IMG/VR virus record: IMGVR_UViG_3300035190_000190
Span: 11,123 to 75,122 of that record
Source of the DNA: a virus
Direction: 5' to 3' (one strand)
Length of the DNA stretch: 64,000 nt
The position numbers and the translations under genes were made by a program. Below are positions 1-64,000 of this stretch, one piece after another; position 1 is the stretch's first letter, and each line of letters opens with the position of its first letter. The notes under the pieces are model-generated. The model was not told the origin of the DNA, searched no databases, and worked only from the letters and a program-made list of their open reading frames with translations.

Positions 1-1
1 T

Positions 2-811
2 TTTCTAGCACAGTTTCATCAGCTTAAAACAAACGGAGTATGGCTACAAGGACCTCAATTATACACAACCGCAGGACTGATATTATTAACAGTTATAGCA
101 GTAGTTGCGGCTCCAAAACTTATTAAACGTATGCCAGCTAGTTTATTTGGTATTGTTGTAGCTACTGCGGTAGCATTAACTTTCAATCTAGATACACATT
201 ATGTTAAAGATATTGCAACTATATCTGGAGAATTTCCTAGTTTCCATATACCTAATGTACCATTTACATGGGCAACCTTAGCTATCATTGCTCCATATTC
301 ATTTATACTTGCGGCCATTGGTCTAATAGAAACCTTACTAACCGCACAACTAGTTGATGATTATGTACATCACCACAAACCAATCGGCAGTACCCACCCA
401 AACAAAGAAAGTATGGCACAAGGTGCAGGTAATCTGCTAACTGGATTATTTGGCGGTATGGGTGGATGTGCAATGATTGGGCAAACTGTGATTAACTTAG
501 AAGCTGGCGGCTTTAATAGATTAGCTGGCATAGTACAATCATTATGTATACTTGCTTATATTTTATTTGCCAGTGTCGTAATTGAGAATATACCAATGGC
601 GGCACTAATTGGAGTAATGTTTGTTGTTTGTTATCATACTTTCAATTGGAAGAGCCTAACATTAACACAGCCAAAAGAAGATATGATATTGATATTGACA
701 GTGACTATATTAACTGTTATACTTAACTTAGCGTATGCAGTTTTAATCGGAATTGTACTAACCAGCATGTTACATTATTGGAAACATGTTAATAAAAAGG
801 AAGTTGCGTGA
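2..811 (+). CDS. SulP/SLC26 family anion permease, 5'-truncated by window edge, no STAS domain
   Basis: Frame open from base 2; hydrophobic helices; NKESMAQGAGN and GGMGGCAMIGQT SulP motifs. Confidence 0.85.
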   Translation, partial: FLAQFHQLKTNGVWLQGPQLYTTAGLILLTVIAVVAAPKLIKRMPASLFGIVVATAVALTFNLDTHYVKDIATISGEFPSFHIPNVPFTWATLAIIAPYSFILAAIGLIETLLTAQLVDDYVHHHKPIGSTHPNKESMAQGAGNLLTGLFGGMGGCAMIGQTVINLEAGGFNRLAGIVQSLCILAYILFASVVIENIPMAALIGVMFVVCYHTFNWKSLTLTQPKEDMILILTVTILTVILNLAYAVLIGIVLTSMLHYWKHVNKKEVA

Positions 812-1704
812 GAGTAAAATTATTATGTACAGATGGCGAAGGCACATTTAGTGAAATTGCCTGGGATAAGCCAGAAATTACAGCAGATGATATCGAAGTA
901 CGTGCTGTACTAACAGGTGTTTGTCGTAGTGATATCGATATGATGCAGGGCGAGTTCGGGCCACTGCCAATTAGTATGCACGGACACGAAGGGTTAGGTC
1001 ACGTTACTAATGTTGGTGCTAATATTACTGATGTGAAAGTTGGCGATTATGTTGCTACACGTGGCGAACCTGCGTATGCTGATATGTATAACGTTAGAGC
1101 ACGAGAATATGTTCAAGTACCAACCGCAGAACCTAAATACATATTAGAACCAGTTGCCTGTGGCATCAATGTAGTAAATCAAAATTTACGTGATGTTGCT
1201 GAACGTGCCGGTGAAGGTCGACGCTTGTTGATATTAGGTAGTGGATTCCTTGCGTGGGTAGCGTATAATACATTGTTAATCAATCATTTAGAATTTGACA
1301 TTACAGTAATTGGTCGCAGTAATCAAGACTTGTGGCAGGGTAAATTATCTCAAGAAATTACTGGTGTTTATGATGTTATTATTGATTTAACTGAGCGCAC
1401 CGATTACTTACAAGGTGACTGTGTTGCAAATAATGGATTAATTATTATTGGTACAGACAAACATATTAATCAAACATTTGGACAATTGATTTGGAAAGCT
1501 GTTACTATTAGTTTTCCGAGCCCACGCACACCACGCTTTTATGAAGCAATGGTGTTAGCACGTGATTGGGTTGCTTCTGGTCAATTAACTGTTGACAAGT
1601 TCTGGACAAAGTCGTATAATAGAAAGACAGAGTGGCAATCTGCATTTGCAGATGGCGTTAATAGACCAGCAGGCTACAGTAGAGGATACATTAAGTGGGA
1701 TTAA
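808..1704 (+). CDS. Zn-dependent medium-chain dehydrogenase (MDR family)
   Basis: GVCRSD and GHEG catalytic Zn motifs, VKVGDYV, LEPVAC, Rossmann ILGSGFLA. Confidence 0.8.
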   Translation: MRVKLLCTDGEGTFSEIAWDKPEITADDIEVRAVLTGVCRSDIDMMQGEFGPLPISMHGHEGLGHVTNVGANITDVKVGDYVATRGEPAYADMYNVRAREYVQVPTAEPKYILEPVACGINVVNQNLRDVAERAGEGRRLLILGSGFLAWVAYNTLLINHLEFDITVIGRSNQDLWQGKLSQEITGVYDVIIDLTERTDYLQGDCVANNGLIIIGTDKHINQTFGQLIWKAVTISFPSPRTPRFYEAMVLARDWVASGQLTVDKFWTKSYNRKTEWQSAFADGVNRPAGYSRGYIKWD

Positions 1705-2213
1705 ACACAGAAGAACGTCAGGAAGTAGTATATTTTACAGGTTATGAAGTAGAGCATACTATATGTTATGGTATGAAAACTTTGTTTGTAGTGGGTACTC
1801 CGCCTGTAGAAGAAATACTTGAAAAAGCTCAAGCAAATGAATGTAGTCACATTTACTTTGGTACTAGTCAAAGTTTTAATCCGCAAGCAATGACCTATGA
1901 AGAATATAAGCCTTGGGATGATGTTATTCTTGAATGTTTAAAGAATGACTACTGGGTTAGCTTAGACTTTGGTGTAGAACACATCGAAGGTGTTATTGAA
2001 AGCGGATATTCCGAATACGCTAGATTTGTTCCTATGATTAGTGTTAAATTACCCTACATTAATCAACTTAACTACAATGCTACACTTAAACTTGATGACA
2101 TTACGTGGGGTAAAACTAATCCCGGCGTATGGACACATCATTTACAAACGCTAATGGGCAAAGATAAATTTACCTATTGGGATCAATATACTCAAGATAC
2201 AGAGATCAAATAA
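1695..2213 (+). CDS. hypothetical protein translationally coupled to DpdL-like gene
   Basis: 172-aa ORF, GAGGA upstream, TAATG overlap with next gene. Confidence 0.75.
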   Translation: MGLNTEERQEVVYFTGYEVEHTICYGMKTLFVVGTPPVEEILEKAQANECSHIYFGTSQSFNPQAMTYEEYKPWDDVILECLKNDYWVSLDFGVEHIEGVIESGYSEYARFVPMISVKLPYINQLNYNATLKLDDITWGKTNPGVWTHHLQTLMGKDKFTYWDQYTQDTEIK

Positions 2214-2617
2214 TGATACAAGAAGAACGTGAACAAATAGAACGTATTAAGTTTAATGGAATACGTACAACTTATATTAAAGTTAGAACTGAATTTGAAG
2301 GGTTTCATTACTACCCTAACGCAGGTACTATTGATTCGCGTATCAAATTTCTTGAGAATGAACATCGACATATATTCAAAGTTGAGGTGAAAATATCAGT
2401 TACGCACCTCGACCGTGAATTAGAATTTTTCTTAGTTAAATGGGCTTTACAAGAATTTATTAAAGCAGGCAATCAAAATCACAAATCGTGTGAGATGATT
2501 GCTGTTAACATTTTAGAAAATCATTTAATACCATTGTATGGTAATAGATCTTATACTGTAGTAGTATCCGAGGATGGGGAATCAGATGGTATTATTGAAT
2601 TTGTTCCACAGCTTTAA
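2213..2617 (+). CDS. dpdL: QueD-like T-fold protein, DpdL-like (putative CDG decarboxylase)
   Basis: FEGFH...LENEHRHIF fits the LxxxHRHxF motif, plus SCEMIA and VSEDGE; start placed at TAATG overlap. Confidence 0.65.
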   Translation: MIQEEREQIERIKFNGIRTTYIKVRTEFEGFHYYPNAGTIDSRIKFLENEHRHIFKVEVKISVTHLDRELEFFLVKWALQEFIKAGNQNHKSCEMIAVNILENHLIPLYGNRSYTVVVSEDGESDGIIEFVPQL

Positions 2618-3329
2618 TTAGTTCTTCTAAAGTTATTGAACAACTTATACGTTTAGATCTATTATCAAACTTAGGTAGTAATTCTAAATTAGCATAATGC
2701 CCTATAATTTCTGGAGAAATATTTTGTTTAAACCCTTCAGTAATGCTAAATTTATGATCTAATTCAAAGTTAGCACCTCGTTCTAAATTTTGAGGATTAA
2801 TTTTATTTTGATAGTGTGTCCAACTCTTATAAGTATGATTAAGGACTTGTTCTCTATACAATTCCCACTCAGTTTTTAGTTCCTTGGAAATAGCAATACC
2901 ATTTTTAATTTTTGTATATGTTGCTTCGATGTAGCAAGAAGGATTTCGTTTAATGGCCTTAGCTGATTGTTTTTGTTTAGTCTCATTACTATGAGTCTTA
3001 TTATACATAGGATTATTTTCGCCGGAATGCCCGCCTCTAGTAGCAATTGCTTTCGAAATTTTATTACCCTTTGTAGCAAGCCAACTACGATCGTTATGTC
3101 GTTCTTTAAGAACAGCATTTCCCCTCTCGCTCATCAGTTTTATATGAGCACGTCGTTGTTCTGGAGTAATTTTACTATCTCTAGATGCTTGTGCTTTTTT
3201 AATAAAACCAGGGCATTGAGTAATTTTCTCAACACATCTCATTTTTTTGGAATTATAACTTATGTAAAAGGCTTGACATCCGCACAAATAACACGTATTA
3301 TTAACATTAACATTAGTAAGTTTAGGCAT
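2592..3329 (-). CDS. free-standing HNH homing endonuclease with NUMOD3-like motif
   Basis: GENNPMYNKTHSNETKQK (NUMOD3-like); ELDHKFS...NLELLPKFDNRSK (HNH); N-terminal CxxC; antisense to neighbours. Confidence 0.75.
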   Translation of the reverse strand: MPKLTNVNVNNTCYLCGCQAFYISYNSKKMRCVEKITQCPGFIKKAQASRDSKITPEQRRAHIKLMSERGNAVLKERHNDRSWLATKGNKISKAIATRGGHSGENNPMYNKTHSNETKQKQSAKAIKRNPSCYIEATYTKIKNGIAISKELKTEWELYREQVLNHTYKSWTHYQNKINPQNLERGANFELDHKFSITEGFKQNISPEIIGHYANLELLPKFDNRSKRISCSITLEELIKAVEQIQ

Positions 3330-3351
3330 AGTTCTATCTCTCTATTGTTAT

Positions 3352-3358
3352 TATTTAT
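3352..3358 (-). promoter_or_regulatory. putative T4-type late promoter (ATAAATA) for the HNH gene
   Basis: tatttat on + strand 22 nt upstream of the HNH start. Confidence 0.5.
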
Positions 3359-3389
3359 CTCAGCCGTCACTATTTAAGGAGAATTTTCC

Positions 3390-3620
3390 GTGGCAAATCC
3401 AGTTTGGCTTAAAAAGTATCTTACTATGAAGCCCGAAGTAAGACAAATCTACAACGATTTAGATGCATGGTGCAACTACTGTCGTTTCCACATGATCAAG
3501 TATGATGAGGCTGATTTATATGTTAGCCCAGCTTACAAAGAATGGCAGGAAAAACGCAAACGTCGCGAACAATGGCGCCAACAACAAGGGCAAACGCAGG
3601 GTTATCAAGGACGTAGATAG
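3390..3620 (+). CDS. hypothetical protein
   Basis: AAGGAG SD, GTG start, 76 aa, basic/Gln-rich tail. Confidence 0.7.
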   Translation: MANPVWLKKYLTMKPEVRQIYNDLDAWCNYCRFHMIKYDEADLYVSPAYKEWQEKRKRREQWRQQQGQTQGYQGRR

Positions 3621-3621
3621 C

Positions 3622-4215
3622 ATGACTGCTTACAGCAAGTCGAATATATCGATCATTGGTGAACAAGGCGATCTCGCTAAGGCATTATATAATAAGTTGA
3701 TATTAGAACACCATGTAATCTGTTATGGAAAAAATCAGTATGATTTTCTCAATAAAGATAATATTTCTACGTTAGTTGATAGTATCCATCAAAGTGATAT
3801 TATAATTAGCTGTCCTGGAGTTTTTGCTTCTGCTGACAGCTGGGAGACGTTTACTATAAATGCTCTTGCGCCAATTTATCTATTAGAAAAATTAGTAGAA
3901 AAACAATCCAAAGCTCATGTTATAATTGTGGGTAGTCATGGTGCTATGTGGACTAGTTGGCCAGGAATCTCAATGGGAAAATTGGCTTATAATGTCAGTA
4001 AAGAAACTATACAATCTTTTACTACAGGACTAAGCCAGTCTAATTTATCTGATCTGAAATTATCTGTGTTTAATCCTAGCGTATTCCAAAGTAAAATAAA
4101 TGGATATCAAGGTCATCCTATCGATATTATCGTAGATGGTATTATACATGTTATACAAGCTCCCGCTCCACTATTAATCTACGAATATAATAATTATCAA
4201 AATGCTAGTCGATAA
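3622..4215 (+). CDS. divergent short-chain dehydrogenase/reductase
   Basis: IIGEQGDLA Rossmann-like start, INALAP, YNVSK (YxxxK); start moved to ATG 3622. Confidence 0.6.
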   Translation: MTAYSKSNISIIGEQGDLAKALYNKLILEHHVICYGKNQYDFLNKDNISTLVDSIHQSDIIISCPGVFASADSWETFTINALAPIYLLEKLVEKQSKAHVIIVGSHGAMWTSWPGISMGKLAYNVSKETIQSFTTGLSQSNLSDLKLSVFNPSVFQSKINGYQGHPIDIIVDGIIHVIQAPAPLLIYEYNNYQNASR

Positions 4216-5308
4216 AATATCTCAAATTGAATTAGAATTAACTACTAAATGCAATGCTCGTTGTCCGCAGTGTATACGTAATTATTATGGGTCATATACG
4301 TGGCCTAGTTTACCTATTGTTGATTTAGATATTAATACACTTAAACAATCTATTAATTCTGAAATTTGGGAAAACTTAGATCATCTGAGATTATGTGGCA
4401 CTTACGGTGATCCATGTATGCATAAAGATCTTATTAAAATAGTAAAATGGATTAAAACCGTAAGCCCTGCAGCTATTACTATCAACTCCAATGGTGGAAT
4501 TAGAAACCCTAAGTGGTGGGGAGAACTTGCTGGTATACTAGATAGCGACAAAGACACAGTGGTTTTTGGATTAGACGGATTAGCCGATACCAATCATCTC
4601 CATCGAATTGGCGTAAATTATAATAAAGTTATAGAAAATCTTAAAGCATTCAACCAAGCCGGGGGTAAATCAGTTTGGCAATTTTTGGTATTCGAACATA
4701 ACGAACATCAAGTTGATATTGCTAGAGAATTTGCACTTAGTATCGGGTGCGCAGAATTTTCTTATAAATTAACCAGCAGATTTGTGGATAAAACCCATAA
4801 ATTAATAGATAAAAGTCCTGTGATGAATAATCAAGGCGAACCTATTTATTTTTTAAAGCCTGCTAAAAATTCTAAATATAAAAATCAAGGATATGATACC
4901 TTTGAAGAAACAACTAAACTATTTGATGGTTATGACAATTATTTAAAAACAACTACCATTGATTGTTTTGCAAAAAGAATGCAATATATAGCTATCACTG
5001 CCGAAGGTTATGTTTTTCCTTGTGCTTGGCTGGCTGATAGACTATATGGATACGAAACAGAAAAACATAAAGATCACGAAACCATTTTAAAAATGATTGA
5101 TAGTATAGGCGGTAAGGAAAAAATTAATTTAAAATATACAGATCTTAATAGTATTATTTCAGGGCCTTGGTTTGAGCTAGTAGAAAATAGTTGGAAAACC
5201 AATGAGTTAGAAAGATGTGCGCATATATGTGGCAGTAGAAGTGGGCTGATACAGGCCGCCAGCGAAGGCCAATTTAAAAGTTTAATTGATCCTAAGGTAA
5301 AAAAATGA
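4202..5308 (+). CDS. radical SAM protein with C-terminal SPASM/twitch domain
   Basis: CNARCPQC; GTYGDP; C-terminal C...GYVFPC...CAHIC. Confidence 0.85.
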   Translation: MLVDKISQIELELTTKCNARCPQCIRNYYGSYTWPSLPIVDLDINTLKQSINSEIWENLDHLRLCGTYGDPCMHKDLIKIVKWIKTVSPAAITINSNGGIRNPKWWGELAGILDSDKDTVVFGLDGLADTNHLHRIGVNYNKVIENLKAFNQAGGKSVWQFLVFEHNEHQVDIAREFALSIGCAEFSYKLTSRFVDKTHKLIDKSPVMNNQGEPIYFLKPAKNSKYKNQGYDTFEETTKLFDGYDNYLKTTTIDCFAKRMQYIAITAEGYVFPCAWLADRLYGYETEKHKDHETILKMIDSIGGKEKINLKYTDLNSIISGPWFELVENSWKTNELERCAHICGSRSGLIQAASEGQFKSLIDPKVKK

Positions 5309-6402
5309 CGATATTTTTAGTAGATCTAGAAGCAGTAGAAACTAGGTACACAGGGCAATGGAAGACTCATGTACCTACGTTGCTCGAGGAACATGGGCAC
5401 GAAGTTTATGTTGTTGCAGGACCTCATGATATTCCAGCGGCTACTACTCCCGGTGCTTTCCTTAACTTTGGCGGTACTAATATCTATAAAGCCAATCAAG
5501 TTGAACAAATAGCAAGACTATTCACAGAAGGTAGGATTGTCAAAGGGGATCATTTTATCTTTACTGATGCTTGGCACCCTGGCATCATTAATCTTAAGTA
5601 TATGAGTGAGCTACTGGGTATTCCTGTAACTATACATGCTCTATGGCACGCTGGTAGCTATGACCCACAGGACTTTTTAGGTCGTCTTATTGGTGATGCC
5701 CCGTGGGTACGTCACGCAGAAAAGAGTTTCTTTCATGCTATCGACTATAACTACTTTGCCACTGACTTTCATATTGAGATGTTCTTTACTAATCTATTAA
5801 ATGATTATCCTACTGAAAATCCTTGGTTTGATGAAGACCTAGCAGAACTACGTGCAGGTACACTTACAGATAAGATTGTACGCAGTGGATGGCCTATGGA
5901 ATATATGCCAGAAACTATTACACCTTATAAGACTGCTAAACGTGACTTAATCTTATTTCCGCATCGTATAGCACCAGAGAAGCAAGTTGAGATATTTAAA
6001 GAACTTGCGGCTGCACTACCACAGTATGAATGGATTGTATGTCAAGAGCAGAACTTGACAAAAGCAGGCTATCATACTTTACTAGGTGAAGCTAAGATGG
6101 TATTCAGTGCTAACCTACAGGAAACATTAGGTATTAGTATGTATGAAGGTGCCTTAACTGATGCTATTCCTATGGTTCCGGATAGATTGTCATACAGTGA
6201 AATGTATGCTGAGATTTGGAAGTATCCTAGTGAGTGGACTGAGTCATATAGCAGTTTCTTACATCATAAATCAGAACTATGCAATAAGATTGTGGAGTTT
6301 ATGACTGACTATGATGAATATGCTAAACTTGTTCCACAACAAGCACATAGTCTACATCATGATTTCTTTTCAGCAACTAAACTATTAGCTAATATCAAAT
6401 AA
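5305..6402 (+). CDS. GT-B (GT4-like) glycosyltransferase
   Basis: FPHRIAPEKQ and ETLGISMYE (Ex7E) motifs. Confidence 0.7.
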   Translation: MTIFLVDLEAVETRYTGQWKTHVPTLLEEHGHEVYVVAGPHDIPAATTPGAFLNFGGTNIYKANQVEQIARLFTEGRIVKGDHFIFTDAWHPGIINLKYMSELLGIPVTIHALWHAGSYDPQDFLGRLIGDAPWVRHAEKSFFHAIDYNYFATDFHIEMFFTNLLNDYPTENPWFDEDLAELRAGTLTDKIVRSGWPMEYMPETITPYKTAKRDLILFPHRIAPEKQVEIFKELAAALPQYEWIVCQEQNLTKAGYHTLLGEAKMVFSANLQETLGISMYEGALTDAIPMVPDRLSYSEMYAEIWKYPSEWTESYSSFLHHKSELCNKIVEFMTDYDEYAKLVPQQAHSLHHDFFSATKLLANIK

Positions 6403-6989
6403 TGAATGCCTTTGATCCAATATACCAGTTTGAACAAGCATTAGGTGCGCTTACGGGTGCACCTTTTGTCGTTATGACAGATTCGTGTACACATGCACTA
6501 GAACTGTGTCTACGTTACGACAAGGTAAAACGGTGTCGTTTTACGGCATTTACCTACCTTTCTGTGCCAATGACCATGCATAAATTAGACATTTCGTATG
6601 GTTTAGTGCCTGATAATGAATGGGTCGGAGAATATCCCATACTTGGTACACGGATATGGGATAGTGCGAGATTGCTACGTACAGGTATGTATCGTAGTGG
6701 GCAAATGCAGTGCTTGAGCTTTGGTCACAGCAAGCCATTGGATATTGGTCGTGGTGGTGCTATCTTGCTAGACGATGAAGTTGCCTACAACAAACTTATA
6801 CAGCAACGTGGCGACGGCAGAGACTTAAAGATAACACCATGGGAATCACAAAAGGTATTTGAAGTTGGCTATCATTATCGTCCAACCATAGAAGAAGCAG
6901 TACAAGCATTAGAAAAATTACCGTTGGTTAATCAAGAATCTAAATACGTTGTGTATCCAGATCTTAGAGAGATAATTATAAAGGATTAA
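6402..6989 (+). CDS. short DegT/DnrJ/EryC1/StrS-type PLP-dependent protein
   Basis: DSCTHAL, WDSA, SFGHSKPLDIGRGG (PLP lysine); only 195 aa. Confidence 0.75.
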   Translation: MNAFDPIYQFEQALGALTGAPFVVMTDSCTHALELCLRYDKVKRCRFTAFTYLSVPMTMHKLDISYGLVPDNEWVGEYPILGTRIWDSARLLRTGMYRSGQMQCLSFGHSKPLDIGRGGAILLDDEVAYNKLIQQRGDGRDLKITPWESQKVFEVGYHYRPTIEEAVQALEKLPLVNQESKYVVYPDLREIIIKD

Positions 6990-6990
6990 T

Positions 6991-7911
6991 ATGAAAGTTT
7001 TTATCACAGGAGCTAGTGGATTCATTGGCTCCCATTTTGTTAAAGTATTAGAAAATAACCATATGGTGCATTCGATGCAGTCGGACTTATTGGAATTTTC
7101 AAAAGTTAGACAAGAATTATTCGACTTTGACCCCGATGTGATTGTACACTTTGGTGCGAGAACCGAAGTCGAGCGTAGTTTTTACGAACAAGTTACTTTT
7201 AGTCAGGTTAATTATGTCGGTACTGTAAATTTAATCGAAAGTGCCGCTAAACTTAAAAATCTAAAAAATTTCGTATTCGCTAGTACAATGGAAGTGTACG
7301 GCTGGCAGCCAGTGAGTGATATAATTAAAGAGAAGGGATATCTCAAAGATATTCCGATATTTGACGAAAATACTATCCCAAATCCCAATGCTCCGTATGC
7401 TGTTGCCAAATATGCTTGCGAAAAATATTTAGAATATGCTCACAGAAGCTTAGGTCTTCCATTTTGTGCTATTAGACAAACCAATACATACGGTCGTAAG
7501 AAGAATGATTTTTTTGTTGTAGAACAGATTATTACACAAATGATGAAAAATCCTAATATTATTAACTTAGGATACGATACTCCATATAGAAATTTCTTAT
7601 ATATCGATGATTTACTAAATTTATGGTCTACTATCATTGAAAATCCAGATAAAGTAAGCAATGGTTATATTTTTACTATAGGACCAAATAATCCCATTCA
7701 GATTAAAGAATTAGCAAATGTTATTGCTAAGAAATTAGATTGGCATGGCGAAATAAAGTGGAATTCAAAACCTGCTAGGCCTGGAGAAATTTATCTATTA
7801 AACAGTGGCCACGAATTGGTTACCAAAATAACTGGATGGAAGCCGACTGTAGATTTAAATAACGGGTTAGATAGAACCATTGATCATTGGAAAATAGAGT
7901 TAAGCAAATAA
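6991..7911 (+). CDS. NAD-dependent nucleotide-sugar epimerase/dehydratase
   Basis: ITGASGFIG, ASTMEVYG, YAVAK. Confidence 0.9.
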   Translation: MKVFITGASGFIGSHFVKVLENNHMVHSMQSDLLEFSKVRQELFDFDPDVIVHFGARTEVERSFYEQVTFSQVNYVGTVNLIESAAKLKNLKNFVFASTMEVYGWQPVSDIIKEKGYLKDIPIFDENTIPNPNAPYAVAKYACEKYLEYAHRSLGLPFCAIRQTNTYGRKKNDFFVVEQIITQMMKNPNIINLGYDTPYRNFLYIDDLLNLWSTIIENPDKVSNGYIFTIGPNNPIQIKELANVIAKKLDWHGEIKWNSKPARPGEIYLLNSGHELVTKITGWKPTVDLNNGLDRTIDHWKIELSK

Positions 7912-9693
7912 ATGCATAATGTCTATCTATTCCAGCCACAATATGCTGTAGAATTTCGAGAAGAAAAAAATTATTGGTTACCATATAGTGCTGGGTGCTT
8001 ATGGAGTTATGCTAGCCAATTTACTGATATAAGAGAAAATTTTATTCTTCGAGAATTATTCTTTAAAAGACAGCCTATCGACGAAATATTAGATAGGATC
8101 GATAATCCGAAAGTTTGTGGATTTAGTTGTTATTTGTGGAACGAACGGTATAGTCTAACATTAGCTAAAGCGATAAAATTGCGATGGCCGGAATGTATAA
8201 TTGTATTTGGTGGCGCTCAGGTCAGTGGCCGTATGCTTAAATATGAATTTATCGATTCACTGGTTATGGCAGAAGGTGAAGAAGCATTTACTAAAATTTT
8301 ACAAGATATAATTGCTAAAAATCCCATAGATAAGCTAACGTCACGAGCACGGCTTCAAGATCTTAATATACCAAGTCCGTATGTCACTGGTGTGTTTGAT
8401 CAATTAATTATAGATAACCCTAATACTATATGGGCAATGACATTAGAAACTAATCGAGGGTGTCCGTATGCTTGTACATTTTGTGATTGGGGAGGTACCA
8501 CTTATAGTAAAGTTAAGAAGTTCGATCTCGACAAGGTTGCGGCAGAACTAGACTGGGCAGTTAATCATCGAGTGGCTTATATTTTTAGTGCTGATGCTAA
8601 TTTTGGTATATTTAAAGAACGAGATGTTGAAATTGCTAAATTGATACGGACAGCGGCTGATAATTCAATTATCGAAACTGTTAATTTACAATTTGCAAAG
8701 AATAGTACAGAAATTGTTTTCGAAATTGCTAAAATCATGGGGCCATATAATCGAGGTATTACAGTTAGTGTGCAGAGTATGAATGACCTTACTTTAGAAA
8801 CAATTAAACGTAAAAATCTTGAAATAAACAATATTAAATATCTATTAGAACTTAGCAAAAAGTATGACCTTAGTACTTACACCGAAGTTATATTGGGATT
8901 ACCTCACGAAACAAAAGAATCATGGATAAATGGATTATCCCAACTGTTAGAATTGGGACAACACCAAAGCATTGATATCTGGTTTACACAATTACTCGAG
9001 AATTCAGAACTTGCCACAGAACAAAGTAGAAGAGAGTACGGTATTAAATCTATATTAGTTAAAGATTATATGAACTTAGACCAAACCGAAGATAGTATAC
9101 CCGAATATACTGAAATTGTGTGCGAAACTAATACAATGTCTACTGAGGAAATGATTGATTGTTATATGTATACCTGGATGATCATACATTTTCATATTGC
9201 CGGGTATACACAAATTATAGCCAAATATGCCAGAAATCTTGAAAATATATCATTCAAAATATTTTACGACCAATTATTTACAGAAATACAATATAATAAA
9301 TCGCTCGGCGAACATTACCAATCGTTACGAAATACTGTTACTGATTATCTAACTACAGGTACCCTAACAGGAAAACTAGCCGGCGGCCATGCATTGCATG
9401 CAGTTTCGTATAAGTTTATGTACGAAAATAGATGCACCGTAGCTAACCTTGCTGTAACTGCATTAAAAAAATTAATACCGATTGTACCATCAGATCTACT
9501 GTTACTGCAAGATTTGTTTATTATAGATATAACTACACAATATCCCCAAACCTTACAAACCAATTATAACATCGACACTGGCAGTAAGATGATAACTACC
9601 TATGTAATAACTCAACGAATTAAAGAACAAATAGAAGATTTTTATACTATACGGAGAAAAGGGTTAATAAAAAACCTATTATTAATATTATGA
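7912..9693 (+). CDS. cobalamin-binding radical SAM protein
   Basis: GFSCYLWN...IVFGGAQ B12-binding-like domain; ETNRGCPYACTFCDW; DANFG. Confidence 0.85.
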   Translation: MHNVYLFQPQYAVEFREEKNYWLPYSAGCLWSYASQFTDIRENFILRELFFKRQPIDEILDRIDNPKVCGFSCYLWNERYSLTLAKAIKLRWPECIIVFGGAQVSGRMLKYEFIDSLVMAEGEEAFTKILQDIIAKNPIDKLTSRARLQDLNIPSPYVTGVFDQLIIDNPNTIWAMTLETNRGCPYACTFCDWGGTTYSKVKKFDLDKVAAELDWAVNHRVAYIFSADANFGIFKERDVEIAKLIRTAADNSIIETVNLQFAKNSTEIVFEIAKIMGPYNRGITVSVQSMNDLTLETIKRKNLEINNIKYLLELSKKYDLSTYTEVILGLPHETKESWINGLSQLLELGQHQSIDIWFTQLLENSELATEQSRREYGIKSILVKDYMNLDQTEDSIPEYTEIVCETNTMSTEEMIDCYMYTWMIIHFHIAGYTQIIAKYARNLENISFKIFYDQLFTEIQYNKSLGEHYQSLRNTVTDYLTTGTLTGKLAGGHALHAVSYKFMYENRCTVANLAVTALKKLIPIVPSDLLLLQDLFIIDITTQYPQTLQTNYNIDTGSKMITTYVITQRIKEQIEDFYTIRRKGLIKNLLLIL

Positions 9694-10829
9694 CATTAGA
9701 CCACACACAAACAATTTTTGATAATCAAACCTTAAATTATGACTTAGAAAAATATCCATTACCTGCTATAGTATTAGAAACTATTCAACAATTTTATCCA
9801 GATGCAACAACACTGGACACATTGCACGAAGTGGTGCCGGCAAATAAAATACAACAATTAATGGTTGACACCACACAGGCTTTACTTAAGAATAAATTTT
9901 ATGATTACTATGATACTATGATTCAAGATCAGATAGTATCAACGCTAGGCAAGGAAGTATTAATTCAAAAGTTTGGTAATCTTAGAATCCTACCACCAAA
10001 TCAAGACCAAATTGGAGCAGTATTGCTATTTCATCAAGGTCGGTGGGTGGGTAATGGGTTGGGTTTACGCACAATTTGGATGCCATTCACTGATTGCTAT
10101 GAAAGTAATAGCATGCAAATGTTAGATTTAGACATTAGTAGAAAAATTACTAGAGAATCTGTTATAGAGAAATGGAGTTATGAAAAATTACAACAAGTCT
10201 GTGTAGATAACTGTTGGCCGGTTACATTACAGCCAGGGCAGGCACACTTGTTTTTACAAGAACATATACACGGTAATATCCCCAATAGGACTAATAAAAC
10301 TAGAGTTAGTATCGATATAAGATTGTTAATAAAAGATGAGCAACCTCATCGTAAATGGCCAGGGGCATATTTCCGCAAATTATTCGATCGAGACTATTCC
10401 AAAACTATCCCAATCTTAGCACATGAAAAAGTATTAAATTATTGTGAATACGAAGGCGTTAAAACTAAACATATTGATCTATATTTTCAAACATTAGTAG
10501 TCAAATCCTATTGCCAAAAACGTGGATATACTTATCCGTATCAACATGGAGACAACGAAGGATTAAACTATGCGCATCTTGAGTATTTGATATCTAGCAA
10601 GAGTGCAGATCATTTATTATTGTTTAGTATTTTTAGTTTGCCAGATGATGCTGCACATCGTATAAGATTACTGACTACTGCATTAGATCTCGGTGTACGA
10701 ATACATCTGTGCAATGAAGAAATGGTATTAGAATCTTATGAAGATCTTGAAAAAATAGAATATATTCGAAACTTTACAAATGATTGGTCGACTCCAGTCG
10801 AACAGCTTAGTAAAGAATTGAATAATTAA
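9690..10829 (+). CDS. StrG-like/2OG-Fe(II) oxygenase fused to a carbohydrate-cluster-associated domain
   Basis: IWMPFT...HIHGNIPNRTNKTRVSIDIR jelly-roll end; distinct C-terminal domain (FSIFSLP...IHLCNE). Confidence 0.6.
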   Translation: MTLDHTQTIFDNQTLNYDLEKYPLPAIVLETIQQFYPDATTLDTLHEVVPANKIQQLMVDTTQALLKNKFYDYYDTMIQDQIVSTLGKEVLIQKFGNLRILPPNQDQIGAVLLFHQGRWVGNGLGLRTIWMPFTDCYESNSMQMLDLDISRKITRESVIEKWSYEKLQQVCVDNCWPVTLQPGQAHLFLQEHIHGNIPNRTNKTRVSIDIRLLIKDEQPHRKWPGAYFRKLFDRDYSKTIPILAHEKVLNYCEYEGVKTKHIDLYFQTLVVKSYCQKRGYTYPYQHGDNEGLNYAHLEYLISSKSADHLLLFSIFSLPDDAAHRIRLLTTALDLGVRIHLCNEEMVLESYEDLEKIEYIRNFTNDWSTPVEQLSKELNN

Positions 10830-10841
10830 TTATCAAATAGT

Positions 10842-10871
10842 TTGACTAGACCTAAATAATAGTGTTATACT
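10842..10871 (+). promoter_or_regulatory. sigma70-type promoter for folE, with TAAATA box in spacer
   Basis: TTGACT-18-TATACT. Confidence 0.6.
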
Positions 10872-10917
10872 AATATATCAGTCGCCAATATCCACTGGCT
10901 TAACATAGGAGCAATAA

Positions 10918-11619
10918 ATGTCAGAAATTAAATATGCAGTAAGCGAACGAATTCGCAGTAACTTAAAAGCGAAGAATAAACGCTTCTGGGCAGGTGACAA
11001 CGTATCTGAATATATCACTGAAGAAGATAAACAACTATTAATCAACGAAGCCACATTGGCTTTTGAAGGAGTGCTAGATGCACTACTAATTGACCGTGAA
11101 AATGATCCAAACTCAAAAGGCACAGCACGTAGACTTGCTAAGATGTACTATCATGAAATTATGGCAGGTAGATATGATCCGGCGCCAGATGCAACTGCAT
11201 TTCCAAATGATAGCACGGATCGCTATGAAGGTATGCTAGTGGTACGTAGTGAACTGCGTAGTATGTGTAGTCATCATCATCAACCAGTTAAAGGTGTAGC
11301 CTATATTGGTATTATTGCTGCACAAAAACTAATTGGACTTAGTAAGTATACACGTATCGCGCAATGGTGTGCTACACGTGGCACATTACAAGAAGAATTA
11401 TGTAATGATATTTCAAGAGAGATTATGAAGGCTACGGGCAGTAATGATGTTGCTGTATATATTCAAGCAACACATGGTTGCTGTGAGAATCGTGGTATTT
11501 TAGCACATAGCTCGCTCACACAAACTACAGTACTCAAAGGTGCATTTAATAATGACCCAGGTACTAAACAAGAATTCTTTGATAATGTAAAACTTCAACA
11601 ACAGTTTGCACCACGATAG
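10918..11619 (+). CDS. folE: GTP cyclohydrolase I
   Basis: SMCSHH, IGLSKYTRI, LQEEL, HGCCENRG. Confidence 0.95.
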   Translation: MSEIKYAVSERIRSNLKAKNKRFWAGDNVSEYITEEDKQLLINEATLAFEGVLDALLIDRENDPNSKGTARRLAKMYYHEIMAGRYDPAPDATAFPNDSTDRYEGMLVVRSELRSMCSHHHQPVKGVAYIGIIAAQKLIGLSKYTRIAQWCATRGTLQEELCNDISREIMKATGSNDVAVYIQATHGCCENRGILAHSSLTQTTVLKGAFNNDPGTKQEFFDNVKLQQQFAPR

Positions 11620-11628
11620 GGAATAGTT

Positions 11629-11970
11629 ATGAAATGGTTAGATAATTGGATTCAGCGTTGCTACAACCGTGCTCGTGAGTGTGATGAACTTATTGAAGTT
11701 GATGATTGGGATGAACCAAAACGTAGTCGTCGTGGGCGCCTTAGTAAAGGAGGGCCTATTAGTGCTGGCACACGCAGAGTAGAGCATAACTATGATGATG
11801 ACAGTGTTATTACTTTTAAAATCTACGGCGCTAATGGTGGTAAGATTGTAGAAACATCACGCTGGGATGAAAAGAAAGATAACGAAAGTATTAGACGTTA
11901 TGTCATTGACGAGAACGCAGATATGGCAGAAAGTTTAAGCAAGATTGTTACTATGGAGTATATGCGATGA
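11629..11970 (+). CDS. hypothetical protein
   Basis: 113-aa ORF coupled to next gene by ATGA. Confidence 0.7.
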   Translation: MKWLDNWIQRCYNRARECDELIEVDDWDEPKRSRRGRLSKGGPISAGTRRVEHNYDDDSVITFKIYGANGGKIVETSRWDEKKDNESIRRYVIDENADMAESLSKIVTMEYMR

Positions 11971-12464
11971 ATAATGTTGAAAAAGTTTATTACGATGACG
12001 TACACATCAAAGAAATGATTGGTAATATCACCATGCAAATGCATCGTGGCGGTGTATGGAAACCTGATTACATTGTCGGACTAACACGTGGCGGATTAAT
12101 TCCAGCAGTGTATCTAAGTCATTATCTTAATGTTCCAATGGAAACGTTAAAAGTAAGTTTGCGTGATAATGCAGATACTGAAAGTAATTGCTGGATGGCC
12201 GAAGATGCATACAATGGCAAAAACATTCTTATCGTAGATGATATCAACGACACAGGTGCTACACTAGATTGGATTATTAACGATTGGCAAAGTAGCTGTC
12301 ATCCCTCTGATGCGCATTGGTCGAATGTTTGGGGTAATACTGTGAAATTTGCTGTGCTAGTTGATAATTTAAGCAGTAACTTTAGTCGTACTGTAGACTA
12401 TTCAGCTAAAGAGATTAACAAAGCAGACAAGGATGTATGGATTGTTTATCCATGGGAAAGGTAG
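11967..12464 (+). CDS. type I phosphoribosyltransferase (xanthine/guanine PRT-like)
   Basis: VGLTRGGLIPA, ILIVDDINDTGAT PRPP loop, WIVYPWE. Confidence 0.9.
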   Translation: MNNVEKVYYDDVHIKEMIGNITMQMHRGGVWKPDYIVGLTRGGLIPAVYLSHYLNVPMETLKVSLRDNADTESNCWMAEDAYNGKNILIVDDINDTGATLDWIINDWQSSCHPSDAHWSNVWGNTVKFAVLVDNLSSNFSRTVDYSAKEINKADKDVWIVYPWER

Positions 12465-12468
12465 TAAT

Positions 12469-13674
12469 ATGTCTTATACGTATTATATATCTTCTTTCAG
12501 TTACTGTATCCATCCGGCAATTTACAAAGAATGGGCTACACTATACCTAAGTAACAAAATTAAAAAAATTAAAACTCCCATTGATCAAACTGAGGTGATA
12601 TTAAGTTATTGGATGGAATCTGAAATGTATATCGAAGAAACTATCGAAATTATCAAATCTTATAATTTTAAAAAAATTACAATAATAGCGGACTTTAGTC
12701 AAAAATCTAAATGTGATCTAATAGATGGAATCGATGTTACTTATTTAAATATATATCCATTGATATTAAAAAATATGCAATCTCAACACCAAGAAGAACC
12801 ACGGTGGAATCCATGTTTAGTTAAGGGATTATTGCTTGCAGGTGCTCACATTGTACGTACAAATCGAATAGTATTATTAAAAAAATTATATGATAAACAG
12901 CAATTACTAATAGATAAAATAATGTGGACCTGTCCGCATATTAAAAAATACTCCGAGGAGTTGACTAACATATTTTTTCCTAATATTAATCGCAGCGAAG
13001 TTGATAATTTTATTAATTATTGTGATGAACAGTCAGTATTTATACCCGGATTCTTTGTGAATAACGCTAACTACGAAGAAGCCAATGAATTTGCATCAAC
13101 TCAAGAAGGCGATGCACTTGCTGACTTGTTTAAACAAACAAATTTTAGTATTGTAACGGAAAGTGAATACCTTAGTCCTGATATCGACAATAGTGAATTT
13201 TTTACAGAAAAAATCTACAGAGCAATTTATAATAAACATCCATTTATTTTAGTTGGGGCGCCAAAATGTTTATCTGCTTTAAAAGCAATGGGATTTAAAA
13301 CATTTGAAAATTATTTACCAATACCAGAATATGATAATATTTTAGATCTATTTCCAAGATTAGATGCTATAGTAGATAACATTGTGGCATTTCCCGATGC
13401 CATAGCACAGTATAGTAGTAATATAAATGATGATATTGACTATAATTATGCTCTATTAAATGATAATATGAATAGAGATTTAACATTCTTGAATAATTTA
13501 TGTATTAAAAAAAATCTACCCGTTGATACATTTGAGTTCTGTTTCCCTGTTAATTGGAGTGATATCAAAAAACAGATTGCAAGTGTAAAAGAATTTAATC
13601 GGCAATCTCAAGAATTAATAGCAGAAAGAATATTGACTTCAAAGTATAAAAAGTATATTGACTTTAAAATATAA
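12469..13674 (+). CDS. AT-rich hypothetical protein with GT10-like C-terminal region
   Basis: FSIVTES...FFTEKIYRAI...PFILVG...GFKTF. Confidence 0.5.
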   Translation: MSYTYYISSFSYCIHPAIYKEWATLYLSNKIKKIKTPIDQTEVILSYWMESEMYIEETIEIIKSYNFKKITIIADFSQKSKCDLIDGIDVTYLNIYPLILKNMQSQHQEEPRWNPCLVKGLLLAGAHIVRTNRIVLLKKLYDKQQLLIDKIMWTCPHIKKYSEELTNIFFPNINRSEVDNFINYCDEQSVFIPGFFVNNANYEEANEFASTQEGDALADLFKQTNFSIVTESEYLSPDIDNSEFFTEKIYRAIYNKHPFILVGAPKCLSALKAMGFKTFENYLPIPEYDNILDLFPRLDAIVDNIVAFPDAIAQYSSNINDDIDYNYALLNDNMNRDLTFLNNLCIKKNLPVDTFEFCFPVNWSDIKKQIASVKEFNRQSQELIAERILTSKYKKYIDFKI

Positions 13675-13680
13675 AAAGTA
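13631..13680 (+). repeat. 25-bp tandem duplication (23/25 identical) of the queE promoter -35/spacer
   Basis: tattgacttcaaagtataaaaagta / tattgactttaaaatataaaaagta. Confidence 0.85.
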
Positions 13681-13686
13681 TATAAT
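13658..13686 (+). promoter_or_regulatory. sigma70-type promoter for queE (likely leaderless)
   Basis: TTGACT-17-TATAAT, ATG 5 nt after the -10. Confidence 0.75.
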
Positions 13687-13691
13687 AAATT

Positions 13692-14540
13692 ATGAAACTA
13701 AAAATCAGTGAGATATTTTATAGTGCGCAAGGCGAAGGACGTTTTATCGGCGTTCCGTCGTTATTTCTGCGTACATTTGGCTGTAACTTTACCTGCGGTG
13801 GGTTCGGTATGCCTCGCGGCGAAGTTAGTACAGAGCGCAACATAATCAAAGTTGAGCAGTATAAGACGTATAATGATTTGCCACTTGTTAATACAGGGTG
13901 CGACAGTTATGCAAGCTGGGATCCAAGGTTCAAAAGCCTGAGTCCATTGTTATCAGTAGATGAAACAGTTAAGCAAATGCTCGATGTTGTTCCCAATAAC
14001 AATTGGCAACAAGCAAATGGTAATAATGTGCATTTGGTTATCACAGGTGGTGAGCCATTATTAGGCTGGCAACGTGCGTTTCCTAAATTATTAGCACATG
14101 ATGATATGTTTAACTTGCTTAACTTAACATTTGAAACAAACGGCACACAGGCATTACACGAGGACTTTGCGGCATACTTGAAGCTGTGGAAAAGACAAGC
14201 ACGTGAGATTACATTTAGTGTAAGTCCAAAGTTAAGTGCCAGTGGCGAAACATGGGAAGATGCTATCAAGCCTGCGATTGTGGCAAGTTATGAGAAGGTT
14301 GGTACAACCTATCTTAAGTTTGTTATTGAAACACCCAGCGACTTCGATGAAGTTGATCGTGCAGTAACGGCATATAGAACGGCAGGCTTTATAGGTATGG
14401 TTTACGTTATGCCAGTTGGTGGTGTTGTCAGTGTATATGATGGTAACAAGTTCCATATCGCAGACGAAGCTATGAAGCGTGGTTATTATTACAGTCCCAG
14501 ATTACATGTTGATCTATGGGGCAATAGTTGGGGCAAATGA
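13692..14540 (+). CDS. queE: 7-carboxy-7-deazaguanine synthase (radical SAM)
   Basis: EIFYSAQGEG, FLRTFGCNFTC...GCDS, ITGGEP, ETNGT, SVSPKL, PRLH. Confidence 0.92.
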   Translation: MKLKISEIFYSAQGEGRFIGVPSLFLRTFGCNFTCGGFGMPRGEVSTERNIIKVEQYKTYNDLPLVNTGCDSYASWDPRFKSLSPLLSVDETVKQMLDVVPNNNWQQANGNNVHLVITGGEPLLGWQRAFPKLLAHDDMFNLLNLTFETNGTQALHEDFAAYLKLWKRQAREITFSVSPKLSASGETWEDAIKPAIVASYEKVGTTYLKFVIETPSDFDEVDRAVTAYRTAGFIGMVYVMPVGGVVSVYDGNKFHIADEAMKRGYYYSPRLHVDLWGNSWGK

Positions 14541-14740
14541 TAGAAACAAAGAAAAGAACCATAGTTAGAATGCTTACCTATAGGCTCACAGCATGGTTAT
14601 TTACAATCTTTTGGACTTGGTTAATTATGGGTGACTTAGCAACATCGACAGGATTTGCTACTATACTACATCTATTATTAAGTATCGATTATTATGTACA
14701 CGAACGTATGTGGTTAAAAATTAAATGGGGTATGAGATGA
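14537..14740 (+). CDS. small membrane protein, DUF2061-like
   Basis: ETKKRTIVRMLTYR...YYVHERMWLKIKWG. Confidence 0.7.
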   Translation: MIETKKRTIVRMLTYRLTAWLFTIFWTWLIMGDLATSTGFATILHLLLSIDYYVHERMWLKIKWGMR

Positions 14741-15834
14741 GTTATCTATTTACAAGTGAAAGTGTTAGTGAAGGACATCCAGATAAAGTAGCAGATGCTA
14801 TCAGTGATGCTATCTTAGATTTAGCCATGTACGGCGAAAATGTAAGTGTGCGCTGTGCCTGTGAAACATTAGTCACTACCAATCGTGTTATCGTTGCTGG
14901 AGAATATAAAAATGTTACGCTTCATCCTGAAGAAGTCGAAAGTGTCATACGCAAAACGATTAAAGAAATTGGCTACGAACAAACAGGGTTTGATTGGCGT
15001 ACAGTTGAAATCACAAATTTATTACATGGGCAAAGTGCGGACATTGCACTAGGCACAGACACATTTGGTGCAGGTGATCAAGGACTTATGTTTGGTTATG
15101 CGACTAATGCTACACCAAACTACATGCCGCCAGCAATTTACTGGAGTCACAAGATTGTAGAAGAACTAGCAAATCGCCGCAAAAACTTTGGTGCTACTTG
15201 GCTTGGTCCAGATGCTAAAAGTCAAATAACAATAGAATTCAATGATGATGGCACAGTAAATCATATTGCTAAAATTGTATGCAGTACACAGCACACAGAA
15301 GAATTCAATATTCATGAAATTCGGGCGGCTGTTCATACTATTATTACTGATGTTATACCTCCTACCCTATTCAAAGCCGATACAGAGATACTTATCAACC
15401 CAACTGGCAGATTCGTTATTGGCGGACCAGATGGTGATACTGGATTAACTGGACGTAAGATTATTGTTGATACCTATGGTGGTAGTTGCCCCCATGGCGG
15501 TGGTGCTTTTAGCGGCAAAGATCCTACTAAAGTTGACCGCAGTGCTGCCTACATGGCTCGTTACCTAGCTAAAAACATTGTAGCTAGTGGTCGTGCTAAT
15601 TGGGCAACTGTACAATTAGCCTATGCCATTGGTGTAGAACAACCAATGAGTGTTTATGTCGATAGTGATGGAAATAATACCGAACTAACCGAGTGGATAA
15701 CTACTAATGTAGACCTAACTCCTAGAGGCATTATTAACAGATTTAAACTGTTCCGCCCTATTTACAGTAGTACAACTAATTACGGACACTTTGGTAAGGA
15801 TGGTTTACCATGGGAAGAGTTAGATTTATTTTAA
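14737..15834 (+). CDS. metK: S-adenosylmethionine synthetase
   Basis: FTSESVSEGHPDK, GAGDQG, GGGAFSGKDPTKVDRS. Confidence 0.97.
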   Translation: MSYLFTSESVSEGHPDKVADAISDAILDLAMYGENVSVRCACETLVTTNRVIVAGEYKNVTLHPEEVESVIRKTIKEIGYEQTGFDWRTVEITNLLHGQSADIALGTDTFGAGDQGLMFGYATNATPNYMPPAIYWSHKIVEELANRRKNFGATWLGPDAKSQITIEFNDDGTVNHIAKIVCSTQHTEEFNIHEIRAAVHTIITDVIPPTLFKADTEILINPTGRFVIGGPDGDTGLTGRKIIVDTYGGSCPHGGGAFSGKDPTKVDRSAAYMARYLAKNIVASGRANWATVQLAYAIGVEQPMSVYVDSDGNNTELTEWITTNVDLTPRGIINRFKLFRPIYSSTTNYGHFGKDGLPWEELDLF

Positions 15835-15843
15835 GGATATATT

Positions 15844-16275
15844 ATGTGGAAAAAAATTAAAGCATCATTAGGATTAAACAAAGCAGAGTTGGCTGCAGAA
15901 GCCGAAGCTAAGGCATTAGCCGCACTTGAAGCTGCAGCTAAACGTGCAGAAGCCAAAGCCAAAGCCAAAGTTAAAGTAGTATCAGCCAAAGATGAAGCAA
16001 CTGCAAAAAATGAACCTTGGGTAGAAATTATTGGCATGGAAATAGATGAAAAGGATCCAGGACAAGGTGCGTTTGAACTTGATTGGAATGACATATTTGT
16101 TGCTAAATTAGTTCGTGCGGGCTATCAGGGCAAAACAGACCAAGACATTGTAGATAATTGGTTTAAAACTGTATGTCGCAATGTAGTTACAGAAACATAC
16201 GAACAGGATCAAGCTGATCCTGAAAAACGCAGTAATCGACGTGATCTAGGTAATGGCAGAACGGAAGTATCTTGA
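15844..16275 (+). CDS. hypothetical protein with Ala/Lys-rich N-terminus
   Basis: AAGGA SD; 143 aa. Confidence 0.75.
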   Translation: MWKKIKASLGLNKAELAAEAEAKALAALEAAAKRAEAKAKAKVKVVSAKDEATAKNEPWVEIIGMEIDEKDPGQGAFELDWNDIFVAKLVRAGYQGKTDQDIVDNWFKTVCRNVVTETYEQDQADPEKRSNRRDLGNGRTEVS

Positions 16276-17000
16276 TAATATATGTAAATGGTGATAGTCA
16301 TAGTGCAGGAGCAGAGGCAGCAAATGCCTTTTGTTTTTTATCCGATGACCCTGCTATGGAGTGGGATCATTACGATATTACGCAAACAGCCGCTGGTCGT
16401 GTTCCGCACCCAGATAATATTCGAGTTAGCTACGGACAACAAGTAGCAGATTACTACAATGCCACCTTAGTGTGCAATGCAGAAAGTGGTAGTAGTAATC
16501 AACGTATCATACGAACTACACACGCCTACTTAGAAAATAATCCTGCCCCAGATTTAATAATAATTGGTTGGGCAACCTGGGAACGAGAAGAATTCTTTAT
16601 CGATGGATATTGGCATCAATTTAGCGCAAATATGGGTATTGATAAATTATCAGCAGACGCCATTGCCATTTATAAAAATTGGGTATTAGATCGACATAGT
16701 GTACAACAGTATTGCGATCAAGCTCAATTAGATATATGGAATTTACATCAGCATCTACTTACTAATAATATTCCGCATCTATTCTTCAATACATTTAGTG
16801 GATTAACTCCTTCTAATAAATTAGATTGGAGTAATAGCTATTATGAACCATACAATCACACACAAACATTTTTTAAATTATTAGCTAATTGGGGATTCCA
16901 AACTGTATCTCCAACCAGCTATCACTATGGTGTAGATGCGCATCAAGCATGGTCAAATCACTTGACAAAACTTATAAATGAAAGTATAATAGCTACATGA
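16272..17000 (+). CDS. SGNH/GDSL-like protein
   Basis: NGDSH, GSSN, IIIGW..WER, C-terminal YHY...AH. Confidence 0.6.
   Translation: MIIYVNGDSHSAGAEAANAFCFLSDDPAMEWDHYDITQTAAGRVPHPDNIRVSYGQQVADYYNATLVCNAESGSSNQRIIRTTHAYLENNPAPDLIIIGWATWEREEFFIDGYWHQFSANMGIDKLSADAIAIYKNWVLDRHSVQQYCDQAQLDIWNLHQHLLTNNIPHLFFNTFSGLTPSNKLDWSNSYYEPYNHTQTFFKLLANWGFQTVSPTSYHYGVDAHQAWSNHLTKLINESIIAT
16962..16990 (+). promoter_or_regulatory. consensus sigma70 promoter for RNase H (likely leaderless)
   Basis: TTGACA-17-TATAAT, ATG 6 nt downstream. Confidence 0.8.
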
Positions 17001-18016
17001 GATATTTAATCGTAGACGCAGCAAACACATTCTTTAGAGCCCGACACAGTGCCCATCGTCAAAGCGACACATGGGATAAGTTGGGCTTTGCCATTCACGT
17101 TACGTTAGCTAGTATTAACAAAGCATGGCGCGATCAAAAAGCGGATCATGTTATTGTCTGCTTAGAAGGACGTAGTTGGCGTAAAGACTTTTACACTCCA
17201 TATAAAGCCAATCGCGCTGTGGCACGGGCGGCTAAGACTGAAGCAGAGCAAGAAGAAGAACAGATGTTCTGGGACGCTTTTGATGCTATGAAAACATTCC
17301 TAGCTGAAAAGACTAACTGCACAGTATTGCAACATGCAAACTTAGAAGCAGATGATTTAGTAGCAGGTTGGATTCAAACTCATCCTACCGATCACCATAC
17401 TATTGTATCAAGCGATACAGACTTTTATCAACTCTTAAGTGAGAATGTTAATCAGTACAATGGTATTAGTGATGAATTGCACACGCTTACTGGTATATAC
17501 GATAAGAAAGGTAAACTAGTTATCGATAAGAAAACTAAAGAGCCCAAGAAGATTCCAGACCCCAAATTCATCTTATTTGAAAAGTGTATGCGTGGTGACC
17601 CTACAGATAATATCTTTAGTGCTTATCCTGGTGTGCGTACTAAAGGTACTAAGAATAAAGTTGGTCTAGAAGAAGCGTTTGCTGACAAAGATAAACAGGG
17701 ATATGCTTGGAATAATCTTATGCTACAACGATGGACCGACCATAATGGTGATGAGCATCGTGTGCTAGATGATTATCAGCGTAATGTACAACTAGTAGAC
17801 TTAGCCGCTCAACCAGATGAATACAAGGTTAAAATTGAAGAAACTATTAAGACTAATGCAACGGCACTTAATCGTCCAATGGTGGGTGCGCAGTTCTTAA
17901 AGTTTTGTGGCAAATATGATCTAGTTAAACTAAGCGACAATGCTAGCAATATGGCAGAATGGATGACGGCTAGTTACCCTGCACAAGCAGTAACATTGTA
18001 TCATTTAATTAATTAG
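16997..18016 (+). CDS. rnh: T4 RNase H-like 5'-3' exonuclease
   Basis: LIVDAAN, WRKDFYTPYKANR, EADD, SSDTDF, GDPTDNI. Confidence 0.9.
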   Translation: MRYLIVDAANTFFRARHSAHRQSDTWDKLGFAIHVTLASINKAWRDQKADHVIVCLEGRSWRKDFYTPYKANRAVARAAKTEAEQEEEQMFWDAFDAMKTFLAEKTNCTVLQHANLEADDLVAGWIQTHPTDHHTIVSSDTDFYQLLSENVNQYNGISDELHTLTGIYDKKGKLVIDKKTKEPKKIPDPKFILFEKCMRGDPTDNIFSAYPGVRTKGTKNKVGLEEAFADKDKQGYAWNNLMLQRWTDHNGDEHRVLDDYQRNVQLVDLAAQPDEYKVKIEETIKTNATALNRPMVGAQFLKFCGKYDLVKLSDNASNMAEWMTASYPAQAVTLYHLIN

Positions 18017-18027
18017 AAAGGCAAACC

Positions 18028-18558
18028 ATGCAGATTAATGTAAATTGGAATATTATTCCTACCCATACCATCGATGTATCTACTATCGAAGTTCCGTACG
18101 ATATTTCCTTAATTATGAAGGCATTTGGTATAGATAGATACTGCTATCAAATTATGTGCAAGGGAATTGTTATCAAATACGGTATGAGTGCTGACAATAG
18201 TAGAAACTATGGTGAGCGATTATATAGACAAATTGGCCATAGTAAGAGCTGGGGCAGCAAGCGACTAAACGGATCTAGTGGGGCAGACTGGCGTATTATC
18301 GAAGAAGACTTTTTAGATCTATATAAGTTTCCCATTGACAAAGATCATATCAAGATCAAAATTTGGGATTTAACTAATTATCCCTTTGTTACTATTAATC
18401 CCTGGGACGAGGTTAATGCTATAGAAGCACAGTTAATTGATGCGTATGTTGCTGCCGTTGGTGAAAAACCAATTGGTAATATTAACGATGAAGCAAATAT
18501 AGTACGCAAGGCAGGCATTAGACTCGATACAATGAATCATTTATTTGAAATTTTTTAG
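18028..18558 (+). CDS. hypothetical protein, possible divergent GIY-YIG nuclease
   Basis: YCY...IKYGMS...ERL...IEAQLI...PIGN spacing resembles GIY-YIG. Confidence 0.45.
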   Translation: MQINVNWNIIPTHTIDVSTIEVPYDISLIMKAFGIDRYCYQIMCKGIVIKYGMSADNSRNYGERLYRQIGHSKSWGSKRLNGSSGADWRIIEEDFLDLYKFPIDKDHIKIKIWDLTNYPFVTINPWDEVNAIEAQLIDAYVAAVGEKPIGNINDEANIVRKAGIRLDTMNHLFEIF

Positions 18559-19153
18559 AAAGTATATTTTGATAGAAAAATCACAGAAGTTCCTAGCGTT
18601 AGACTTAGAATTAAACCAACCTAGTGGTAAAATCATTCAGGTTGGCGTTGCCATTGGTAGTGCAAATGATAAGTTTGAAAATTACATAACTAAGAAATGG
18701 TATATTGATCCAAACGAACCAATTGATCAATTTATCATTGACCTAACTGGTATTACTGATCACGACATTAGATTAAACTGTGTAAGTCATGTTACAGTTG
18801 CACGTGAACTTAGTGACTTAATTAAACAGCACAACACTTGGATTAATCCGATCACTTGGGGTGGTGGAGATAGTAGAGAACTACTAGATGAGTTCTGCAA
18901 AAACTATGCTGATTTTCCACACTTTGGTCGCAGATGGATTGATTGTAAAACTTTCTATACGTTTATGATGTTTGCACGTGGTAAGAATCCTAGTGGTGGG
19001 CTTGCTAGTGCTATGGGCACGTTTAAACTACAGTTCAAAGGCACAGCGCACAGAGCAGACATTGACGCAGTTAATACATTGGCTTTGTTCTTTAAGTTCC
19101 TCGAACGACAACGTGGTCTTGAAAACTTATTACATGATGCAAGAGCTATATAA
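18545..19153 (+). CDS. DEDDh 3'-5' exonuclease
   Basis: LDLE, LTGI, WGGGD, AHRADIDA; exact start uncertain. Confidence 0.85.
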   Translation: MKFFRKYILIEKSQKFLALDLELNQPSGKIIQVGVAIGSANDKFENYITKKWYIDPNEPIDQFIIDLTGITDHDIRLNCVSHVTVARELSDLIKQHNTWINPITWGGGDSRELLDEFCKNYADFPHFGRRWIDCKTFYTFMMFARGKNPSGGLASAMGTFKLQFKGTAHRADIDAVNTLALFFKFLERQRGLENLLHDARAI

Positions 19154-20070
19154 TGAAACGATTGTTTACATTTGGCTGTAGCTTTACTCAGTATAGTTGG
19201 CCGACTTGGGCTGATATTATTGGGCGCGAGTATGATTACTTTGAAAATTGGGGCAAGGCTGGTAGCGGTAATCATCTAATATTATACCTACTATCAGAGT
19301 GTATTTTAAAAAATAAATTAAATTCTAACGATTTAGTAATTATAATGTGGACTAACATAGCTAGAGAAGATCGCTATGTTAATAATAAATGGATATCTCC
19401 AGGAAATATTTTTTGTCAAAAAGAATATAGCAACGAATTAGTGGTAAAATACGCAGATGACAAAGGTTATCTCATTACAAATTTAGCTGTAATTCATGCA
19501 GTTAAAAAAATGTTAGAAGAATACAAAATTCCTCATATATTTACGTCTATGGTAAATTTAAATAGTATAGGCCGACACAATGAATTGACGATTGGCGGAG
19601 TTAGTCAAATTTGGAATGAGTATCTAGATATACTTAATTTTATTAGACCTAGTATGTTTGATATTATCTTTAATCAGCAATGGTCAGTTCGAACGTTGGC
19701 CGGCTATCCATTTTATGAATCAGCCTTGGAAAACAAATATAACGAACTAGCAGGAACTGATTGGCCATCTTTTGAAAAATTTAAAACAAATAATTTTTCA
19801 GAGGTGCCCCAGTCTATTTTAACCGAATTAAACGAAGTTAAAAAATGGAATGAATTTATACAGTTTAAGAAAAAAATTAAATCTAAACGGATTGATTCTC
19901 ACCCTATCCCGATGGAGCATCTTAAATATATAGAAACTGTTATTCCAGAAATTTCTATCAGTGATAGTACTAAAGAGTGGGTGGGTATTATTAATAGTAG
20001 GCTATTATCTAATAAAAAATTTAATGATCTATGGAAAGAACAACAACATGCTGCTCCGAATAGATGGTAA
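19153..20070 (+). CDS. SGNH/GDSL-like protein
   Basis: FGCSFT, GSGN, IMWT...RED, DSHP...H. Confidence 0.6.
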   Translation: MKRLFTFGCSFTQYSWPTWADIIGREYDYFENWGKAGSGNHLILYLLSECILKNKLNSNDLVIIMWTNIAREDRYVNNKWISPGNIFCQKEYSNELVVKYADDKGYLITNLAVIHAVKKMLEEYKIPHIFTSMVNLNSIGRHNELTIGGVSQIWNEYLDILNFIRPSMFDIIFNQQWSVRTLAGYPFYESALENKYNELAGTDWPSFEKFKTNNFSEVPQSILTELNEVKKWNEFIQFKKKIKSKRIDSHPIPMEHLKYIETVIPEISISDSTKEWVGIINSRLLSNKKFNDLWKEQQHAAPNRW

Positions 20071-20083
20071 ATGTTAATTAACA

Positions 20084-20590
20084 ATGAAAACTTTTGTATT
20101 TTCTTTGTTAATCTGTATTGGAGTGAGTGGTTGTGCTACTCCGGAAATAACCAAACTCAGCGAGCAAGACTATAAGGTTGTGGGTAAACTTCATAAAGAA
20201 GAATACGACGAAATAATTACCATAGTCAAGCAACACCCCAACCAACCGTTGAATTTTTATGTCACGTCAATTGGCGGTACCAGTGAAGATTTGTTAGATG
20301 CTATGGATACAGTATATCAACACGGACTAGTTAATTGGTATGCTGTAGAATATTGTGACAGTGCCTGTGCTATTATGGCCTTAGCTACTCATCACGCCAA
20401 TGGTGAGTTTAAACTACATTCGTTCTATTCGCATAAGCAACATCAAATACTTGCGGCACCGGAATACAATGAACGTATATTAAAAAAGTTAAACTCGTAC
20501 GGATACGACACAGATCGTATGCATCATATGTTTGATAGTGTAGAACATTTATGGCCAATAGTTATTGTAGATGGCAAAATAATTGATTGA
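20084..20590 (+). CDS. putative lipoprotein with ClpP/crotonase-like fold
   Basis: Signal peptide with lipobox VSGC; SIGG...CDSAC...LH. Confidence 0.55.
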   Translation: MKTFVFSLLICIGVSGCATPEITKLSEQDYKVVGKLHKEEYDEIITIVKQHPNQPLNFYVTSIGGTSEDLLDAMDTVYQHGLVNWYAVEYCDSACAIMALATHHANGEFKLHSFYSHKQHQILAAPEYNERILKKLNSYGYDTDRMHHMFDSVEHLWPIVIVDGKIID

Positions 20591-20615
20591 CTTTACAGCA
20601 AAACCTAAATATAAT
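20587..20615 (+). promoter_or_regulatory. sigma70-type promoter for queD with overlapping TAAATA
   Basis: TTGACT-17-TATAAT. Confidence 0.75.
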
Positions 20616-20638
20616 AGTAAAATAGACAAGGAAAACTT

Positions 20639-21190
20639 ATGGCACACGTAATTGATAAAACATTTGAATTCTGTTATGGACACAGAGTACACACACAAAA
20701 ACTTAATGGTGAATATGCGGCAGATTTAAAGTGTGCCTGCCGTCATTTACACGGACATGAAGGTAAGATGCAGGTGTTCTTAAAGAGCCCAACAGGTCAG
20801 TTAGATCCAACTGGTATGGTTACTGACTTCCGCCATTTAGAATGGTTAAAGAAATGGATTAACGAGTATATCGATCATCAGTTTATGCTTGATGTCAATG
20901 ATCCATTGTTTGGTCAATTGATTGGCACACGTGCAATGATTCCAGTATACATTCCAGAAACAGACAAGTATGCAGGTAGTATACTTGATTTAAGTGACTT
21001 GGAACCAAACACACCAGAGTATGAATACTTCGAAGGTTTCTTTATTGTAGACTTTGTTCCCACTAGTGAAAACTTATCAAGTTGGATGGCAGAGTTAGTA
21101 GATGCTAAGATGAAGAAACTAAACGTAACAGTAGACCGCATTGACTGGTGGGAAACTCCTAAGTCACGCAGTACTTTTATTAGAGGTTAA
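20639..21190 (+). CDS. queD: 6-carboxy-5,6,7,8-tetrahydropterin synthase
   Basis: FCYGHR, CRHLHGH, GMVTDF, DHQF, PTSENL, WETP. Confidence 0.92.
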   Translation: MAHVIDKTFEFCYGHRVHTQKLNGEYAADLKCACRHLHGHEGKMQVFLKSPTGQLDPTGMVTDFRHLEWLKKWINEYIDHQFMLDVNDPLFGQLIGTRAMIPVYIPETDKYAGSILDLSDLEPNTPEYEYFEGFFIVDFVPTSENLSSWMAELVDAKMKKLNVTVDRIDWWETPKSRSTFIRG

Positions 21191-21191
21191 T

Positions 21192-21557
21192 ATGAATACA
21201 ACAGTCTTTATCTTATTGGCATTATTTGGCATTAAGCATTTTATTGCTGACTTCTTAATGCAATATGAATACATGTTACGTGAGAAGGGTACATATGGTG
21301 CGGATGGCGGCATACATCATGCGGCGTTACATGCTACATTTACTTTATGGATTTTAGTGTTTGTAGTAGGAGATGCAAATCTCGCTATTATGTTATCACT
21401 AGCAGATGGTGCCATACACTACCACATCGACTGGGTTAAGCAAAAACTAAATCGAGGCTTGACCTCAGCAGATCGAATGTTTTGGGTCTGGATGGGTGCT
21501 GATCAAGGCCTGCATTACTTAACATATATAGGAATTATCTATGTCGGAACAATATAA
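21192..21557 (+). CDS. DUF3307-like membrane protein
   Basis: KHFIADFLMQ...HYHIDWVK...DQGLH. Confidence 0.75.
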   Translation: MNTTVFILLALFGIKHFIADFLMQYEYMLREKGTYGADGGIHHAALHATFTLWILVFVVGDANLAIMLSLADGAIHYHIDWVKQKLNRGLTSADRMFWVWMGADQGLHYLTYIGIIYVGTI

Positions 21558-22107
21558 ACGCTTTTGTCAATTTGAAAAAACCTGCGCAGGTGCAGATACC
21601 TGCGATGGCCCAACCTTTACGTTATTAGCAAGAACTATTGTAAAAAACAAATGTTGGGTTGTTGAAAGTGATGGCACGAAGGTTGCTACTATACTTGCCA
21701 ATGATGGTAATAACGGAGTTACATTAGTACATGACGGGCAACGAGAAAGATTCAGCAGTTTGAAGTTATTAAGTGCTCGTTATAATATTATCATTGACAA
21801 GACCAAAGTAGCCAAAGTAGCCAAAGAATCACATGAGGTATATGGATATCCCTGTGAAAATAAGCCACAGAACGCCTTATGGGACGTACAGCATAAACTA
21901 CCAGTGTTTACTAAAGGTAGTAAAAGCAAAAGTTTCTTTTGTGCTGGTTACTATATTGTACAGTTTAATAATGGGTGGGTAAAAAGCTATTGTCCAAAAT
22001 TAATTACTTTAAATAGGTATCCATATCAAGGTCCATTCAAAACACAAGAAGAAAGAAATATTCAATTAAAAATAGCCAATGGAGGTCATGATGGAGAATC
22101 AACTTAG
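21541..22107 (+). CDS. hypothetical protein
   Basis: 188-aa ORF in operon. Confidence 0.7.
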   Translation: MSEQYKRFCQFEKTCAGADTCDGPTFTLLARTIVKNKCWVVESDGTKVATILANDGNNGVTLVHDGQRERFSSLKLLSARYNIIIDKTKVAKVAKESHEVYGYPCENKPQNALWDVQHKLPVFTKGSKSKSFFCAGYYIVQFNNGWVKSYCPKLITLNRYPYQGPFKTQEERNIQLKIANGGHDGEST

Positions 22108-22312
22108 CCTGCATTTAAAGGCATTTAACAACCGAGTTAAGGTAATGAATCAAACTAACAGCAAAGATCTAACGCTATCTGCCGCAGATGTTAGAAATTT
22201 GCACAACGATATATTCGAATTACTAGCACAGATTGCGGCATTAACTGCTATTAAAGAAGCAGAAGAAGCCGAAGCAGTAATTAATATAGAGATGGATGGC
22301 GGTGGTTTTTAG
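22091..22312 (+). CDS. hypothetical protein
   Basis: GGAGG SD; ends MDGGGF. Confidence 0.7.
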   Translation: MENQLSLHLKAFNNRVKVMNQTNSKDLTLSAADVRNLHNDIFELLAQIAALTAIKEAEEAEAVINIEMDGGGF

Positions 22313-22372
22313 TAATTATATATGTAGTTAATTGGCATAAATAACTATATAATAAGAACTAGGAAACATCGA

Positions 22373-22660
22373 GTGAGTAGACCAAAGCCAACAGTACTAT
22401 TAGAACATGTTAATAAAACAAATTATAAAAGTGATCAGATTCTGGATTCAGAAGGCATCTGGGCGGTTTTCTTTGATAACCAACCAATCAATCTAAAAAC
22501 ACAAAATATCTTAGTAGCCTATCCAGGCCCAAAGTATAAGAAAGTTTCATTTAGTAATCCCGGTCACGCAATCAATCTCGCTAAAAAACTTAATGCGCTG
22601 TTTAAGTCAGACAAGTTTTCAGTTGTGCTACTTAAAGCTGGCGATACCATCTATCCATAA
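22373..22660 (+). CDS. hypothetical protein
   Basis: AGGA SD, ATAAATA at 22337-22343 upstream. Confidence 0.75.
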   Translation: MSRPKPTVLLEHVNKTNYKSDQILDSEGIWAVFFDNQPINLKTQNILVAYPGPKYKKVSFSNPGHAINLAKKLNALFKSDKFSVVLLKAGDTIYP

Positions 22661-22662
22661 TC

Positions 22663-23007
22663 ATGTTACAAGCAGAATGGCAGGCTAAGTTTTACGCTTT
22701 AACTCCATACTCAGTAAGTCCTAGCAGTTGGTGGTATAATCCAACTAATCACAACAGTTTACGATTGACCCAAAGAGCCTATTTGGAAGTGCGTAAACAC
22801 ACTAAATTTTACAAGTTTGAACTTAGTCACGACATACGTCCTAAAACGTTTGTACAGCTAGAGCGTTGGTTTAAAGAGCCATATTACGTACAAAATCGCA
22901 AGACTATACACATTGTCAGCGACCGTGATGCAATGATGCTATCATTACATGCCAACAACCTACAACAATATTTAGATAACCAATCAATTGACAATCAAGA
23001 ACTTTGA
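22663..23007 (+). CDS. hypothetical protein
   Basis: 114-aa ORF. Confidence 0.65.
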   Translation: MLQAEWQAKFYALTPYSVSPSSWWYNPTNHNSLRLTQRAYLEVRKHTKFYKFELSHDIRPKTFVQLERWFKEPYYVQNRKTIHIVSDRDAMMLSLHANNLQQYLDNQSIDNQEL

Positions 23008-23016
23008 TAGTATAAT
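22988..23016 (+). promoter_or_regulatory. consensus sigma70 promoter
   Basis: TTGACA-17-TATAAT. Confidence 0.8.
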
Positions 23017-23041
23017 GATACATATTAATAAGGAGTAAGAC

Positions 23042-23335
23042 ATGAAGAAGCTATTACTAGCAACACTGTTATTATCACTTAGCACTACTGCAGCCGCAGA
23101 TGGCTATCACAATCGAAACTATCATGGCAACGGTAATGACGTGTTACTCCCGTTAATTGTTGGCGGCACACTTGGTTATATCATAGCCCAACCTCGCACA
23201 GTGGTAGTACAACAACCACAATACACACTGCTACCGAGCTATGTGCCTGCTAACAACGAACCAATCTATCAATATCAGAACATATATGACGGTAATTGTG
23301 CTTGTTATCATCGAGTTTTAGTTCAAATTAACTAA
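23042..23335 (+). CDS. small exported protein
   Basis: AAGGAG SD; Sec signal MKKLLLATLLLSLSTTAAA; internal hydrophobic segment. Confidence 0.7.
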   Translation: MKKLLLATLLLSLSTTAAADGYHNRNYHGNGNDVLLPLIVGGTLGYIIAQPRTVVVQQPQYTLLPSYVPANNEPIYQYQNIYDGNCACYHRVLVQIN

Positions 23336-23350
23336 GCAATAAATACATAT

Positions 23351-23932
23351 ATGAAAATTAATGAAGTGATAACGTATACTCTATTAGACGGTGCTAAACA
23401 GGCATTTACAGAGCTCGGTATTCCTTATATCGAACCTTATCAAGCTACTGTTAAAGACCTGCACCAAGGCAGTGTAGGCAAGCATCGCGGGTTATACTTT
23501 ATATTTGATTATGAACCTAATAATACTACCCCTTATTATATTGGTATTGCCACAGCCGGTAATACTATTCATAATAGATTCCAACCACATTATGCTAAAC
23601 TTACGGTTAATCTAGCGGCTATGTTTGGAGATGTTAATCGTCCAAGAAAAGAAACTCGTTGGCAGTTTCCTAAGAATTGGCGTAAAGGAATGAAACAGCA
23701 TTTCTTAGACAATCCAGATGATATTCCAGATTACTGGGTAGGTAGACAAAAGCATGATGTTCTACAACCTGCGAACTTAGACTGGAAGCCTATCTTTAAG
23801 AAAGAGGTAGATAAGTTGCCTGTGTTGGCTTGGAATCTCACCAACCTGGACAGCAAACAAATAGATGCCTTAGAAACAGCATTTATTCGTGCATATCGTC
23901 CTATATTCAACGGATCTAAAACACGAATTTAA
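23351..23932 (+). CDS. GIY-YIG family nuclease-like protein
   Basis: GLYFI...YYIG...NRF...LETAFI...PIFN; ATAAATA 5 nt upstream. Confidence 0.65.
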   Translation: MKINEVITYTLLDGAKQAFTELGIPYIEPYQATVKDLHQGSVGKHRGLYFIFDYEPNNTTPYYIGIATAGNTIHNRFQPHYAKLTVNLAAMFGDVNRPRKETRWQFPKNWRKGMKQHFLDNPDDIPDYWVGRQKHDVLQPANLDWKPIFKKEVDKLPVLAWNLTNLDSKQIDALETAFIRAYRPIFNGSKTRI

Positions 23933-23933
23933 C

Positions 23934-23961
23934 TTGACTTCTACTACAAAGAGTGTATAAT
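23934..23961 (+). promoter_or_regulatory. sigma70-type promoter
   Basis: TTGACT-16-TATAAT. Confidence 0.65.
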
Positions 23962-23989
23962 AGCACTATTAGTTAAGTAGGAGTTAATC

Positions 23990-24520
23990 ATGACAGATCT
24001 TGTAGCCAGAGCAGATGCATTCGCTGCTGCCGCACATGGTGCAATCAAACACAAACGAAAATACACAGGTGACGACTATATTGTTCATCCTCGTGAAGTT
24101 GCGGCAATAGTTGCAACTGTTCCTCACACCGACGAAATGCTTGCGGCGGCCTTATTACATGACACAGTAGAAGACACCGGTGTTACTATCGAAACTATCC
24201 GTGCAGAGTTTGGTCCAATTGTTGCAATGTATGTAGCAGACCTAACTGATGTTAGCCGTCCCAGTGATGGTAGTAGAGTAGTGCGCAAGGCTATTGATTT
24301 GGCGCACACTGCTACTGCTTGTGCTGATGCTAAAACAATTAAACTTGCCGACTTGCTGTCAAACACTGCCAGCATCGTTGCACACGACCCGGGCTTTGCA
24401 CGTGTGTATCTTAAAGAAAAAGCCGCAATGCTCGAAGTAATGACTGATGGTGATGCGACACTGTTGGCTCGTGCTAAGGCTACACTAGCGGCTGGACTTG
24501 CTAAATTGGATGGCAAATAA
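23990..24520 (+). CDS. HD-domain small alarmone hydrolase-like (Mesh1/SpoT HD) protein
   Basis: AHG...RK...YIVHP, AALLHDTVEDT, IKLADLLSN. Confidence 0.85.
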   Translation: MTDLVARADAFAAAAHGAIKHKRKYTGDDYIVHPREVAAIVATVPHTDEMLAAALLHDTVEDTGVTIETIRAEFGPIVAMYVADLTDVSRPSDGSRVVRKAIDLAHTATACADAKTIKLADLLSNTASIVAHDPGFARVYLKEKAAMLEVMTDGDATLLARAKATLAAGLAKLDGK

Positions 24521-24523
24521 CGG

Positions 24524-24552
24524 TTGACTTTTGGTAAAATTGACTGTATAAT
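24524..24552 (+). promoter_or_regulatory. sigma70-type promoter
   Basis: TTGACT-17-TATAAT. Confidence 0.75.
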
Positions 24553-24585
24553 GCTATACATACACTAACAACACAGGAGTAATAA

Positions 24586-24996
24586 ATGGCTTATATTAGC
24601 GCACAAGATGTAAAAGCAATACGTGACGAACTTAAAGCAACATTTCCTAAATTCAAATTTGGTGTACGTAAAGGTTATGCGGGCAGTTCAGTTGATGTAA
24701 CTATTAAGCAAGGTCCAGTTGACTTTGCTGAAGTGTTTGATGATGGTCATTTGCCTACTAAACGTAAATATGTTCAAATCAACGAATTCCATTTAGACTT
24801 CTACGGTAAGTACGAAGCGTTCTTTGAACAGGTATTAGAAATTATCAAGTGTGCTCCAGCTCGTGCTGGTGGTCGTGCTTGGTTTGATAAAAGCGATAGT
24901 ATGACAGATTATTTCCACATTGCATACTATATTCATTTAAACGTAGGTGAATGGGATAGTCCTTATACCTGCACAAAACAAAAGGAGTTTGCATAA
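24586..24996 (+). CDS. LPD29-like domain protein
   Basis: IRDELKATFPKFKFGVR...GSSVDV...DSMTDYF; AGGAG SD. Confidence 0.55.
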   Translation: MAYISAQDVKAIRDELKATFPKFKFGVRKGYAGSSVDVTIKQGPVDFAEVFDDGHLPTKRKYVQINEFHLDFYGKYEAFFEQVLEIIKCAPARAGGRAWFDKSDSMTDYFHIAYYIHLNVGEWDSPYTCTKQKEFA

Positions 24997-25160
24997 TGAG
25001 TAAAAATTTACAACGTATTTTAATTTCAATAATGTTAATCATCGGTTATGTAACATTAGGATTACTTGGTGAGAATGGTTTGATGTTACATGACCTATTA
25101 GGTAACTTTGCTGTCGGTTGGATAGTTTGGGAAATTGCCACTGGTATTGTTGGTGATTAA
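24996..25160 (+). CDS. 54-aa two-helix membrane protein (not in ORF track)
   Basis: AAGGAG SD, TAATG coupling; MSKNLQRILISIMLIIGYVTLGLLGENGLMLHDLLGNFAVGWIVWEIATGIVGD. Confidence 0.65.
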   Translation: MSKNLQRILISIMLIIGYVTLGLLGENGLMLHDLLGNFAVGWIVWEIATGIVGD

Positions 25161-25167
25161 ACAGTAC

Positions 25168-25196
25168 TTGACAAAACAAGAATTTGATAGTATAAT
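25168..25196 (+). promoter_or_regulatory. consensus sigma70 promoter
   Basis: TTGACA-17-TATAAT. Confidence 0.8.
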
Positions 25197-25234
25197 CTGT
25201 TTTGTTACATTTAATAATTAATTAGGAGCTACAC

Positions 25235-26332
25235 ATGGCAACAATAACTGAAAATAGAACTGTTACAGCAACAGAAGCAAAGGCAGCAATTTTACGTTGC
25301 TTTACAAAACAACGCCCACTATTTTTATGGGGCCCTCCTGGTATTGGTAAAAGTGAATTAGTAGAAGGCATTACTAAAGACATGGGCGGGTTGATGATTG
25401 ACTTGCGCTTGGCACAAATGGACCCGACGGATATACGTGGTATTCCTTACTTTAACAAAGACTTAGGCGTGATGGATTGGGCTCCGCCAATTGATTTGCC
25501 CACAGAAGAAATGGCTGCACAATATCCGATTGTGGTGTTGTTTTTAGATGAGATGAACAGTGCAGCGCCAAGTGTGCAGGCAGTTGCTTATCAACTTGTA
25601 TTGAACAGACGTGTGGGCAAATATAAACTGCCTGATAACGTTGTGTTGGTAGCGGCAGGTAACAGGGACGGTGACAAAGGTGTTAGCTACAGAATGCCAA
25701 GTCCACTTGCTAACAGGTTTGTGCATTTGGAAATGCGTGTGGACTTTGAGAGCTGGTTAGGTTGGGCTACTGAAAATCGTATTAACAAAGATGTAATTGG
25801 TTACATTAGTTTTGCTAAACAAGACTTGTATGACTTTGATCCAAAAAGCTCAAGCCGTAGTTTTGCAACACCTCGTAGCTGGACTTTTGTTAGCGAGTTG
25901 TTAGATGACGGTATGGCAGATAGCACCACTACAGATATTGTAGCAGGTACTATTGGTGAAGGTACTGCGGTTAAGTTTATGGCGCATAGAAAAATTTCTG
26001 CCAAAATGCCTAATCCAAGTGACATTTTAAATGGTAAGGTTACAGAACTTGCTGTTAAAGAAATTAGTGCTATGTACAGTTTGACAATGAGTATGTGTTA
26101 CGAATTGAAAGATGCGTACACTAAAATTGGTAAAGAAGACAATGCTAAATGGCACACTATGGCAGATTACTTCTTTAAGTTTATGATGGAAAACTTTACT
26201 ACAGAAGTTACTGTTATGGGCGCACGTGTAGCGTTAACAACTTTTAATTTGCCTTTTGTGCCTAACAAGTTGAAAAACTTTGATGAGTTCCACAAACGCT
26301 TTGGCAAATATGTTGTGGCTGCGGTCGCATAA
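25235..26332 (+). CDS. MoxR-like AAA+ ATPase
   Basis: GPPGIGKS Walker A, LFLDE Walker B, AAGN, LANRF, TPRSW. Confidence 0.9.
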   Translation: MATITENRTVTATEAKAAILRCFTKQRPLFLWGPPGIGKSELVEGITKDMGGLMIDLRLAQMDPTDIRGIPYFNKDLGVMDWAPPIDLPTEEMAAQYPIVVLFLDEMNSAAPSVQAVAYQLVLNRRVGKYKLPDNVVLVAAGNRDGDKGVSYRMPSPLANRFVHLEMRVDFESWLGWATENRINKDVIGYISFAKQDLYDFDPKSSSRSFATPRSWTFVSELLDDGMADSTTTDIVAGTIGEGTAVKFMAHRKISAKMPNPSDILNGKVTELAVKEISAMYSLTMSMCYELKDAYTKIGKEDNAKWHTMADYFFKFMMENFTTEVTVMGARVALTTFNLPFVPNKLKNFDEFHKRFGKYVVAAVA

Positions 26333-26337
26333 TAAGG

Positions 26338-26360
26338 AAAAGCCCCGCAAGGGGCTTTTT
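26338..26360 (+). terminator. intrinsic terminator
   Basis: aaaagcccc-gcaa-ggggcttttt hairpin with GNRA loop and U-tract. Confidence 0.85.
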
Positions 26361-26366
26361 ACATGT

Positions 26367-26678
26367 ATGAGTAATTATAAAATAACTAAGATGGATGGTA
26401 GACATACAGGTCACGAACTGTTTAATCATTATATAAATTATAATGTTTATACTCGTAGAAACTTTAATCCTGTCTCTGAGAATGAAGTAAACTTTCTCAA
26501 AGCCCGTGTTTGGTTTTGGGAAAAGTTTGGTCCAAGTAGCGAACTTGGTAAATGTCATCGACTAAACAGTATCGATCACCAAACCCCATTATGGGCTTGG
26601 CAAACTGAACATAACCTACTAAGAATATATGTATCAGAAAAGGCCCTAGACTTCTTTCTGTTAACACATTCAACTTGA
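26367..26678 (+). CDS. hypothetical protein
   Basis: ORF between MoxR and VWA genes; start moved to ATG 26367. Confidence 0.55.
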   Translation: MSNYKITKMDGRHTGHELFNHYINYNVYTRRNFNPVSENEVNFLKARVWFWEKFGPSSELGKCHRLNSIDHQTPLWAWQTEHNLLRIYVSEKALDFFLLTHST

Positions 26679-26703
26679 CAAACTTCACATTTGAATGTAT
26701 AAT
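26675..26703 (+). promoter_or_regulatory. consensus sigma70 promoter
   Basis: TTGACA-17-TATAAT. Confidence 0.8.
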
Positions 26704-26734
26704 AGCTGTTATAGTAAACAATTAGGAGTAACAT

Positions 26735-28006
26735 ATGGCAACAGCAACGGCAACAACTAGTGCAGAAAAGAAAAAAGTAGTTACTGTAACAGATGCACGT
26801 ATTGATGCGGCTGTACGTGAAAAACTTATTACTGCACGGATTGCGTTATTACTTAAGGCGCCGTTTTTTGGTAACTTAGCGACACGTTTAAAATTAGTAA
26901 ACGCAGATGAGTGGTTAAGCACAGCGGCTACAGACGGACGTAATTTTTACTACAATAGTGAATTTGTAAACAAACTGCCTCAGAAACAAGTAGAGTTTTT
27001 AGTAGGGCATGAAGTGTTGCATGTAGTTTACGATCACATGGGACGTAGACAGGATAGAGATGGACAGTTGTACAACGTTGCGGCAGACTATTGTGTTAAT
27101 GCTGATTTAATTGACAGTAAGATTGGTGAGAAAATTACAAGTGTGCCTATTTTGTATGATAGAAAATATGCAGGTTTGAGCTCAGAAGAAGTGTATGACT
27201 TGCTGTATGAAAACGCTGAAAAAATTAACGTCAATGATTTGCTTAAACAATTGTTAGACGAGCATTTAGATGATGGCGATGACGACAGCGAAGAAGGTGA
27301 AGGCGAAGGAGAAGGTGGACGTCCGGGTAAGATGACTGCTGAAGAAAAGAAAGCATTGCGTGACGAAATACGTGAAGCTGTACTACAAGCGGCAGAAGCG
27401 GCAGGTGCAGGCAACTTGCCAAAAGGTGTTAAACGTTTAATTAACAAGCTGACAAATCCACAACTAAACTGGCGTGAACTTATTAGACAACAGGTACAAA
27501 GTTTAGTTAAAGCTGACTTTACTTGGGCACGTATGAATAGAAAAGGGCAACATTTAGATGCAATTTTGCCAGGTAGCAACTTTGCAGAAACAATTGATGT
27601 TAGTGTTAGTATTGATGCGTCAGGCAGTATGAGTGAAAGTATGTTACGTGATATCTTAAGTGAAGTTAAAGGTATTATGGAGTCGTTTGACGACTTTAAA
27701 CTTGATGTATGGTCTTTTGATACAGATGTTTATGGTTACGAAAAATTCACACCAGATAACATTGACGATATTGACACTTACGAATTACAAGGCGGCGGCG
27801 GTACAGACTTTGAATGTAACTGGAACTTTATGCGTGAAAATGAAATTGCACCAAAATTGTTTATTATGTTTACAGATGGTTACCCAGGTGGTGGGTGGGG
27901 CGACGAGAGTTACGCAGACACATTGTTTGTAATACACGGTACTACTAGTATCGAAGCACCATTTGGTATTACAGCTTATTATGATTTATCGAAAGGAACA
28001 AATTAA
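26735..28006 (+). CDS. metallopeptidase-like + VWA domain protein (DUF2201-like), MoxR partner
   Basis: TAATDG, HEVLH, acidic linker, DASGS MIDAS, GGGTDF, FTDG. Confidence 0.88.
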   Translation: MATATATTSAEKKKVVTVTDARIDAAVREKLITARIALLLKAPFFGNLATRLKLVNADEWLSTAATDGRNFYYNSEFVNKLPQKQVEFLVGHEVLHVVYDHMGRRQDRDGQLYNVAADYCVNADLIDSKIGEKITSVPILYDRKYAGLSSEEVYDLLYENAEKINVNDLLKQLLDEHLDDGDDDSEEGEGEGEGGRPGKMTAEEKKALRDEIREAVLQAAEAAGAGNLPKGVKRLINKLTNPQLNWRELIRQQVQSLVKADFTWARMNRKGQHLDAILPGSNFAETIDVSVSIDASGSMSESMLRDILSEVKGIMESFDDFKLDVWSFDTDVYGYEKFTPDNIDDIDTYELQGGGGTDFECNWNFMRENEIAPKLFIMFTDGYPGGGWGDESYADTLFVIHGTTSIEAPFGITAYYDLSKGTN

Positions 28007-28344
28007 TGGCAACATATGAAAGTTTTAGTTATAGTCCAACAGATCTAGCTGTACAACTGTCTGGCGCGACGCAGGATACACTTGTTTATCTGTTGAATAA
28101 AAAGTATATCACTAATGAACAGTACAATGAATTATCAGGTAAACTGGTGGTTATGGCTGTGCCTAATCGTAAAGGGTTTGGTAAGAAACTGTTGGATTAT
28201 TGGTTTGGTGAGGGTAATAAGGAAGAGTCTGCTTGGGTATTTCCTATTGTAGAAGTGTCTAACCACTATGTTTCTGCTACACCAGAAAAGCCAAAGAACG
28301 TGACTAAACTTAAAACCAAACCTAAGTTAGAGGTAGTTGAGTAA
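28006..28344 (+). CDS. hypothetical protein
   Basis: TAATG-coupled ORF. Confidence 0.7.
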   Translation: MATYESFSYSPTDLAVQLSGATQDTLVYLLNKKYITNEQYNELSGKLVVMAVPNRKGFGKKLLDYWFGEGNKEESAWVFPIVEVSNHYVSATPEKPKNVTKLKTKPKLEVVE

Positions 28345-28808
28345 TGAGTACAGGTAGGCTAAAAGACCAAAAAGACTTTGATCTTGAACAGATCGTTCGG
28401 GTCATTGATTCTGCATTAGAGTCAGACGATCAACGCATTAAGGACGCCTTACGTGCGCTTATGACTATAACTGTGTTGTGTACAGCAGAACATCCTGATC
28501 AAGTCTTACACAACGGTCCGCTAGCACGTGTGTTTGAAGACATGCGCAATATTAATCAACGATTAGGTCGTTTAGAAGATGATCTAAACAAGATTAAATG
28601 GGATCAACAAAGGCGCCAAGTTGAGCCATTTACTTCGCCATACCAGCCGCCCACTGGTCCATTAGATCCCTGGGTTAGTCCAAACGATCCGACTAAACCA
28701 AAGCCCATGTGGGGACCAAGATGGAGTGCTGGTGATGATCCTAACTATAAAGGCGCAAGTTCTGGTATGCTTGCTGAAGACTTTATAAAAAAATTGGAGA
28801 AACGATAA
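28344..28808 (+). CDS. hypothetical protein
   Basis: TAATG-coupled ORF; coiled coil then Pro-rich tail. Confidence 0.7.
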   Translation: MSTGRLKDQKDFDLEQIVRVIDSALESDDQRIKDALRALMTITVLCTAEHPDQVLHNGPLARVFEDMRNINQRLGRLEDDLNKIKWDQQRRQVEPFTSPYQPPTGPLDPWVSPNDPTKPKPMWGPRWSAGDDPNYKGASSGMLAEDFIKKLEKR

Positions 28809-29254
28809 TGGCCTTAGGTTGGGAAGATGTACAGCGTGTAAAGCGTGTAGAAGCTCGAGCAGAAGAGCTTGGGTTTAAGTTTTCTTCTTCAGCTAATTAT
28901 AACTATGGTGGTAACAACATTATAAGTTATATTTGTTTAAAACCTAAAGAAGATTGTTTACCACACTACAGTCGTGATGCCGATGTCTTTATAGGTACAC
29001 TTGAAGAGATTAATACCTGGTTAACTGGGGTTGAATGGGCTCGTGGCTACGAAGAAATGCTTAAACTTGGCAATGATAAGAAACGTAAGGAAAAAGAACA
29101 AATTGAGCGTAATCGACAGTTGTTGCGTACTATTAAGTCTGGACGAAAAGTTGAAGGAATACTTGGCGCAACAGACATCAATGAATGGCGAACACAATTA
29201 GATGAAGAGTACGATATCGACGACGAAGTTGATTACCGTGAAATACCATTTTAG
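28808..29254 (+). CDS. hypothetical protein
   Basis: TAATG-coupled ORF; acidic tail ending EIPF. Confidence 0.7.
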   Translation: MALGWEDVQRVKRVEARAEELGFKFSSSANYNYGGNNIISYICLKPKEDCLPHYSRDADVFIGTLEEINTWLTGVEWARGYEEMLKLGNDKKRKEKEQIERNRQLLRTIKSGRKVEGILGATDINEWRTQLDEEYDIDDEVDYREIPF

Positions 29255-29264
29255 GAAAAATACA

Positions 29265-29738
29265 ATGACCAAAGTAATGACTATGACAAAAATAATTGAA
29301 TCTTTACCCTATGAATTAAGTGAGTGTACACCTGAACAAGCACCGTGGACTACGTTGGTAGAAGAAGACTTTCACATTGCTATTTTTAAAGATGGCTTTC
29401 CTGTTAGCCACGGACATTTGCTGTTTGTGCCCAAATATAATACTGTAGACGTATTAGCAGATGCCGTGGCTGATGCTATCGCACACGGACAACGTATGGT
29501 TGCCGAGGGTAACTGTGATGGGTATAACATTGGTATTAATGTTGGAGAGGCTGCTGGACAAACAGTTGCTTGGCCACATGTACATATGATTCCGCGACGC
29601 ACAGGTGATGTCACTGATCCACGTGGTGGTGTGCGTAATGTTATTCCTCATTTAGGTAATTATAAGAGCAAAGGAATTGGGGATGCCTACGACGAAGTAA
29701 ATAAATGGTACGGCGACTTTGGTGATGCTAGAGACTAG
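29265..29738 (+). CDS. HIT family nucleotide hydrolase
   Basis: FPVSHGHLLFVPK, GYNIGIN.GEAAGQTV.WPHVHMIPRR.GD. Confidence 0.88.
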   Translation: MTKVMTMTKIIESLPYELSECTPEQAPWTTLVEEDFHIAIFKDGFPVSHGHLLFVPKYNTVDVLADAVADAIAHGQRMVAEGNCDGYNIGINVGEAAGQTVAWPHVHMIPRRTGDVTDPRGGVRNVIPHLGNYKSKGIGDAYDEVNKWYGDFGDARD

Positions 29739-29742
29739 ATAA

Positions 29743-30033
29743 ATGCTCAAACATAACGAACCAAATCCACTCAACATACACGGACTAAGACAACTAGGTC
29801 ATTGTCCGCCACACTTCACACCTGTGTTATTTGATCTTGCTGTACAAGACAAGGATTTAGTCGACTGGCTGTATGAAAATTTAGAAGGACGCTTCTACTC
29901 CGGACAAATTGACGTTAAACAACCCTCTGGCGTTATTGCACGTCAACAATGCATTGCCTTTGAATTAGCTGCAGAAGCCAGTTACTTTGCCTTATTCCTA
30001 CCTCAACTTAATCAATCCAGTATTATGTGGTAA
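29743..30033 (+). CDS. hypothetical protein
   Basis: 96-aa ORF. Confidence 0.65.
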   Translation: MLKHNEPNPLNIHGLRQLGHCPPHFTPVLFDLAVQDKDLVDWLYENLEGRFYSGQIDVKQPSGVIARQQCIAFELAAEASYFALFLPQLNQSSIMW

Positions 30034-30094
30034 TAAAATATTTCCACCTGTTTAGACCATGGTAAATAAAGTTATCCCAAGGAGAACTTTTTTA

Positions 30095-30352
30095 ATGGCC
30101 AAAGCAGAAACAACCGCAACAGAAGATTCAACGCCTGTTGCATCCACAGAAGCACAACAACCGGCAGTACCAAGTTTAACACTACAAGACTTAATTCTTG
30201 TAGCACAAATCATCCAACTTACTAGTCAACGTGGTGCGTATCGTGCCGAAGAGTTAGCCAACGTTGGTGCGTTATACAATAAATTAATTGCATTTTTAGA
30301 CAGCGTTGGTGCAATTACTAAGCCAGACGAAACCGCTGCACAGGAGCAATAA
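30095..30352 (+). CDS. hypothetical protein
   Basis: AAGGAG SD, TAAATA at 30063-30068. Confidence 0.7.
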   Translation: MAKAETTATEDSTPVASTEAQQPAVPSLTLQDLILVAQIIQLTSQRGAYRAEELANVGALYNKLIAFLDSVGAITKPDETAAQEQ

Positions 30353-30353
30353 G

Positions 30354-31058
30354 ATGATTAAGCACGTAGGTAGACATAATAACAAGCGAGTTGTTATTGC
30401 ATATAGACAAGTTCCAGATGAAGATCATATGTGTTTGGTAATTTACAGTGAAACATTACCCATGCGCATTCATGATGAAGTAATGAAAGTATTAGAAAGC
30501 GACATTGGTCAACAGGCCAATGATTTTGCAGACGCACTATTCCGTCATACTATGGCAGATGGTGTTAATTGTTTAAATGCAATTCATCGTGGTGGACTAT
30601 TATCTAAAGTACCAACTAACCAAGTTATTGTAACACCAACTTCAGCTAGTTCAGTACGCTTAGATGAATTAAACACCTTACTAAATGAAATTGCCAAAGG
30701 TGAAGCCGCAACTGAGAAATTAGCCAAGGCAGATGCAGGACAAAGATGGGAAGGTAGAGAGTTAGGTGAACCAGCAAGAACTACAGCAGAAAGTGTAAAT
30801 ACTACATCAGCTAGTGTTAATACGGATGGCGTGTTGTCTGATGCTGATATTGCAAATCAACGTTTAGCACAAGCTACTAAAATGGAAGCCGAAGCTAAAA
30901 CTTTATTAGCAGAAGCAAAACGTTTAAAAGAAGAAGCAAACGCACTGGCACCTAAGGTAACTAAGGCAAAAGTAGCAAAAGCAACTACAAGTACAACAAC
31001 ACCTACGAAGAAAACAAATGCCAGAAAACCTACCACAACCAAAAAAGCCGCGGCGTAA
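30354..31058 (+). CDS. hypothetical protein with coiled coil and Lys/Thr-rich tail
   Basis: AGGAG SD. Confidence 0.75.
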   Translation: MIKHVGRHNNKRVVIAYRQVPDEDHMCLVIYSETLPMRIHDEVMKVLESDIGQQANDFADALFRHTMADGVNCLNAIHRGGLLSKVPTNQVIVTPTSASSVRLDELNTLLNEIAKGEAATEKLAKADAGQRWEGRELGEPARTTAESVNTTSASVNTDGVLSDADIANQRLAQATKMEAEAKTLLAEAKRLKEEANALAPKVTKAKVAKATTSTTTPTKKTNARKPTTTKKAAA

Positions 31059-31374
31059 AGCTACGCCAGGCAAGAAAGTCAACATGAGTGTTAAGAAACG
31101 TTGGCAAGACATTGTTAGAGACGTTGATAAAAAAGAAATACCAGTCACGGTGCTACAACGTATTATTGTTAAGCTCATTGATGGTACTGATCTTAGTATT
31201 GATGTTAAACAATTACTTGATGACGGGCAACATCCTGACGAGATCGAAGAATTACTCAATGCCAAGTTTCAAGACTTGGATGAGTATATTGAAAACGTTG
31301 ACTTCTTTATTGATATTGATAAAGTAGTTGGTGCTGTTCAACCCGAGACCGACAAGGTACTTAAGAATCTATGA
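31018..31374 (+). CDS. hypothetical protein
   Basis: 118-aa ORF coupled to DHFR. Confidence 0.65.
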   Translation: MPENLPQPKKPRRKATPGKKVNMSVKKRWQDIVRDVDKKEIPVTVLQRIIVKLIDGTDLSIDVKQLLDDGQHPDEIEELLNAKFQDLDEYIENVDFFIDIDKVVGAVQPETDKVLKNL

Positions 31375-31874
31375 TTATATCAATTTTAGCTAGTACTAAT
31401 ACCGGCGGTATTGGTAATAGAGGTACCTTGCCTTGGCCACATAATAAAGAAGATATGAAGTGGTTTGCTAATCATACTACGGGTAATATTGTAGTCATGG
31501 GCCGCAACACATGGGATGATCCTAAGATGCCTAAACCACTACCTAATCGTGAAAATTATGTTGTCAGTAGTCGACATGTAGCACAACAATATCAACATCT
31601 GGTAAAGTGGATTCCCAGCAATCCCGTAGAGAATATTGTACAGTTACAAAAGGACAACCCTAACAAAGATGTTTATGTTATCGGTGGTCGTCAGTTATAC
31701 GAAGCAACAGAAAGCATTGTTGATAGAGTATATCTTACACGTATCAAAGGTGCTTGGTTTACTGATACACGTATTCAACTTGAAAGTATGCTTGCATGTT
31801 TCCAAATTAAATCAGTTAAGCCCGGTGAGAATTGTACCTACGAAACGTGGGACCGCATAATGTTTTTTAAATAG
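31371..31874 (+). CDS. folA: dihydrofolate reductase
   Basis: GIGNRGTLPW, DMKWF, VVMGRNTW, PLPNR, VIGG. Confidence 0.93.
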   Translation: MIISILASTNTGGIGNRGTLPWPHNKEDMKWFANHTTGNIVVMGRNTWDDPKMPKPLPNRENYVVSSRHVAQQYQHLVKWIPSNPVENIVQLQKDNPNKDVYVIGGRQLYEATESIVDRVYLTRIKGAWFTDTRIQLESMLACFQIKSVKPGENCTYETWDRIMFFK

Positions 31875-31903
31875 TTGACTTATAGAACTATCTCTGTTAT
31901 ACT
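31875..31903 (+). promoter_or_regulatory. sigma70-type promoter for thyA (extended -10, likely leaderless)
   Basis: TTGACT-17-TATACT with TGn; ATG 6 nt downstream. Confidence 0.75.
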
Positions 31904-31909
31904 AATAAT

Positions 31910-32743
31910 ATGAAAACATATCTTGATTCTTTAAAATTTGTCCTAGACAATGGTACAATAAGACCAGACCGTACATCAACAGGTACAATTGGTGTGTTTG
32001 GTATGCAACAACGCTACGATTTAAGTAAGGGCTTTCCGGCCGTTACTACCAAGCGTCTTGCGTTCAAAGCCTGTCTCAGTGAGTTGTTGTGGTTTATCGA
32101 AGGTTCAGGTGATGAAAAGCGCCTACGAGAGATATTACATGGTAGTAGGGACTCTGAAAAGAGTACCATCTGGACTGCCAATGCCACAGCAACTTACTGG
32201 ACTCCCAAAGCAAAGTTTGATGGTGACCTGGGTCGTGTCTACGGAGTACAATGGCGTGACTTTGGGGGTGTTGATCAACTACTTAAATTAGTAGAAGGTA
32301 TTAAACAAGATCCATACGGACGTAGACATATCCTAACTGCGTGGAACCCAGGCGAGTTAGATCAAATGGCTTTACCTCCATGTCATTGTTTTGCACAGTT
32401 TTATGTATCAGCAGATAATAAGTTGTCGTGTCAAATGTATCAGCGATCATGCGATATGTTCTTAGGAGTTCCTTTTAACATAGCATCCTACAGCCTGCTA
32501 ACGCATATGGTAGCCCAAGTGTGTGGCCTTGGGGTAGGCGAATTCGTTCACGTACTTGGTGATGCACACATATATTTGAATCATGTAGATCAGGTAAACG
32601 AACAATTGCAACGTGAACCATTACCTGCACCACAACTTTGGATCAACCCAGACATTACTAATATTACTCAATTTACCATGGAAGACTTTAAACTAAATGG
32701 CTATGAATCACTCGCAAGCATTAAAGCACCAATGGCAGTCTAA
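31910..32743 (+). CDS. thyA: thymidylate synthase
   Basis: DRTSTGT, ELLWF, MALPPCH, YQRSCDMFLGVPFN, DAHIY. Confidence 0.97.
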   Translation: MKTYLDSLKFVLDNGTIRPDRTSTGTIGVFGMQQRYDLSKGFPAVTTKRLAFKACLSELLWFIEGSGDEKRLREILHGSRDSEKSTIWTANATATYWTPKAKFDGDLGRVYGVQWRDFGGVDQLLKLVEGIKQDPYGRRHILTAWNPGELDQMALPPCHCFAQFYVSADNKLSCQMYQRSCDMFLGVPFNIASYSLLTHMVAQVCGLGVGEFVHVLGDAHIYLNHVDQVNEQLQREPLPAPQLWINPDITNITQFTMEDFKLNGYESLASIKAPMAV

Positions 32744-33017
32744 GAAACCCGAAACCCATCGTGTAAGATTCTTTACCAGCACATTCACTGATGATGTTGA
32801 CACACAAATGTCTGACAGATTTTGGCGGATTGCTGAAGAATTTAAATTAACTCCACAGGCCCAATGGGTTAAAGATAATGATATTACTCTAGCGTGGGCG
32901 GAAGACGACATATACTATTCATTTGGTAAGATGTGTATTATATACGGTGACTTAACTGAAAGACAATATGTAGATTATAGTTTACGATTCTTTCAACACC
33001 AATCGGATTGGAAATGA
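32697..33017 (+). CDS. hypothetical protein
   Basis: Fills gap thyA-epimerase; start uncertain. Confidence 0.55.
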   Translation: MAMNHSQALKHQWQSKKPETHRVRFFTSTFTDDVDTQMSDRFWRIAEEFKLTPQAQWVKDNDITLAWAEDDIYYSFGKMCIIYGDLTERQYVDYSLRFFQHQSDWK

Positions 33018-34000
33018 AAATCCTAATCACAGGCGGTGCAGGGTTTATTGGACACAATGTAACTCGTATATTAGAATCACAAGGTCACGAATGTTATGTC
33101 ATTGACACCGCAACAGACTATGGCTTTATACCAAAAAAGGAATTAACTTATCTCAAATCTTCGCGTAAAGAACGTTTTAAATCACGTGTTATACATACTG
33201 ATATATGCAGCGTTAATCATATCGACAGTATTTTTAGCGCAGTACGTCCAGAGCTAGTAATACATCTCGCTAGCTTTCCTAGACAAAAAATAGTCAGTCA
33301 GGATCCAATACTTGGGTCAGAAGTAATGACCACTGGATTGATTAATCTTCTGGAAGCCAGCACACGTTATAACATCAATAAGTTTGTCTACATTAGTTCA
33401 AGTATGGTCTACGGTGACTTCAATAATGAATCGTTTGATGGTATCGGTGAATATGTTGACTGTAATCCAATCGGGCAGTATGGCATTATGAAATACATGG
33501 GCGAGAAACTTGTAGCTGATTATACTCGACGCGGTTGCTTTGCGCATACTATTATTCGTCCTAGTGCTGTATACGGACCTTGGGATGTCGAGGATAGAGT
33601 TGTTAGTAAGTTTATGCTGGCGGCCCTACGTGGAGAAGTATTAAAAGTTAAGGGTGCTAACGAAGTCTTAGACTTTACCTATGTTGAAGATACTGCCATG
33701 GGTATTGCACAGGCCGCACTCAGTGATAATGCCAACAATAAAATTTACAATATAACACGTTCGTCGGATGTAGAATATACACTGCTGGATGCTGCTCGTC
33801 TTGCTGTTGATATTGCAGGTCGAGGTAGTATAGAAATTGCAGATCGAGACTTGGCATTTCCCACACGTGGTAGATTAAACATTGCTAGTGCAAGAGCGGA
33901 CTTTGGATATAATCCCACAGTTGATGTAGAGAATGGATTTGCTCTTTACAGTAGATGGTTTACTACATCACCTTATTGGACCAAACAACTCGCAAAATGA
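33014..34000 (+). CDS. NAD-dependent nucleotide-sugar epimerase/dehydratase
   Basis: ITGGAGFIG, SSSMVYG, YGIMK, DFTYVED. Confidence 0.9.
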   Translation: MKILITGGAGFIGHNVTRILESQGHECYVIDTATDYGFIPKKELTYLKSSRKERFKSRVIHTDICSVNHIDSIFSAVRPELVIHLASFPRQKIVSQDPILGSEVMTTGLINLLEASTRYNINKFVYISSSMVYGDFNNESFDGIGEYVDCNPIGQYGIMKYMGEKLVADYTRRGCFAHTIIRPSAVYGPWDVEDRVVSKFMLAALRGEVLKVKGANEVLDFTYVEDTAMGIAQAALSDNANNKIYNITRSSDVEYTLLDAARLAVDIAGRGSIEIADRDLAFPTRGRLNIASARADFGYNPTVDVENGFALYSRWFTTSPYWTKQLAK

Positions 34001-35088
34001 TTCCATTCTTTGGTGTAGACCGTCAATACAAAACAATCCGTGAAGAAATACTCGATGTAACAGATCTTGTCTATTCGAGCGGACAGGTATTAGATGGTGA
34101 ATATACTAGAACCTTTGAACAAACTCTTGCTAAAATGACAGAACGTAAGTATGCTGTTGCTGTTAATAGTTGTACACAGGCTTTGGTCTTTGCACTGCGA
34201 GCAATTGACTTTTATTCCTTATTCCATAAAAACAAAGTATTAATTCCCAGTCAAAGTTTTGCCGCCACAGTTAATGTTGTGTTCGAAGCTGGCTATGAAC
34301 CTGTATTCTGCGATGTTGATCCTATCTCGGGATTAATCGATCTCGACAGTATACCAGTTAAGCCAGATGAAGTTGCGGCTGTTATGTATGTAAACTTGTT
34401 TGGTAATATTATTGACTATGATAAGTTACAAACGTATGTTACATTCTTTAATAGTCATCGCATACCTGTAATCGAAGATGCCGCACAATCGTTTGGTGCT
34501 TACTATCGCGGAGTACCTAGTGGCAAGTTAGGTGATATTAGTTGTTTAAGTTTTGATCCTACTAAGAATTTTCCCAACTACGGATCTGGCGGAATGATAC
34601 TCACAGACGACTACGAGCTAGCCGAGCTGTGCATTAATATGCGTGACAACGGCAAGGTGTCGGAGCATTACACAGTTGGCACCAACAGTAAGATGAGTGA
34701 AGTTGATTGTGCGCAGATGTTAGTTAAACTAAGACACTTCGATGATTGGCAACAACGTCGTAGGAATATTGCAGAATATTATACGGAAGAACTAGATGGC
34801 CCTGTGCAGATGATTCCCGTGTATCATAATGTCGAACATGCATGGCATAAGTTTGTTATACACTATCCAGAACGTTCGCGTTTATTTTCAGATTTACACT
34901 ATATGGGTATAGAAACTAAGATACATTATACAGCACCATTGCACATGATGGGTGTTGTCGGTGGACACGAAGTTCTAGTAGGTGCTGAACAGTTCAGTAA
35001 AACGTGTTTAAGTTTGCCTATCTATCCAGAGATGACTGATGCAGAAGTCGAAGCAGTTGTTGATGCTATTAAAGAGTGTACTTGGTAG
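33997..35088 (+). CDS. DegT/DnrJ/EryC1/StrS sugar aminotransferase
   Basis: IEDAAQSFG, SFDPTKN, GGM, LSLPIYP. Confidence 0.92.
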   Translation: MIPFFGVDRQYKTIREEILDVTDLVYSSGQVLDGEYTRTFEQTLAKMTERKYAVAVNSCTQALVFALRAIDFYSLFHKNKVLIPSQSFAATVNVVFEAGYEPVFCDVDPISGLIDLDSIPVKPDEVAAVMYVNLFGNIIDYDKLQTYVTFFNSHRIPVIEDAAQSFGAYYRGVPSGKLGDISCLSFDPTKNFPNYGSGGMILTDDYELAELCINMRDNGKVSEHYTVGTNSKMSEVDCAQMLVKLRHFDDWQQRRRNIAEYYTEELDGPVQMIPVYHNVEHAWHKFVIHYPERSRLFSDLHYMGIETKIHYTAPLHMMGVVGGHEVLVGAEQFSKTCLSLPIYPEMTDAEVEAVVDAIKECTW

Positions 35089-37687
35089 CGTAATACTGTT
35101 TTAGCCAATTCCATTCAAACGTAAGCATTAGTTGATCCATATCACCAGCAACATCATTGTAGTATTCTAGTGCGTCCTGTGCACCTTGTAAACTTGATTC
35201 AGCGCAGTTACCTTCAGCTGTTGTTAACCATACGTCCAATCGATAACGACTTTCGATACTGCCTGTACGCTCTACGTCATCTTTAAGTTTAATACACTCT
35301 CTAAACGCAGTGCGCCATGTTAGCTCAGGTGTAGTATTATAATGCGCTGTAGCACTTAGTAGAGGCACTACAGCGTGTGCAGCACTCAGTGTAAAGTCTA
35401 ACCCTGTATTAGTTGTAGCCAGTGTTAACCGCTTGTTATACGCAATTACACCCATGTGTCCGTACTCTAATCCGTTTACTGGATTCTTAGCATGGAATAT
35501 GTAGTGCTTAGGGCCCTGCAAGTAGTCTGGTTGCCAATCCCAATCAAAGTCGGTGTTAACTTCTAACTTAGCAAACACAGCAAAGAACCAAGGTGTTGTG
35601 CTAGCTTCAGCGGCTGCTTTGTAAGCGTTAGCTCGACCATCGACATTTTGCACACGTTTAACTGATCTACGTGTTTGGTCTACTGTACTAATCAAATGTT
35701 CGTACCAACGTTCTGCATCTGGTTCACCATTGCTGATATAGATGATATCTAGTGCATGCTCATTAAACATAGAGTTTTTAGCAATATACGGATAATCGTA
35801 TGCTTGTGTATTGATAGCAGATTTAGCGTCTCTAGGAGCTAAAATGTAGCTATTTCCGGCTGAAAAACCAACAATTTGCCTGTCTTTTGCGTACCAAATG
35901 CTTGGGTTATACTGTACACCACGATCGTAATTAAAAAACCACGTATAAGGATGTTTAAAATCGTGCGACTTAATTGCTGCAATTAAATCGTCGCCTGTGT
36001 ACTGATGGCTAGGAATAGGTAGTCGCGGAACACGTTGTTCTTCGCAGTAGTTAATAACGTTAAACCAATCTAACAGTTCAAGTTCAACCATTTGCTGTTT
36101 AAAACTTTCTACGTGTATATAGAATGTATCACCGCGTGCTTGATTAGCACTAGGGAACACGTGTATCATTTCTTTCTGCCAGGGTTCGGGCTGCCAGCTA
36201 AAGTCAAAGCGTGCATAGTCACATAAGCTACTAATTATCCACACGTGTTCTGTTGCAGCAGTTGCCATAATACGTTTAAAGGTATCAAGGTAGTTGTCAA
36301 CATAGCGAGTTGTTTTAATATCAGGGTGTTTCTTTTGTAGTTGTTCAATTTGATCATTATCATTGCCATGATCCACAAAGTAGATGTCATGCAGGTCATC
36401 TGGTATGACAATACTTTGATCTTGTACAAAGTTTAGGTTTGGAAATTCTTCTAAGCTGTTAGCCCATGCGGATGTACGTTCAAATTCCCAACGGTTAATT
36501 AAATAGGTATCACTCCACTTTTGATGTTGCGAACCAAATACATGTGTCATATAACTTTGCCACGGTTCAGCATGCCAGGCAAAATTAAAATCATCGTAGA
36601 TGTTTTCACTGCTGACTACCCAAAACTTACTGGTCTTTGCTCGTGCTACGCAACGACGAATTGTGTCAATCATTGAATTAACATAGCGTACTCGTTGTAC
36701 CTGTGGATACTGTTCAACTAATTTTTCATATCGTGCTGTAGAACTAGCATTGCTCCGGTCAATAAAGAATATATCTAATACTTGTATTACTGGGTTATCG
36801 TGTTGTCCTATAACAGGGATATCTCCAGCAAACTTAACTTCGGTTGCACCAGGAACAGTATAGGTCAATCCGATACTAGATTGAAACTCTGAGCCAAAGT
36901 GATATATGTAGGGAGGATCCTGCGGATGTGGTACCCAACCAAAGTCTACAGTATCCGCATTAACTTCTTCTGGTATAGTCCATAAGGTACGGTCAGGTAA
37001 GGTACGTGCTACTACTACATCAATATACTTTTCTTGTGTAGCACCCGGTACGTGATATTCAGGACCGCCTACTGAATTCCACACTGTAGGGAATTTATAT
37101 ATGTAGGGTTCTTCTGCTGGATGTGGTGCCCAACTAAAGTCAAATGATTCTTTGTCTATGTTAACAGGTACCTGCCAACGGCTCATGTCACTTAAGGTAC
37201 GAGCAAAGAAATCATCTACAAACTTAACAGCAGATGCACCAGGTACACGATACTCCGGGCCGCCAATACGATCCCATCCCCACTTAACAGGAAACTGATA
37301 TATGTAAGGTGGATCTAATGGATCAGGTGCCCATCTTTGATCAATGCTAGTAGGATCTATGTTATCGGGTACATGCCAATAGTCTAAATTAGGCAGACGA
37401 TGTGTGTATGTTTCTTTATGATAGTTGTGTACTTTATCTTGTACAGTATACTTGTTAGCAAAGTGAGTGCCGCCATCCTGTTGCCATTGATTTGGCCATG
37501 TATGTATTTGATGTTGTTCCCAAGGCATTGCCTGAAAGCTAAAATCAAATCCGGTGTAATCATTTTGTCCATCGACGAACCAAAAGAACTTGGTACGACT
37601 TAAACTAGCAGCTTCCGCTAGTGTATCGGCTGGCAGTTCAAATGGAAATAAGCCAGGCTTTGGGCCTGTGTAGAACACATCAAACAT
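35069..37687 (-). CDS. 872-aa multi-repeat protein with degenerate GT-A-like modules
   Basis: Four DI(F/Y)..W..F.W.P.PW modules plus three W.P.P...PYIY.F...Y.VPGA repeats; C-terminus similar to 49670-50566. Confidence 0.6.
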   Translation of the reverse strand: MFDVFYTGPKPGLFPFELPADTLAEAASLSRTKFFWFVDGQNDYTGFDFSFQAMPWEQHQIHTWPNQWQQDGGTHFANKYTVQDKVHNYHKETYTHRLPNLDYWHVPDNIDPTSIDQRWAPDPLDPPYIYQFPVKWGWDRIGGPEYRVPGASAVKFVDDFFARTLSDMSRWQVPVNIDKESFDFSWAPHPAEEPYIYKFPTVWNSVGGPEYHVPGATQEKYIDVVVARTLPDRTLWTIPEEVNADTVDFGWVPHPQDPPYIYHFGSEFQSSIGLTYTVPGATEVKFAGDIPVIGQHDNPVIQVLDIFFIDRSNASSTARYEKLVEQYPQVQRVRYVNSMIDTIRRCVARAKTSKFWVVSSENIYDDFNFAWHAEPWQSYMTHVFGSQHQKWSDTYLINRWEFERTSAWANSLEEFPNLNFVQDQSIVIPDDLHDIYFVDHGNDNDQIEQLQKKHPDIKTTRYVDNYLDTFKRIMATAATEHVWIISSLCDYARFDFSWQPEPWQKEMIHVFPSANQARGDTFYIHVESFKQQMVELELLDWFNVINYCEEQRVPRLPIPSHQYTGDDLIAAIKSHDFKHPYTWFFNYDRGVQYNPSIWYAKDRQIVGFSAGNSYILAPRDAKSAINTQAYDYPYIAKNSMFNEHALDIIYISNGEPDAERWYEHLISTVDQTRRSVKRVQNVDGRANAYKAAAEASTTPWFFAVFAKLEVNTDFDWDWQPDYLQGPKHYIFHAKNPVNGLEYGHMGVIAYNKRLTLATTNTGLDFTLSAAHAVVPLLSATAHYNTTPELTWRTAFRECIKLKDDVERTGSIESRYRLDVWLTTAEGNCAESSLQGAQDALEYYNDVAGDMDQLMLTFEWNWLKQYYATKYTL

Positions 37688-38102
37688 CTAGTTGCTCTAC
37701 TTCAATACCCGAAGATTTAAGGAAATTAATCCCGGAATTATCGCGGTAAGCAGTAGCATAGAATACTCGTTTAATACCACTCTGATATATGAGCTTGGCA
37801 CAATCCAAGCAAGGACTATGAGTAACAAATAAATCAGCATCAAGACCAGACTCAGTACTTCTAGCCAATTTCGCAAGTGCATTAGTTTCTGCATGTAATA
37901 CCTCTGGTCTAGTTTTAATATTTCCATCTTCTAAATCATATTCACAGTTGTTGTCCCATCCACTAGGCATACCATTGTAGCCAATTGATACAATTCTATC
38001 ATCTTTAACAACAAGTGCGCCTACTTTAAGTCTACGTGCTGTGCTTAGTTCAGCGTAGATGTGTGCAGCTCGCATGTGTGCTGTTTGATGTTTAGGCTTC
38101 AT
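37680..38102 (-). CDS. dCMP deaminase
   Basis: GYNG, HAETNA, SPCLDC. Confidence 0.92.
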   Translation of the reverse strand: MKPKHQTAHMRAAHIYAELSTARRLKVGALVVKDDRIVSIGYNGMPSGWDNNCEYDLEDGNIKTRPEVLHAETNALAKLARSTESGLDADLFVTHSPCLDCAKLIYQSGIKRVFYATAYRDNSGINFLKSSGIEVEQLDV

Positions 38103-38493
38103 TTATTTCCTTGGCAATGATAGCTGCCCAACGTTCGGCATCTTGTTCTGTTACCCGTACATCGTAATGCTCTGGTGGTTCGAACACCTTATTTGTATCT
38201 TCAAATCTACCTAGTTTAATTGTATCTATCCATACAACATAGTCGGCATCAAAGATATCACGTATCTCTTTAGTAGGAGCAACAAAGTCACATATAACGT
38301 GACCGTTGCTGTCATCGGCTAACTTTTTCATACGTGTTGCTTGGCGTAGTCTACCTTCTTTGGAAAAGTCCCAATCATTGTATTTGCTTCTAACTGCATC
38401 GGCATTGTACCATATACAATCTATCAATGTTGATAGTGCGTGTGCAAGTGTAGTTTTGCCCGAGCCTGGTAGACCACAAATTAATATTCTCAT
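38092..38493 (-). CDS. short adenylylsulfate kinase-like P-loop protein
   Basis: GLPGSGKTT, NADAVR, DFSKEGR, FEPP. Confidence 0.75.
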   Translation of the reverse strand: MRILICGLPGSGKTTLAHALSTLIDCIWYNADAVRSKYNDWDFSKEGRLRQATRMKKLADDSNGHVICDFVAPTKEIRDIFDADYVVWIDTIKLGRFEDTNKVFEPPEHYDVRVTEQDAERWAAIIAKEINEA

Positions 38494-39986
38494 GATAAAA
38501 CTTTAACTCCGTATAGCTGTTCAAATCGATCTGCGTCAGCTCGATCATTTACCATCGGTTCGCCACGTATGTTTAAACTTGTATTAAGTAACATCGGACA
38601 CCCTGTCCATGTATACCATAAGCACAATAGTTCACGTATACCACTACCATCACGTGGAACAGTCTGTACACGACTTGTACCATCTATATGTATTATAGCA
38701 GGAAATTCATCAGGACGCAAGCACTTTGCAGTGGTCTGCATGTATCTGCTTGTGGCAAATCCGTTGGGCATTTCGAAATACTCATCGACAAATTCTTCAA
38801 GTATAATAGGAGCAAAGGGTCTAAACTGCTGACGACGTTTGATTTCATTTACCTTATCTTTAATATCAGGTCCACGTGGATCTGCCAGCAAACTTCTATT
38901 ACCCAATGCCCGTGGGCCAAACTCTGCGCGGCCGTTGGCAACGCCAACAATCTTGTTGGTCATTAGCTCGGATACAATATCGGTGCAAGGATAAGGGCCA
39001 CTAATATCATGGCCAAGAAAAGCATTATTCCAATTAAGTCGACCCCCGTGTGCCAATGCCGCCGCTCCAAGACTGCTACCAGCATCACCAGGATTAGGCA
39101 TAATCCATACGTTATCAAAGTATTCTCCCAAATCTCTATTAGCACTACAATTAAGCGCGACTCCGCCTGAATAGACTAGATTACTATTGGGTGCTAGCTT
39201 CATTGCCTTATACATTATATTATGTATTAAGTTTTCTGCTAATGTCTGCGCTGCATTAGCAATTTCAAATTCAGTCCACTTAGCTTGCATATCATTATCG
39301 GGCAGGCCAACATGTAGATTGTGTTTTAATGTTAGATTAAACTCATGATCAACTAGCCAAGTCGACAGTTGATCACTCAGACGTGTGGTATTTTGTTTTG
39401 CCCAGCCTGCCATGCCCATCAAGATGTATTCTTCATCTAGGGGTTTAAGTCCAACTTCTTTAGTAAATGCACTGTACATCAAACCGATGCTGTGTGGATA
39501 TAGTTGTCGCCATACTCGGGTGTATTCAGCACGGCCATTAACATACTCGGCTTTCCATATACTAATAGTATCCCATTCACCAATGGCATCGATTACCACA
39601 ACTGTTGCGCTGTCAAACGGGCTAGTTTGAAAGCCAGCCGCTGCATGACTTAAATGATGATTGTATGTATTAATAGGAAGATGATGTATCGGAGCGTCCG
39701 GTACCATCTTTTCAAGCATACCGCGTACTGTCCACGGCGTGGTTAATTCACTATATTGACCAGCGTAAAGTTGACGTGTCTTTTTAATCCAAGGTCTTTC
39801 ATAGTAGGCAATTTGGTCAGGCAAGCCATATGTTAGTGCATCTGATATCAAAGCATTGTTTAAATTTTGATCGTGTTTAATCTTACTGTAACGTTCAGCA
39901 TGACCCGCAAAGACAATGTCATCGCCTTTGATTAATGTAACTGCTGCGTCATGAAACCCAGCACTAATTCCGAGAATATTTTTCAT
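38490..39986 (-). CDS. NodU/CmcH family O-carbamoyltransferase
   Basis: HDAA, HHLSHAA, DAIGE, GGVALN, EFGPRALGNRS, FRPFAP, LNTSLN. Confidence 0.93.
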   Translation of the reverse strand: MKNILGISAGFHDAAVTLIKGDDIVFAGHAERYSKIKHDQNLNNALISDALTYGLPDQIAYYERPWIKKTRQLYAGQYSELTTPWTVRGMLEKMVPDAPIHHLPINTYNHHLSHAAAGFQTSPFDSATVVVIDAIGEWDTISIWKAEYVNGRAEYTRVWRQLYPHSIGLMYSAFTKEVGLKPLDEEYILMGMAGWAKQNTTRLSDQLSTWLVDHEFNLTLKHNLHVGLPDNDMQAKWTEFEIANAAQTLAENLIHNIMYKAMKLAPNSNLVYSGGVALNCSANRDLGEYFDNVWIMPNPGDAGSSLGAAALAHGGRLNWNNAFLGHDISGPYPCTDIVSELMTNKIVGVANGRAEFGPRALGNRSLLADPRGPDIKDKVNEIKRRQQFRPFAPIILEEFVDEYFEMPNGFATSRYMQTTAKCLRPDEFPAIIHIDGTSRVQTVPRDGSGIRELLCLWYTWTGCPMLLNTSLNIRGEPMVNDRADADRFEQLYGVKVLS

Positions 39987-40622
39987 TTAAATCCATCCCA
40001 AAGACCTAATATGTTCATAAATTTTATCCGCTACTATTGCATGCCCTTCTTCTAAAAAATGACCGCCTGGGCCTTTCGGAGTATTATATGTCCAATCCAT
40101 CATCGATTGGTTAGGCCATCCTACAAAATATTGGGTATCAATTTGAGAGGTAAGAGGTTTACATAATGATATTGTTCGTCTAACTACATCGCCAACCGAA
40201 TTAAGTACAATTAACTTCTTATTGATATGCTGTATATAAGATTGCAATAAGATTATATTTAACAGATATTGTTTATATAAGTAATCATCGGAATGATAAC
40301 GATTTATATAATCCATCAATTCTGTTCGGAATGATACTTCCCCGGTAAACATGCGACCACGATGTCCCGGCCATGTATCATATATTCCGTATTCATCAGC
40401 AAATTCAATTCGAGCAAAGTGGCTCCAAGCTACAATAATCAAATCATAATCAGCAGCATTTTCTACCACATTTCGAACCATGCTAGTGTTACCTGTAGCA
40501 GGTTTTCCTAGATTAGTTAATTCACAGGATAGTTTATTTTGTAATATGTACGGCCAGGCTTGTTTAATGTCAGCTAATTCATCGCCATACGTAAAACTAT
40601 CACCGACAGTTAATATACGCAT
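39987..40622 (-). CDS. SGNH/GDSL-like protein
   Basis: VGDSFTYG, TGN, VAWS...R.E, GGHFLEEGH. Confidence 0.65.
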   Translation of the reverse strand: MRILTVGDSFTYGDELADIKQAWPYILQNKLSCELTNLGKPATGNTSMVRNVVENAADYDLIIVAWSHFARIEFADEYGIYDTWPGHRGRMFTGEVSFRTELMDYINRYHSDDYLYKQYLLNIILLQSYIQHINKKLIVLNSVGDVVRRTISLCKPLTSQIDTQYFVGWPNQSMMDWTYNTPKGPGGHFLEEGHAIVADKIYEHIRSLGWI

Positions 40623-40723
40623 TATTTATAGATAAATGGGTCACGCTTGCGTAATTCTTTTAATTTCTTACGATAGTTTATTTCTAATTTAATTCTATTA
40701 TATAAATTCTTTAACCAATTCAT
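40622..40723 (-). CDS. 33-aa basic microprotein (not in ORF track)
   Basis: AAGGAG SD; MNWLKNLYNRIKLEINYRKKLKELRKRDPFIYK; TAATG coupling to next gene. Confidence 0.7.
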   Translation of the reverse strand: MNWLKNLYNRIKLEINYRKKLKELRKRDPFIYK

Positions 40724-41516
40724 TATAGTTCTCCTTAATGTATTTTGCAGCATCTACGTGTGCAGGCTCCAACGGATGAGTTGTAGCAAACGGATATTTA
40801 AAATCTCGTGCCCATGTGTAAAATCCTTGATTGTTTGGAAATGTTACCCACCGATCAAAATCAATTTGATTATACAGTGTGGTTATGTTTTCGTCATTCA
40901 TTAGATATGTACAGTTATTTAACAGTGCTTCGTCTACCATTGAAAATATATATGGTATCTTTTTTAACTGTAGGTATTGTTGCAACATAGTAATTTCTGT
41001 TAGCGAATTATATGTTTCCCAATATTGTGTTCTACCAACGTGTTTATAGAATGTTTTAGCAAAATCACTAGTACCTGTTTGTTTAGCTCGTAATAAATGC
41101 TTGGTATGATGTTGTAATATCAAGTGATTATCTGCTTTAAATTCTTTTTTTATATCATCTACATTGTCTATAATTGACCATGGAGTTAAATTATACCAAT
41201 GCCCCCAGCGTTCTTCTGTATCATAATTAAATCTAAATTCATATCTGCCAGGAAATGTCCAAGTTACAAATACTAATCCAACATCTTGTACACGTTCACA
41301 AACATTCATTGTGGTTCGACGAATAGCACTGTTGCTAAATCCAGGATAGGCTGCACATTCATACTGCATTCCGAAATCTTTAGCCAGCAGTGCTGGGAAA
41401 GTACTTTGACTGACTATCTGTAATGCAGGATTAGGATTAGTGGTATCTTTGTGTGTAACACTATCAGCTAATTCACTGCCGTAAGTAAAACTATCACCCC
41501 CTGCTACTAAAATCAT
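40698..41516 (-). CDS. SGNH/GDSL-like protein
   Basis: GGDSFTYG, GFSN, VTWT...R.E, THPLEPAH. Confidence 0.65.
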   Translation of the reverse strand: MILVAGGDSFTYGSELADSVTHKDTTNPNPALQIVSQSTFPALLAKDFGMQYECAAYPGFSNSAIRRTTMNVCERVQDVGLVFVTWTFPGRYEFRFNYDTEERWGHWYNLTPWSIIDNVDDIKKEFKADNHLILQHHTKHLLRAKQTGTSDFAKTFYKHVGRTQYWETYNSLTEITMLQQYLQLKKIPYIFSMVDEALLNNCTYLMNDENITTLYNQIDFDRWVTFPNNQGFYTWARDFKYPFATTHPLEPAHVDAAKYIKENYNELVKEFI

Positions 41517-42669
41517 ATCCAGTTCTCATTGTTGCTATCTGTTGTTGTTTATAATCTGCATCTGTCCAACAGTAGTCAAATATTTTCTTAACTCCGTCAA
41601 CTTCTATACTGTAGATGTCTAAATGATTACTTAATTTATCCCATATTTCAAACATGTCGGAAGTACCAAAACTCGTAACTAAATCAATTTGTCCTACTGG
41701 TAAGTATCCTAAACTTAACTTAGAATCTTGAGGATCTAAACCGTTTTCTATTAGCCAAAGTTTAAAGTCATGTTGTTCTTTATCATGCCAGGGATACTCC
41801 ATGCCTATTGCAACATCTCTAGCCCATTCAACATCAAACTCTCCACTGTAGTACTCTAAGTGTGTAATTGCTTCGCATACTGTGTCAGTTAGCTCAGGGG
41901 CGCCTTCATCGCGCCATACTTCAAATAATGTTTTACCAATTTGGGTCCAATGCATGTATACTGTACCAAATCTGCGATCATATCCGTTAGTTGAAAATCC
42001 CTGTCTATGTTCGTCAGTTAACGTATAGCGGTCTGCGTGCAAAAATGTGGTAATTTGACTAGGACGAATCCATTCAGGAATAACCACAGCTTTACGCTGA
42101 CTTAAAATAAGAGTTTCCATTTCGTGACATAAGATGTTTAATTGTCTAATAGCATACTTTGTTTCGTGATCTGCCACACAATAATATTTGCTTAAATTTG
42201 ATACTGTTCCTTGAAGGCGTTCAAAATGATTATGTAATTGATTCAATACAGTGTGCTTAGGATGAAGTCCAATTTTTAATCGATGAGAGAGATGGGCTTC
42301 AACACTATCTCCTCGCACCCGATCTTCTACTGCATACGAATCCGGAAAACGCACTGTATTAGGATGGAACCATTCTTCAATAATATAATTTTCAAGCCCG
42401 TGTTTAGTAAAGTCAAAATTATTAATTTGTTCAACTGCCGCATTGGCCGCCTCGCATAGGTATTCTAATGTGCGGGCAGTTTTAGGAAATCCCATAAAGC
42501 AATAATTTTTCTCTATTAGATTGCCGCTGATTAACAACTCCTTTAGTGCTATTAACCAATCTTTAGATAATTGTGTATTATTCGGAATAATATAATATTC
42601 TATTAGATCAGTTTTGTCTAACGGATTACGTAGAGTTACTGTTACTTTAGATTGATTGGTACCATTCAT
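41494..42669 (-). CDS. hypothetical protein
   Basis: 391-aa ORF; LNQLHNHFE...LNILCHEME His/Glu pairs suggest a metal site. Confidence 0.7.
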   Translation of the reverse strand: MNGTNQSKVTVTLRNPLDKTDLIEYYIIPNNTQLSKDWLIALKELLISGNLIEKNYCFMGFPKTARTLEYLCEAANAAVEQINNFDFTKHGLENYIIEEWFHPNTVRFPDSYAVEDRVRGDSVEAHLSHRLKIGLHPKHTVLNQLHNHFERLQGTVSNLSKYYCVADHETKYAIRQLNILCHEMETLILSQRKAVVIPEWIRPSQITTFLHADRYTLTDEHRQGFSTNGYDRRFGTVYMHWTQIGKTLFEVWRDEGAPELTDTVCEAITHLEYYSGEFDVEWARDVAIGMEYPWHDKEQHDFKLWLIENGLDPQDSKLSLGYLPVGQIDLVTSFGTSDMFEIWDKLSNHLDIYSIEVDGVKKIFDYCWTDADYKQQQIATMRTGYDFSSRG

Positions 42670-43933
42670 ATACAGCCGGTCTCTCTTTTAATATGTCTGC
42701 TAGGGTATAGGTATCTTTACGTATACTTTCTAATTGTAGCACACGAGCCTTGCCTTTTGCAAGACTTACTTTATATGTATCCTGCCACTGCTCATCGAAC
42801 GTTGGTCGTGATTTTAACTGTACAAGTATATCCTGCATAGCACCAGAAGTCTCGGGTATTAGTTCGTCTAACCATGGGTGTAATAACTCGCGTGGGAGTG
42901 CAAGTGGACTAAGGATAATATCAGGGCTAAAGCTAAAAATAACTTTAGCTAAGATGTCTACACCTTCTTTTTCAGCAAGCTGGGTAATATTTTGTACTTC
43001 GAATAATCCCGGGAGGGTAAGCGTGAAGTCAATTCGCATTTGGCGTCTGTGACCTGCGATTCTAACTCCTTCACGGAAGTTTGTAAGCCATGAATTATAG
43101 TCAAGTCCTGTTCTAATATATTCTCCAATTGCTCCAGTTCCGTCGAGGCTGGCGCAGATTTGCCAGTCACGTAGCCCAGATAGAATATCCCTATAGAGAT
43201 TGACGCCACGATAGTCGACGCGACTAAGATTTGTATTGTATCTTGCGTAAACATTTTTACCATCTCCTAGTTCAACAATGCGTCGCATGTAACGCCAATG
43301 TTGTTCGTACATTAGTGGCTCACCGCCGACCCAATATACTTCCTCAACTTGATGATCGTCGACTGCTTGAGCAAACTCCTGTTCTATTTGACTATCTTGA
43401 AATTTTGATATTTCTTCTCGTATGTCTGGCTTCATCCAATTGTTCTTTGGGTTATGCCAGTTAATCATATTATGTTGACGTTGTTCGGTTTCCCAAGCAC
43501 TTGATAACATATCACCACACATACGACATTTAAAGTTACATAAGTTACTAAATCTATAATCCCAACTTACCGGGCGCATAGTTGTGTAACCTGTTGCATC
43601 TGTTGTTTCTGTTACTTGTAAATATTTATTACCAAAGAGGCTATCAAAATAACTACGGTAAACGGATGTATTAAGCAACTTATCATTGCACACTTCACAT
43701 TCGGGTAATGTTTCGCCTGCCATCATACGTCGGCGCACTGACTTCATGTGGTCACTGTTCCAATGTTCTTCTAACGTAATCGGAATGTATTTGCCTGTGC
43801 CAGCACTAGTATCTATATACTGTTCAAAGTTCTGTGCAGGCTCGCGTGAGGCACAACACATACGCCTTTCAGTTTGAGGACTAAGATATGTATGTACCCA
43901 TGGTGCTAGGCAAAGTGTACTAGGTTTTTGCAT
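42647..43933 (-). CDS. radical SAM protein with N-terminal twitch/SPASM-like domain
   Basis: CLAPW...CC...CEVC then CNFKCRMC, GGEP, YNTN. Confidence 0.88.
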   Translation of the reverse strand: MQKPSTLCLAPWVHTYLSPQTERRMCCASREPAQNFEQYIDTSAGTGKYIPITLEEHWNSDHMKSVRRRMMAGETLPECEVCNDKLLNTSVYRSYFDSLFGNKYLQVTETTDATGYTTMRPVSWDYRFSNLCNFKCRMCGDMLSSAWETEQRQHNMINWHNPKNNWMKPDIREEISKFQDSQIEQEFAQAVDDHQVEEVYWVGGEPLMYEQHWRYMRRIVELGDGKNVYARYNTNLSRVDYRGVNLYRDILSGLRDWQICASLDGTGAIGEYIRTGLDYNSWLTNFREGVRIAGHRRQMRIDFTLTLPGLFEVQNITQLAEKEGVDILAKVIFSFSPDIILSPLALPRELLHPWLDELIPETSGAMQDILVQLKSRPTFDEQWQDTYKVSLAKGKARVLQLESIRKDTYTLADILKERPAVYEWYQSI

Positions 43934-44402
43934 TAAATATGTCTGCTACTTGTTGATGCCATGTATGATCGTAATGATGCCCTAATTTTGATAGTGGCCA
44001 CCGATCAGCATGATCCATATACGGAATTAAATCGTATAAAGTCATATCGATCAATGTTATATCTTTACACAATTGTTTAACTGTGTTTACTTGTTTGTTG
44101 AAATTTTCATGTAACCACTCGTCAGTGGCTGTATCCATAAAGTATATTCTATTAGCATCAGTAGCCAGTGACTGCGTAATCTTTCCGTGTTCTGCATATT
44201 CAAATCGGCTCCAATCAGGCCATAATACATAAACAATTGCCGGGGTATGCTCGGCTAATAGTGCAGGCATGATTCTTGCAATTAAATCACTACTACATCC
44301 AGGAACACCACAGTTAGTTGCTCCTAATAGTGCCGGCCACGCCTCATGTGGCTGAACCCCAATACCATATGTATGACTACAGCCAAATGCAAGATTATTC
44401 AT
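43920..44402 (-). CDS. SGNH/GDSL-like protein
   Basis: FGCSHTYG, VLWP...R.E, GHHY...WH. Confidence 0.6.
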   Translation of the reverse strand: MNNLAFGCSHTYGIGVQPHEAWPALLGATNCGVPGCSSDLIARIMPALLAEHTPAIVYVLWPDWSRFEYAEHGKITQSLATDANRIYFMDTATDEWLHENFNKQVNTVKQLCKDITLIDMTLYDLIPYMDHADRWPLSKLGHHYDHTWHQQVADIFNAKT

Positions 44403-46944
44403 AACCCATTGCTACGGCAATTTCTTTATGTGTGGTTAACATACTCTGCTCACGATAGGTATCAGTCTGTTGCATTTTTTGTACAAATGCTGTGCCATCA
44501 CTACCTTCGCCATTTTCAATGAATTGAATTATTTTATCAATTTCAACACGATGCTTAACATTAAATGGATAAGCAGTTAATCTATCAATTACTAACTTCT
44601 GTGCCGCAGGTGTCATACGATTAATGCACATAACATTTGGATCATGTAACATATTAAAATGCACCATATCAAATTGTTGAGTATTGACCCAATCACAAAG
44701 TTCCGGTAGATAATAAACATTTTGTATGTTTATAGTCATACAAACCTGTGTCTGAATTAAATTAGTTCGCATCGCGTTAAATTTTATAACATTAGTTTTT
44801 ACTTCCTCCCACACCGCACCGTAACGTTCATATTCGAAACGTGCTTCGGTATTGTCGATACTAATAGCAATCTCAACGTTTCTAAATTTACCCCACAATG
44901 CAACTTCTTCATCACTAGGATACACTGTACCGTTGGTATTATAATGTATATCAATACGCTTGCTATAACCATGCTCTACTGCATAGCGTAATAGTTTAAA
45001 ATGTTCTTCAATTAAGAATGGCTCACCACCAGTAAATTCAAAATACTTAATGTTAGGTAGTAATTCTTTTAAATTTTCCCAAAACACTTCGCTTTCACGT
45101 GGCCACGTACCTTCTTGTAAGAATGTATATGCACTATGCTTTTTACGGTCGTACCCTTGTACATCTTTGTATTTTTTAGATTCATAATCAATTTCTTCTT
45201 TGGCCCATTTACTACTAGACCACGATCCACATATACGACATTTAAGATTACAGATGTTACCTAGTTTCAAATCAATGAACCAAAGTTGATCTGGAGTATC
45301 GTTTTTCCAATCTACAATAGGATAAAACTCTTTTAGTCTAATTCTACTATTAATACGCTTACTAACTATGCCAGCATCTTCTTCACTCCAACAGCGATTA
45401 CATGTACTAGGCTTTTCTCCACGTCGAAATTGTTGACGTAGGTCCTGCATATATTCGCTGTTGTAAATTTCTGCTAGTGAATTTTCTCTAAGTTTGTATG
45501 GAGTACCATCAGGTTTAGTTATTTCATCTTTAGCTAAACAACACGGACGAGCTGTACCTACCGGACTTGCTTCTATACTGACCCAAGGTAACATACAGAT
45601 ACTATCGTGCGTTTTGTTAATACCTAAGTGATCACGCAATTCTCGATACTCTGGAAACACTTCTTCAAATGTTTCTTTTCTAAATTCATCTGTTTGATCA
45701 TTTATCTTAAAAAATTCTTTTAATAGATGACTCTTATCATCTTGGTACATAAATGTAATGATAGCTCGATAACCTGATATAGCTCGCTGTAAATGATCTT
45801 GTGGTTCAAGCCATGCTATATGCTCTTCGACACGTTGTTTAATTCTATCTTTAAACTGTATAGGCAATACATCGATTCGATCACGTTCTGGACTTTGTAG
45901 AATGTTGACATTCCAATCCATTGCTTTAATCAAGCCAAGTTCAACCCATTCTCGATGAAATTCAGTTAAATGCCAAGCATTAAGTATACTAACTGTACTG
46001 CTGACATAAAAGTCTACATTAGGACAAATTTCAATCATTTTGCGACGATTATCTACTGTTTCTTCCCAGTCTGTACCTTTGCGAATGTATTCCCCACGAA
46101 GATATGAATCATCTAAACTTGCACCCACACTAACTACATCAAACAGTTTCCAATATTCAAACACCATTTTGTCTTTAAGACGTATGTGACTAAAGTTTGT
46201 ATTGTAGATTAATCGTACATGGAACATCTCACGACGAACTAGTTCTTCTAAGATGCGATAATGTTCTTCCATGATCAATGGTTCGCCGCCAGCAAAGTAA
46301 ATCTGTTCTAGATAGGGAATGTGTTCCTGCATCTGTTCCCACATGTCATCTTTATTTTTACCTGCAAACATAATCTGTGGATGATTTAGTTTACCGAATA
46401 GTTTAGTTTCTTCTGCAAACCAACTACTGCTAAACAAACTTCCGCAGGTGCGGCAACTAAAGTTACAGAGGTTACTAAAGCGCACATCATAGTAACGTAG
46501 TTTAAAGTCATTTAAACTACCGTCGACATTAGTTTTATCTGCTAGTGCAATATGATGCCCAAAGTTTTTATTTTGACTATTGCGCATACTAAAGAATCCA
46601 TTGTCTTCTTGCTCATAGCATCGCGTACATTCTTTACTGGGTTTATCCTCTAACATATTTAGACGCATCTGTTTGTATGGGGTTCCATTCCATACTTCGG
46701 CCATGGTATTTTCTTTGAAGTTACCAATAGGCAAATGCATTTCACCCAAACAACAAGGATATGCACGACCATCAGGAATTCCATGCATGTGCGTCCATGG
46801 TATCATACAGAAGTGCTTGCTTTCTATTAGTTTATATGTTTGGTCTTCTGTTAAATCATCTTCGTGTATGTACACAGGTTTGCGTGTATTGTAATTGTGA
46901 TTTTTATGATGTACTGTTAATTTTTTGCTTGGCTCATCGCTCAT
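44395..46944 (-). CDS. tandem double twitch-radical SAM protein
   Basis: Two units: CMIPW..CC..CTRC..CNFSCRTC..GGEP and CMLPW..CC..CNRC..CNLKCRIC..GGEP. Confidence 0.88.
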   Translation of the reverse strand: MSDEPSKKLTVHHKNHNYNTRKPVYIHEDDLTEDQTYKLIESKHFCMIPWTHMHGIPDGRAYPCCLGEMHLPIGNFKENTMAEVWNGTPYKQMRLNMLEDKPSKECTRCYEQEDNGFFSMRNSQNKNFGHHIALADKTNVDGSLNDFKLRYYDVRFSNLCNFSCRTCGSLFSSSWFAEETKLFGKLNHPQIMFAGKNKDDMWEQMQEHIPYLEQIYFAGGEPLIMEEHYRILEELVRREMFHVRLIYNTNFSHIRLKDKMVFEYWKLFDVVSVGASLDDSYLRGEYIRKGTDWEETVDNRRKMIEICPNVDFYVSSTVSILNAWHLTEFHREWVELGLIKAMDWNVNILQSPERDRIDVLPIQFKDRIKQRVEEHIAWLEPQDHLQRAISGYRAIITFMYQDDKSHLLKEFFKINDQTDEFRKETFEEVFPEYRELRDHLGINKTHDSICMLPWVSIEASPVGTARPCCLAKDEITKPDGTPYKLRENSLAEIYNSEYMQDLRQQFRRGEKPSTCNRCWSEEDAGIVSKRINSRIRLKEFYPIVDWKNDTPDQLWFIDLKLGNICNLKCRICGSWSSSKWAKEEIDYESKKYKDVQGYDRKKHSAYTFLQEGTWPRESEVFWENLKELLPNIKYFEFTGGEPFLIEEHFKLLRYAVEHGYSKRIDIHYNTNGTVYPSDEEVALWGKFRNVEIAISIDNTEARFEYERYGAVWEEVKTNVIKFNAMRTNLIQTQVCMTINIQNVYYLPELCDWVNTQQFDMVHFNMLHDPNVMCINRMTPAAQKLVIDRLTAYPFNVKHRVEIDKIIQFIENGEGSDGTAFVQKMQQTDTYREQSMLTTHKEIAVAMGYE

Positions 46945-48293
46945 AGTGTTTCATACCAGTTAATTAATTGTGTAAATGTGTATTTAAAGTCTTTACCACG
47001 ACGCTGGTCGTATTGTTGATAAAACTGTTTAAAATCGTTTTGCAGTGTAGGCAAATCAAATGCTTCGCTGTGTGGAGTATCCACCATAGTCAAGTATTCA
47101 ATTAGTCGTTTAATATGTTCGAGTTCATGTTCATGTAATACTGTATTCTTTTTATTGTTGGATAAAAATTTTTCAAGTTCTAAACTATATTTTGTACGTA
47201 ATTCCACTGGCAATATTAAGGGACTTTGAAAGCTAGGGAAACGTAGAATGTTTAAGGTAAACGACAACGAATCGCGCCCGTACTTTTCTTTAAGTTTCAT
47301 TAAATTGTACAAAAATTCACTCAGACTTGGTAAGCACAGTGCATTGATTGTGCCCATAACATGTACTCCACGTACTTGTTTAGACTCTAATAAAAATACT
47401 AAATTTTCAACCCATTGAGTCCATTCCAATCCATCACGTATATACTCTGCTTGGCCACCCATGGCTTCATTACTGGTATAGATATCAAGTTCAATACCCT
47501 GTGTGCTGTCAAGCAAGCGTTCGAGTACATCACGTTTAAAGCCAAGATTACTATTAATTGCAAGACGTGTAGTACTGGCGCCTCTATGTTCTTTAAACCA
47601 ATCTATTAGACGCCATGTATATCCTGACATTAAGGGCTCACCGCCTGTGATGCGCAGTTCTTTTAATGTTTTGTGTAGATCCGACTCCCACCACGCAAAG
47701 AACGCTTCCACATAAGGATTAACTTCATTGAGTGTGTAAAGTTGACTACTATCATGAACATGAGTAAAGTGATTCCTACCGTCTGATACCAAGTTTGTGT
47801 AAGCACCATTTGTTTTAATATCTCTAACCCAGGCGCTACTAAAAGCAGGATTGCAGTAACTACAAGCAAATTGACAAGTACGGTCAAAAGAAATTTCCAA
47901 TGTCTGCAGATCCACGTCTTGATCTGCGGGTAAATTGTATGCATAATCTAAATCCTCATCTTTATAAATTACAGTTTTGTACACACGGTCACTGACTGCA
48001 TCTGTGCCCATGTCTTCAATCTTCCAGCAGTATTCACAGCCCGCAGGTCGTTCGCCCTGTTGCATCATACGACGTTCTTCTTTCTTACGTATGCTGTTAT
48101 GCAGGGCTTTGGGATTGGCAGCAATATCTTCGAGTGATACTTTGTGCGGTAATGGATGATGACAGCTAGTAGTCATACCAGAACCCAACCATATAGTAGC
48201 ATTGTACCATTTGGCCGCACAGAATGATGCTGACTTAATGTCAATTACTCTACGCTTATATTCTAAGTCTGTTTCGTTATTAATTTTCGGCAT
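46941..48293 (-). CDS. radical SAM protein with N-terminal twitch-like domain
   Basis: CAAKW...SCHH...CEYC; CQFACSYC; ITGGEP. Confidence 0.88.
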   Translation of the reverse strand: MPKINNETDLEYKRRVIDIKSASFCAAKWYNATIWLGSGMTTSCHHPLPHKVSLEDIAANPKALHNSIRKKEERRMMQQGERPAGCEYCWKIEDMGTDAVSDRVYKTVIYKDEDLDYAYNLPADQDVDLQTLEISFDRTCQFACSYCNPAFSSAWVRDIKTNGAYTNLVSDGRNHFTHVHDSSQLYTLNEVNPYVEAFFAWWESDLHKTLKELRITGGEPLMSGYTWRLIDWFKEHRGASTTRLAINSNLGFKRDVLERLLDSTQGIELDIYTSNEAMGGQAEYIRDGLEWTQWVENLVFLLESKQVRGVHVMGTINALCLPSLSEFLYNLMKLKEKYGRDSLSFTLNILRFPSFQSPLILPVELRTKYSLELEKFLSNNKKNTVLHEHELEHIKRLIEYLTMVDTPHSEAFDLPTLQNDFKQFYQQYDQRRGKDFKYTFTQLINWYETL

Positions 48294-49677
48294 GATATTT
48301 GCATTCGTTCCAAAATTCTCGCATCTGAGGGAATATGTCTGTAAAATGTCCTATGTCAGTTTCGTATGCGCCTCGACGTTTGTCGTATTCGCTAAAGAAA
48401 CGATAGAAATCTGCACGTTGTAGTGTAACATACTTGGGCTCTAGTTTGCTACCATCCCTCATCCAAAGTAAGTTGCGTTCCATACGCTGTATTTCATAAT
48501 CTTTAAAGCCAACAAAACTATCGTTGGGCATCAGATTATCCTTCATAAATGCTATGACATCTTCCAACACTGCGTAGTAACTGTTGGGTAGTATCTGTAG
48601 ACTCTGCCAAGTTGGACTACGCAGTAATGGTGTATCAAACCAAACACGTTGATAAGTGTCGCTATACAATTCGCGTTGATCTAATATAGTCTGCAATAAT
48701 TGTTTTAGACCTAAAATATTTAAATTACTCATTGTGATGATATAGGTTAGGCTATTGCGATAAGGTATATGTGTAAGATAACGATGTACATATGAATTTA
48801 CTCTATGCTGATTTAAACCACGACGAATATACTCTGACTGTCTGGTATCGCCCGAATCTAAACTAACATACTGCATGAAGTGTTCAATGCGCTCACCTTC
48901 GCATAGTTGTTTTACTTTGTCTAGGTACTTGTCAAACAGTTCAGGCTCGACACTAAAGTTACTAGTAACATCAACGTGTAAATCGCTTTTAGGCAAGGCT
49001 AAGATATAATCAAACACGCGATGTGTATTCTTATCCATCAAAGGTTCGCCACCAGTCATACGAAAGTGTTTTAAGCTGCCGTATAGTTCAGGCCACCAAG
49101 CCCAAAATGCATCTACATATGGATTAGCTTCACGTACAGGAATAGGCTTACGTCTACCTTCGAAGTGTTCAGGCGCATTGTGTGGGGTGCTGGTAGGATA
49201 TGCTCCCCATCGGTCAATATCTTTGCCCCACTTTGTACTGTACTGCGGACTACAATAGCTACAGGCTAGGTTACAACCATGACTGAAGTTTACTTCAACA
49301 TAACTCGGCACAACATCTTGGTCCCAAGGTGCATTTACTATTGTGTCGTAGTGGTCAGCCGCCCATGGCTCGCCGCTGCGATAGTGACGATCACTTAGTT
49401 GGTTGTTATCTTCTGCACTCCAACAATAGCTACATTCTGCCGGGCGTGTTTGCTCTAGCATAAGTTTACGTTGTTGTTTCTTGTAGTCGGTATTATGTAA
49501 GGCACCGGGATTGAACAGCAACGGCGCACTGTCAATCTCATGTAATGGTGGGTGGTAGCAACTGTTAGTTAGTCCAGTTGGTAAGTGTAGACTTACCTGT
49601 TGCCATTTCGCCAGACAGAGTGCAGGACCTAACTTGTCCTTCATTTCCTCTGCACTTGACATAAAATTACTACTCAC
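48280..49677 (-). CDS. radical SAM protein with N-terminal twitch-like domain
   Basis: CLAKW...SCYH...CSYC; CNLACSYC; MTGGEP. Confidence 0.88.
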   Translation of the reverse strand: MSSNFMSSAEEMKDKLGPALCLAKWQQVSLHLPTGLTNSCYHPPLHEIDSAPLLFNPGALHNTDYKKQQRKLMLEQTRPAECSYCWSAEDNNQLSDRHYRSGEPWAADHYDTIVNAPWDQDVVPSYVEVNFSHGCNLACSYCSPQYSTKWGKDIDRWGAYPTSTPHNAPEHFEGRRKPIPVREANPYVDAFWAWWPELYGSLKHFRMTGGEPLMDKNTHRVFDYILALPKSDLHVDVTSNFSVEPELFDKYLDKVKQLCEGERIEHFMQYVSLDSGDTRQSEYIRRGLNQHRVNSYVHRYLTHIPYRNSLTYIITMSNLNILGLKQLLQTILDQRELYSDTYQRVWFDTPLLRSPTWQSLQILPNSYYAVLEDVIAFMKDNLMPNDSFVGFKDYEIQRMERNLLWMRDGSKLEPKYVTLQRADFYRFFSEYDKRRGAYETDIGHFTDIFPQMREFWNECKYHAEN

Positions 49678-50566
49678 GTGACATCAGGCCTCGGTTTTTA
49701 AACACACTCTTGTAATGATGCTTAAAGAATTTACTCTGATCTGCTGTAAAATGTGGAGCAGGTAAGCCTAATTTTACGCTTAATGTATGCGACATTTCAC
49801 TGCATTCTTCTACTAGATTTAATACTTTGTTTTGATGCCAAATTTTGTTTAACGCATCAAAGTCCTGCACTTCTCTATAATCCCAATCTGTAATCATAGT
49901 CATATAGGTGCCTAGTTTAGCACCATACATTGCCCAGTCACCATTCTCTACATCCATACCTACATTGTGCCATATGTTTAAATGATCGTAGTTGCGTTCA
50001 TGTACACGTCGTTCAAATTCTTGTAGTGAGGGTTTAGCACCACGATCTAAACACATTTTAACGCCTTCCCTGAAGCCTGCTCGCCATGCTTGATACGGAC
50101 TTTGATTTGGGTATGTTGTGCTATAGCAATCATTCATTGCCCAATAGCGCGAGTCAAAGCAAAACTCAACTGCTGTGTCATCTGCACCATCGCTGGCTTC
50201 GTGTGTGCGCATGTTGTTGACAAAGTCCTTAGTCCAACAACTCATGCCACCGTTGCCGTACATAAGTCCGTTGATGTGATTACGTGCCTTCCATCGAAAT
50301 ACTACATCTCGATTGGTATCATCTAATGTAAGTTGTAGGTTAAAGAATTCTGGATCGGGTAAGTTGTCGCCATCAATTAATACAAATCGTTCAGTATCAC
50401 TTGCGGCTGCGGCTGCTTTGTGTGCAGCATCACTGCCTTTGACTCCATCTACACGTTTGGCCCACGGCACCATGTTTTGAATTTTAATCCAAAACTCTTC
50501 TTTTTTAGGTTCATCGTAACTTAGGTAGATGCAGTCTAAATCTGCTATATCAACGATTTGTGTCAT
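49670..50566 (-). CDS. GT-A-like glycosyltransferase
   Basis: YLSYDEP, AHKAAA, FVLIDGDN (DxD), AWRAGFREGVK. Confidence 0.6.
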   Translation of the reverse strand: MTQIVDIADLDCIYLSYDEPKKEEFWIKIQNMVPWAKRVDGVKGSDAAHKAAAAASDTERFVLIDGDNLPDPEFFNLQLTLDDTNRDVVFRWKARNHINGLMYGNGGMSCWTKDFVNNMRTHEASDGADDTAVEFCFDSRYWAMNDCYSTTYPNQSPYQAWRAGFREGVKMCLDRGAKPSLQEFERRVHERNYDHLNIWHNVGMDVENGDWAMYGAKLGTYMTMITDWDYREVQDFDALNKIWHQNKVLNLVEECSEMSHTLSVKLGLPAPHFTADQSKFFKHHYKSVFKNRGLMSRE

Positions 50567-50906
50567 AGTATTCTATATCCTGATAGGTGTCAGTTGGTTC
50601 TATTATTAGTCCTGCATGTTTCTTTACTGTGGCATAGCCCGTAATGCTACTAGTTAATTGTACACGATAACCAGGATTGACGTCAATCTTTTTCAGTTTG
50701 CCGGCGGCAATGGTATAGCGGAAATAACTATCATATTCATCTCGACTAACAACAACATACTGCGTATCTGTTGGATGATTCATCATCGTACACATTGTAA
50801 TGATTCCATCTTCATTGTAGTGTAATCTATATTCTTTAACTTCTTCTACAATAGGTTTAAGCATTGCCAATGCTTTTTCAAATTCACTTAAAGAGTTCAT
50901 GTTCAT
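50550..50906 (-). CDS. hypothetical protein
   Basis: 118-aa ORF overlapping neighbours. Confidence 0.65.
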   Translation of the reverse strand: MNMNSLSEFEKALAMLKPIVEEVKEYRLHYNEDGIITMCTMMNHPTDTQYVVVSRDEYDSYFRYTIAAGKLKKIDVNPGYRVQLTSSITGYATVKKHAGLIIEPTDTYQDIEYYDTNR

Positions 50907-51741
50907 ACTCCTTGACTAATTCATCTGTCACCCAAGACTTTTCATGATAGTGAATAGGGTGATATTGATTGGTGTTAGCAATACGTATCATTGGCAAGTC
51001 AGTTTCACACACGACTAACTCAGGCCAGGGCGTACTAGTCCATGCGTTAATTGCCGGCTTCATATGTACAAAATTAATAAAATCTAAGCTGGGTAGTGTG
51101 CAATCTTCTACACCAATTAACTTTGCAGTTAAGGCATAAACAACGTCGGTAGTAGGATTATCATCGCGACAGTTGAGTAATACATTGTCACGTAGATAGG
51201 CCCAATTTTTAAATATTTGTTCTGCTAGGATAAAGAATTGGGTTGCTTCACGTGTATATCTAAAATACATTAATCCATTGTAGGTATCAGGTAATTCATT
51301 GTCGTCAAACAATTTTCTATATTCACGCGATGTGCTCAACTCTTGCTGATAGTTTCTACATCCAGTGCTTAATACAACATTCTTTAATCTAAACGCATGC
51401 CACCAATGTTGAATGCTTCTTGTAAACACAATGTCGCTTTCAAGTTTAATTGTTTCTTTGAATGGGGTGAGATAAAATGTCTGCCACTCATTTGATAACT
51501 TCCAAGTTTCGTCTTGGGCTAGGTCATTGTCAATAGTAACTACATAATCGAACACCCGGCGGTGTTGTTCTGTTACCTGTTCAAGTGTATTTTTATCAAC
51601 TGCTACTGCGTATAAACTATCAGGCATGGTCAGTTTAATACTCATTGCTTGTACGTAAGCAAGCTGTAAGTAATCAACCTCTGCTGTATTCTGCGCAATG
51701 GTCATAAAACCCTGCTGTGCTTGATGTGGTGTTATGCGCAT
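50884..51741 (-). CDS. GT-A (GT8-like) glycosyltransferase
   Basis: DYLQLA, TPFKETIKLESD, TDVVYA, FVHMK, HYH. Confidence 0.6.
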   Translation of the reverse strand: MRITPHQAQQGFMTIAQNTAEVDYLQLAYVQAMSIKLTMPDSLYAVAVDKNTLEQVTEQHRRVFDYVVTIDNDLAQDETWKLSNEWQTFYLTPFKETIKLESDIVFTRSIQHWWHAFRLKNVVLSTGCRNYQQELSTSREYRKLFDDNELPDTYNGLMYFRYTREATQFFILAEQIFKNWAYLRDNVLLNCRDDNPTTDVVYALTAKLIGVEDCTLPSLDFINFVHMKPAINAWTSTPWPELVVCETDLPMIRIANTNQYHPIHYHEKSWVTDELVKEYEHELFK

Positions 51742-52508
51742 ACTGTATCTACCAACCGATCAAAGTCTGCACTTAATAAGTAGTCTTTATCCATTATGTG
51801 TACGTTTTGCTTGGCAATGACATGTGCAGAATTTTCCTCACGTATAATCATCTTTTTGCCTGTTATTTCAATGTTTTTAATTAGTTTATCCAAGGTTAAC
51901 ATGGTAAAAGGTATACTTTGTGTGGTGTTAGTAGTGTACCCATTAATAATGTTGTTGGCAATGGCAAACGCATAATCATTGCGGAAATTACGTTCTCTTA
52001 AGTGATATAGTTTTTGATAGTAAGCATAGTTACGTTCAATACGACCAACTAGATCAAATAACATTTGTGTTTTATCTGTACGTTTGAATGTTAGAGCAGT
52101 GGCCCATATATAATCTAAACTTAACTGACCCATGTTGCCCGACATCGACTGTTTAGGACTTTGATTGTTATGCATTAATTTATAATCAACTGTGGTTTCA
52201 AGTATGGTTAATAAACTTGAGTCTAACTGTAGATAATCACTGTCAAGTAATATAGTTTCATCATAGGGACTAAGTTCATATGCACGATATCTACCACCGT
52301 TCTTCCATTCTGTGCCACCGGCATAGCCAGTACGATAGTTACTTAAACTAGGTACGCCCGGATCTGTGATAATAGTAGTAGGTAAGTTTAATGTATGTTT
52401 TATTAGTCGTGCGGCTTGCTCAGCGATTCTAACATAATCGACTGCGGCAGTGTTAACAGCAAATAGTACAACACCTTTAGACTTTGCGGGCACGTCGAAT
52501 TTCTTCAT
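51732..52508 (-). CDS. GT-A (GT8-like) glycosyltransferase
   Basis: DYVRIA, SPYDETILLDSDY (DxD), FRNDYAFAIA, HIMDK; paralog of adjacent gene. Confidence 0.65.
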   Translation of the reverse strand: MKKFDVPAKSKGVVLFAVNTAAVDYVRIAEQAARLIKHTLNLPTTIITDPGVPSLSNYRTGYAGGTEWKNGGRYRAYELSPYDETILLDSDYLQLDSSLLTILETTVDYKLMHNNQSPKQSMSGNMGQLSLDYIWATALTFKRTDKTQMLFDLVGRIERNYAYYQKLYHLRERNFRNDYAFAIANNIINGYTTNTTQSIPFTMLTLDKLIKNIEITGKKMIIREENSAHVIAKQNVHIMDKDYLLSADFDRLVDTVCA

Positions 52509-52794
52509 ATTGAATATGCCATGCGTTCATTACTTGTTGATAGTGTTGTCGACACAATTCTAAAAATGCTAGTCGTTGTATTTCTATAGGATTTTCGTAG
52601 GTATCTTCAAGATATACAGTATCAGCAGTCCACGTTGCTAGGAACGCTATAAGTTCCGGTGTTACTTTAAAGAGTCCGTTGTTATACGGAACATGTAAAT
52701 CTGTTTGTATTTTCTCTTTAAGTATGCGTTTGTTAGTTTGATAATCCGTTGCTTGTTTTATTTGAGCAACTAATTGAGTAATTTCTGTTGTCAT
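52477..52794 (-). CDS. hypothetical protein
   Basis: First gene after promoter; start moved to ATG 52794. Confidence 0.65.
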   Translation of the reverse strand: MTTEITQLVAQIKQATDYQTNKRILKEKIQTDLHVPYNNGLFKVTPELIAFLATWTADTVYLEDTYENPIEIQRLAFLELCRQHYQQVMNAWHIQYEEIRRARKV

Positions 52795-52810
52795 AATAGT
52801 AATTAGCCAT

Positions 52811-52841
52811 AAAAATAGGTAAGTCAAAATAACTTACCTAT
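52811..52841 (-). terminator. intrinsic terminator after structural genes
   Basis: 10-bp perfect stem ataggtaagt/acttacctat, 7-nt loop, U-tract on minus strand. Confidence 0.65.
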
Positions 52842-52870
52842 AGTATAAGACATTTGTATTAAGTTGTCAA
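52842..52870 (-). promoter_or_regulatory. sigma70-type promoter for the minus-strand modification operon
   Basis: TTGACA-17-TATACT on minus strand. Confidence 0.75.
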
Positions 52871-53812
52871 CTAAGTTATAGTTGGTGTACCCCATGAGTT
52901 AGTTGTAAGATACGTTGATTCTGGGTATACAACGTCAACTGCCATTCTGTAGGTTAAACTTAATGTGTCATTCCAGTTTTTGTCAGCAACAGTGAACACA
53001 GTGCGGAAAACTACGTTTAATCCGTTTGAGCCGTTAGTAGTGTCACTACTGCTTGTATACACTTGTAAATACCCAGTGCTTGCTGTGTAACTTGCTGTGG
53101 TATCAGTTACTTGCACTATAGTAGCCGGTGTGTTAAGTACGTTAGTTCTATAACCAAGTGCTGTATTGTTTGTGTTTAAGGTAATGCCAGTGCCTGTACG
53201 TCCACCATTTGCTGTATTTTTAAATCCTACACCGCCAATACCGGTTACTAGTCTAGCAAAACTACTTTCTGATCCGTTATCGGTTGAGTTAACTGTACTT
53301 AATCTTAAATTTAACTGACCGCCTGCATTAAAGAAATAACGTGCTTGATCAGCACTACCAAATGTCACTGTACGATTTACTGTATAACTACTTAATCCAG
53401 TTGAACCCGTTACTGTTACATCAAAGTTTGCACCGGTAGTTGTAGAACCTTGCGCACTATATAAAGCTGCATTTGTATTAATTGTTGTTACTGCTGTATT
53501 AACATTGGCAAAATATGTAATAGTCTGTCCAGCTGTGTAGTTACCGTTTAATTGTGCGCCGGCACCACTTTGATGACCTAATGCACCATTAAGTAGTGTT
53601 AGTAATCCACTCCATTGTGTGGCTGTTACTGTTGCTGCAGCAGCAACGGTGTTAATGGCAGTAATAGTTTGACCATATCCTGTGGCACCTGTGCCGACTC
53701 CCATAACATAAGCAATGTTTTTAGTAACATTGGTATAGGTACCCTGGGTACCGCCCCATGCTAGGTTGTTATAGTCTGTTGCTGAAATTAATCCACCTGA
53801 TGCGTATGCCAT
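52871..53812 (-). CDS. putative virion structural (tail/baseplate-associated) protein
   Basis: Thr/Gly/Ala-rich, ARYFFNAGG, follows fibre genes. Confidence 0.6.
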   Translation of the reverse strand: MAYASGGLISATDYNNLAWGGTQGTYTNVTKNIAYVMGVGTGATGYGQTITAINTVAAAATVTATQWSGLLTLLNGALGHQSGAGAQLNGNYTAGQTITYFANVNTAVTTINTNAALYSAQGSTTTGANFDVTVTGSTGLSSYTVNRTVTFGSADQARYFFNAGGQLNLRLSTVNSTDNGSESSFARLVTGIGGVGFKNTANGGRTGTGITLNTNNTALGYRTNVLNTPATIVQVTDTTASYTASTGYLQVYTSSSDTTNGSNGLNVVFRTVFTVADKNWNDTLSLTYRMAVDVVYPESTYLTTNSWGTPTIT

Positions 53813-53822
53813 TTTTTATTCC

Positions 53823-55277
53823 TTAACTGTTTAATTTAACTATTGCTTCAACAGTGCCTTCGCCTGTTGTTGTTTTATCTTCTAGTGCGCGACCAATAAC
53901 ATTAAATGCTGTCATTTCGCTACGTGTTGCGGCACGAGCCAATCCACGGCCTGCACTTACTAATCTATCACCTTTTGTTACAGTACCAATTACTCTAACT
54001 GGTACACGACCATTAACTGCCACTGGTGGGTGAGTAACATTATCACCTGCACTGCCGTTCATTAGAAAGCCTGCGTTAGTACTTATCACACCAAAAACTG
54101 CTTCGCTTAATTCTTGAACTGCAGCAGTAATTTCTTTAACTCCGCCAAGTTCAACTACTGTACCTGGTAATAATGGTGTATCTGTTTCAAATCGTTCTGC
54201 CAAGTCAGCGTAACTTGCTGTAATTGCCTGGCCAATAAAATATGTACCATGTACGTTGGCAAATCTACTAGATGTACTACCAATGTTAATTGTAGCATTA
54301 CCGTTAGGTAAAATTGAGTTGGATACAACTGTAATACCTTGATTTAAAGTATAACCTGTAACTGTCAAATTGCCGGCAACACTAGCAGTGCTCTGTGCAA
54401 TTAAGCTACCCGGTAATGTAACTGCAGCGGTTAATCCAGCAATACCAATTGCTTTTGTACTAACTCCGCCTTTGTTAACCCATAAATTTAAATCGCTGTT
54501 GTTTGATGAATTGACCAATCCAACAGTGCCAGTTACTGATCTAATAGCTAGATTGCCTACATCAAGTCCCCCCGATGCTGTGATTTTATATGCAGTACTA
54601 GTATCTTGGTCTGAACGTAAATACGATCCGCCGGCAATACCACCAACTTGCAATGCATTACTAGCTGATCCAGTGAATTGTGCTCCAGTTAATGCAGTTG
54701 GGCTAATTAAATTCATACCAGGTTTAACTGTTGTGAATCCTGTAATCGATGTTTGTGGAGTGAATTCACTATCTTTACTTAAAATAGCGATTACACTATT
54801 GGAAATGTAAAATTTAACAATAACATGACTAATCGAACTACTATCTAAAATAGTTTCAACTACTGCTCCAGATGTCCCCGCAGTAGTCGTGTATGATGGG
54901 CCAATAGTTACCCATGCACTGCCACTCCAAACTTTAAGTTGTGCATTACTAGTATCCCACCATAAATCGCCTGTAACAGGACCCGTTGGTGAACTACTAG
55001 ATGCCGCTGAACTGCTGATAGGTTTCCATAAGCTACCACTGTATACTTTTAATACATTATTTGTACTATCATACCATAATTGACCAGTGCGTGCATTCAA
55101 TGGTGCTACTGTGTTGGTAAAATTTTCAAGTAATTTAACATAATTCTCATTGAGAAATAAACCATATCCGGCATAGTTTTTACCAATCAAGGTTAAACTT
55201 GTAGCAGATGTATTCACTGTTCCATCTGCTATACTTGCAATAGTTGCCCCTGCTGTTGTAGTTACTGTATATGACAT
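53823..55277 (-). CDS. tail fibre protein with C-terminal intramolecular chaperone-like domain
   Basis: LLENF...GQLWYD/GDLWWD repeats; ADLAERF...GVIST...GRVPVRV...KGDRLVS. Confidence 0.75.
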   Translation of the reverse strand: MSYTVTTTAGATIASIADGTVNTSATSLTLIGKNYAGYGLFLNENYVKLLENFTNTVAPLNARTGQLWYDSTNNVLKVYSGSLWKPISSSAASSSSPTGPVTGDLWWDTSNAQLKVWSGSAWVTIGPSYTTTAGTSGAVVETILDSSSISHVIVKFYISNSVIAILSKDSEFTPQTSITGFTTVKPGMNLISPTALTGAQFTGSASNALQVGGIAGGSYLRSDQDTSTAYKITASGGLDVGNLAIRSVTGTVGLVNSSNNSDLNLWVNKGGVSTKAIGIAGLTAAVTLPGSLIAQSTASVAGNLTVTGYTLNQGITVVSNSILPNGNATINIGSTSSRFANVHGTYFIGQAITASYADLAERFETDTPLLPGTVVELGGVKEITAAVQELSEAVFGVISTNAGFLMNGSAGDNVTHPPVAVNGRVPVRVIGTVTKGDRLVSAGRGLARAATRSEMTAFNVIGRALEDKTTTGEGTVEAIVKLNS

Positions 55278-55297
55278 TGTTTTTACCTATTATATAT

Positions 55298-55304
55298 TAT
55301 TTAT
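55298..55304 (-). promoter_or_regulatory. putative T4-type late promoter ATAAATA
   Basis: In short intergenic gap upstream of fibre gene. Confidence 0.6.
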
Positions 55305-55309
55305 CAGTT

Positions 55310-56668
55310 CTATACAGTGTATTGGAACCAGAAATCGCCATCATTACCCTGGCCTGAGTTAGGAGCTGATGTACTTACAAATTTAGCACTGCCACCCCAC
55401 CATTGTCCAGCTGTTCTTACATATTGTGTAGTTGCCACGGCCGCATTACCTGTACTAGTGTATATTTGTGTTTGGGTTGCTGCTGTAGCACCTGCAATTA
55501 AATTTACACCGCTGGCACTTGCAGTCAGTACACTCGTGCCGTCAATAGCTAAATTTGCACTGCCTGTGCCACTATCAATAATTTCTATAAAACTATTTCC
55601 TTGATATATTTTATTTTTTAAGAATCCTGAATTATTAACAACAAATTCAGTAGTTGCAATTGCAGTATTGGCAGTGTCAACTGGCATTGTGATTGCTGTT
55701 GAAATACCAGTTAACGTGGCATCAACAAAACTATCATCAACATAATTTTTTGTAGCCACGCCTAATAATGTTGTTGGATCTGCTGCCACTTCAACAACAC
55801 CTGTTGTTCCGTTAATAGTTAAATAGGTAGTACTATTTGTAACTAGGTTAATATCACCATTTGTACTATTGTTTGTTATCGATGCGTTAACTCCGCTAAC
55901 TGATAACGATAAGTCCAGTCCAGCACCAATTGTAATTCCACTATCATTTATAATGCGCAGATTACCGGTGCTACTGTTATTAGTGTCTGTACGTAGATAA
56001 TTGCTAGCAATAACACCACCTAAATAACTAGCATTATTAGCAGTACCCCATAGTGTGTGTCCACTACGTAAATTATGTCCAGTTTTAATAGAGGTAAATC
56101 CAGTAATTGCAACCGCTGGTGTAAATTCACTATCCTGGCTGATAATTGCAGTGCGTGTGCCATCTATGTATAATGATACAACATTATGAGTTGTACTAAG
56201 AGTGTCTATAATTTGTTCCCATATAGCACCACTTTTACCGTACACTTTACTCCAAGTTGGGCCAACTAATTTCCAACCAGAAACATTATATGGTGTAGTA
56301 CCATCATACACATACAGTTGATCAGCATAAGTATCCCACCAAATATCACCTGCAATCACAGTCGATGGTGCACCAACTGTACTACTATTTTGCGCAGTTG
56401 CACTACTAATGATTTTAAAATACGTACCAGTGTAGACTTTTAATAACTTAGCAGTTGTGTCCCACCATAATTGTCCACTTAGCGGATTGCTAGGTTCAAT
56501 ATCGTAGGCAAAATTTTCAATTAATGAAACTAAGTTATCAGTCATTATCTGACCGTAGTTACTGTAGTTACGACCAACCAATGTTAAACTAGTCTGCGCA
56601 GTATCTACAGTACCATCTAAGATAGTACCTAGTGTTGTTCCGTTTGTTTTTCTTATTATATACGCCAT
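55310..56668 (-). CDS. tail fibre protein
   Basis: N-terminal domain paralogous to 53823-55277; ATKNYVD/ATTEFV/ATTQYV repeats; GDFWFQY end. Confidence 0.75.
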   Translation of the reverse strand: MAYIIRKTNGTTLGTILDGTVDTAQTSLTLVGRNYSNYGQIMTDNLVSLIENFAYDIEPSNPLSGQLWWDTTAKLLKVYTGTYFKIISSATAQNSSTVGAPSTVIAGDIWWDTYADQLYVYDGTTPYNVSGWKLVGPTWSKVYGKSGAIWEQIIDTLSTTHNVVSLYIDGTRTAIISQDSEFTPAVAITGFTSIKTGHNLRSGHTLWGTANNASYLGGVIASNYLRTDTNNSSTGNLRIINDSGITIGAGLDLSLSVSGVNASITNNSTNGDINLVTNSTTYLTINGTTGVVEVAADPTTLLGVATKNYVDDSFVDATLTGISTAITMPVDTANTAIATTEFVVNNSGFLKNKIYQGNSFIEIIDSGTGSANLAIDGTSVLTASASGVNLIAGATAATQTQIYTSTGNAAVATTQYVRTAGQWWGGSAKFVSTSAPNSGQGNDGDFWFQYTV

Positions 56669-56681
56669 TTTATTATCCTAG

Positions 56682-57356
56682 TTATGCAGTGGTACTTAAA
56701 TTAGTCAGTGTCTGTATACGCACTGTGTAATCAATTTGAATCAATCTGTTTAATGATTTTTGCACTGGGCTAAAAATCACGTGTGTCAATAATTTACCGA
56801 GGCCTTCGCCTGATGCGTTAAAACCTTTTAAGCCTAGTTCGTCAAATACAAATTGACCGTTTAGGTCTTGGCTATTATCGAACACCGCTTGCCCATTTGG
56901 CTCACCATAGTCTAATAGACAACTTACAATGATATCACTATAAATTTGTCCAGGTACGTGTGTAATTACCATTTTATTTCTTAATGGATCGCCATTGGCA
57001 GCATTTGTGTCATCGATGATCTTAAAATATTGCGGACTATACAAGTCGGCATTTTGTACGTTGGTATTAGTTGGCAAATATGTGATAACGCCAGTAGGGT
57101 CAACTGTAGTACCACCGTTACCAAAATGCATTTCAGTAATAAATTGTGTGCCTTTATTGCTTAAACTTTGTGCAATTGCTTCACTCATATTTTCATAATG
57201 AATAGCATTGCGTTTGTTTACGTACACTTCATTGGTTTCAGGATCAAATATTTTAATATGACCTTGAAGATGTATACCACCACGCTCATCAGGTTGTTTA
57301 GCTGGTGCAGCAGTTGGTTGTGAGTTCATCGTTGAATCTTGCATTTTTTTATCCAT
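56682..57356 (-). CDS. putative baseplate/tail structural protein
   Basis: In structural block; FDELGL, HVIFSPVQKS; ATAAATA 5 nt upstream of ATG 57356. Confidence 0.6.
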   Translation of the reverse strand: MDKKMQDSTMNSQPTAAPAKQPDERGGIHLQGHIKIFDPETNEVYVNKRNAIHYENMSEAIAQSLSNKGTQFITEMHFGNGGTTVDPTGVITYLPTNTNVQNADLYSPQYFKIIDDTNAANGDPLRNKMVITHVPGQIYSDIIVSCLLDYGEPNGQAVFDNSQDLNGQFVFDELGLKGFNASGEGLGKLLTHVIFSPVQKSLNRLIQIDYTVRIQTLTNLSTTA

Positions 57357-57388
57357 ATACTTATTTATTTCATTATCAATCATAGTCA

Positions 57389-58966
57389 TTATGCGCCTGT
57401 GCCGCCATTTAATGCTTTAACCACTGCCGCTAATCTATCAATAGCGTTTTGTAGTGTTGTTGGTGCTGTACCTGCCCAATTTCCCGACGTTGCTGGTGTA
57501 TATGATACTGTTCCGTTTGTAGGTAAAGTTAAGTTGCCAGTTTGAGTAAACTGCCATGTATGTGTCACTGCGGTATTAGCATTGTGTACAGCTACATTGG
57601 CATACGTTTGGTTAATTGCTATGTAATTAGTAACAGCAACATTAGCACTAGGGGTTATTAATGTTGCGCCACCGGATGTAGCCCCCGATAAAATGGCATA
57701 ATCTATGCCATCAACTGTTGCAGTAAATAAACTAGCACTCAGCGGTAAATTAACTATTGCAGTTGAGACGTTAGCGGCATGGACAGTGTTCCAGCGATAC
57801 GCTGCTGTGCCCAATGTGTAATGATCATCATTTGAAGGAACTATACCAATTCCGTCTGGGTTATTACCCTCAAATATCAATGCACCTTCATCTGCTCGGG
57901 GGTCACCATTTGTTGTAACGGATAGTGCTACAGTACCATAGGCTAAATTAGCCATATTGCTGTCAAATCCTGTTTGATACAATGTTGTAATACCAGTTAT
58001 ATCTGCTTGCCCTGTATATAATGAGCCGCAACCTATAGAACTAGTAACAACTAAATCGTCTGCCGCTATTGTACCAGTAGCAGTAAACGGCAATGACGTA
58101 GTAAGTGTATCATCTATAATACTAATATTGCCGCCACCAATATAAATTGTACTACCACTTAAATATAAATCTTTCCATTTTGCAGTCGGACTACCTAAAT
58201 TATAAGTTACGTTGGCACTTGGAATAATATTTCCAAATGTTGTGGTTCCGTTAGTGATGTTGCTGATTGATGTTAATTGCGTTGCATTATTTGCATCAAC
58301 ATAGCCTTTCAATGCAGTATTTGCAGTTACAATAGCAGCATTAGCACCTGTAACTGAATTAGTAACAGTGGTAATTGCGGCATCGGTATAGCCTTTAAGT
58401 GCAGTATTAGCTGTAACTATTGCGGCGTTAGCACCCGTAACTGAATTGGTAATAATAGTATCTTGTGCATCAACATAGCCTTTTAGTGCTGTGTTAGCTG
58501 TTACAATAGCAGCATTGGCACCAGTAACTGAATTGCTAATTATAGTATCTTGTCCATCAACATAGCCTTTCATACTAGTATTAGCAGTTACAATAGCAGC
58601 ATTGGCACCAGTAACTGAATTGCTAATAGCAGTGTCCTGTGCATCAACATAGCCTTTCATAGCTGTGTTAGCGGTAATTATTGCAGCATTGGCGGCTGTT
58701 ATCTGACTTAATTGCGTTTCGGCATTGGCCTGCCAAGCTGCACTAACAGCTGCAATTGCGCCACTTTGTACTGCGGCATTGGCTGTAGTCGACGCAGTTA
58801 AATTTGCTAAATCTGTAACCACAGTTCCGAGGATGAATGTTTGTAATTGTGCAACATTACTTTGTACTGTTGTCAATGTTCCGGCAATATTACCAACTAC
58901 AGGAATTATTACATTTCCCTGTACTGTGGTTAAATTTCCTAATTGGCTAATCTTAATCGTCGACAT
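57389..58966 (-). CDS. fibre protein with coiled-coil repeat shaft
   Basis: IKISQL N-terminus, 29-aa repeats, GNIIPSANVTYNLGS...WKDLYLS. Confidence 0.75.
   Translation of the reverse strand: MSTIKISQLGNLTTVQGNVIIPVVGNIAGTLTTVQSNVAQLQTFILGTVVTDLANLTASTTANAAVQSGAIAAVSAAWQANAETQLSQITAANAAIITANTAMKGYVDAQDTAISNSVTGANAAIVTANTSMKGYVDGQDTIISNSVTGANAAIVTANTALKGYVDAQDTIITNSVTGANAAIVTANTALKGYTDAAITTVTNSVTGANAAIVTANTALKGYVDANNATQLTSISNITNGTTTFGNIIPSANVTYNLGSPTAKWKDLYLSGSTIYIGGGNISIIDDTLTTSLPFTATGTIAADDLVVTSSIGCGSLYTGQADITGITTLYQTGFDSNMANLAYGTVALSVTTNGDPRADEGALIFEGNNPDGIGIVPSNDDHYTLGTAAYRWNTVHAANVSTAIVNLPLSASLFTATVDGIDYAILSGATSGGATLITPSANVAVTNYIAINQTYANVAVHNANTAVTHTWQFTQTGNLTLPTNGTVSYTPATSGNWAGTAPTTLQNAIDRLAAVVKALNGGTGA
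58296..58700 (-). repeat. ~5 copies of an 87-bp (29-aa) coding repeat
   Basis: NSVTGANAAIVTANT(A/S)(L/M)KGYVDAQD unit. Confidence 0.85.
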
Positions 58967-58968
58967 TC

Positions 58969-61900
58969 TTAATCCTCAATAATTGTTTTACTATCTTCAG
59001 TAGTTAGTGTATTTACCGCATCTTCTGTTGTAATCATATCTTTAATCGCTGTAACTACGATATTTGTTGCTGTACTGCCTTTTAAGAATGTCACTGGTAC
59101 AGTTGTTGAACCGTCAAATCCAGTACCATCAGTTGCCACTCCACTGCCTAAATTATACCATACATTTGTTGTGTGTAATTCTATATTTGCTGCAATAGTT
59201 ACATTGCCGTTATTATCAACAAAAGGAATTCCGTTATCGTTTCTACCAACCGGAACAATACTTAATGGATACACATTCCCAGTGTTGGTTCCATTTATTA
59301 TTATTTCCGAATTAAGTGTGATATTACCAGTTATAGTAGTTGGATAAACTGCAACATTGGATCCATTTATTGCAATATTTCCACTAGCTCTGCCTGTATT
59401 CAATGTTGTAATGCCGTAGTAACTTACAGAAACGTTACTAACATTGGCACCATTAGTCAATACTGTTACATTAGCACCTGTTGATGATTGTGTTATATAA
59501 TCACCACTGGATACTGCAATATTTCCACTTAACTCTAAGTAATTATCTTGGAACGTTAAGCTGTTTGAGTTATTACGTATGACTAATAATACCCGTGCTA
59601 CGGAATCAATGCCGGCCACAGTCAGTGATGCACCAGATACAGTTTGTGTTATTACATCACCCACATTAGCAGTTACACTGTCTGACAATGAAAGATAATA
59701 TGAACGAGTTGACGTTACAGTATATGGTGTAGTTGTACTAAGGACTACATTAGACACTGTTCCAGGAACAATTTGGTCAGCACTTCCATCAGTTACAACT
59801 GCGCCAGCGTATTGAATTACTGGAGTAGCGGTACCTTGTGTACCACGACGTATTTGTCCAAGTGTATTAGTCGTTAAATTACGAGTGTAGTAAGTTATGC
59901 GCTCACCGTTAATGAATATTACGCCAGGAATAGCAAGTTTAGCAATACCAATTGCATCTATAAACGGTTCTGCTAATTTGCTAGCATCTGCTACGACAAT
60001 TTCAGTGTCAGTGATGTTCAACGGAGCCGCTAGTGTTGTTGCATGTGCATCAGCAATACGTAAGTAACTTTCTTCGCGCATCATGTTACTAAACATTCTA
60101 TAGGCAATTACATCAACATTGCCATTAATTTTAGTATAGACCTGCATGTCTAGTGTATCAAATACAATACCAGGGACCATTTCTTCTGGAGCATGACTTG
60201 AGTATGTGTCTACATAAGCACCACCCACAACATCAATATCTTCAGCACGTGTGCCCAATGCTAGGTCAGTGTAGCTGCTACGAATAATAGTATCCACTGT
60301 TGCATCATCTAACAATGGTAATCCATCTGCATCATATTGTATTTGGTCAAACAATCCATTATCAAATGGCGTTGCGCCGCTGAAGCCAGGTGCTTGATCA
60401 AATCCAAGTCCTTGTACTTTTACTCCTGGGTAATCAATACCACGTAGTAATTGTGTTAAATCACGTGCTGGCATCGAAGCACCTGGTTCGTAGTATCCTA
60501 CAATACGATCATTTGCATTGGTAAAATTAGCCGAACTGTATCGTGTATAATCCTCAGTGTGTACAAACGTAGATCCCGATGTTATGTTTGCATTTACTAT
60601 AAATGCATGACGAACAGCACCGGCCAGTGAACCCACATGAGTTACAATATCGCCAACGGTATAAGCAGTATTGGCAGTCCATTCTTGTACATTACTTGTG
60701 TAACTAATTCTATCAAATTTTAGTGTTGTATCAAATGTTCTAATTTGATTATTTTTAAGTACAGCATAAGCAGTTGCTGGTGTTGTATTTGTACCATTGA
60801 TTAACACAGTTGGAGTTAAGAAATATCCAGTACCACGAGTTAAAATCTCAATGCTAGTCACTGTACCTAAATCAAAGTCGATGATTGCACGTGCAGTTGC
60901 TCCTGTGGCAGCTAGTCCGCCACCTACAATAGTAACAATTGGTTCAGCAGTGTATCCACTGCCACCGTATTCTACAATAATGCTTTCAACATAATGATTT
61001 CTATTTGCATACCATTGATTGTAAGTATCAGTTTGCCATAATGCTTCATCTTTAATTACATTTTCACCACTTGGACTACGGAATACTTTTGTTTCTGTAT
61101 CGTAGTAACTAGGCAAATCAAAGTCAGTTACGCTACCTGCAAATTCATCATTACTATCGTAGTTAATAGAATATTCACGTATTTTAGTTGAATATGGTTT
61201 AACTTCTGTAATGTAATTTTCATAATACGTTTGATTATCCTTGATGTAATTAGGATATTGTATGAGTGAACGCAATTTATGTGATACACTAATGAAGCTA
61301 GTTTTAAATATCCAATCAACATATTTTTGTTCATTGAATAGATAGTTAACCATTACAAAGAATAATTTATTAAATTCTGTGTCTAGCTCACCGACAAAAA
61401 TATCATCTTTAAGTGCATTAATTATATAACGAATTTCAGTAGTTGGAGTCGTATTGTTAATAAAATTACCAGACGATGTTTTTAATTGTATAGTTCCGTC
61501 TTGAATACCTACTACATCAAATTGGCCATTGCTGTTAAGAACTAATAAATTCCAGCCCCGTGCGCCGCCAGAGCTTACTCTAACAAGTACTTCTTCGCCT
61601 ACAGCAACTGGTAATTTTAGTGCATCGGTTAGTGTGTCAACTACGTATTCAAGTTGTGTATCTGTGCCATAACCTGGGGCATACCAATCAGCATAATCCC
61701 AGTATAAGTCAGTTTTATAACTTTGAACTTGAGTAACAGTCCACGTTTTATCTGCAGACAATTCGTACAGGACCCATAAATTATCTCGCGTAGTATCTTG
61801 ATTTACTAAAACTTTATAACCGACAGACAATTCATTTACGTCGATGTATGCTAACTCTACTTCTGTTGCTATTTTTAAATCATATTCGCCTAATTTAATA

Positions 61901-63999
61901 TTAGGTTGTGCTTCAGCAGAACTGATAGTAGTTAAATCACAATTTCTTGCAATTGGTTTAGTTATCAGTATACTGTTCGCATAGTCTACTAGGTTAGCAT
62001 AAGCAGCAATTCTATCAGCAAACATAGCCTGACGTGGTCTTGTTCCTAGACCAAATTTATCAGCTTCGCTGAGTGCAAGATCGGGTACTTCTGCACCTAA
62101 TATATCAATACCGGCTAAACTATCAATTAACTTATTGATAATTTTAGGAGATATTATACTATTTGCATTGCCTTTTTCTACTAACTCATATTCACTGTGA
62201 ATAATATTAGTATTTTTAACTGTGTTATAGTCAAGATGCAATATGGTGTTTTGCGCAGAAAGATAACTACCTACGTTGTATAAAACAAAGGCATTATTTT
62301 GTATAATTGCTGCATAAGGCGTGCCTTGATTTTTAGGATTTTCAATTATATCTTTTATTGCGGCAATCGGCAAACGTCTAGTTTCATTATTCGGATCAAC
62401 AGTTGTTTTATTTTTAACCCAATAAAAATATTTGATACTAATAATATTAGTAACTTGGTCAACATAAACTAATTCAACATACGCACTATCGTCAGCATAT
62501 TTTGGCGTTCCTTCTCCGCCGCTAGCAATATACGCACTTGGTAAGTATGCACTTTCTACCCACTCCAGTACTTCAACTGTCGAGCCCGGGAATAGTCGAC
62601 CCCAATTAATACTACGATATGTTAGGCCATCTTGTTCGTAGTCAATGTAACTGAGTTGACTCAGATTCCACCATACTTCGCCAACTTGAGTACTGCTCCA
62701 AAATATAGTATCATTTAGACTAACTGCACTATTTGTTCCGCGATTATATACAGCTGGATCATATCCAGTTTTGTATGCTATTTCTTGGTCTGCGCGGCCA
62801 AGAATTTTACCTTTTGCAGGATCAATAAATTCTAAAGTTGTTAGAATAGTATTTGACAGATTGCTGTATAGATACATTCTATTAACTGATTCTATATCCA
62901 CTGTTGGTTGTTGATATCTAATTAAACTCCAACCACGTTTATTCACTGTATTATTAAACAGATATATGCTGCCGCCATCTGTAATTGTAGTATCGTCGGT
63001 TGGTGCACTTACTATAATATGTCCGCCAATTATATCAATGGCCGCACCAAATCCGTCACCTGGGTTTAAATCAGTTGGGTCAAGTTGTTGACAGAACGCA
63101 TAACGTCCAGGATGTTCAACCATATCACGTGGGTCGTCATACAGTTCATATGTGTACACACTACCGCTGGCTTTAACACTATCAACGAACGATGTAGAAT
63201 CATCATCAATTACAGTAGTGTCGCTATCAAAGGTAGTGAACGTATTAGTTGTTCCACGGTCACTACTGATCACTAGCATATAAGCATTACGAGCTAGAAT
63301 AACTTTAGTACCAAAATATTCATTGTTGCTGTTATATGGGGTAACAATAATCTGCATGAATGCAAATATAGCCAAGCCTGCGTCAGCATATACACCAGCA
63401 CTGCCCGGCATATTGCTGCCTGACAGAACACGTAAACGATTTTTTGCCACAGTTTTATCACTGTCTAAACGTAGGTATCCGTTTTCATTAACTGCGGTAA
63501 TACCTAATAGGTTAGCATCATTAATATCCTGTATTAAACTATCCAAACTAGTACCAGTTACCGTGACTGGGAAGTTATCTAAGCGGATTGTGTCGCCCGG
63601 AGTAAACGTTGGGTTCTTTGTAAAGCCTCTGTTAATACCGTATAGCGTGCCTTTGTTGTGGAATTTCCACACTGCACCAGTATTGTAAACTGTACCTGCA
63701 TTGTAAAACGGAGCACCAATGTAGAATGCACAATTATTTGAACAGATAGTCAGTGATGTTCCGAATCTTGCACCTTGCTGGATAGCACTTAAACTTCCGC
63801 CTAAGCTGTCAATACCAATTAATCTTTCTAATAAGGTAAATTCATTTGTTTCAATTTTTACATTTTTGCCTACGCCCAGTGGCACAAATAAAGTTATTTC
63901 TTTTGCGCCAGTTACTGCATAATCAAATATTTCAATGTCATCAACTGTCACTGAATATACAGGTGCTATATTTCCTTCTGTAGTATACACTGTGCCATT
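58969..63999 (-). CDS. very large baseplate/virion structural protein, 5' end beyond window
   Basis: Frame open to window end; FG-GAP-like repeats, GGSGYTAEP.VTI motif, WTANTAYTVGDIV CBM-like motif. Confidence 0.7.
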   Translation of the reverse strand, partial: NGTVYTTEGNIAPVYSVTVDDIEIFDYAVTGAKEITLFVPLGVGKNVKIETNEFTLLERLIGIDSLGGSLSAIQQGARFGTSLTICSNNCAFYIGAPFYNAGTVYNTGAVWKFHNKGTLYGINRGFTKNPTFTPGDTIRLDNFPVTVTGTSLDSLIQDINDANLLGITAVNENGYLRLDSDKTVAKNRLRVLSGSNMPGSAGVYADAGLAIFAFMQIIVTPYNSNNEYFGTKVILARNAYMLVISSDRGTTNTFTTFDSDTTVIDDDSTSFVDSVKASGSVYTYELYDDPRDMVEHPGRYAFCQQLDPTDLNPGDGFGAAIDIIGGHIIVSAPTDDTTITDGGSIYLFNNTVNKRGWSLIRYQQPTVDIESVNRMYLYSNLSNTILTTLEFIDPAKGKILGRADQEIAYKTGYDPAVYNRGTNSAVSLNDTIFWSSTQVGEVWWNLSQLSYIDYEQDGLTYRSINWGRLFPGSTVEVLEWVESAYLPSAYIASGGEGTPKYADDSAYVELVYVDQVTNIISIKYFYWVKNKTTVDPNNETRRLPIAAIKDIIENPKNQGTPYAAIIQNNAFVLYNVGSYLSAQNTILHLDYNTVKNTNIIHSEYELVEKGNANSIISPKIINKLIDSLAGIDILGAEVPDLALSEADKFGLGTRPRQAMFADRIAAYANLVDYANSILITKPIARNCDLTTISSAEAQPNIKLGEYDLKIATEVELAYIDVNELSVGYKVLVNQDTTRDNLWVLYELSADKTWTVTQVQSYKTDLYWDYADWYAPGYGTDTQLEYVVDTLTDALKLPVAVGEEVLVRVSSGGARGWNLLVLNSNGQFDVVGIQDGTIQLKTSSGNFINNTTPTTEIRYIINALKDDIFVGELDTEFNKLFFVMVNYLFNEQKYVDWIFKTSFISVSHKLRSLIQYPNYIKDNQTYYENYITEVKPYSTKIREYSINYDSNDEFAGSVTDFDLPSYYDTETKVFRSPSGENVIKDEALWQTDTYNQWYANRNHYVESIIVEYGGSGYTAEPIVTIVGGGLAATGATARAIIDFDLGTVTSIEILTRGTGYFLTPTVLINGTNTTPATAYAVLKNNQIRTFDTTLKFDRISYTSNVQEWTANTAYTVGDIVTHVGSLAGAVRHAFIVNANITSGSTFVHTEDYTRYSSANFTNANDRIVGYYEPGASMPARDLTQLLRGIDYPGVKVQGLGFDQAPGFSGATPFDNGLFDQIQYDADGLPLLDDATVDTIIRSSYTDLALGTRAEDIDVVGGAYVDTYSSHAPEEMVPGIVFDTLDMQVYTKINGNVDVIAYRMFSNMMREESYLRIADAHATTLAAPLNITDTEIVVADASKLAEPFIDAIGIAKLAIPGVIFINGERITYYTRNLTTNTLGQIRRGTQGTATPVIQYAGAVVTDGSADQIVPGTVSNVVLSTTTPYTVTSTRSYYLSLSDSVTANVGDVITQTVSGASLTVAGIDSVARVLLVIRNNSNSLTFQDNYLELSGNIAVSSGDYITQSSTGANVTVLTNGANVSNVSVSYYGITTLNTGRASGNIAINGSNVAVYPTTITGNITLNSEIIINGTNTGNVYPLSIVPVGRNDNGIPFVDNNGNVTIAANIELHTTNVWYNLGSGVATDGTGFDGSTTVPVTFLKGSTATNIVVTAIKDMITTEDAVNTLTTEDSKTIIED

Positions 64000-64000
64000 T

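Follow-up and report, generated by a model that had tools for sequence, protein, structure and literature searches.

A putative DpdA/DpdL-type 7-deazaguanine DNA modification cluster with an integrated glycosyltransferase gene in a jumbo phage

The stretch of viral DNA analyzed here, referred to as the window, comprises 64,000 nucleotides (positions 11,123 to 75,122 of the IMG/VR record IMGVR_UViG_3300035190_000190) of a 75-kb contig. The genome context is that of a jumbo phage, and the region with the replication genes is syntenic with Pseudomonas phage PA5oct. Related loci were counted in two sets, 80 loci anchored at the glycosyltransferase (GT) and 80 anchored at DpdL, with about 150 environmental loci altogether. 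The following genes were assigned, with coordinates given for the window:

1695..2213, plus strand: 172-aa protein (unk172), conserved DpdL partner; its stop overlaps the dpdL start
2177..2617, likely ATG start 2210, plus strand: DpdL-type T-fold protein, proposed CDG decarboxylase, with LENEHRHIF
2592..3329, minus strand: HNH/NUMOD3 homing endonuclease (PF07460), mobile insert; GC 0.317, at this site in only 8/80 relatives
3390..3620, plus strand: conserved 76-aa ORF between dpdL and the GT gene; same position in 41/80 loci
3622..4215, plus strand: SDR/RmlD-like reductase (weak SDR and RmlD matches), accessory; 0/80 relatives, GC 0.332
4202..5308, plus strand: radical SAM/SPASM-type enzyme (PF04055, SPASM-family NCBIfam matches), accessory; 0/80 relatives
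5305..6402, plus strand: GT-B (GT4-like, retaining-type) glycosyltransferase, from an AF2 model and EX7E
6402..6989, plus strand: 195-aa DegT/DnrJ/EryC1-like mini PLP enzyme (PF01041, 41 bits, in two stretches), directly after the GT gene, semi-conserved
6991..7911, plus strand: NAD-dependent sugar epimerase/4,6-dehydratase (PF01370, PF16363), accessory; 6/80 relatives
7912..9693, plus strand: B12-binding radical SAM enzyme of KedN5-like C-methyltransferase type (NF033712, 184 bits, under cut-off), accessory
9690..10829, plus strand: 2OG-Fe(II) oxygenase fused to a LIC12192-like domain (TIGR04324, TIGR04323, both under cut-off), accessory; 1/80 relatives
10918..11619, plus strand: GTP cyclohydrolase I, FolE (PF01227, 128 bits); 62/80 loci
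11629..11970, plus strand: conserved 113-aa ORF between folE and the PRT gene; 30/80 loci at >50% coverage
11967..12464, plus strand: type I 6-oxopurine phosphoribosyltransferase, PRT (PF00156, 56 bits)
12433..13674, start perhaps near 12613, plus strand: rare AT-rich 413-aa ORF, GC 0.282, accessory
13692..14540, plus strand: QueE-like radical SAM protein, putative CDG synthase (weak QueE NCBIfam matches); 55/80 loci
14725..15834, plus strand: S-adenosylmethionine synthetase, MetK (all three MetK Pfam domains), accessory; 10/80 relatives
20639..21190, plus strand: QueD, CPH4 synthase (PF01242, 92 bits; CRHLHGH at residue 34, CxxxHGH)

By Pfam and NCBIfam matches, motifs and an AF2 model, folE, queD, the queE-like gene, the DpdL-type T-fold gene, the GT-B gene, the mini PLP enzyme gene, the PRT gene and metK were all found where the original prediction had placed them, and its reading as a CDG-level, QueC-less, DpdL-type deazaguanine cluster was borne out. 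The QueE-like protein matched five QueE NCBIfam models weakly, every one under cut-off (47 bits versus a cut-off of 206), and showed an unusual cysteine spacing (C31, C35, C70). Its identity to the protein annotated as QueE in Synechococcus phage BUCT-ZZ01 was 43%, and that to PA5oct gp162 was 30%. No QueC Pfam match was obtained on the 75-kb contig, and QueC was absent also from a complete relative (G001, 329 kb), PA5oct, ACP17 and BUCT-ZZ01.

The sequence LENEHRHIF of the second T-fold protein fits the DpdL signature LxxxHRHxF (Cui et al. 2023, PMC10516641), and its motif residues were invariant in 56 homologues and in an alignment across phages (A5). The protein matched the type DpdLs phiST CGPG_00067 and ACP17 gp125 and, with 63%, the BUCT-ZZ01 protein. 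Its partner unk172 was present in 71/80 GT-anchored and 51/80 DpdL-anchored loci, was 30% identical to ACP17 gp122 and belongs to a family of 771 clusters at 50% identity; Pfam, PDB and hhalign searches gave no assignment. Family matches were likewise obtained neither for the 76-aa nor for the 113-aa ORF.

The GT had no Pfam match. Its AF2 model (pLDDT 82) gave GlgM, glycogen synthase, PimB', BshA and MshA as best Foldseek matches, and the top match in BFVD was the ACP17 GT (TM 0.81-0.86). E273-x7-E281, R221 and K226 were invariant among homologues, and the N-terminal (acceptor) half was densely invariant, which points to one fixed acceptor. Its pI of 5.2 is acidic, in contrast to DNA glucosyltransferases. 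The linkage of the GT gene to dpdL, which had been set beforehand as a test, was kept in no fewer than six lineages of cultured phages and in the majority of environmental relatives: it was seen in PA5oct-like phages, Phosso, ACP17, X1/BUDD, BCSR5, BUCT-ZZ01 and most of the about 150 environmental loci. In ACP17, PA5oct, Phosso, BUCT-ZZ01 and X1 the GT homologue adjoins DpdL or sits one gene off, and in BCSR5 about 3 kb separate the two, with the GT gene downstream within that cluster. All strong GT matches in cultured phages (17/17) fell in DpdL-positive genomes, and DpdL was found in 74/74 environmental GT loci with upstream sequence. Conversely, GT was located downstream in 64/80 DpdL-anchored loci; DpdL loci without GT exist (L106, L147, L151).

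The mini PLP enzyme was found in 29/80 GT-anchored and 25/80 DpdL-anchored loci, with Lys111 of SFGHSK and Asp87 of WDSAR invariant in 21 homologues. For the PRT, the best PDB matches were archaeal purine PRTs and XGPRT, with which the PRPP loop ILIVDDINDTGATL aligns. Homologues lie within the clusters of PA5oct (gp163) and BUCT-ZZ01, and the PRT is missing from those of ACP17 and X1.

The backbone that had been proposed after removal of the AT-rich inserts (unknown-dpdL-small ORF-GT-PLP enzyme-folE-ORF-PRT-queE) is the arrangement present in relatives without the AT-rich cassettes. The inserts themselves proved to be genuine accessory cassettes, with a mean GC of 0.343 versus 0.390 for the backbone (Mann-Whitney p = 0.009), and their absence from most relatives supports the backbone as deduced. 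The B12 radical SAM gene occurred in 9/80 relatives at varying positions, and the 413-aa ORF had only 10 homologues among 5.8 billion proteins and no phage, Pfam or PDB match. In relatives, halogenase, subtilase, desaturase and dCMP deaminase genes were likewise found in the slots between genes of the cluster, and sugar-nucleotide enzymes recur among the accessory genes; the remainder of the window contains further genes of the sugar and radical SAM types. Within the cluster, genes of these two types are variable cargo of an accessory-gene hotspot. The unrelated genes in the slots and the additional sugar genes suggest that the cassettes may serve surface-glycan functions. MetK might provide the radical SAM enzymes with SAM. 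TIGR04324 and TIGR04323 are 'sporadic carbohydrate cluster' families.

The absence of dpdA implied by the original prediction did not hold beyond the window, while that of queC did. A 557-aa TGT-fold protein is encoded on the same contig (L001:6775-8448), ending 2.7 kb upstream of the window, and from its fold, motif and synteny it is probably DpdA, the base exchanger. GDSGGFQ, LDxP and HFLGT motifs were invariant in 31 homologues, and among the Foldseek PDB matches listed for the AF2 model (pLDDT 80; to rank 50) all were Z. mobilis TGT. The protein is acidic, like the GT, and along its entire length shares 34% identity with PA5oct gp168, which occupies the same position. This long DpdA was found in 66/80 and 59/80 related loci, in the complete relative, in PA5oct and in Phosso. 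The TGT model PF01702 gave no match on the 75-kb contig, thereby failing to detect the 557-aa protein, and it also misses phiST DpdA3. The presence of the GDSGGFQ protein on the same contig, syntenic with its PA5oct counterpart, therefore speaks against a DpdA-free route; the system appears to be of the ordinary base-exchange kind rather than to use a new way of insertion.

The gene order agrees with that of PA5oct gp159-gp170, where a structural protein, gp168 DpdA (34%), gp167 GT (43%), gp166 DpdL, gp163 PRT, gp162 QueE, gp160 and gp159 FEN (50%) follow one another. In contrast to the locus described here, the GT gene precedes dpdL in PA5oct, its DpdL has HFH in place of HRH, and it has none of the radical SAM and sugar cassettes; within the 18-kb PA5oct stretch compared, BLASTP found no homologue of unk172, mini DegT or FolE. 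ACP17 (gp119-gp126; Acidovorax), Xanthomonas phage X1 and BUCT-ZZ01 also combine DpdL with a homologous GT (22-35% identity) beside it or close by, together with FolE, QueD and QueE, and ACP17 has the unk172 homologue gp122. Their transglycosylase candidates differ, belonging to another family (phrog_10773, 416-437 aa) that the long-DpdA profile fails to detect. The member in X1 is annotated as queuine tRNA-ribosyltransferase. Cellulophaga phage phiST (FolE, QueD, QueE, DpdL, DpdA3; PMC10516641) is likewise CDG-level without QueC, with a DpdL carrying LxxxHRHxF and a TGT-superfamily transglycosylase encoded with the pathway beside replication genes. However, the 557-aa protein has no detectable sequence similarity to DpdA3, phiST lacks GT4, mini DegT, PRT and unk172 and has a MazG-like protein and CGPG_00066 instead, and the DNA base is known for phiST only.

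With moderate confidence, we read the region as the biosynthetic half of a jumbo-phage system for DNA modification with 7-deazaguanine, which is of the DpdA/DpdL type and includes a sugar step by the GT. FolE, QueD and the QueE-like enzyme would convert GTP to 7-carboxy-7-deazaguanine (CDG), a step established for these families, and because QueC is absent the pathway would halt there. The DpdL paralogue would then decarboxylate CDG to 7-deazaguanine, a putative activity proposed in the literature, and the long TGT-fold DpdA would swap guanine in phage DNA for this base after replication, as its fold, motif and synteny suggest. Guanine set free in this exchange is most likely salvaged by the PRT via GMP to GTP, which feeds FolE. 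The GT4 enzyme most likely adds a sugar to the deazapurine, either on the free base before insertion, as the GT4-type HuiG of huimycin synthesis in actinomycetes N-glycosylates a 7-deazapurine base, or on DNA. As 7-deazaguanine lacks a hydroxyl group, the possible acceptors are limited to N2, O6 or a still-carboxylated intermediate. For this lineage an amino sugar is possible, with the mini DegT-like enzyme taking part in its synthesis, and the radical SAM enzyme, epimerase, B12 radical SAM enzyme and oxygenase, as strain-variable cargo, may diversify the donor sugar. A glycosylated deazaguanine is a plausible, putative end product that we put forward tentatively: the GT belongs to the cluster in many phages that are not related to one another, which makes a sugar on the final base possible. 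If true, this would be a hypermodified base without earlier description; no report of a sugar on a purine in DNA was found in the literature searched. Measurements of dDG exist only for phages of the phiST type, in which the GT is missing, and DpdL plus DpdA alone from ACP17 or phiST yielded no dDG in E. coli, for which the authors suggested a missing enzyme (PMC10516641). PA5oct DNA resists restriction enzymes with G in their sites.

Phage pyrimidine glycosylation (T4 glucosyl-5hmC; RB69/HY126 arabinosyl-5-hydroxycytosine) resembles this scheme in that a GT-B enzyme modifies DNA with an NDP-sugar and sugar pathways are strain-variable. There, however, the acceptor must be a hydroxylated pyrimidine, whereas ACP17 carries the GT and yet no ThyA-family gene was found in it, which argues for a GT independent of hydroxymethyl-pyrimidines. 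The HY126 GT (PDB 9ir0) appeared among the Foldseek matches at rank 40, no closer than generic GT4 enzymes. A possible, rather doubtful alternative is a plain dDG system as in phiST, with the GT and sugar cassettes acting on something else, for example glycans of the host or virion or a small molecule, and lying beside dpdL simply because accessory genes gather in this part of the replication module. The complete replacement reached by phiST-type DpdL systems without a GT, which means that the GT is dispensable for making and inserting the base, agrees with it, as do the many unrelated genes in slots between core genes, the sugar genes elsewhere in the window, the acidic GT, and the polymorphic glycosyltransferase clusters that are common in jumbo phages and are read in the literature as surface-polysaccharide modifiers. 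Against it, the GT behaves as backbone and not as cargo, being present in every minimal cluster with a GC resembling that of core genes; in cultured phages, close homologues of it are confined to DpdL-positive genomes, where they lie beside dpdL or not far from it, and the phages concerned have little else in common; and the densely invariant acceptor half suggests one fixed acceptor.

The preferred reading, a base exchanged by DpdA and possibly glycosylated, was also weighed against two further schemes. Improbably, the PRT might make the nucleotide of 7-deazaguanine (or of CDG, like TubE in tubercidin synthesis), which, after reduction and phosphorylation to 7-deaza-dGTP, would be built into DNA by the family B polymerase of the phage, with DpdA dispensable or in another role. 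7-Deaza-dGTP is a good polymerase substrate, and the clusters of this phage, PA5oct and BUCT-ZZ01 each include a 6-oxopurine PRT. The tubercidin pathway of actinomycetes combines CDG, a PRT and a decarboxylase without QueC, as described in the literature. Like that of huimycin, however, it is a secondary-metabolite pathway without DpdA, and in both the decarboxylase is of the UbiD family, not a T-fold protein. Against the scheme, a conserved TGT-fold DpdA is in the same module, the ACP17 and X1 clusters manage without a PRT, the cluster has no linked kinase, reductase or dGTP-removing enzyme, and recycling of DpdA-released guanine explains the PRT equally well. More remote still is the synthesis of a pterin glycoside or a free, huimycin-like deazapurine glycoside outside DNA by FolE, the T-fold proteins and the GT. 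HuiG provides a precedent with a free deazapurine base, and tetrahydrobiopterin glucosyltransferases were among the GT Foldseek matches (ranks 31-44), no better than generic GT4 ones; against this reading, the genes are strictly linked to the QueE-like gene and DpdA within the DNA-replication module, and PA5oct DNA is modified at G.

The gene cluster belongs to a known kind of system, the modification of DNA with deazaguanine by DpdA and DpdL, and represents a widespread, so far undescribed form with a conserved glycosyltransferase of the GT4 type (GT). We hold the deazaguanine/DpdA core of this system to be highly probable. The source fragment from IMG/VR has 75 kb and a completeness of 21% (CheckV), which implies a jumbo phage genome of some 330 kb; a complete relative with terminal repeats has 329 kb. 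With the region as query, megablast gave no match among 50,697 phage records. Two sets of related IMG/VR loci were used: 80 loci fetched via the GT, onto which all window proteins were mapped, and 80 loci anchored on DpdL. Gene calls in the region were checked by Pfam, NCBIfam and PHROG scans. All genes named in the original prediction (folE, queD, queE, a dpdL-like gene, GT, a mini PLP enzyme, PRT, metK and HNH) were confirmed. The features are as follows (window coordinates unless stated otherwise):

Contig 6775-8448 (L001:6775-8448, L001 being the source contig itself), 2.7 kb upstream of the window start: predicted long DNA transglycosylase DpdA, 557 aa, TGT fold, GDSGGFQ
1695-2213: 172-aa protein, partner of DpdL
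2177-2617: DpdL-type T-fold protein, LENEHRHIF motif
2592-3329, minus strand: NUMOD3/HNH homing endonuclease, by domain scan
5305-6402: GT, 365 aa, GT-B/GT4 fold
6402-6989: DegT-like mini PLP protein, 195 aa, PF01041 with 41 bits against a cut-off of 19.8
9690-10829: 2OG oxygenase and LIC12192-like fusion in a single ORF, both 'sporadic carbohydrate cluster' families (TIGR04324 and TIGR04323)
10918-11619: FolE, Pfam score above cut-off
11967-12464: type I purine PRT, PF00156, 56 bits
12433-13674 (start may be near 12613): 413-aa ORF, GC 0.28, only 10 homologues in 5.8 billion proteins
13692-14540: QueE-like radical SAM protein, by sub-threshold NCBIfam matches and identity to a phage QueE
14725-15834: MetK, by domain scans
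20639-21190: QueD, Pfam score above cut-off, CxxxHGH motif present as CRHLHGH

FolE, QueD and QueE appear to be encoded together, the QueE membership being weak: the QueE-like protein shares 43% identity with the annotated QueE of Synechococcus phage BUCT-ZZ01 and scored below the curated cut-off of every QueE model. Its cysteines are located at positions 31, 35 and 70 (CNFTC...GC), in place of a compact CxxxCxxC or Cx14CxxC motif. The protein encoded at 11967-12464 is, judged by its domain and its PRPP loop, a type I 6-oxopurine phosphoribosyltransferase, with the segment ILIVDDINDTGATL aligning with the PRPP-binding loop of the PRT 1vdm. The lack of queC, originally pointed out for the window, extends to the whole contig, the complete relative, PA5oct, ACP17 and BUCT-ZZ01, and fits a DpdL-type pathway at the level of 7-carboxy-7-deazaguanine (CDG). 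Inside the cluster of one relative, a QueF-like protein (PF14489, E = 3e-17) was detected among 71 accessory ORFs (alignment A3, L005-L084) despite the QueC-less lineage.

DpdL proteins are defined by replacement of the CxxxHGH motif of QueD by LxxxHRHxF (Cui et al. 2023, PMC10516641). In the LENEHRHIF motif of the 2177-2617 protein, the L, the HRH and the F show no variation among 56 homologues, and the motif was seen across nine phage lineages (in the cross-phage alignment, PA5oct DpdL has HFH in place of HRH). The protein shares 34% identity with CGPG_00067 of phiST (pairwise E = 1e-13) and 39% with gp125 of ACP17 (pairwise E = 2e-17); the phiST and ACP17 type DpdLs were also recovered by tblastn against the phage collection. 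It co-occurs with DpdA, FolE, QueD and QueE, without QueC. By motif, homology and gene company, it is a DpdL and a putative CDG decarboxylase, the activity proposed for the type DpdLs (Cui et al. 2023, PMC10516641).

The 172-aa protein coupled to dpdL belongs to a widespread family, with 771 clusters at 50% identity and gp122 of ACP17 as a member. No function was obtained for the 172-aa protein from Pfam at E <= 10, a profile search of the PDB or a scan of 1.84 billion representatives, and hhalign against phiST CGPG_00066 and PA5oct gp164 yielded no assignment. In the Atlas, its best score was 0.84, to glycoside hydrolase fragments, which is a weak lead only. Some family members have 230-350 aa with C-terminal extensions; these matched neither DpdL nor any consistent Pfam family, so that no informative fusion is available for this family. 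The 'glycosylase' encoded upstream of dpdL in Phosso is unrelated to it.

The original prediction implied a system free of DpdA, which does not hold, since a TGT-fold protein with GDSGGFQ is encoded on the same contig 2.7 kb upstream of the window; the system thus has its base-exchange enzyme, merely outside the window. A lead came from synteny with Pseudomonas phage PA5oct, where the order is gp168 (540 aa), gp167 (GT, 43% identity), gp166 (DpdL), gp163 (PRT), gp162 (QueE), gp160 and gp159 (FEN, 50%). The 557-aa protein shares 34% identity with gp168 over the full length, and the motifs GDSGGFQ, LDxP, GG and HFLGT are invariant in an alignment of its 31 homologues. Its AF2 model has a pLDDT of 80, and the Foldseek PDB matches listed, down to rank 50, were all to the tRNA-guanine transglycosylase of Z. 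mobilis. A profile of the long-DpdA family detected one copy each in the complete relative, PA5oct and Phosso. From this we infer that the 557-aa protein is the DpdA of the cluster, its role in base exchange being predicted from fold, motif and synteny. PA5oct is also listed among the phages with a system for deazaguanine synthesis and incorporation (Iyer et al. 2021). The long DpdA was recognized only by fold search and motif: with PF01702, neither the contig nor the complete relative, BUCT-ZZ01, phiST or ACP17 gave a TGT match, a negative that says little since this model is blind even to DpdA3, the accepted transglycosylase of phiST. Searching with the phiST DpdA3 protein gave no match, and neither did a search of PDB sequences with a profile built from the long-DpdA alignment. 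When the long-DpdA profile was compared by hhalign with individual sequences of DpdA3 or the TGT-like protein of X1, no informative alignment resulted.

The AF2 model of the GT (pLDDT 82) has the two Rossmann domains of the GT-B fold and matched the GT4 structures GlgM, glycogen synthase, PimB', BshA and MshA with a Foldseek probability of 1.00. The EX7E motif and the phosphate-binding R/K residues of the C-terminal domain define GT4 enzymes; here, E273-x7-E281, R221 and K226 do not vary. No match at E <= 0.01 was obtained with the Pfam GT1/GT4 models PF00534 and PF13439; PF00534 is carried by some relatives (29% of one Atlas cluster). The family comprises > 8000 clusters at 90% identity.

Conservation of the dpdL-GT linkage in relatives, on which the original prediction had staked its validity, was borne out. 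Strong GT matches were found in 17 cultured-phage records (eleven PA5oct-like phages, Phosso, two records of ACP17, X1, BUDD and BCSR5), all 17 of which also have DpdL. ACP17, PA5oct and Phosso have the two genes side by side, and X1 has one gene between them. In BCSR5 the GT follows dpdL within the cluster at a distance of about 3 kb, and in BUCT-ZZ01 a more divergent GT homologue directly follows dpdL. Two families of transglycosylase are used among these GT-bearing phages: the long form and phrog_10773, whose X1 member carries the annotation queuine tRNA-ribosyltransferase. Among the GT-anchored loci having upstream sequence, DpdL was present in 74 of 74. Conversely, the GT was found downstream of DpdL in 64 of the 80 DpdL-anchored loci; most of the remainder are contigs that end early, and the GT is genuinely absent from a few (L106, L147 and L151). 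Of the cultured-phage records, 29 have DpdL; the phiST group, MA9V-3 and other phages have it without the GT.

Across the 80 GT loci, a recurring order was observed: 172-aa gene, DpdL, 76-aa ORF, GT, (mini DegT), FolE, (113-aa ORF), PRT, QueE, 143-aa ORF and FEN, with insert-free minimal clusters existing, e.g. in L029 and L006. Neither the 76-aa nor the 113-aa ORF could be assigned to a family. Besides the genes named originally, the interval contains six more, encoding SDR-like, radical SAM/SPASM, epimerase/dehydratase and KedN5-like B12 radical SAM proteins, the 2OG-LIC12192-like fusion and the rare 413-aa ORF. Such inserts are infrequent in the GT-anchored loci (SDR, radical SAM/SPASM and 413-aa genes each 0/80; 2OG fusion 1/80; epimerase 6/80; HNH gene 8/80; B12 radical SAM 9/80, at varying positions), and accessory genes are AT-richer than the core (GC 0.343 vs. 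0.390, p = 0.009). Therefore, the backbone that had been reconstructed by removing the HNH gene and AT-rich inserts is right. In the mini DegT, judged against DegT/DnrJ/EryC1 sugar aminotransferases, the PLP-binding K111 and D87, the Asp binding the pyridine nitrogen, are invariant; the protein falls short of the full fold-type I length (about 360 aa), profile positions of about 77-168 and 245-360 being missing. The 413-aa ORF has an invariant TEK...HPF...G motif; a likeness of TEK...HPF to fucosyltransferase-type GTs was considered and found no support from Pfam or a PDB profile search.

The slots between the core genes are a general accessory hotspot with 71 accessory gene families among the relatives. 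Recurrent among these are sugar-nucleotide enzymes (three epimerases, two GDP-mannose dehydratases, two full-length DegT, UDP-glucose dehydrogenase, cytidylyltransferase and PfkB kinase, along with four radical SAM enzymes, two methyltransferases and two 2OG oxygenases), and the same slots also hold a halogenase, subtilase, AMP-binding enzyme, desaturase, dCMP deaminase and sulfate permease. Between dpdA and the 172-aa gene (window 2-811 and 808-1704; L001:8449-10749), sulfate-permease-family, Zn-ADH-like, radical SAM and Gfo/Idh/MocA genes are located, which occur in only 3-15 of 80 relatives and are thus accessory.

From this gene content, a pathway can be proposed. FolE, QueD and QueE would convert GTP to CDG, a chemistry established for these families, with the weak QueE membership noted. 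DpdL may then form 7-deazaguanine (DG), as proposed in the literature, and the long DpdA would, from its fold, motif and synteny, swap this base into DNA. In the simplest role, the PRT would supply FolE with GTP by recycling the released guanine via GMP; formation of a nucleotide of deazaguanine is an alternative role. In tubercidin synthesis, a pathway of secondary metabolism, CDG, a PRT and a decarboxylase are used without QueC. The GT belongs to the backbone, its acceptor half is densely conserved, and we consider it a true member of the pathway. Its likeliest role would be glycosylation of the deazapurine, as free base or on DNA, and the mini DegT with its invariant lysine directly after the GT is a hint that this lineage could use an amino sugar. 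A chemical precedent is HuiG, a GT4-type enzyme of secondary metabolism that N-glycosylates a deazapurine base.

The glycosylation step itself is put forward only tentatively. DG has no hydroxyl group, the GT is acidic, and the accessory hotspot contains mixed genes, all of which count against it. So do further sugar and radical SAM genes, present elsewhere in the window near structural genes, and the reading of jumbo-phage GT clusters in the literature as surface polysaccharide modifiers. A literature search found no paper tying a glycosyltransferase to deazaguanine DNA modification. Glucosylation of a hydroxymethyl-pyrimidine by the GT was also considered; this idea is weakened, and was rejected for the GT family as a whole, since in ACP17 the GT occurs without any ThyA-family gene. 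Also against deazapurine glycosylation, phiST-type systems need no GT, and it is only in these GT-less phages that the deoxynucleoside of DG (dDG) with full replacement of G was measured (Cui et al. 2023, PMC10516641). DpdL of ACP17 or phiST with the cognate DpdA did not yield dDG in E. coli, and the authors suggested missing enzymes (Cui et al. 2023, PMC10516641); omission of the GT and the 172-aa protein from the ACP17 test may be an explanation. DNA of the syntenic phage PA5oct resists several restriction enzymes with G in the site, the one indirect line of evidence for a 7-deazaguanine derivative in virion DNA.

Taken as a whole, it is possible, if rather doubtful, that in the DpdL-GT4 phages (PA5oct-like phages, Phosso, ACP17, X1, BCSR5, BUCT-ZZ01 and a very abundant uncultured jumbo lineage) a 7-deazaguanine bearing a sugar takes the place of guanine in DNA, and that variable aminotransferase, dehydratase, radical SAM and C-methyltransferase cassettes diversify the sugar against modification-dependent nucleases. 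Deazaguanine DNA modifications shield phage genomes from restriction enzymes; eight derivatives are known, and we know of none carrying a sugar. The cluster defines a widespread DpdL sub-type with long DpdA, 172-aa protein, DpdL and GT4, and a direct test is feasible as PA5oct, ACP17, Phosso and X1 are cultured. If true, the product would be, as far as the searchable literature shows, the first glycosylated purine in any DNA, representing a new class of DNA hypermodification and a new acceptor type for GT-B enzymes. The GT could then serve for enzymatic DNA labelling, and the modification would be relevant to how phages withstand modification-sensing nucleases, e.g. the END nucleases targeting PA5oct.

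A second set of sugar and radical SAM genes lies outside the deazaguanine cluster at 31910-35088 and 38490-48293. Here, a ThyA-family gene (31910-32743) precedes genes for a nucleotide-sugar epimerase and an aminotransferase, and the minus strand encodes two large proteins of the radical SAM type (849 and 450 aa) and a Nol-like carbamoyltransferase. At 58969-63990, also on the minus strand, a 1673-aa ORF runs past the window end.
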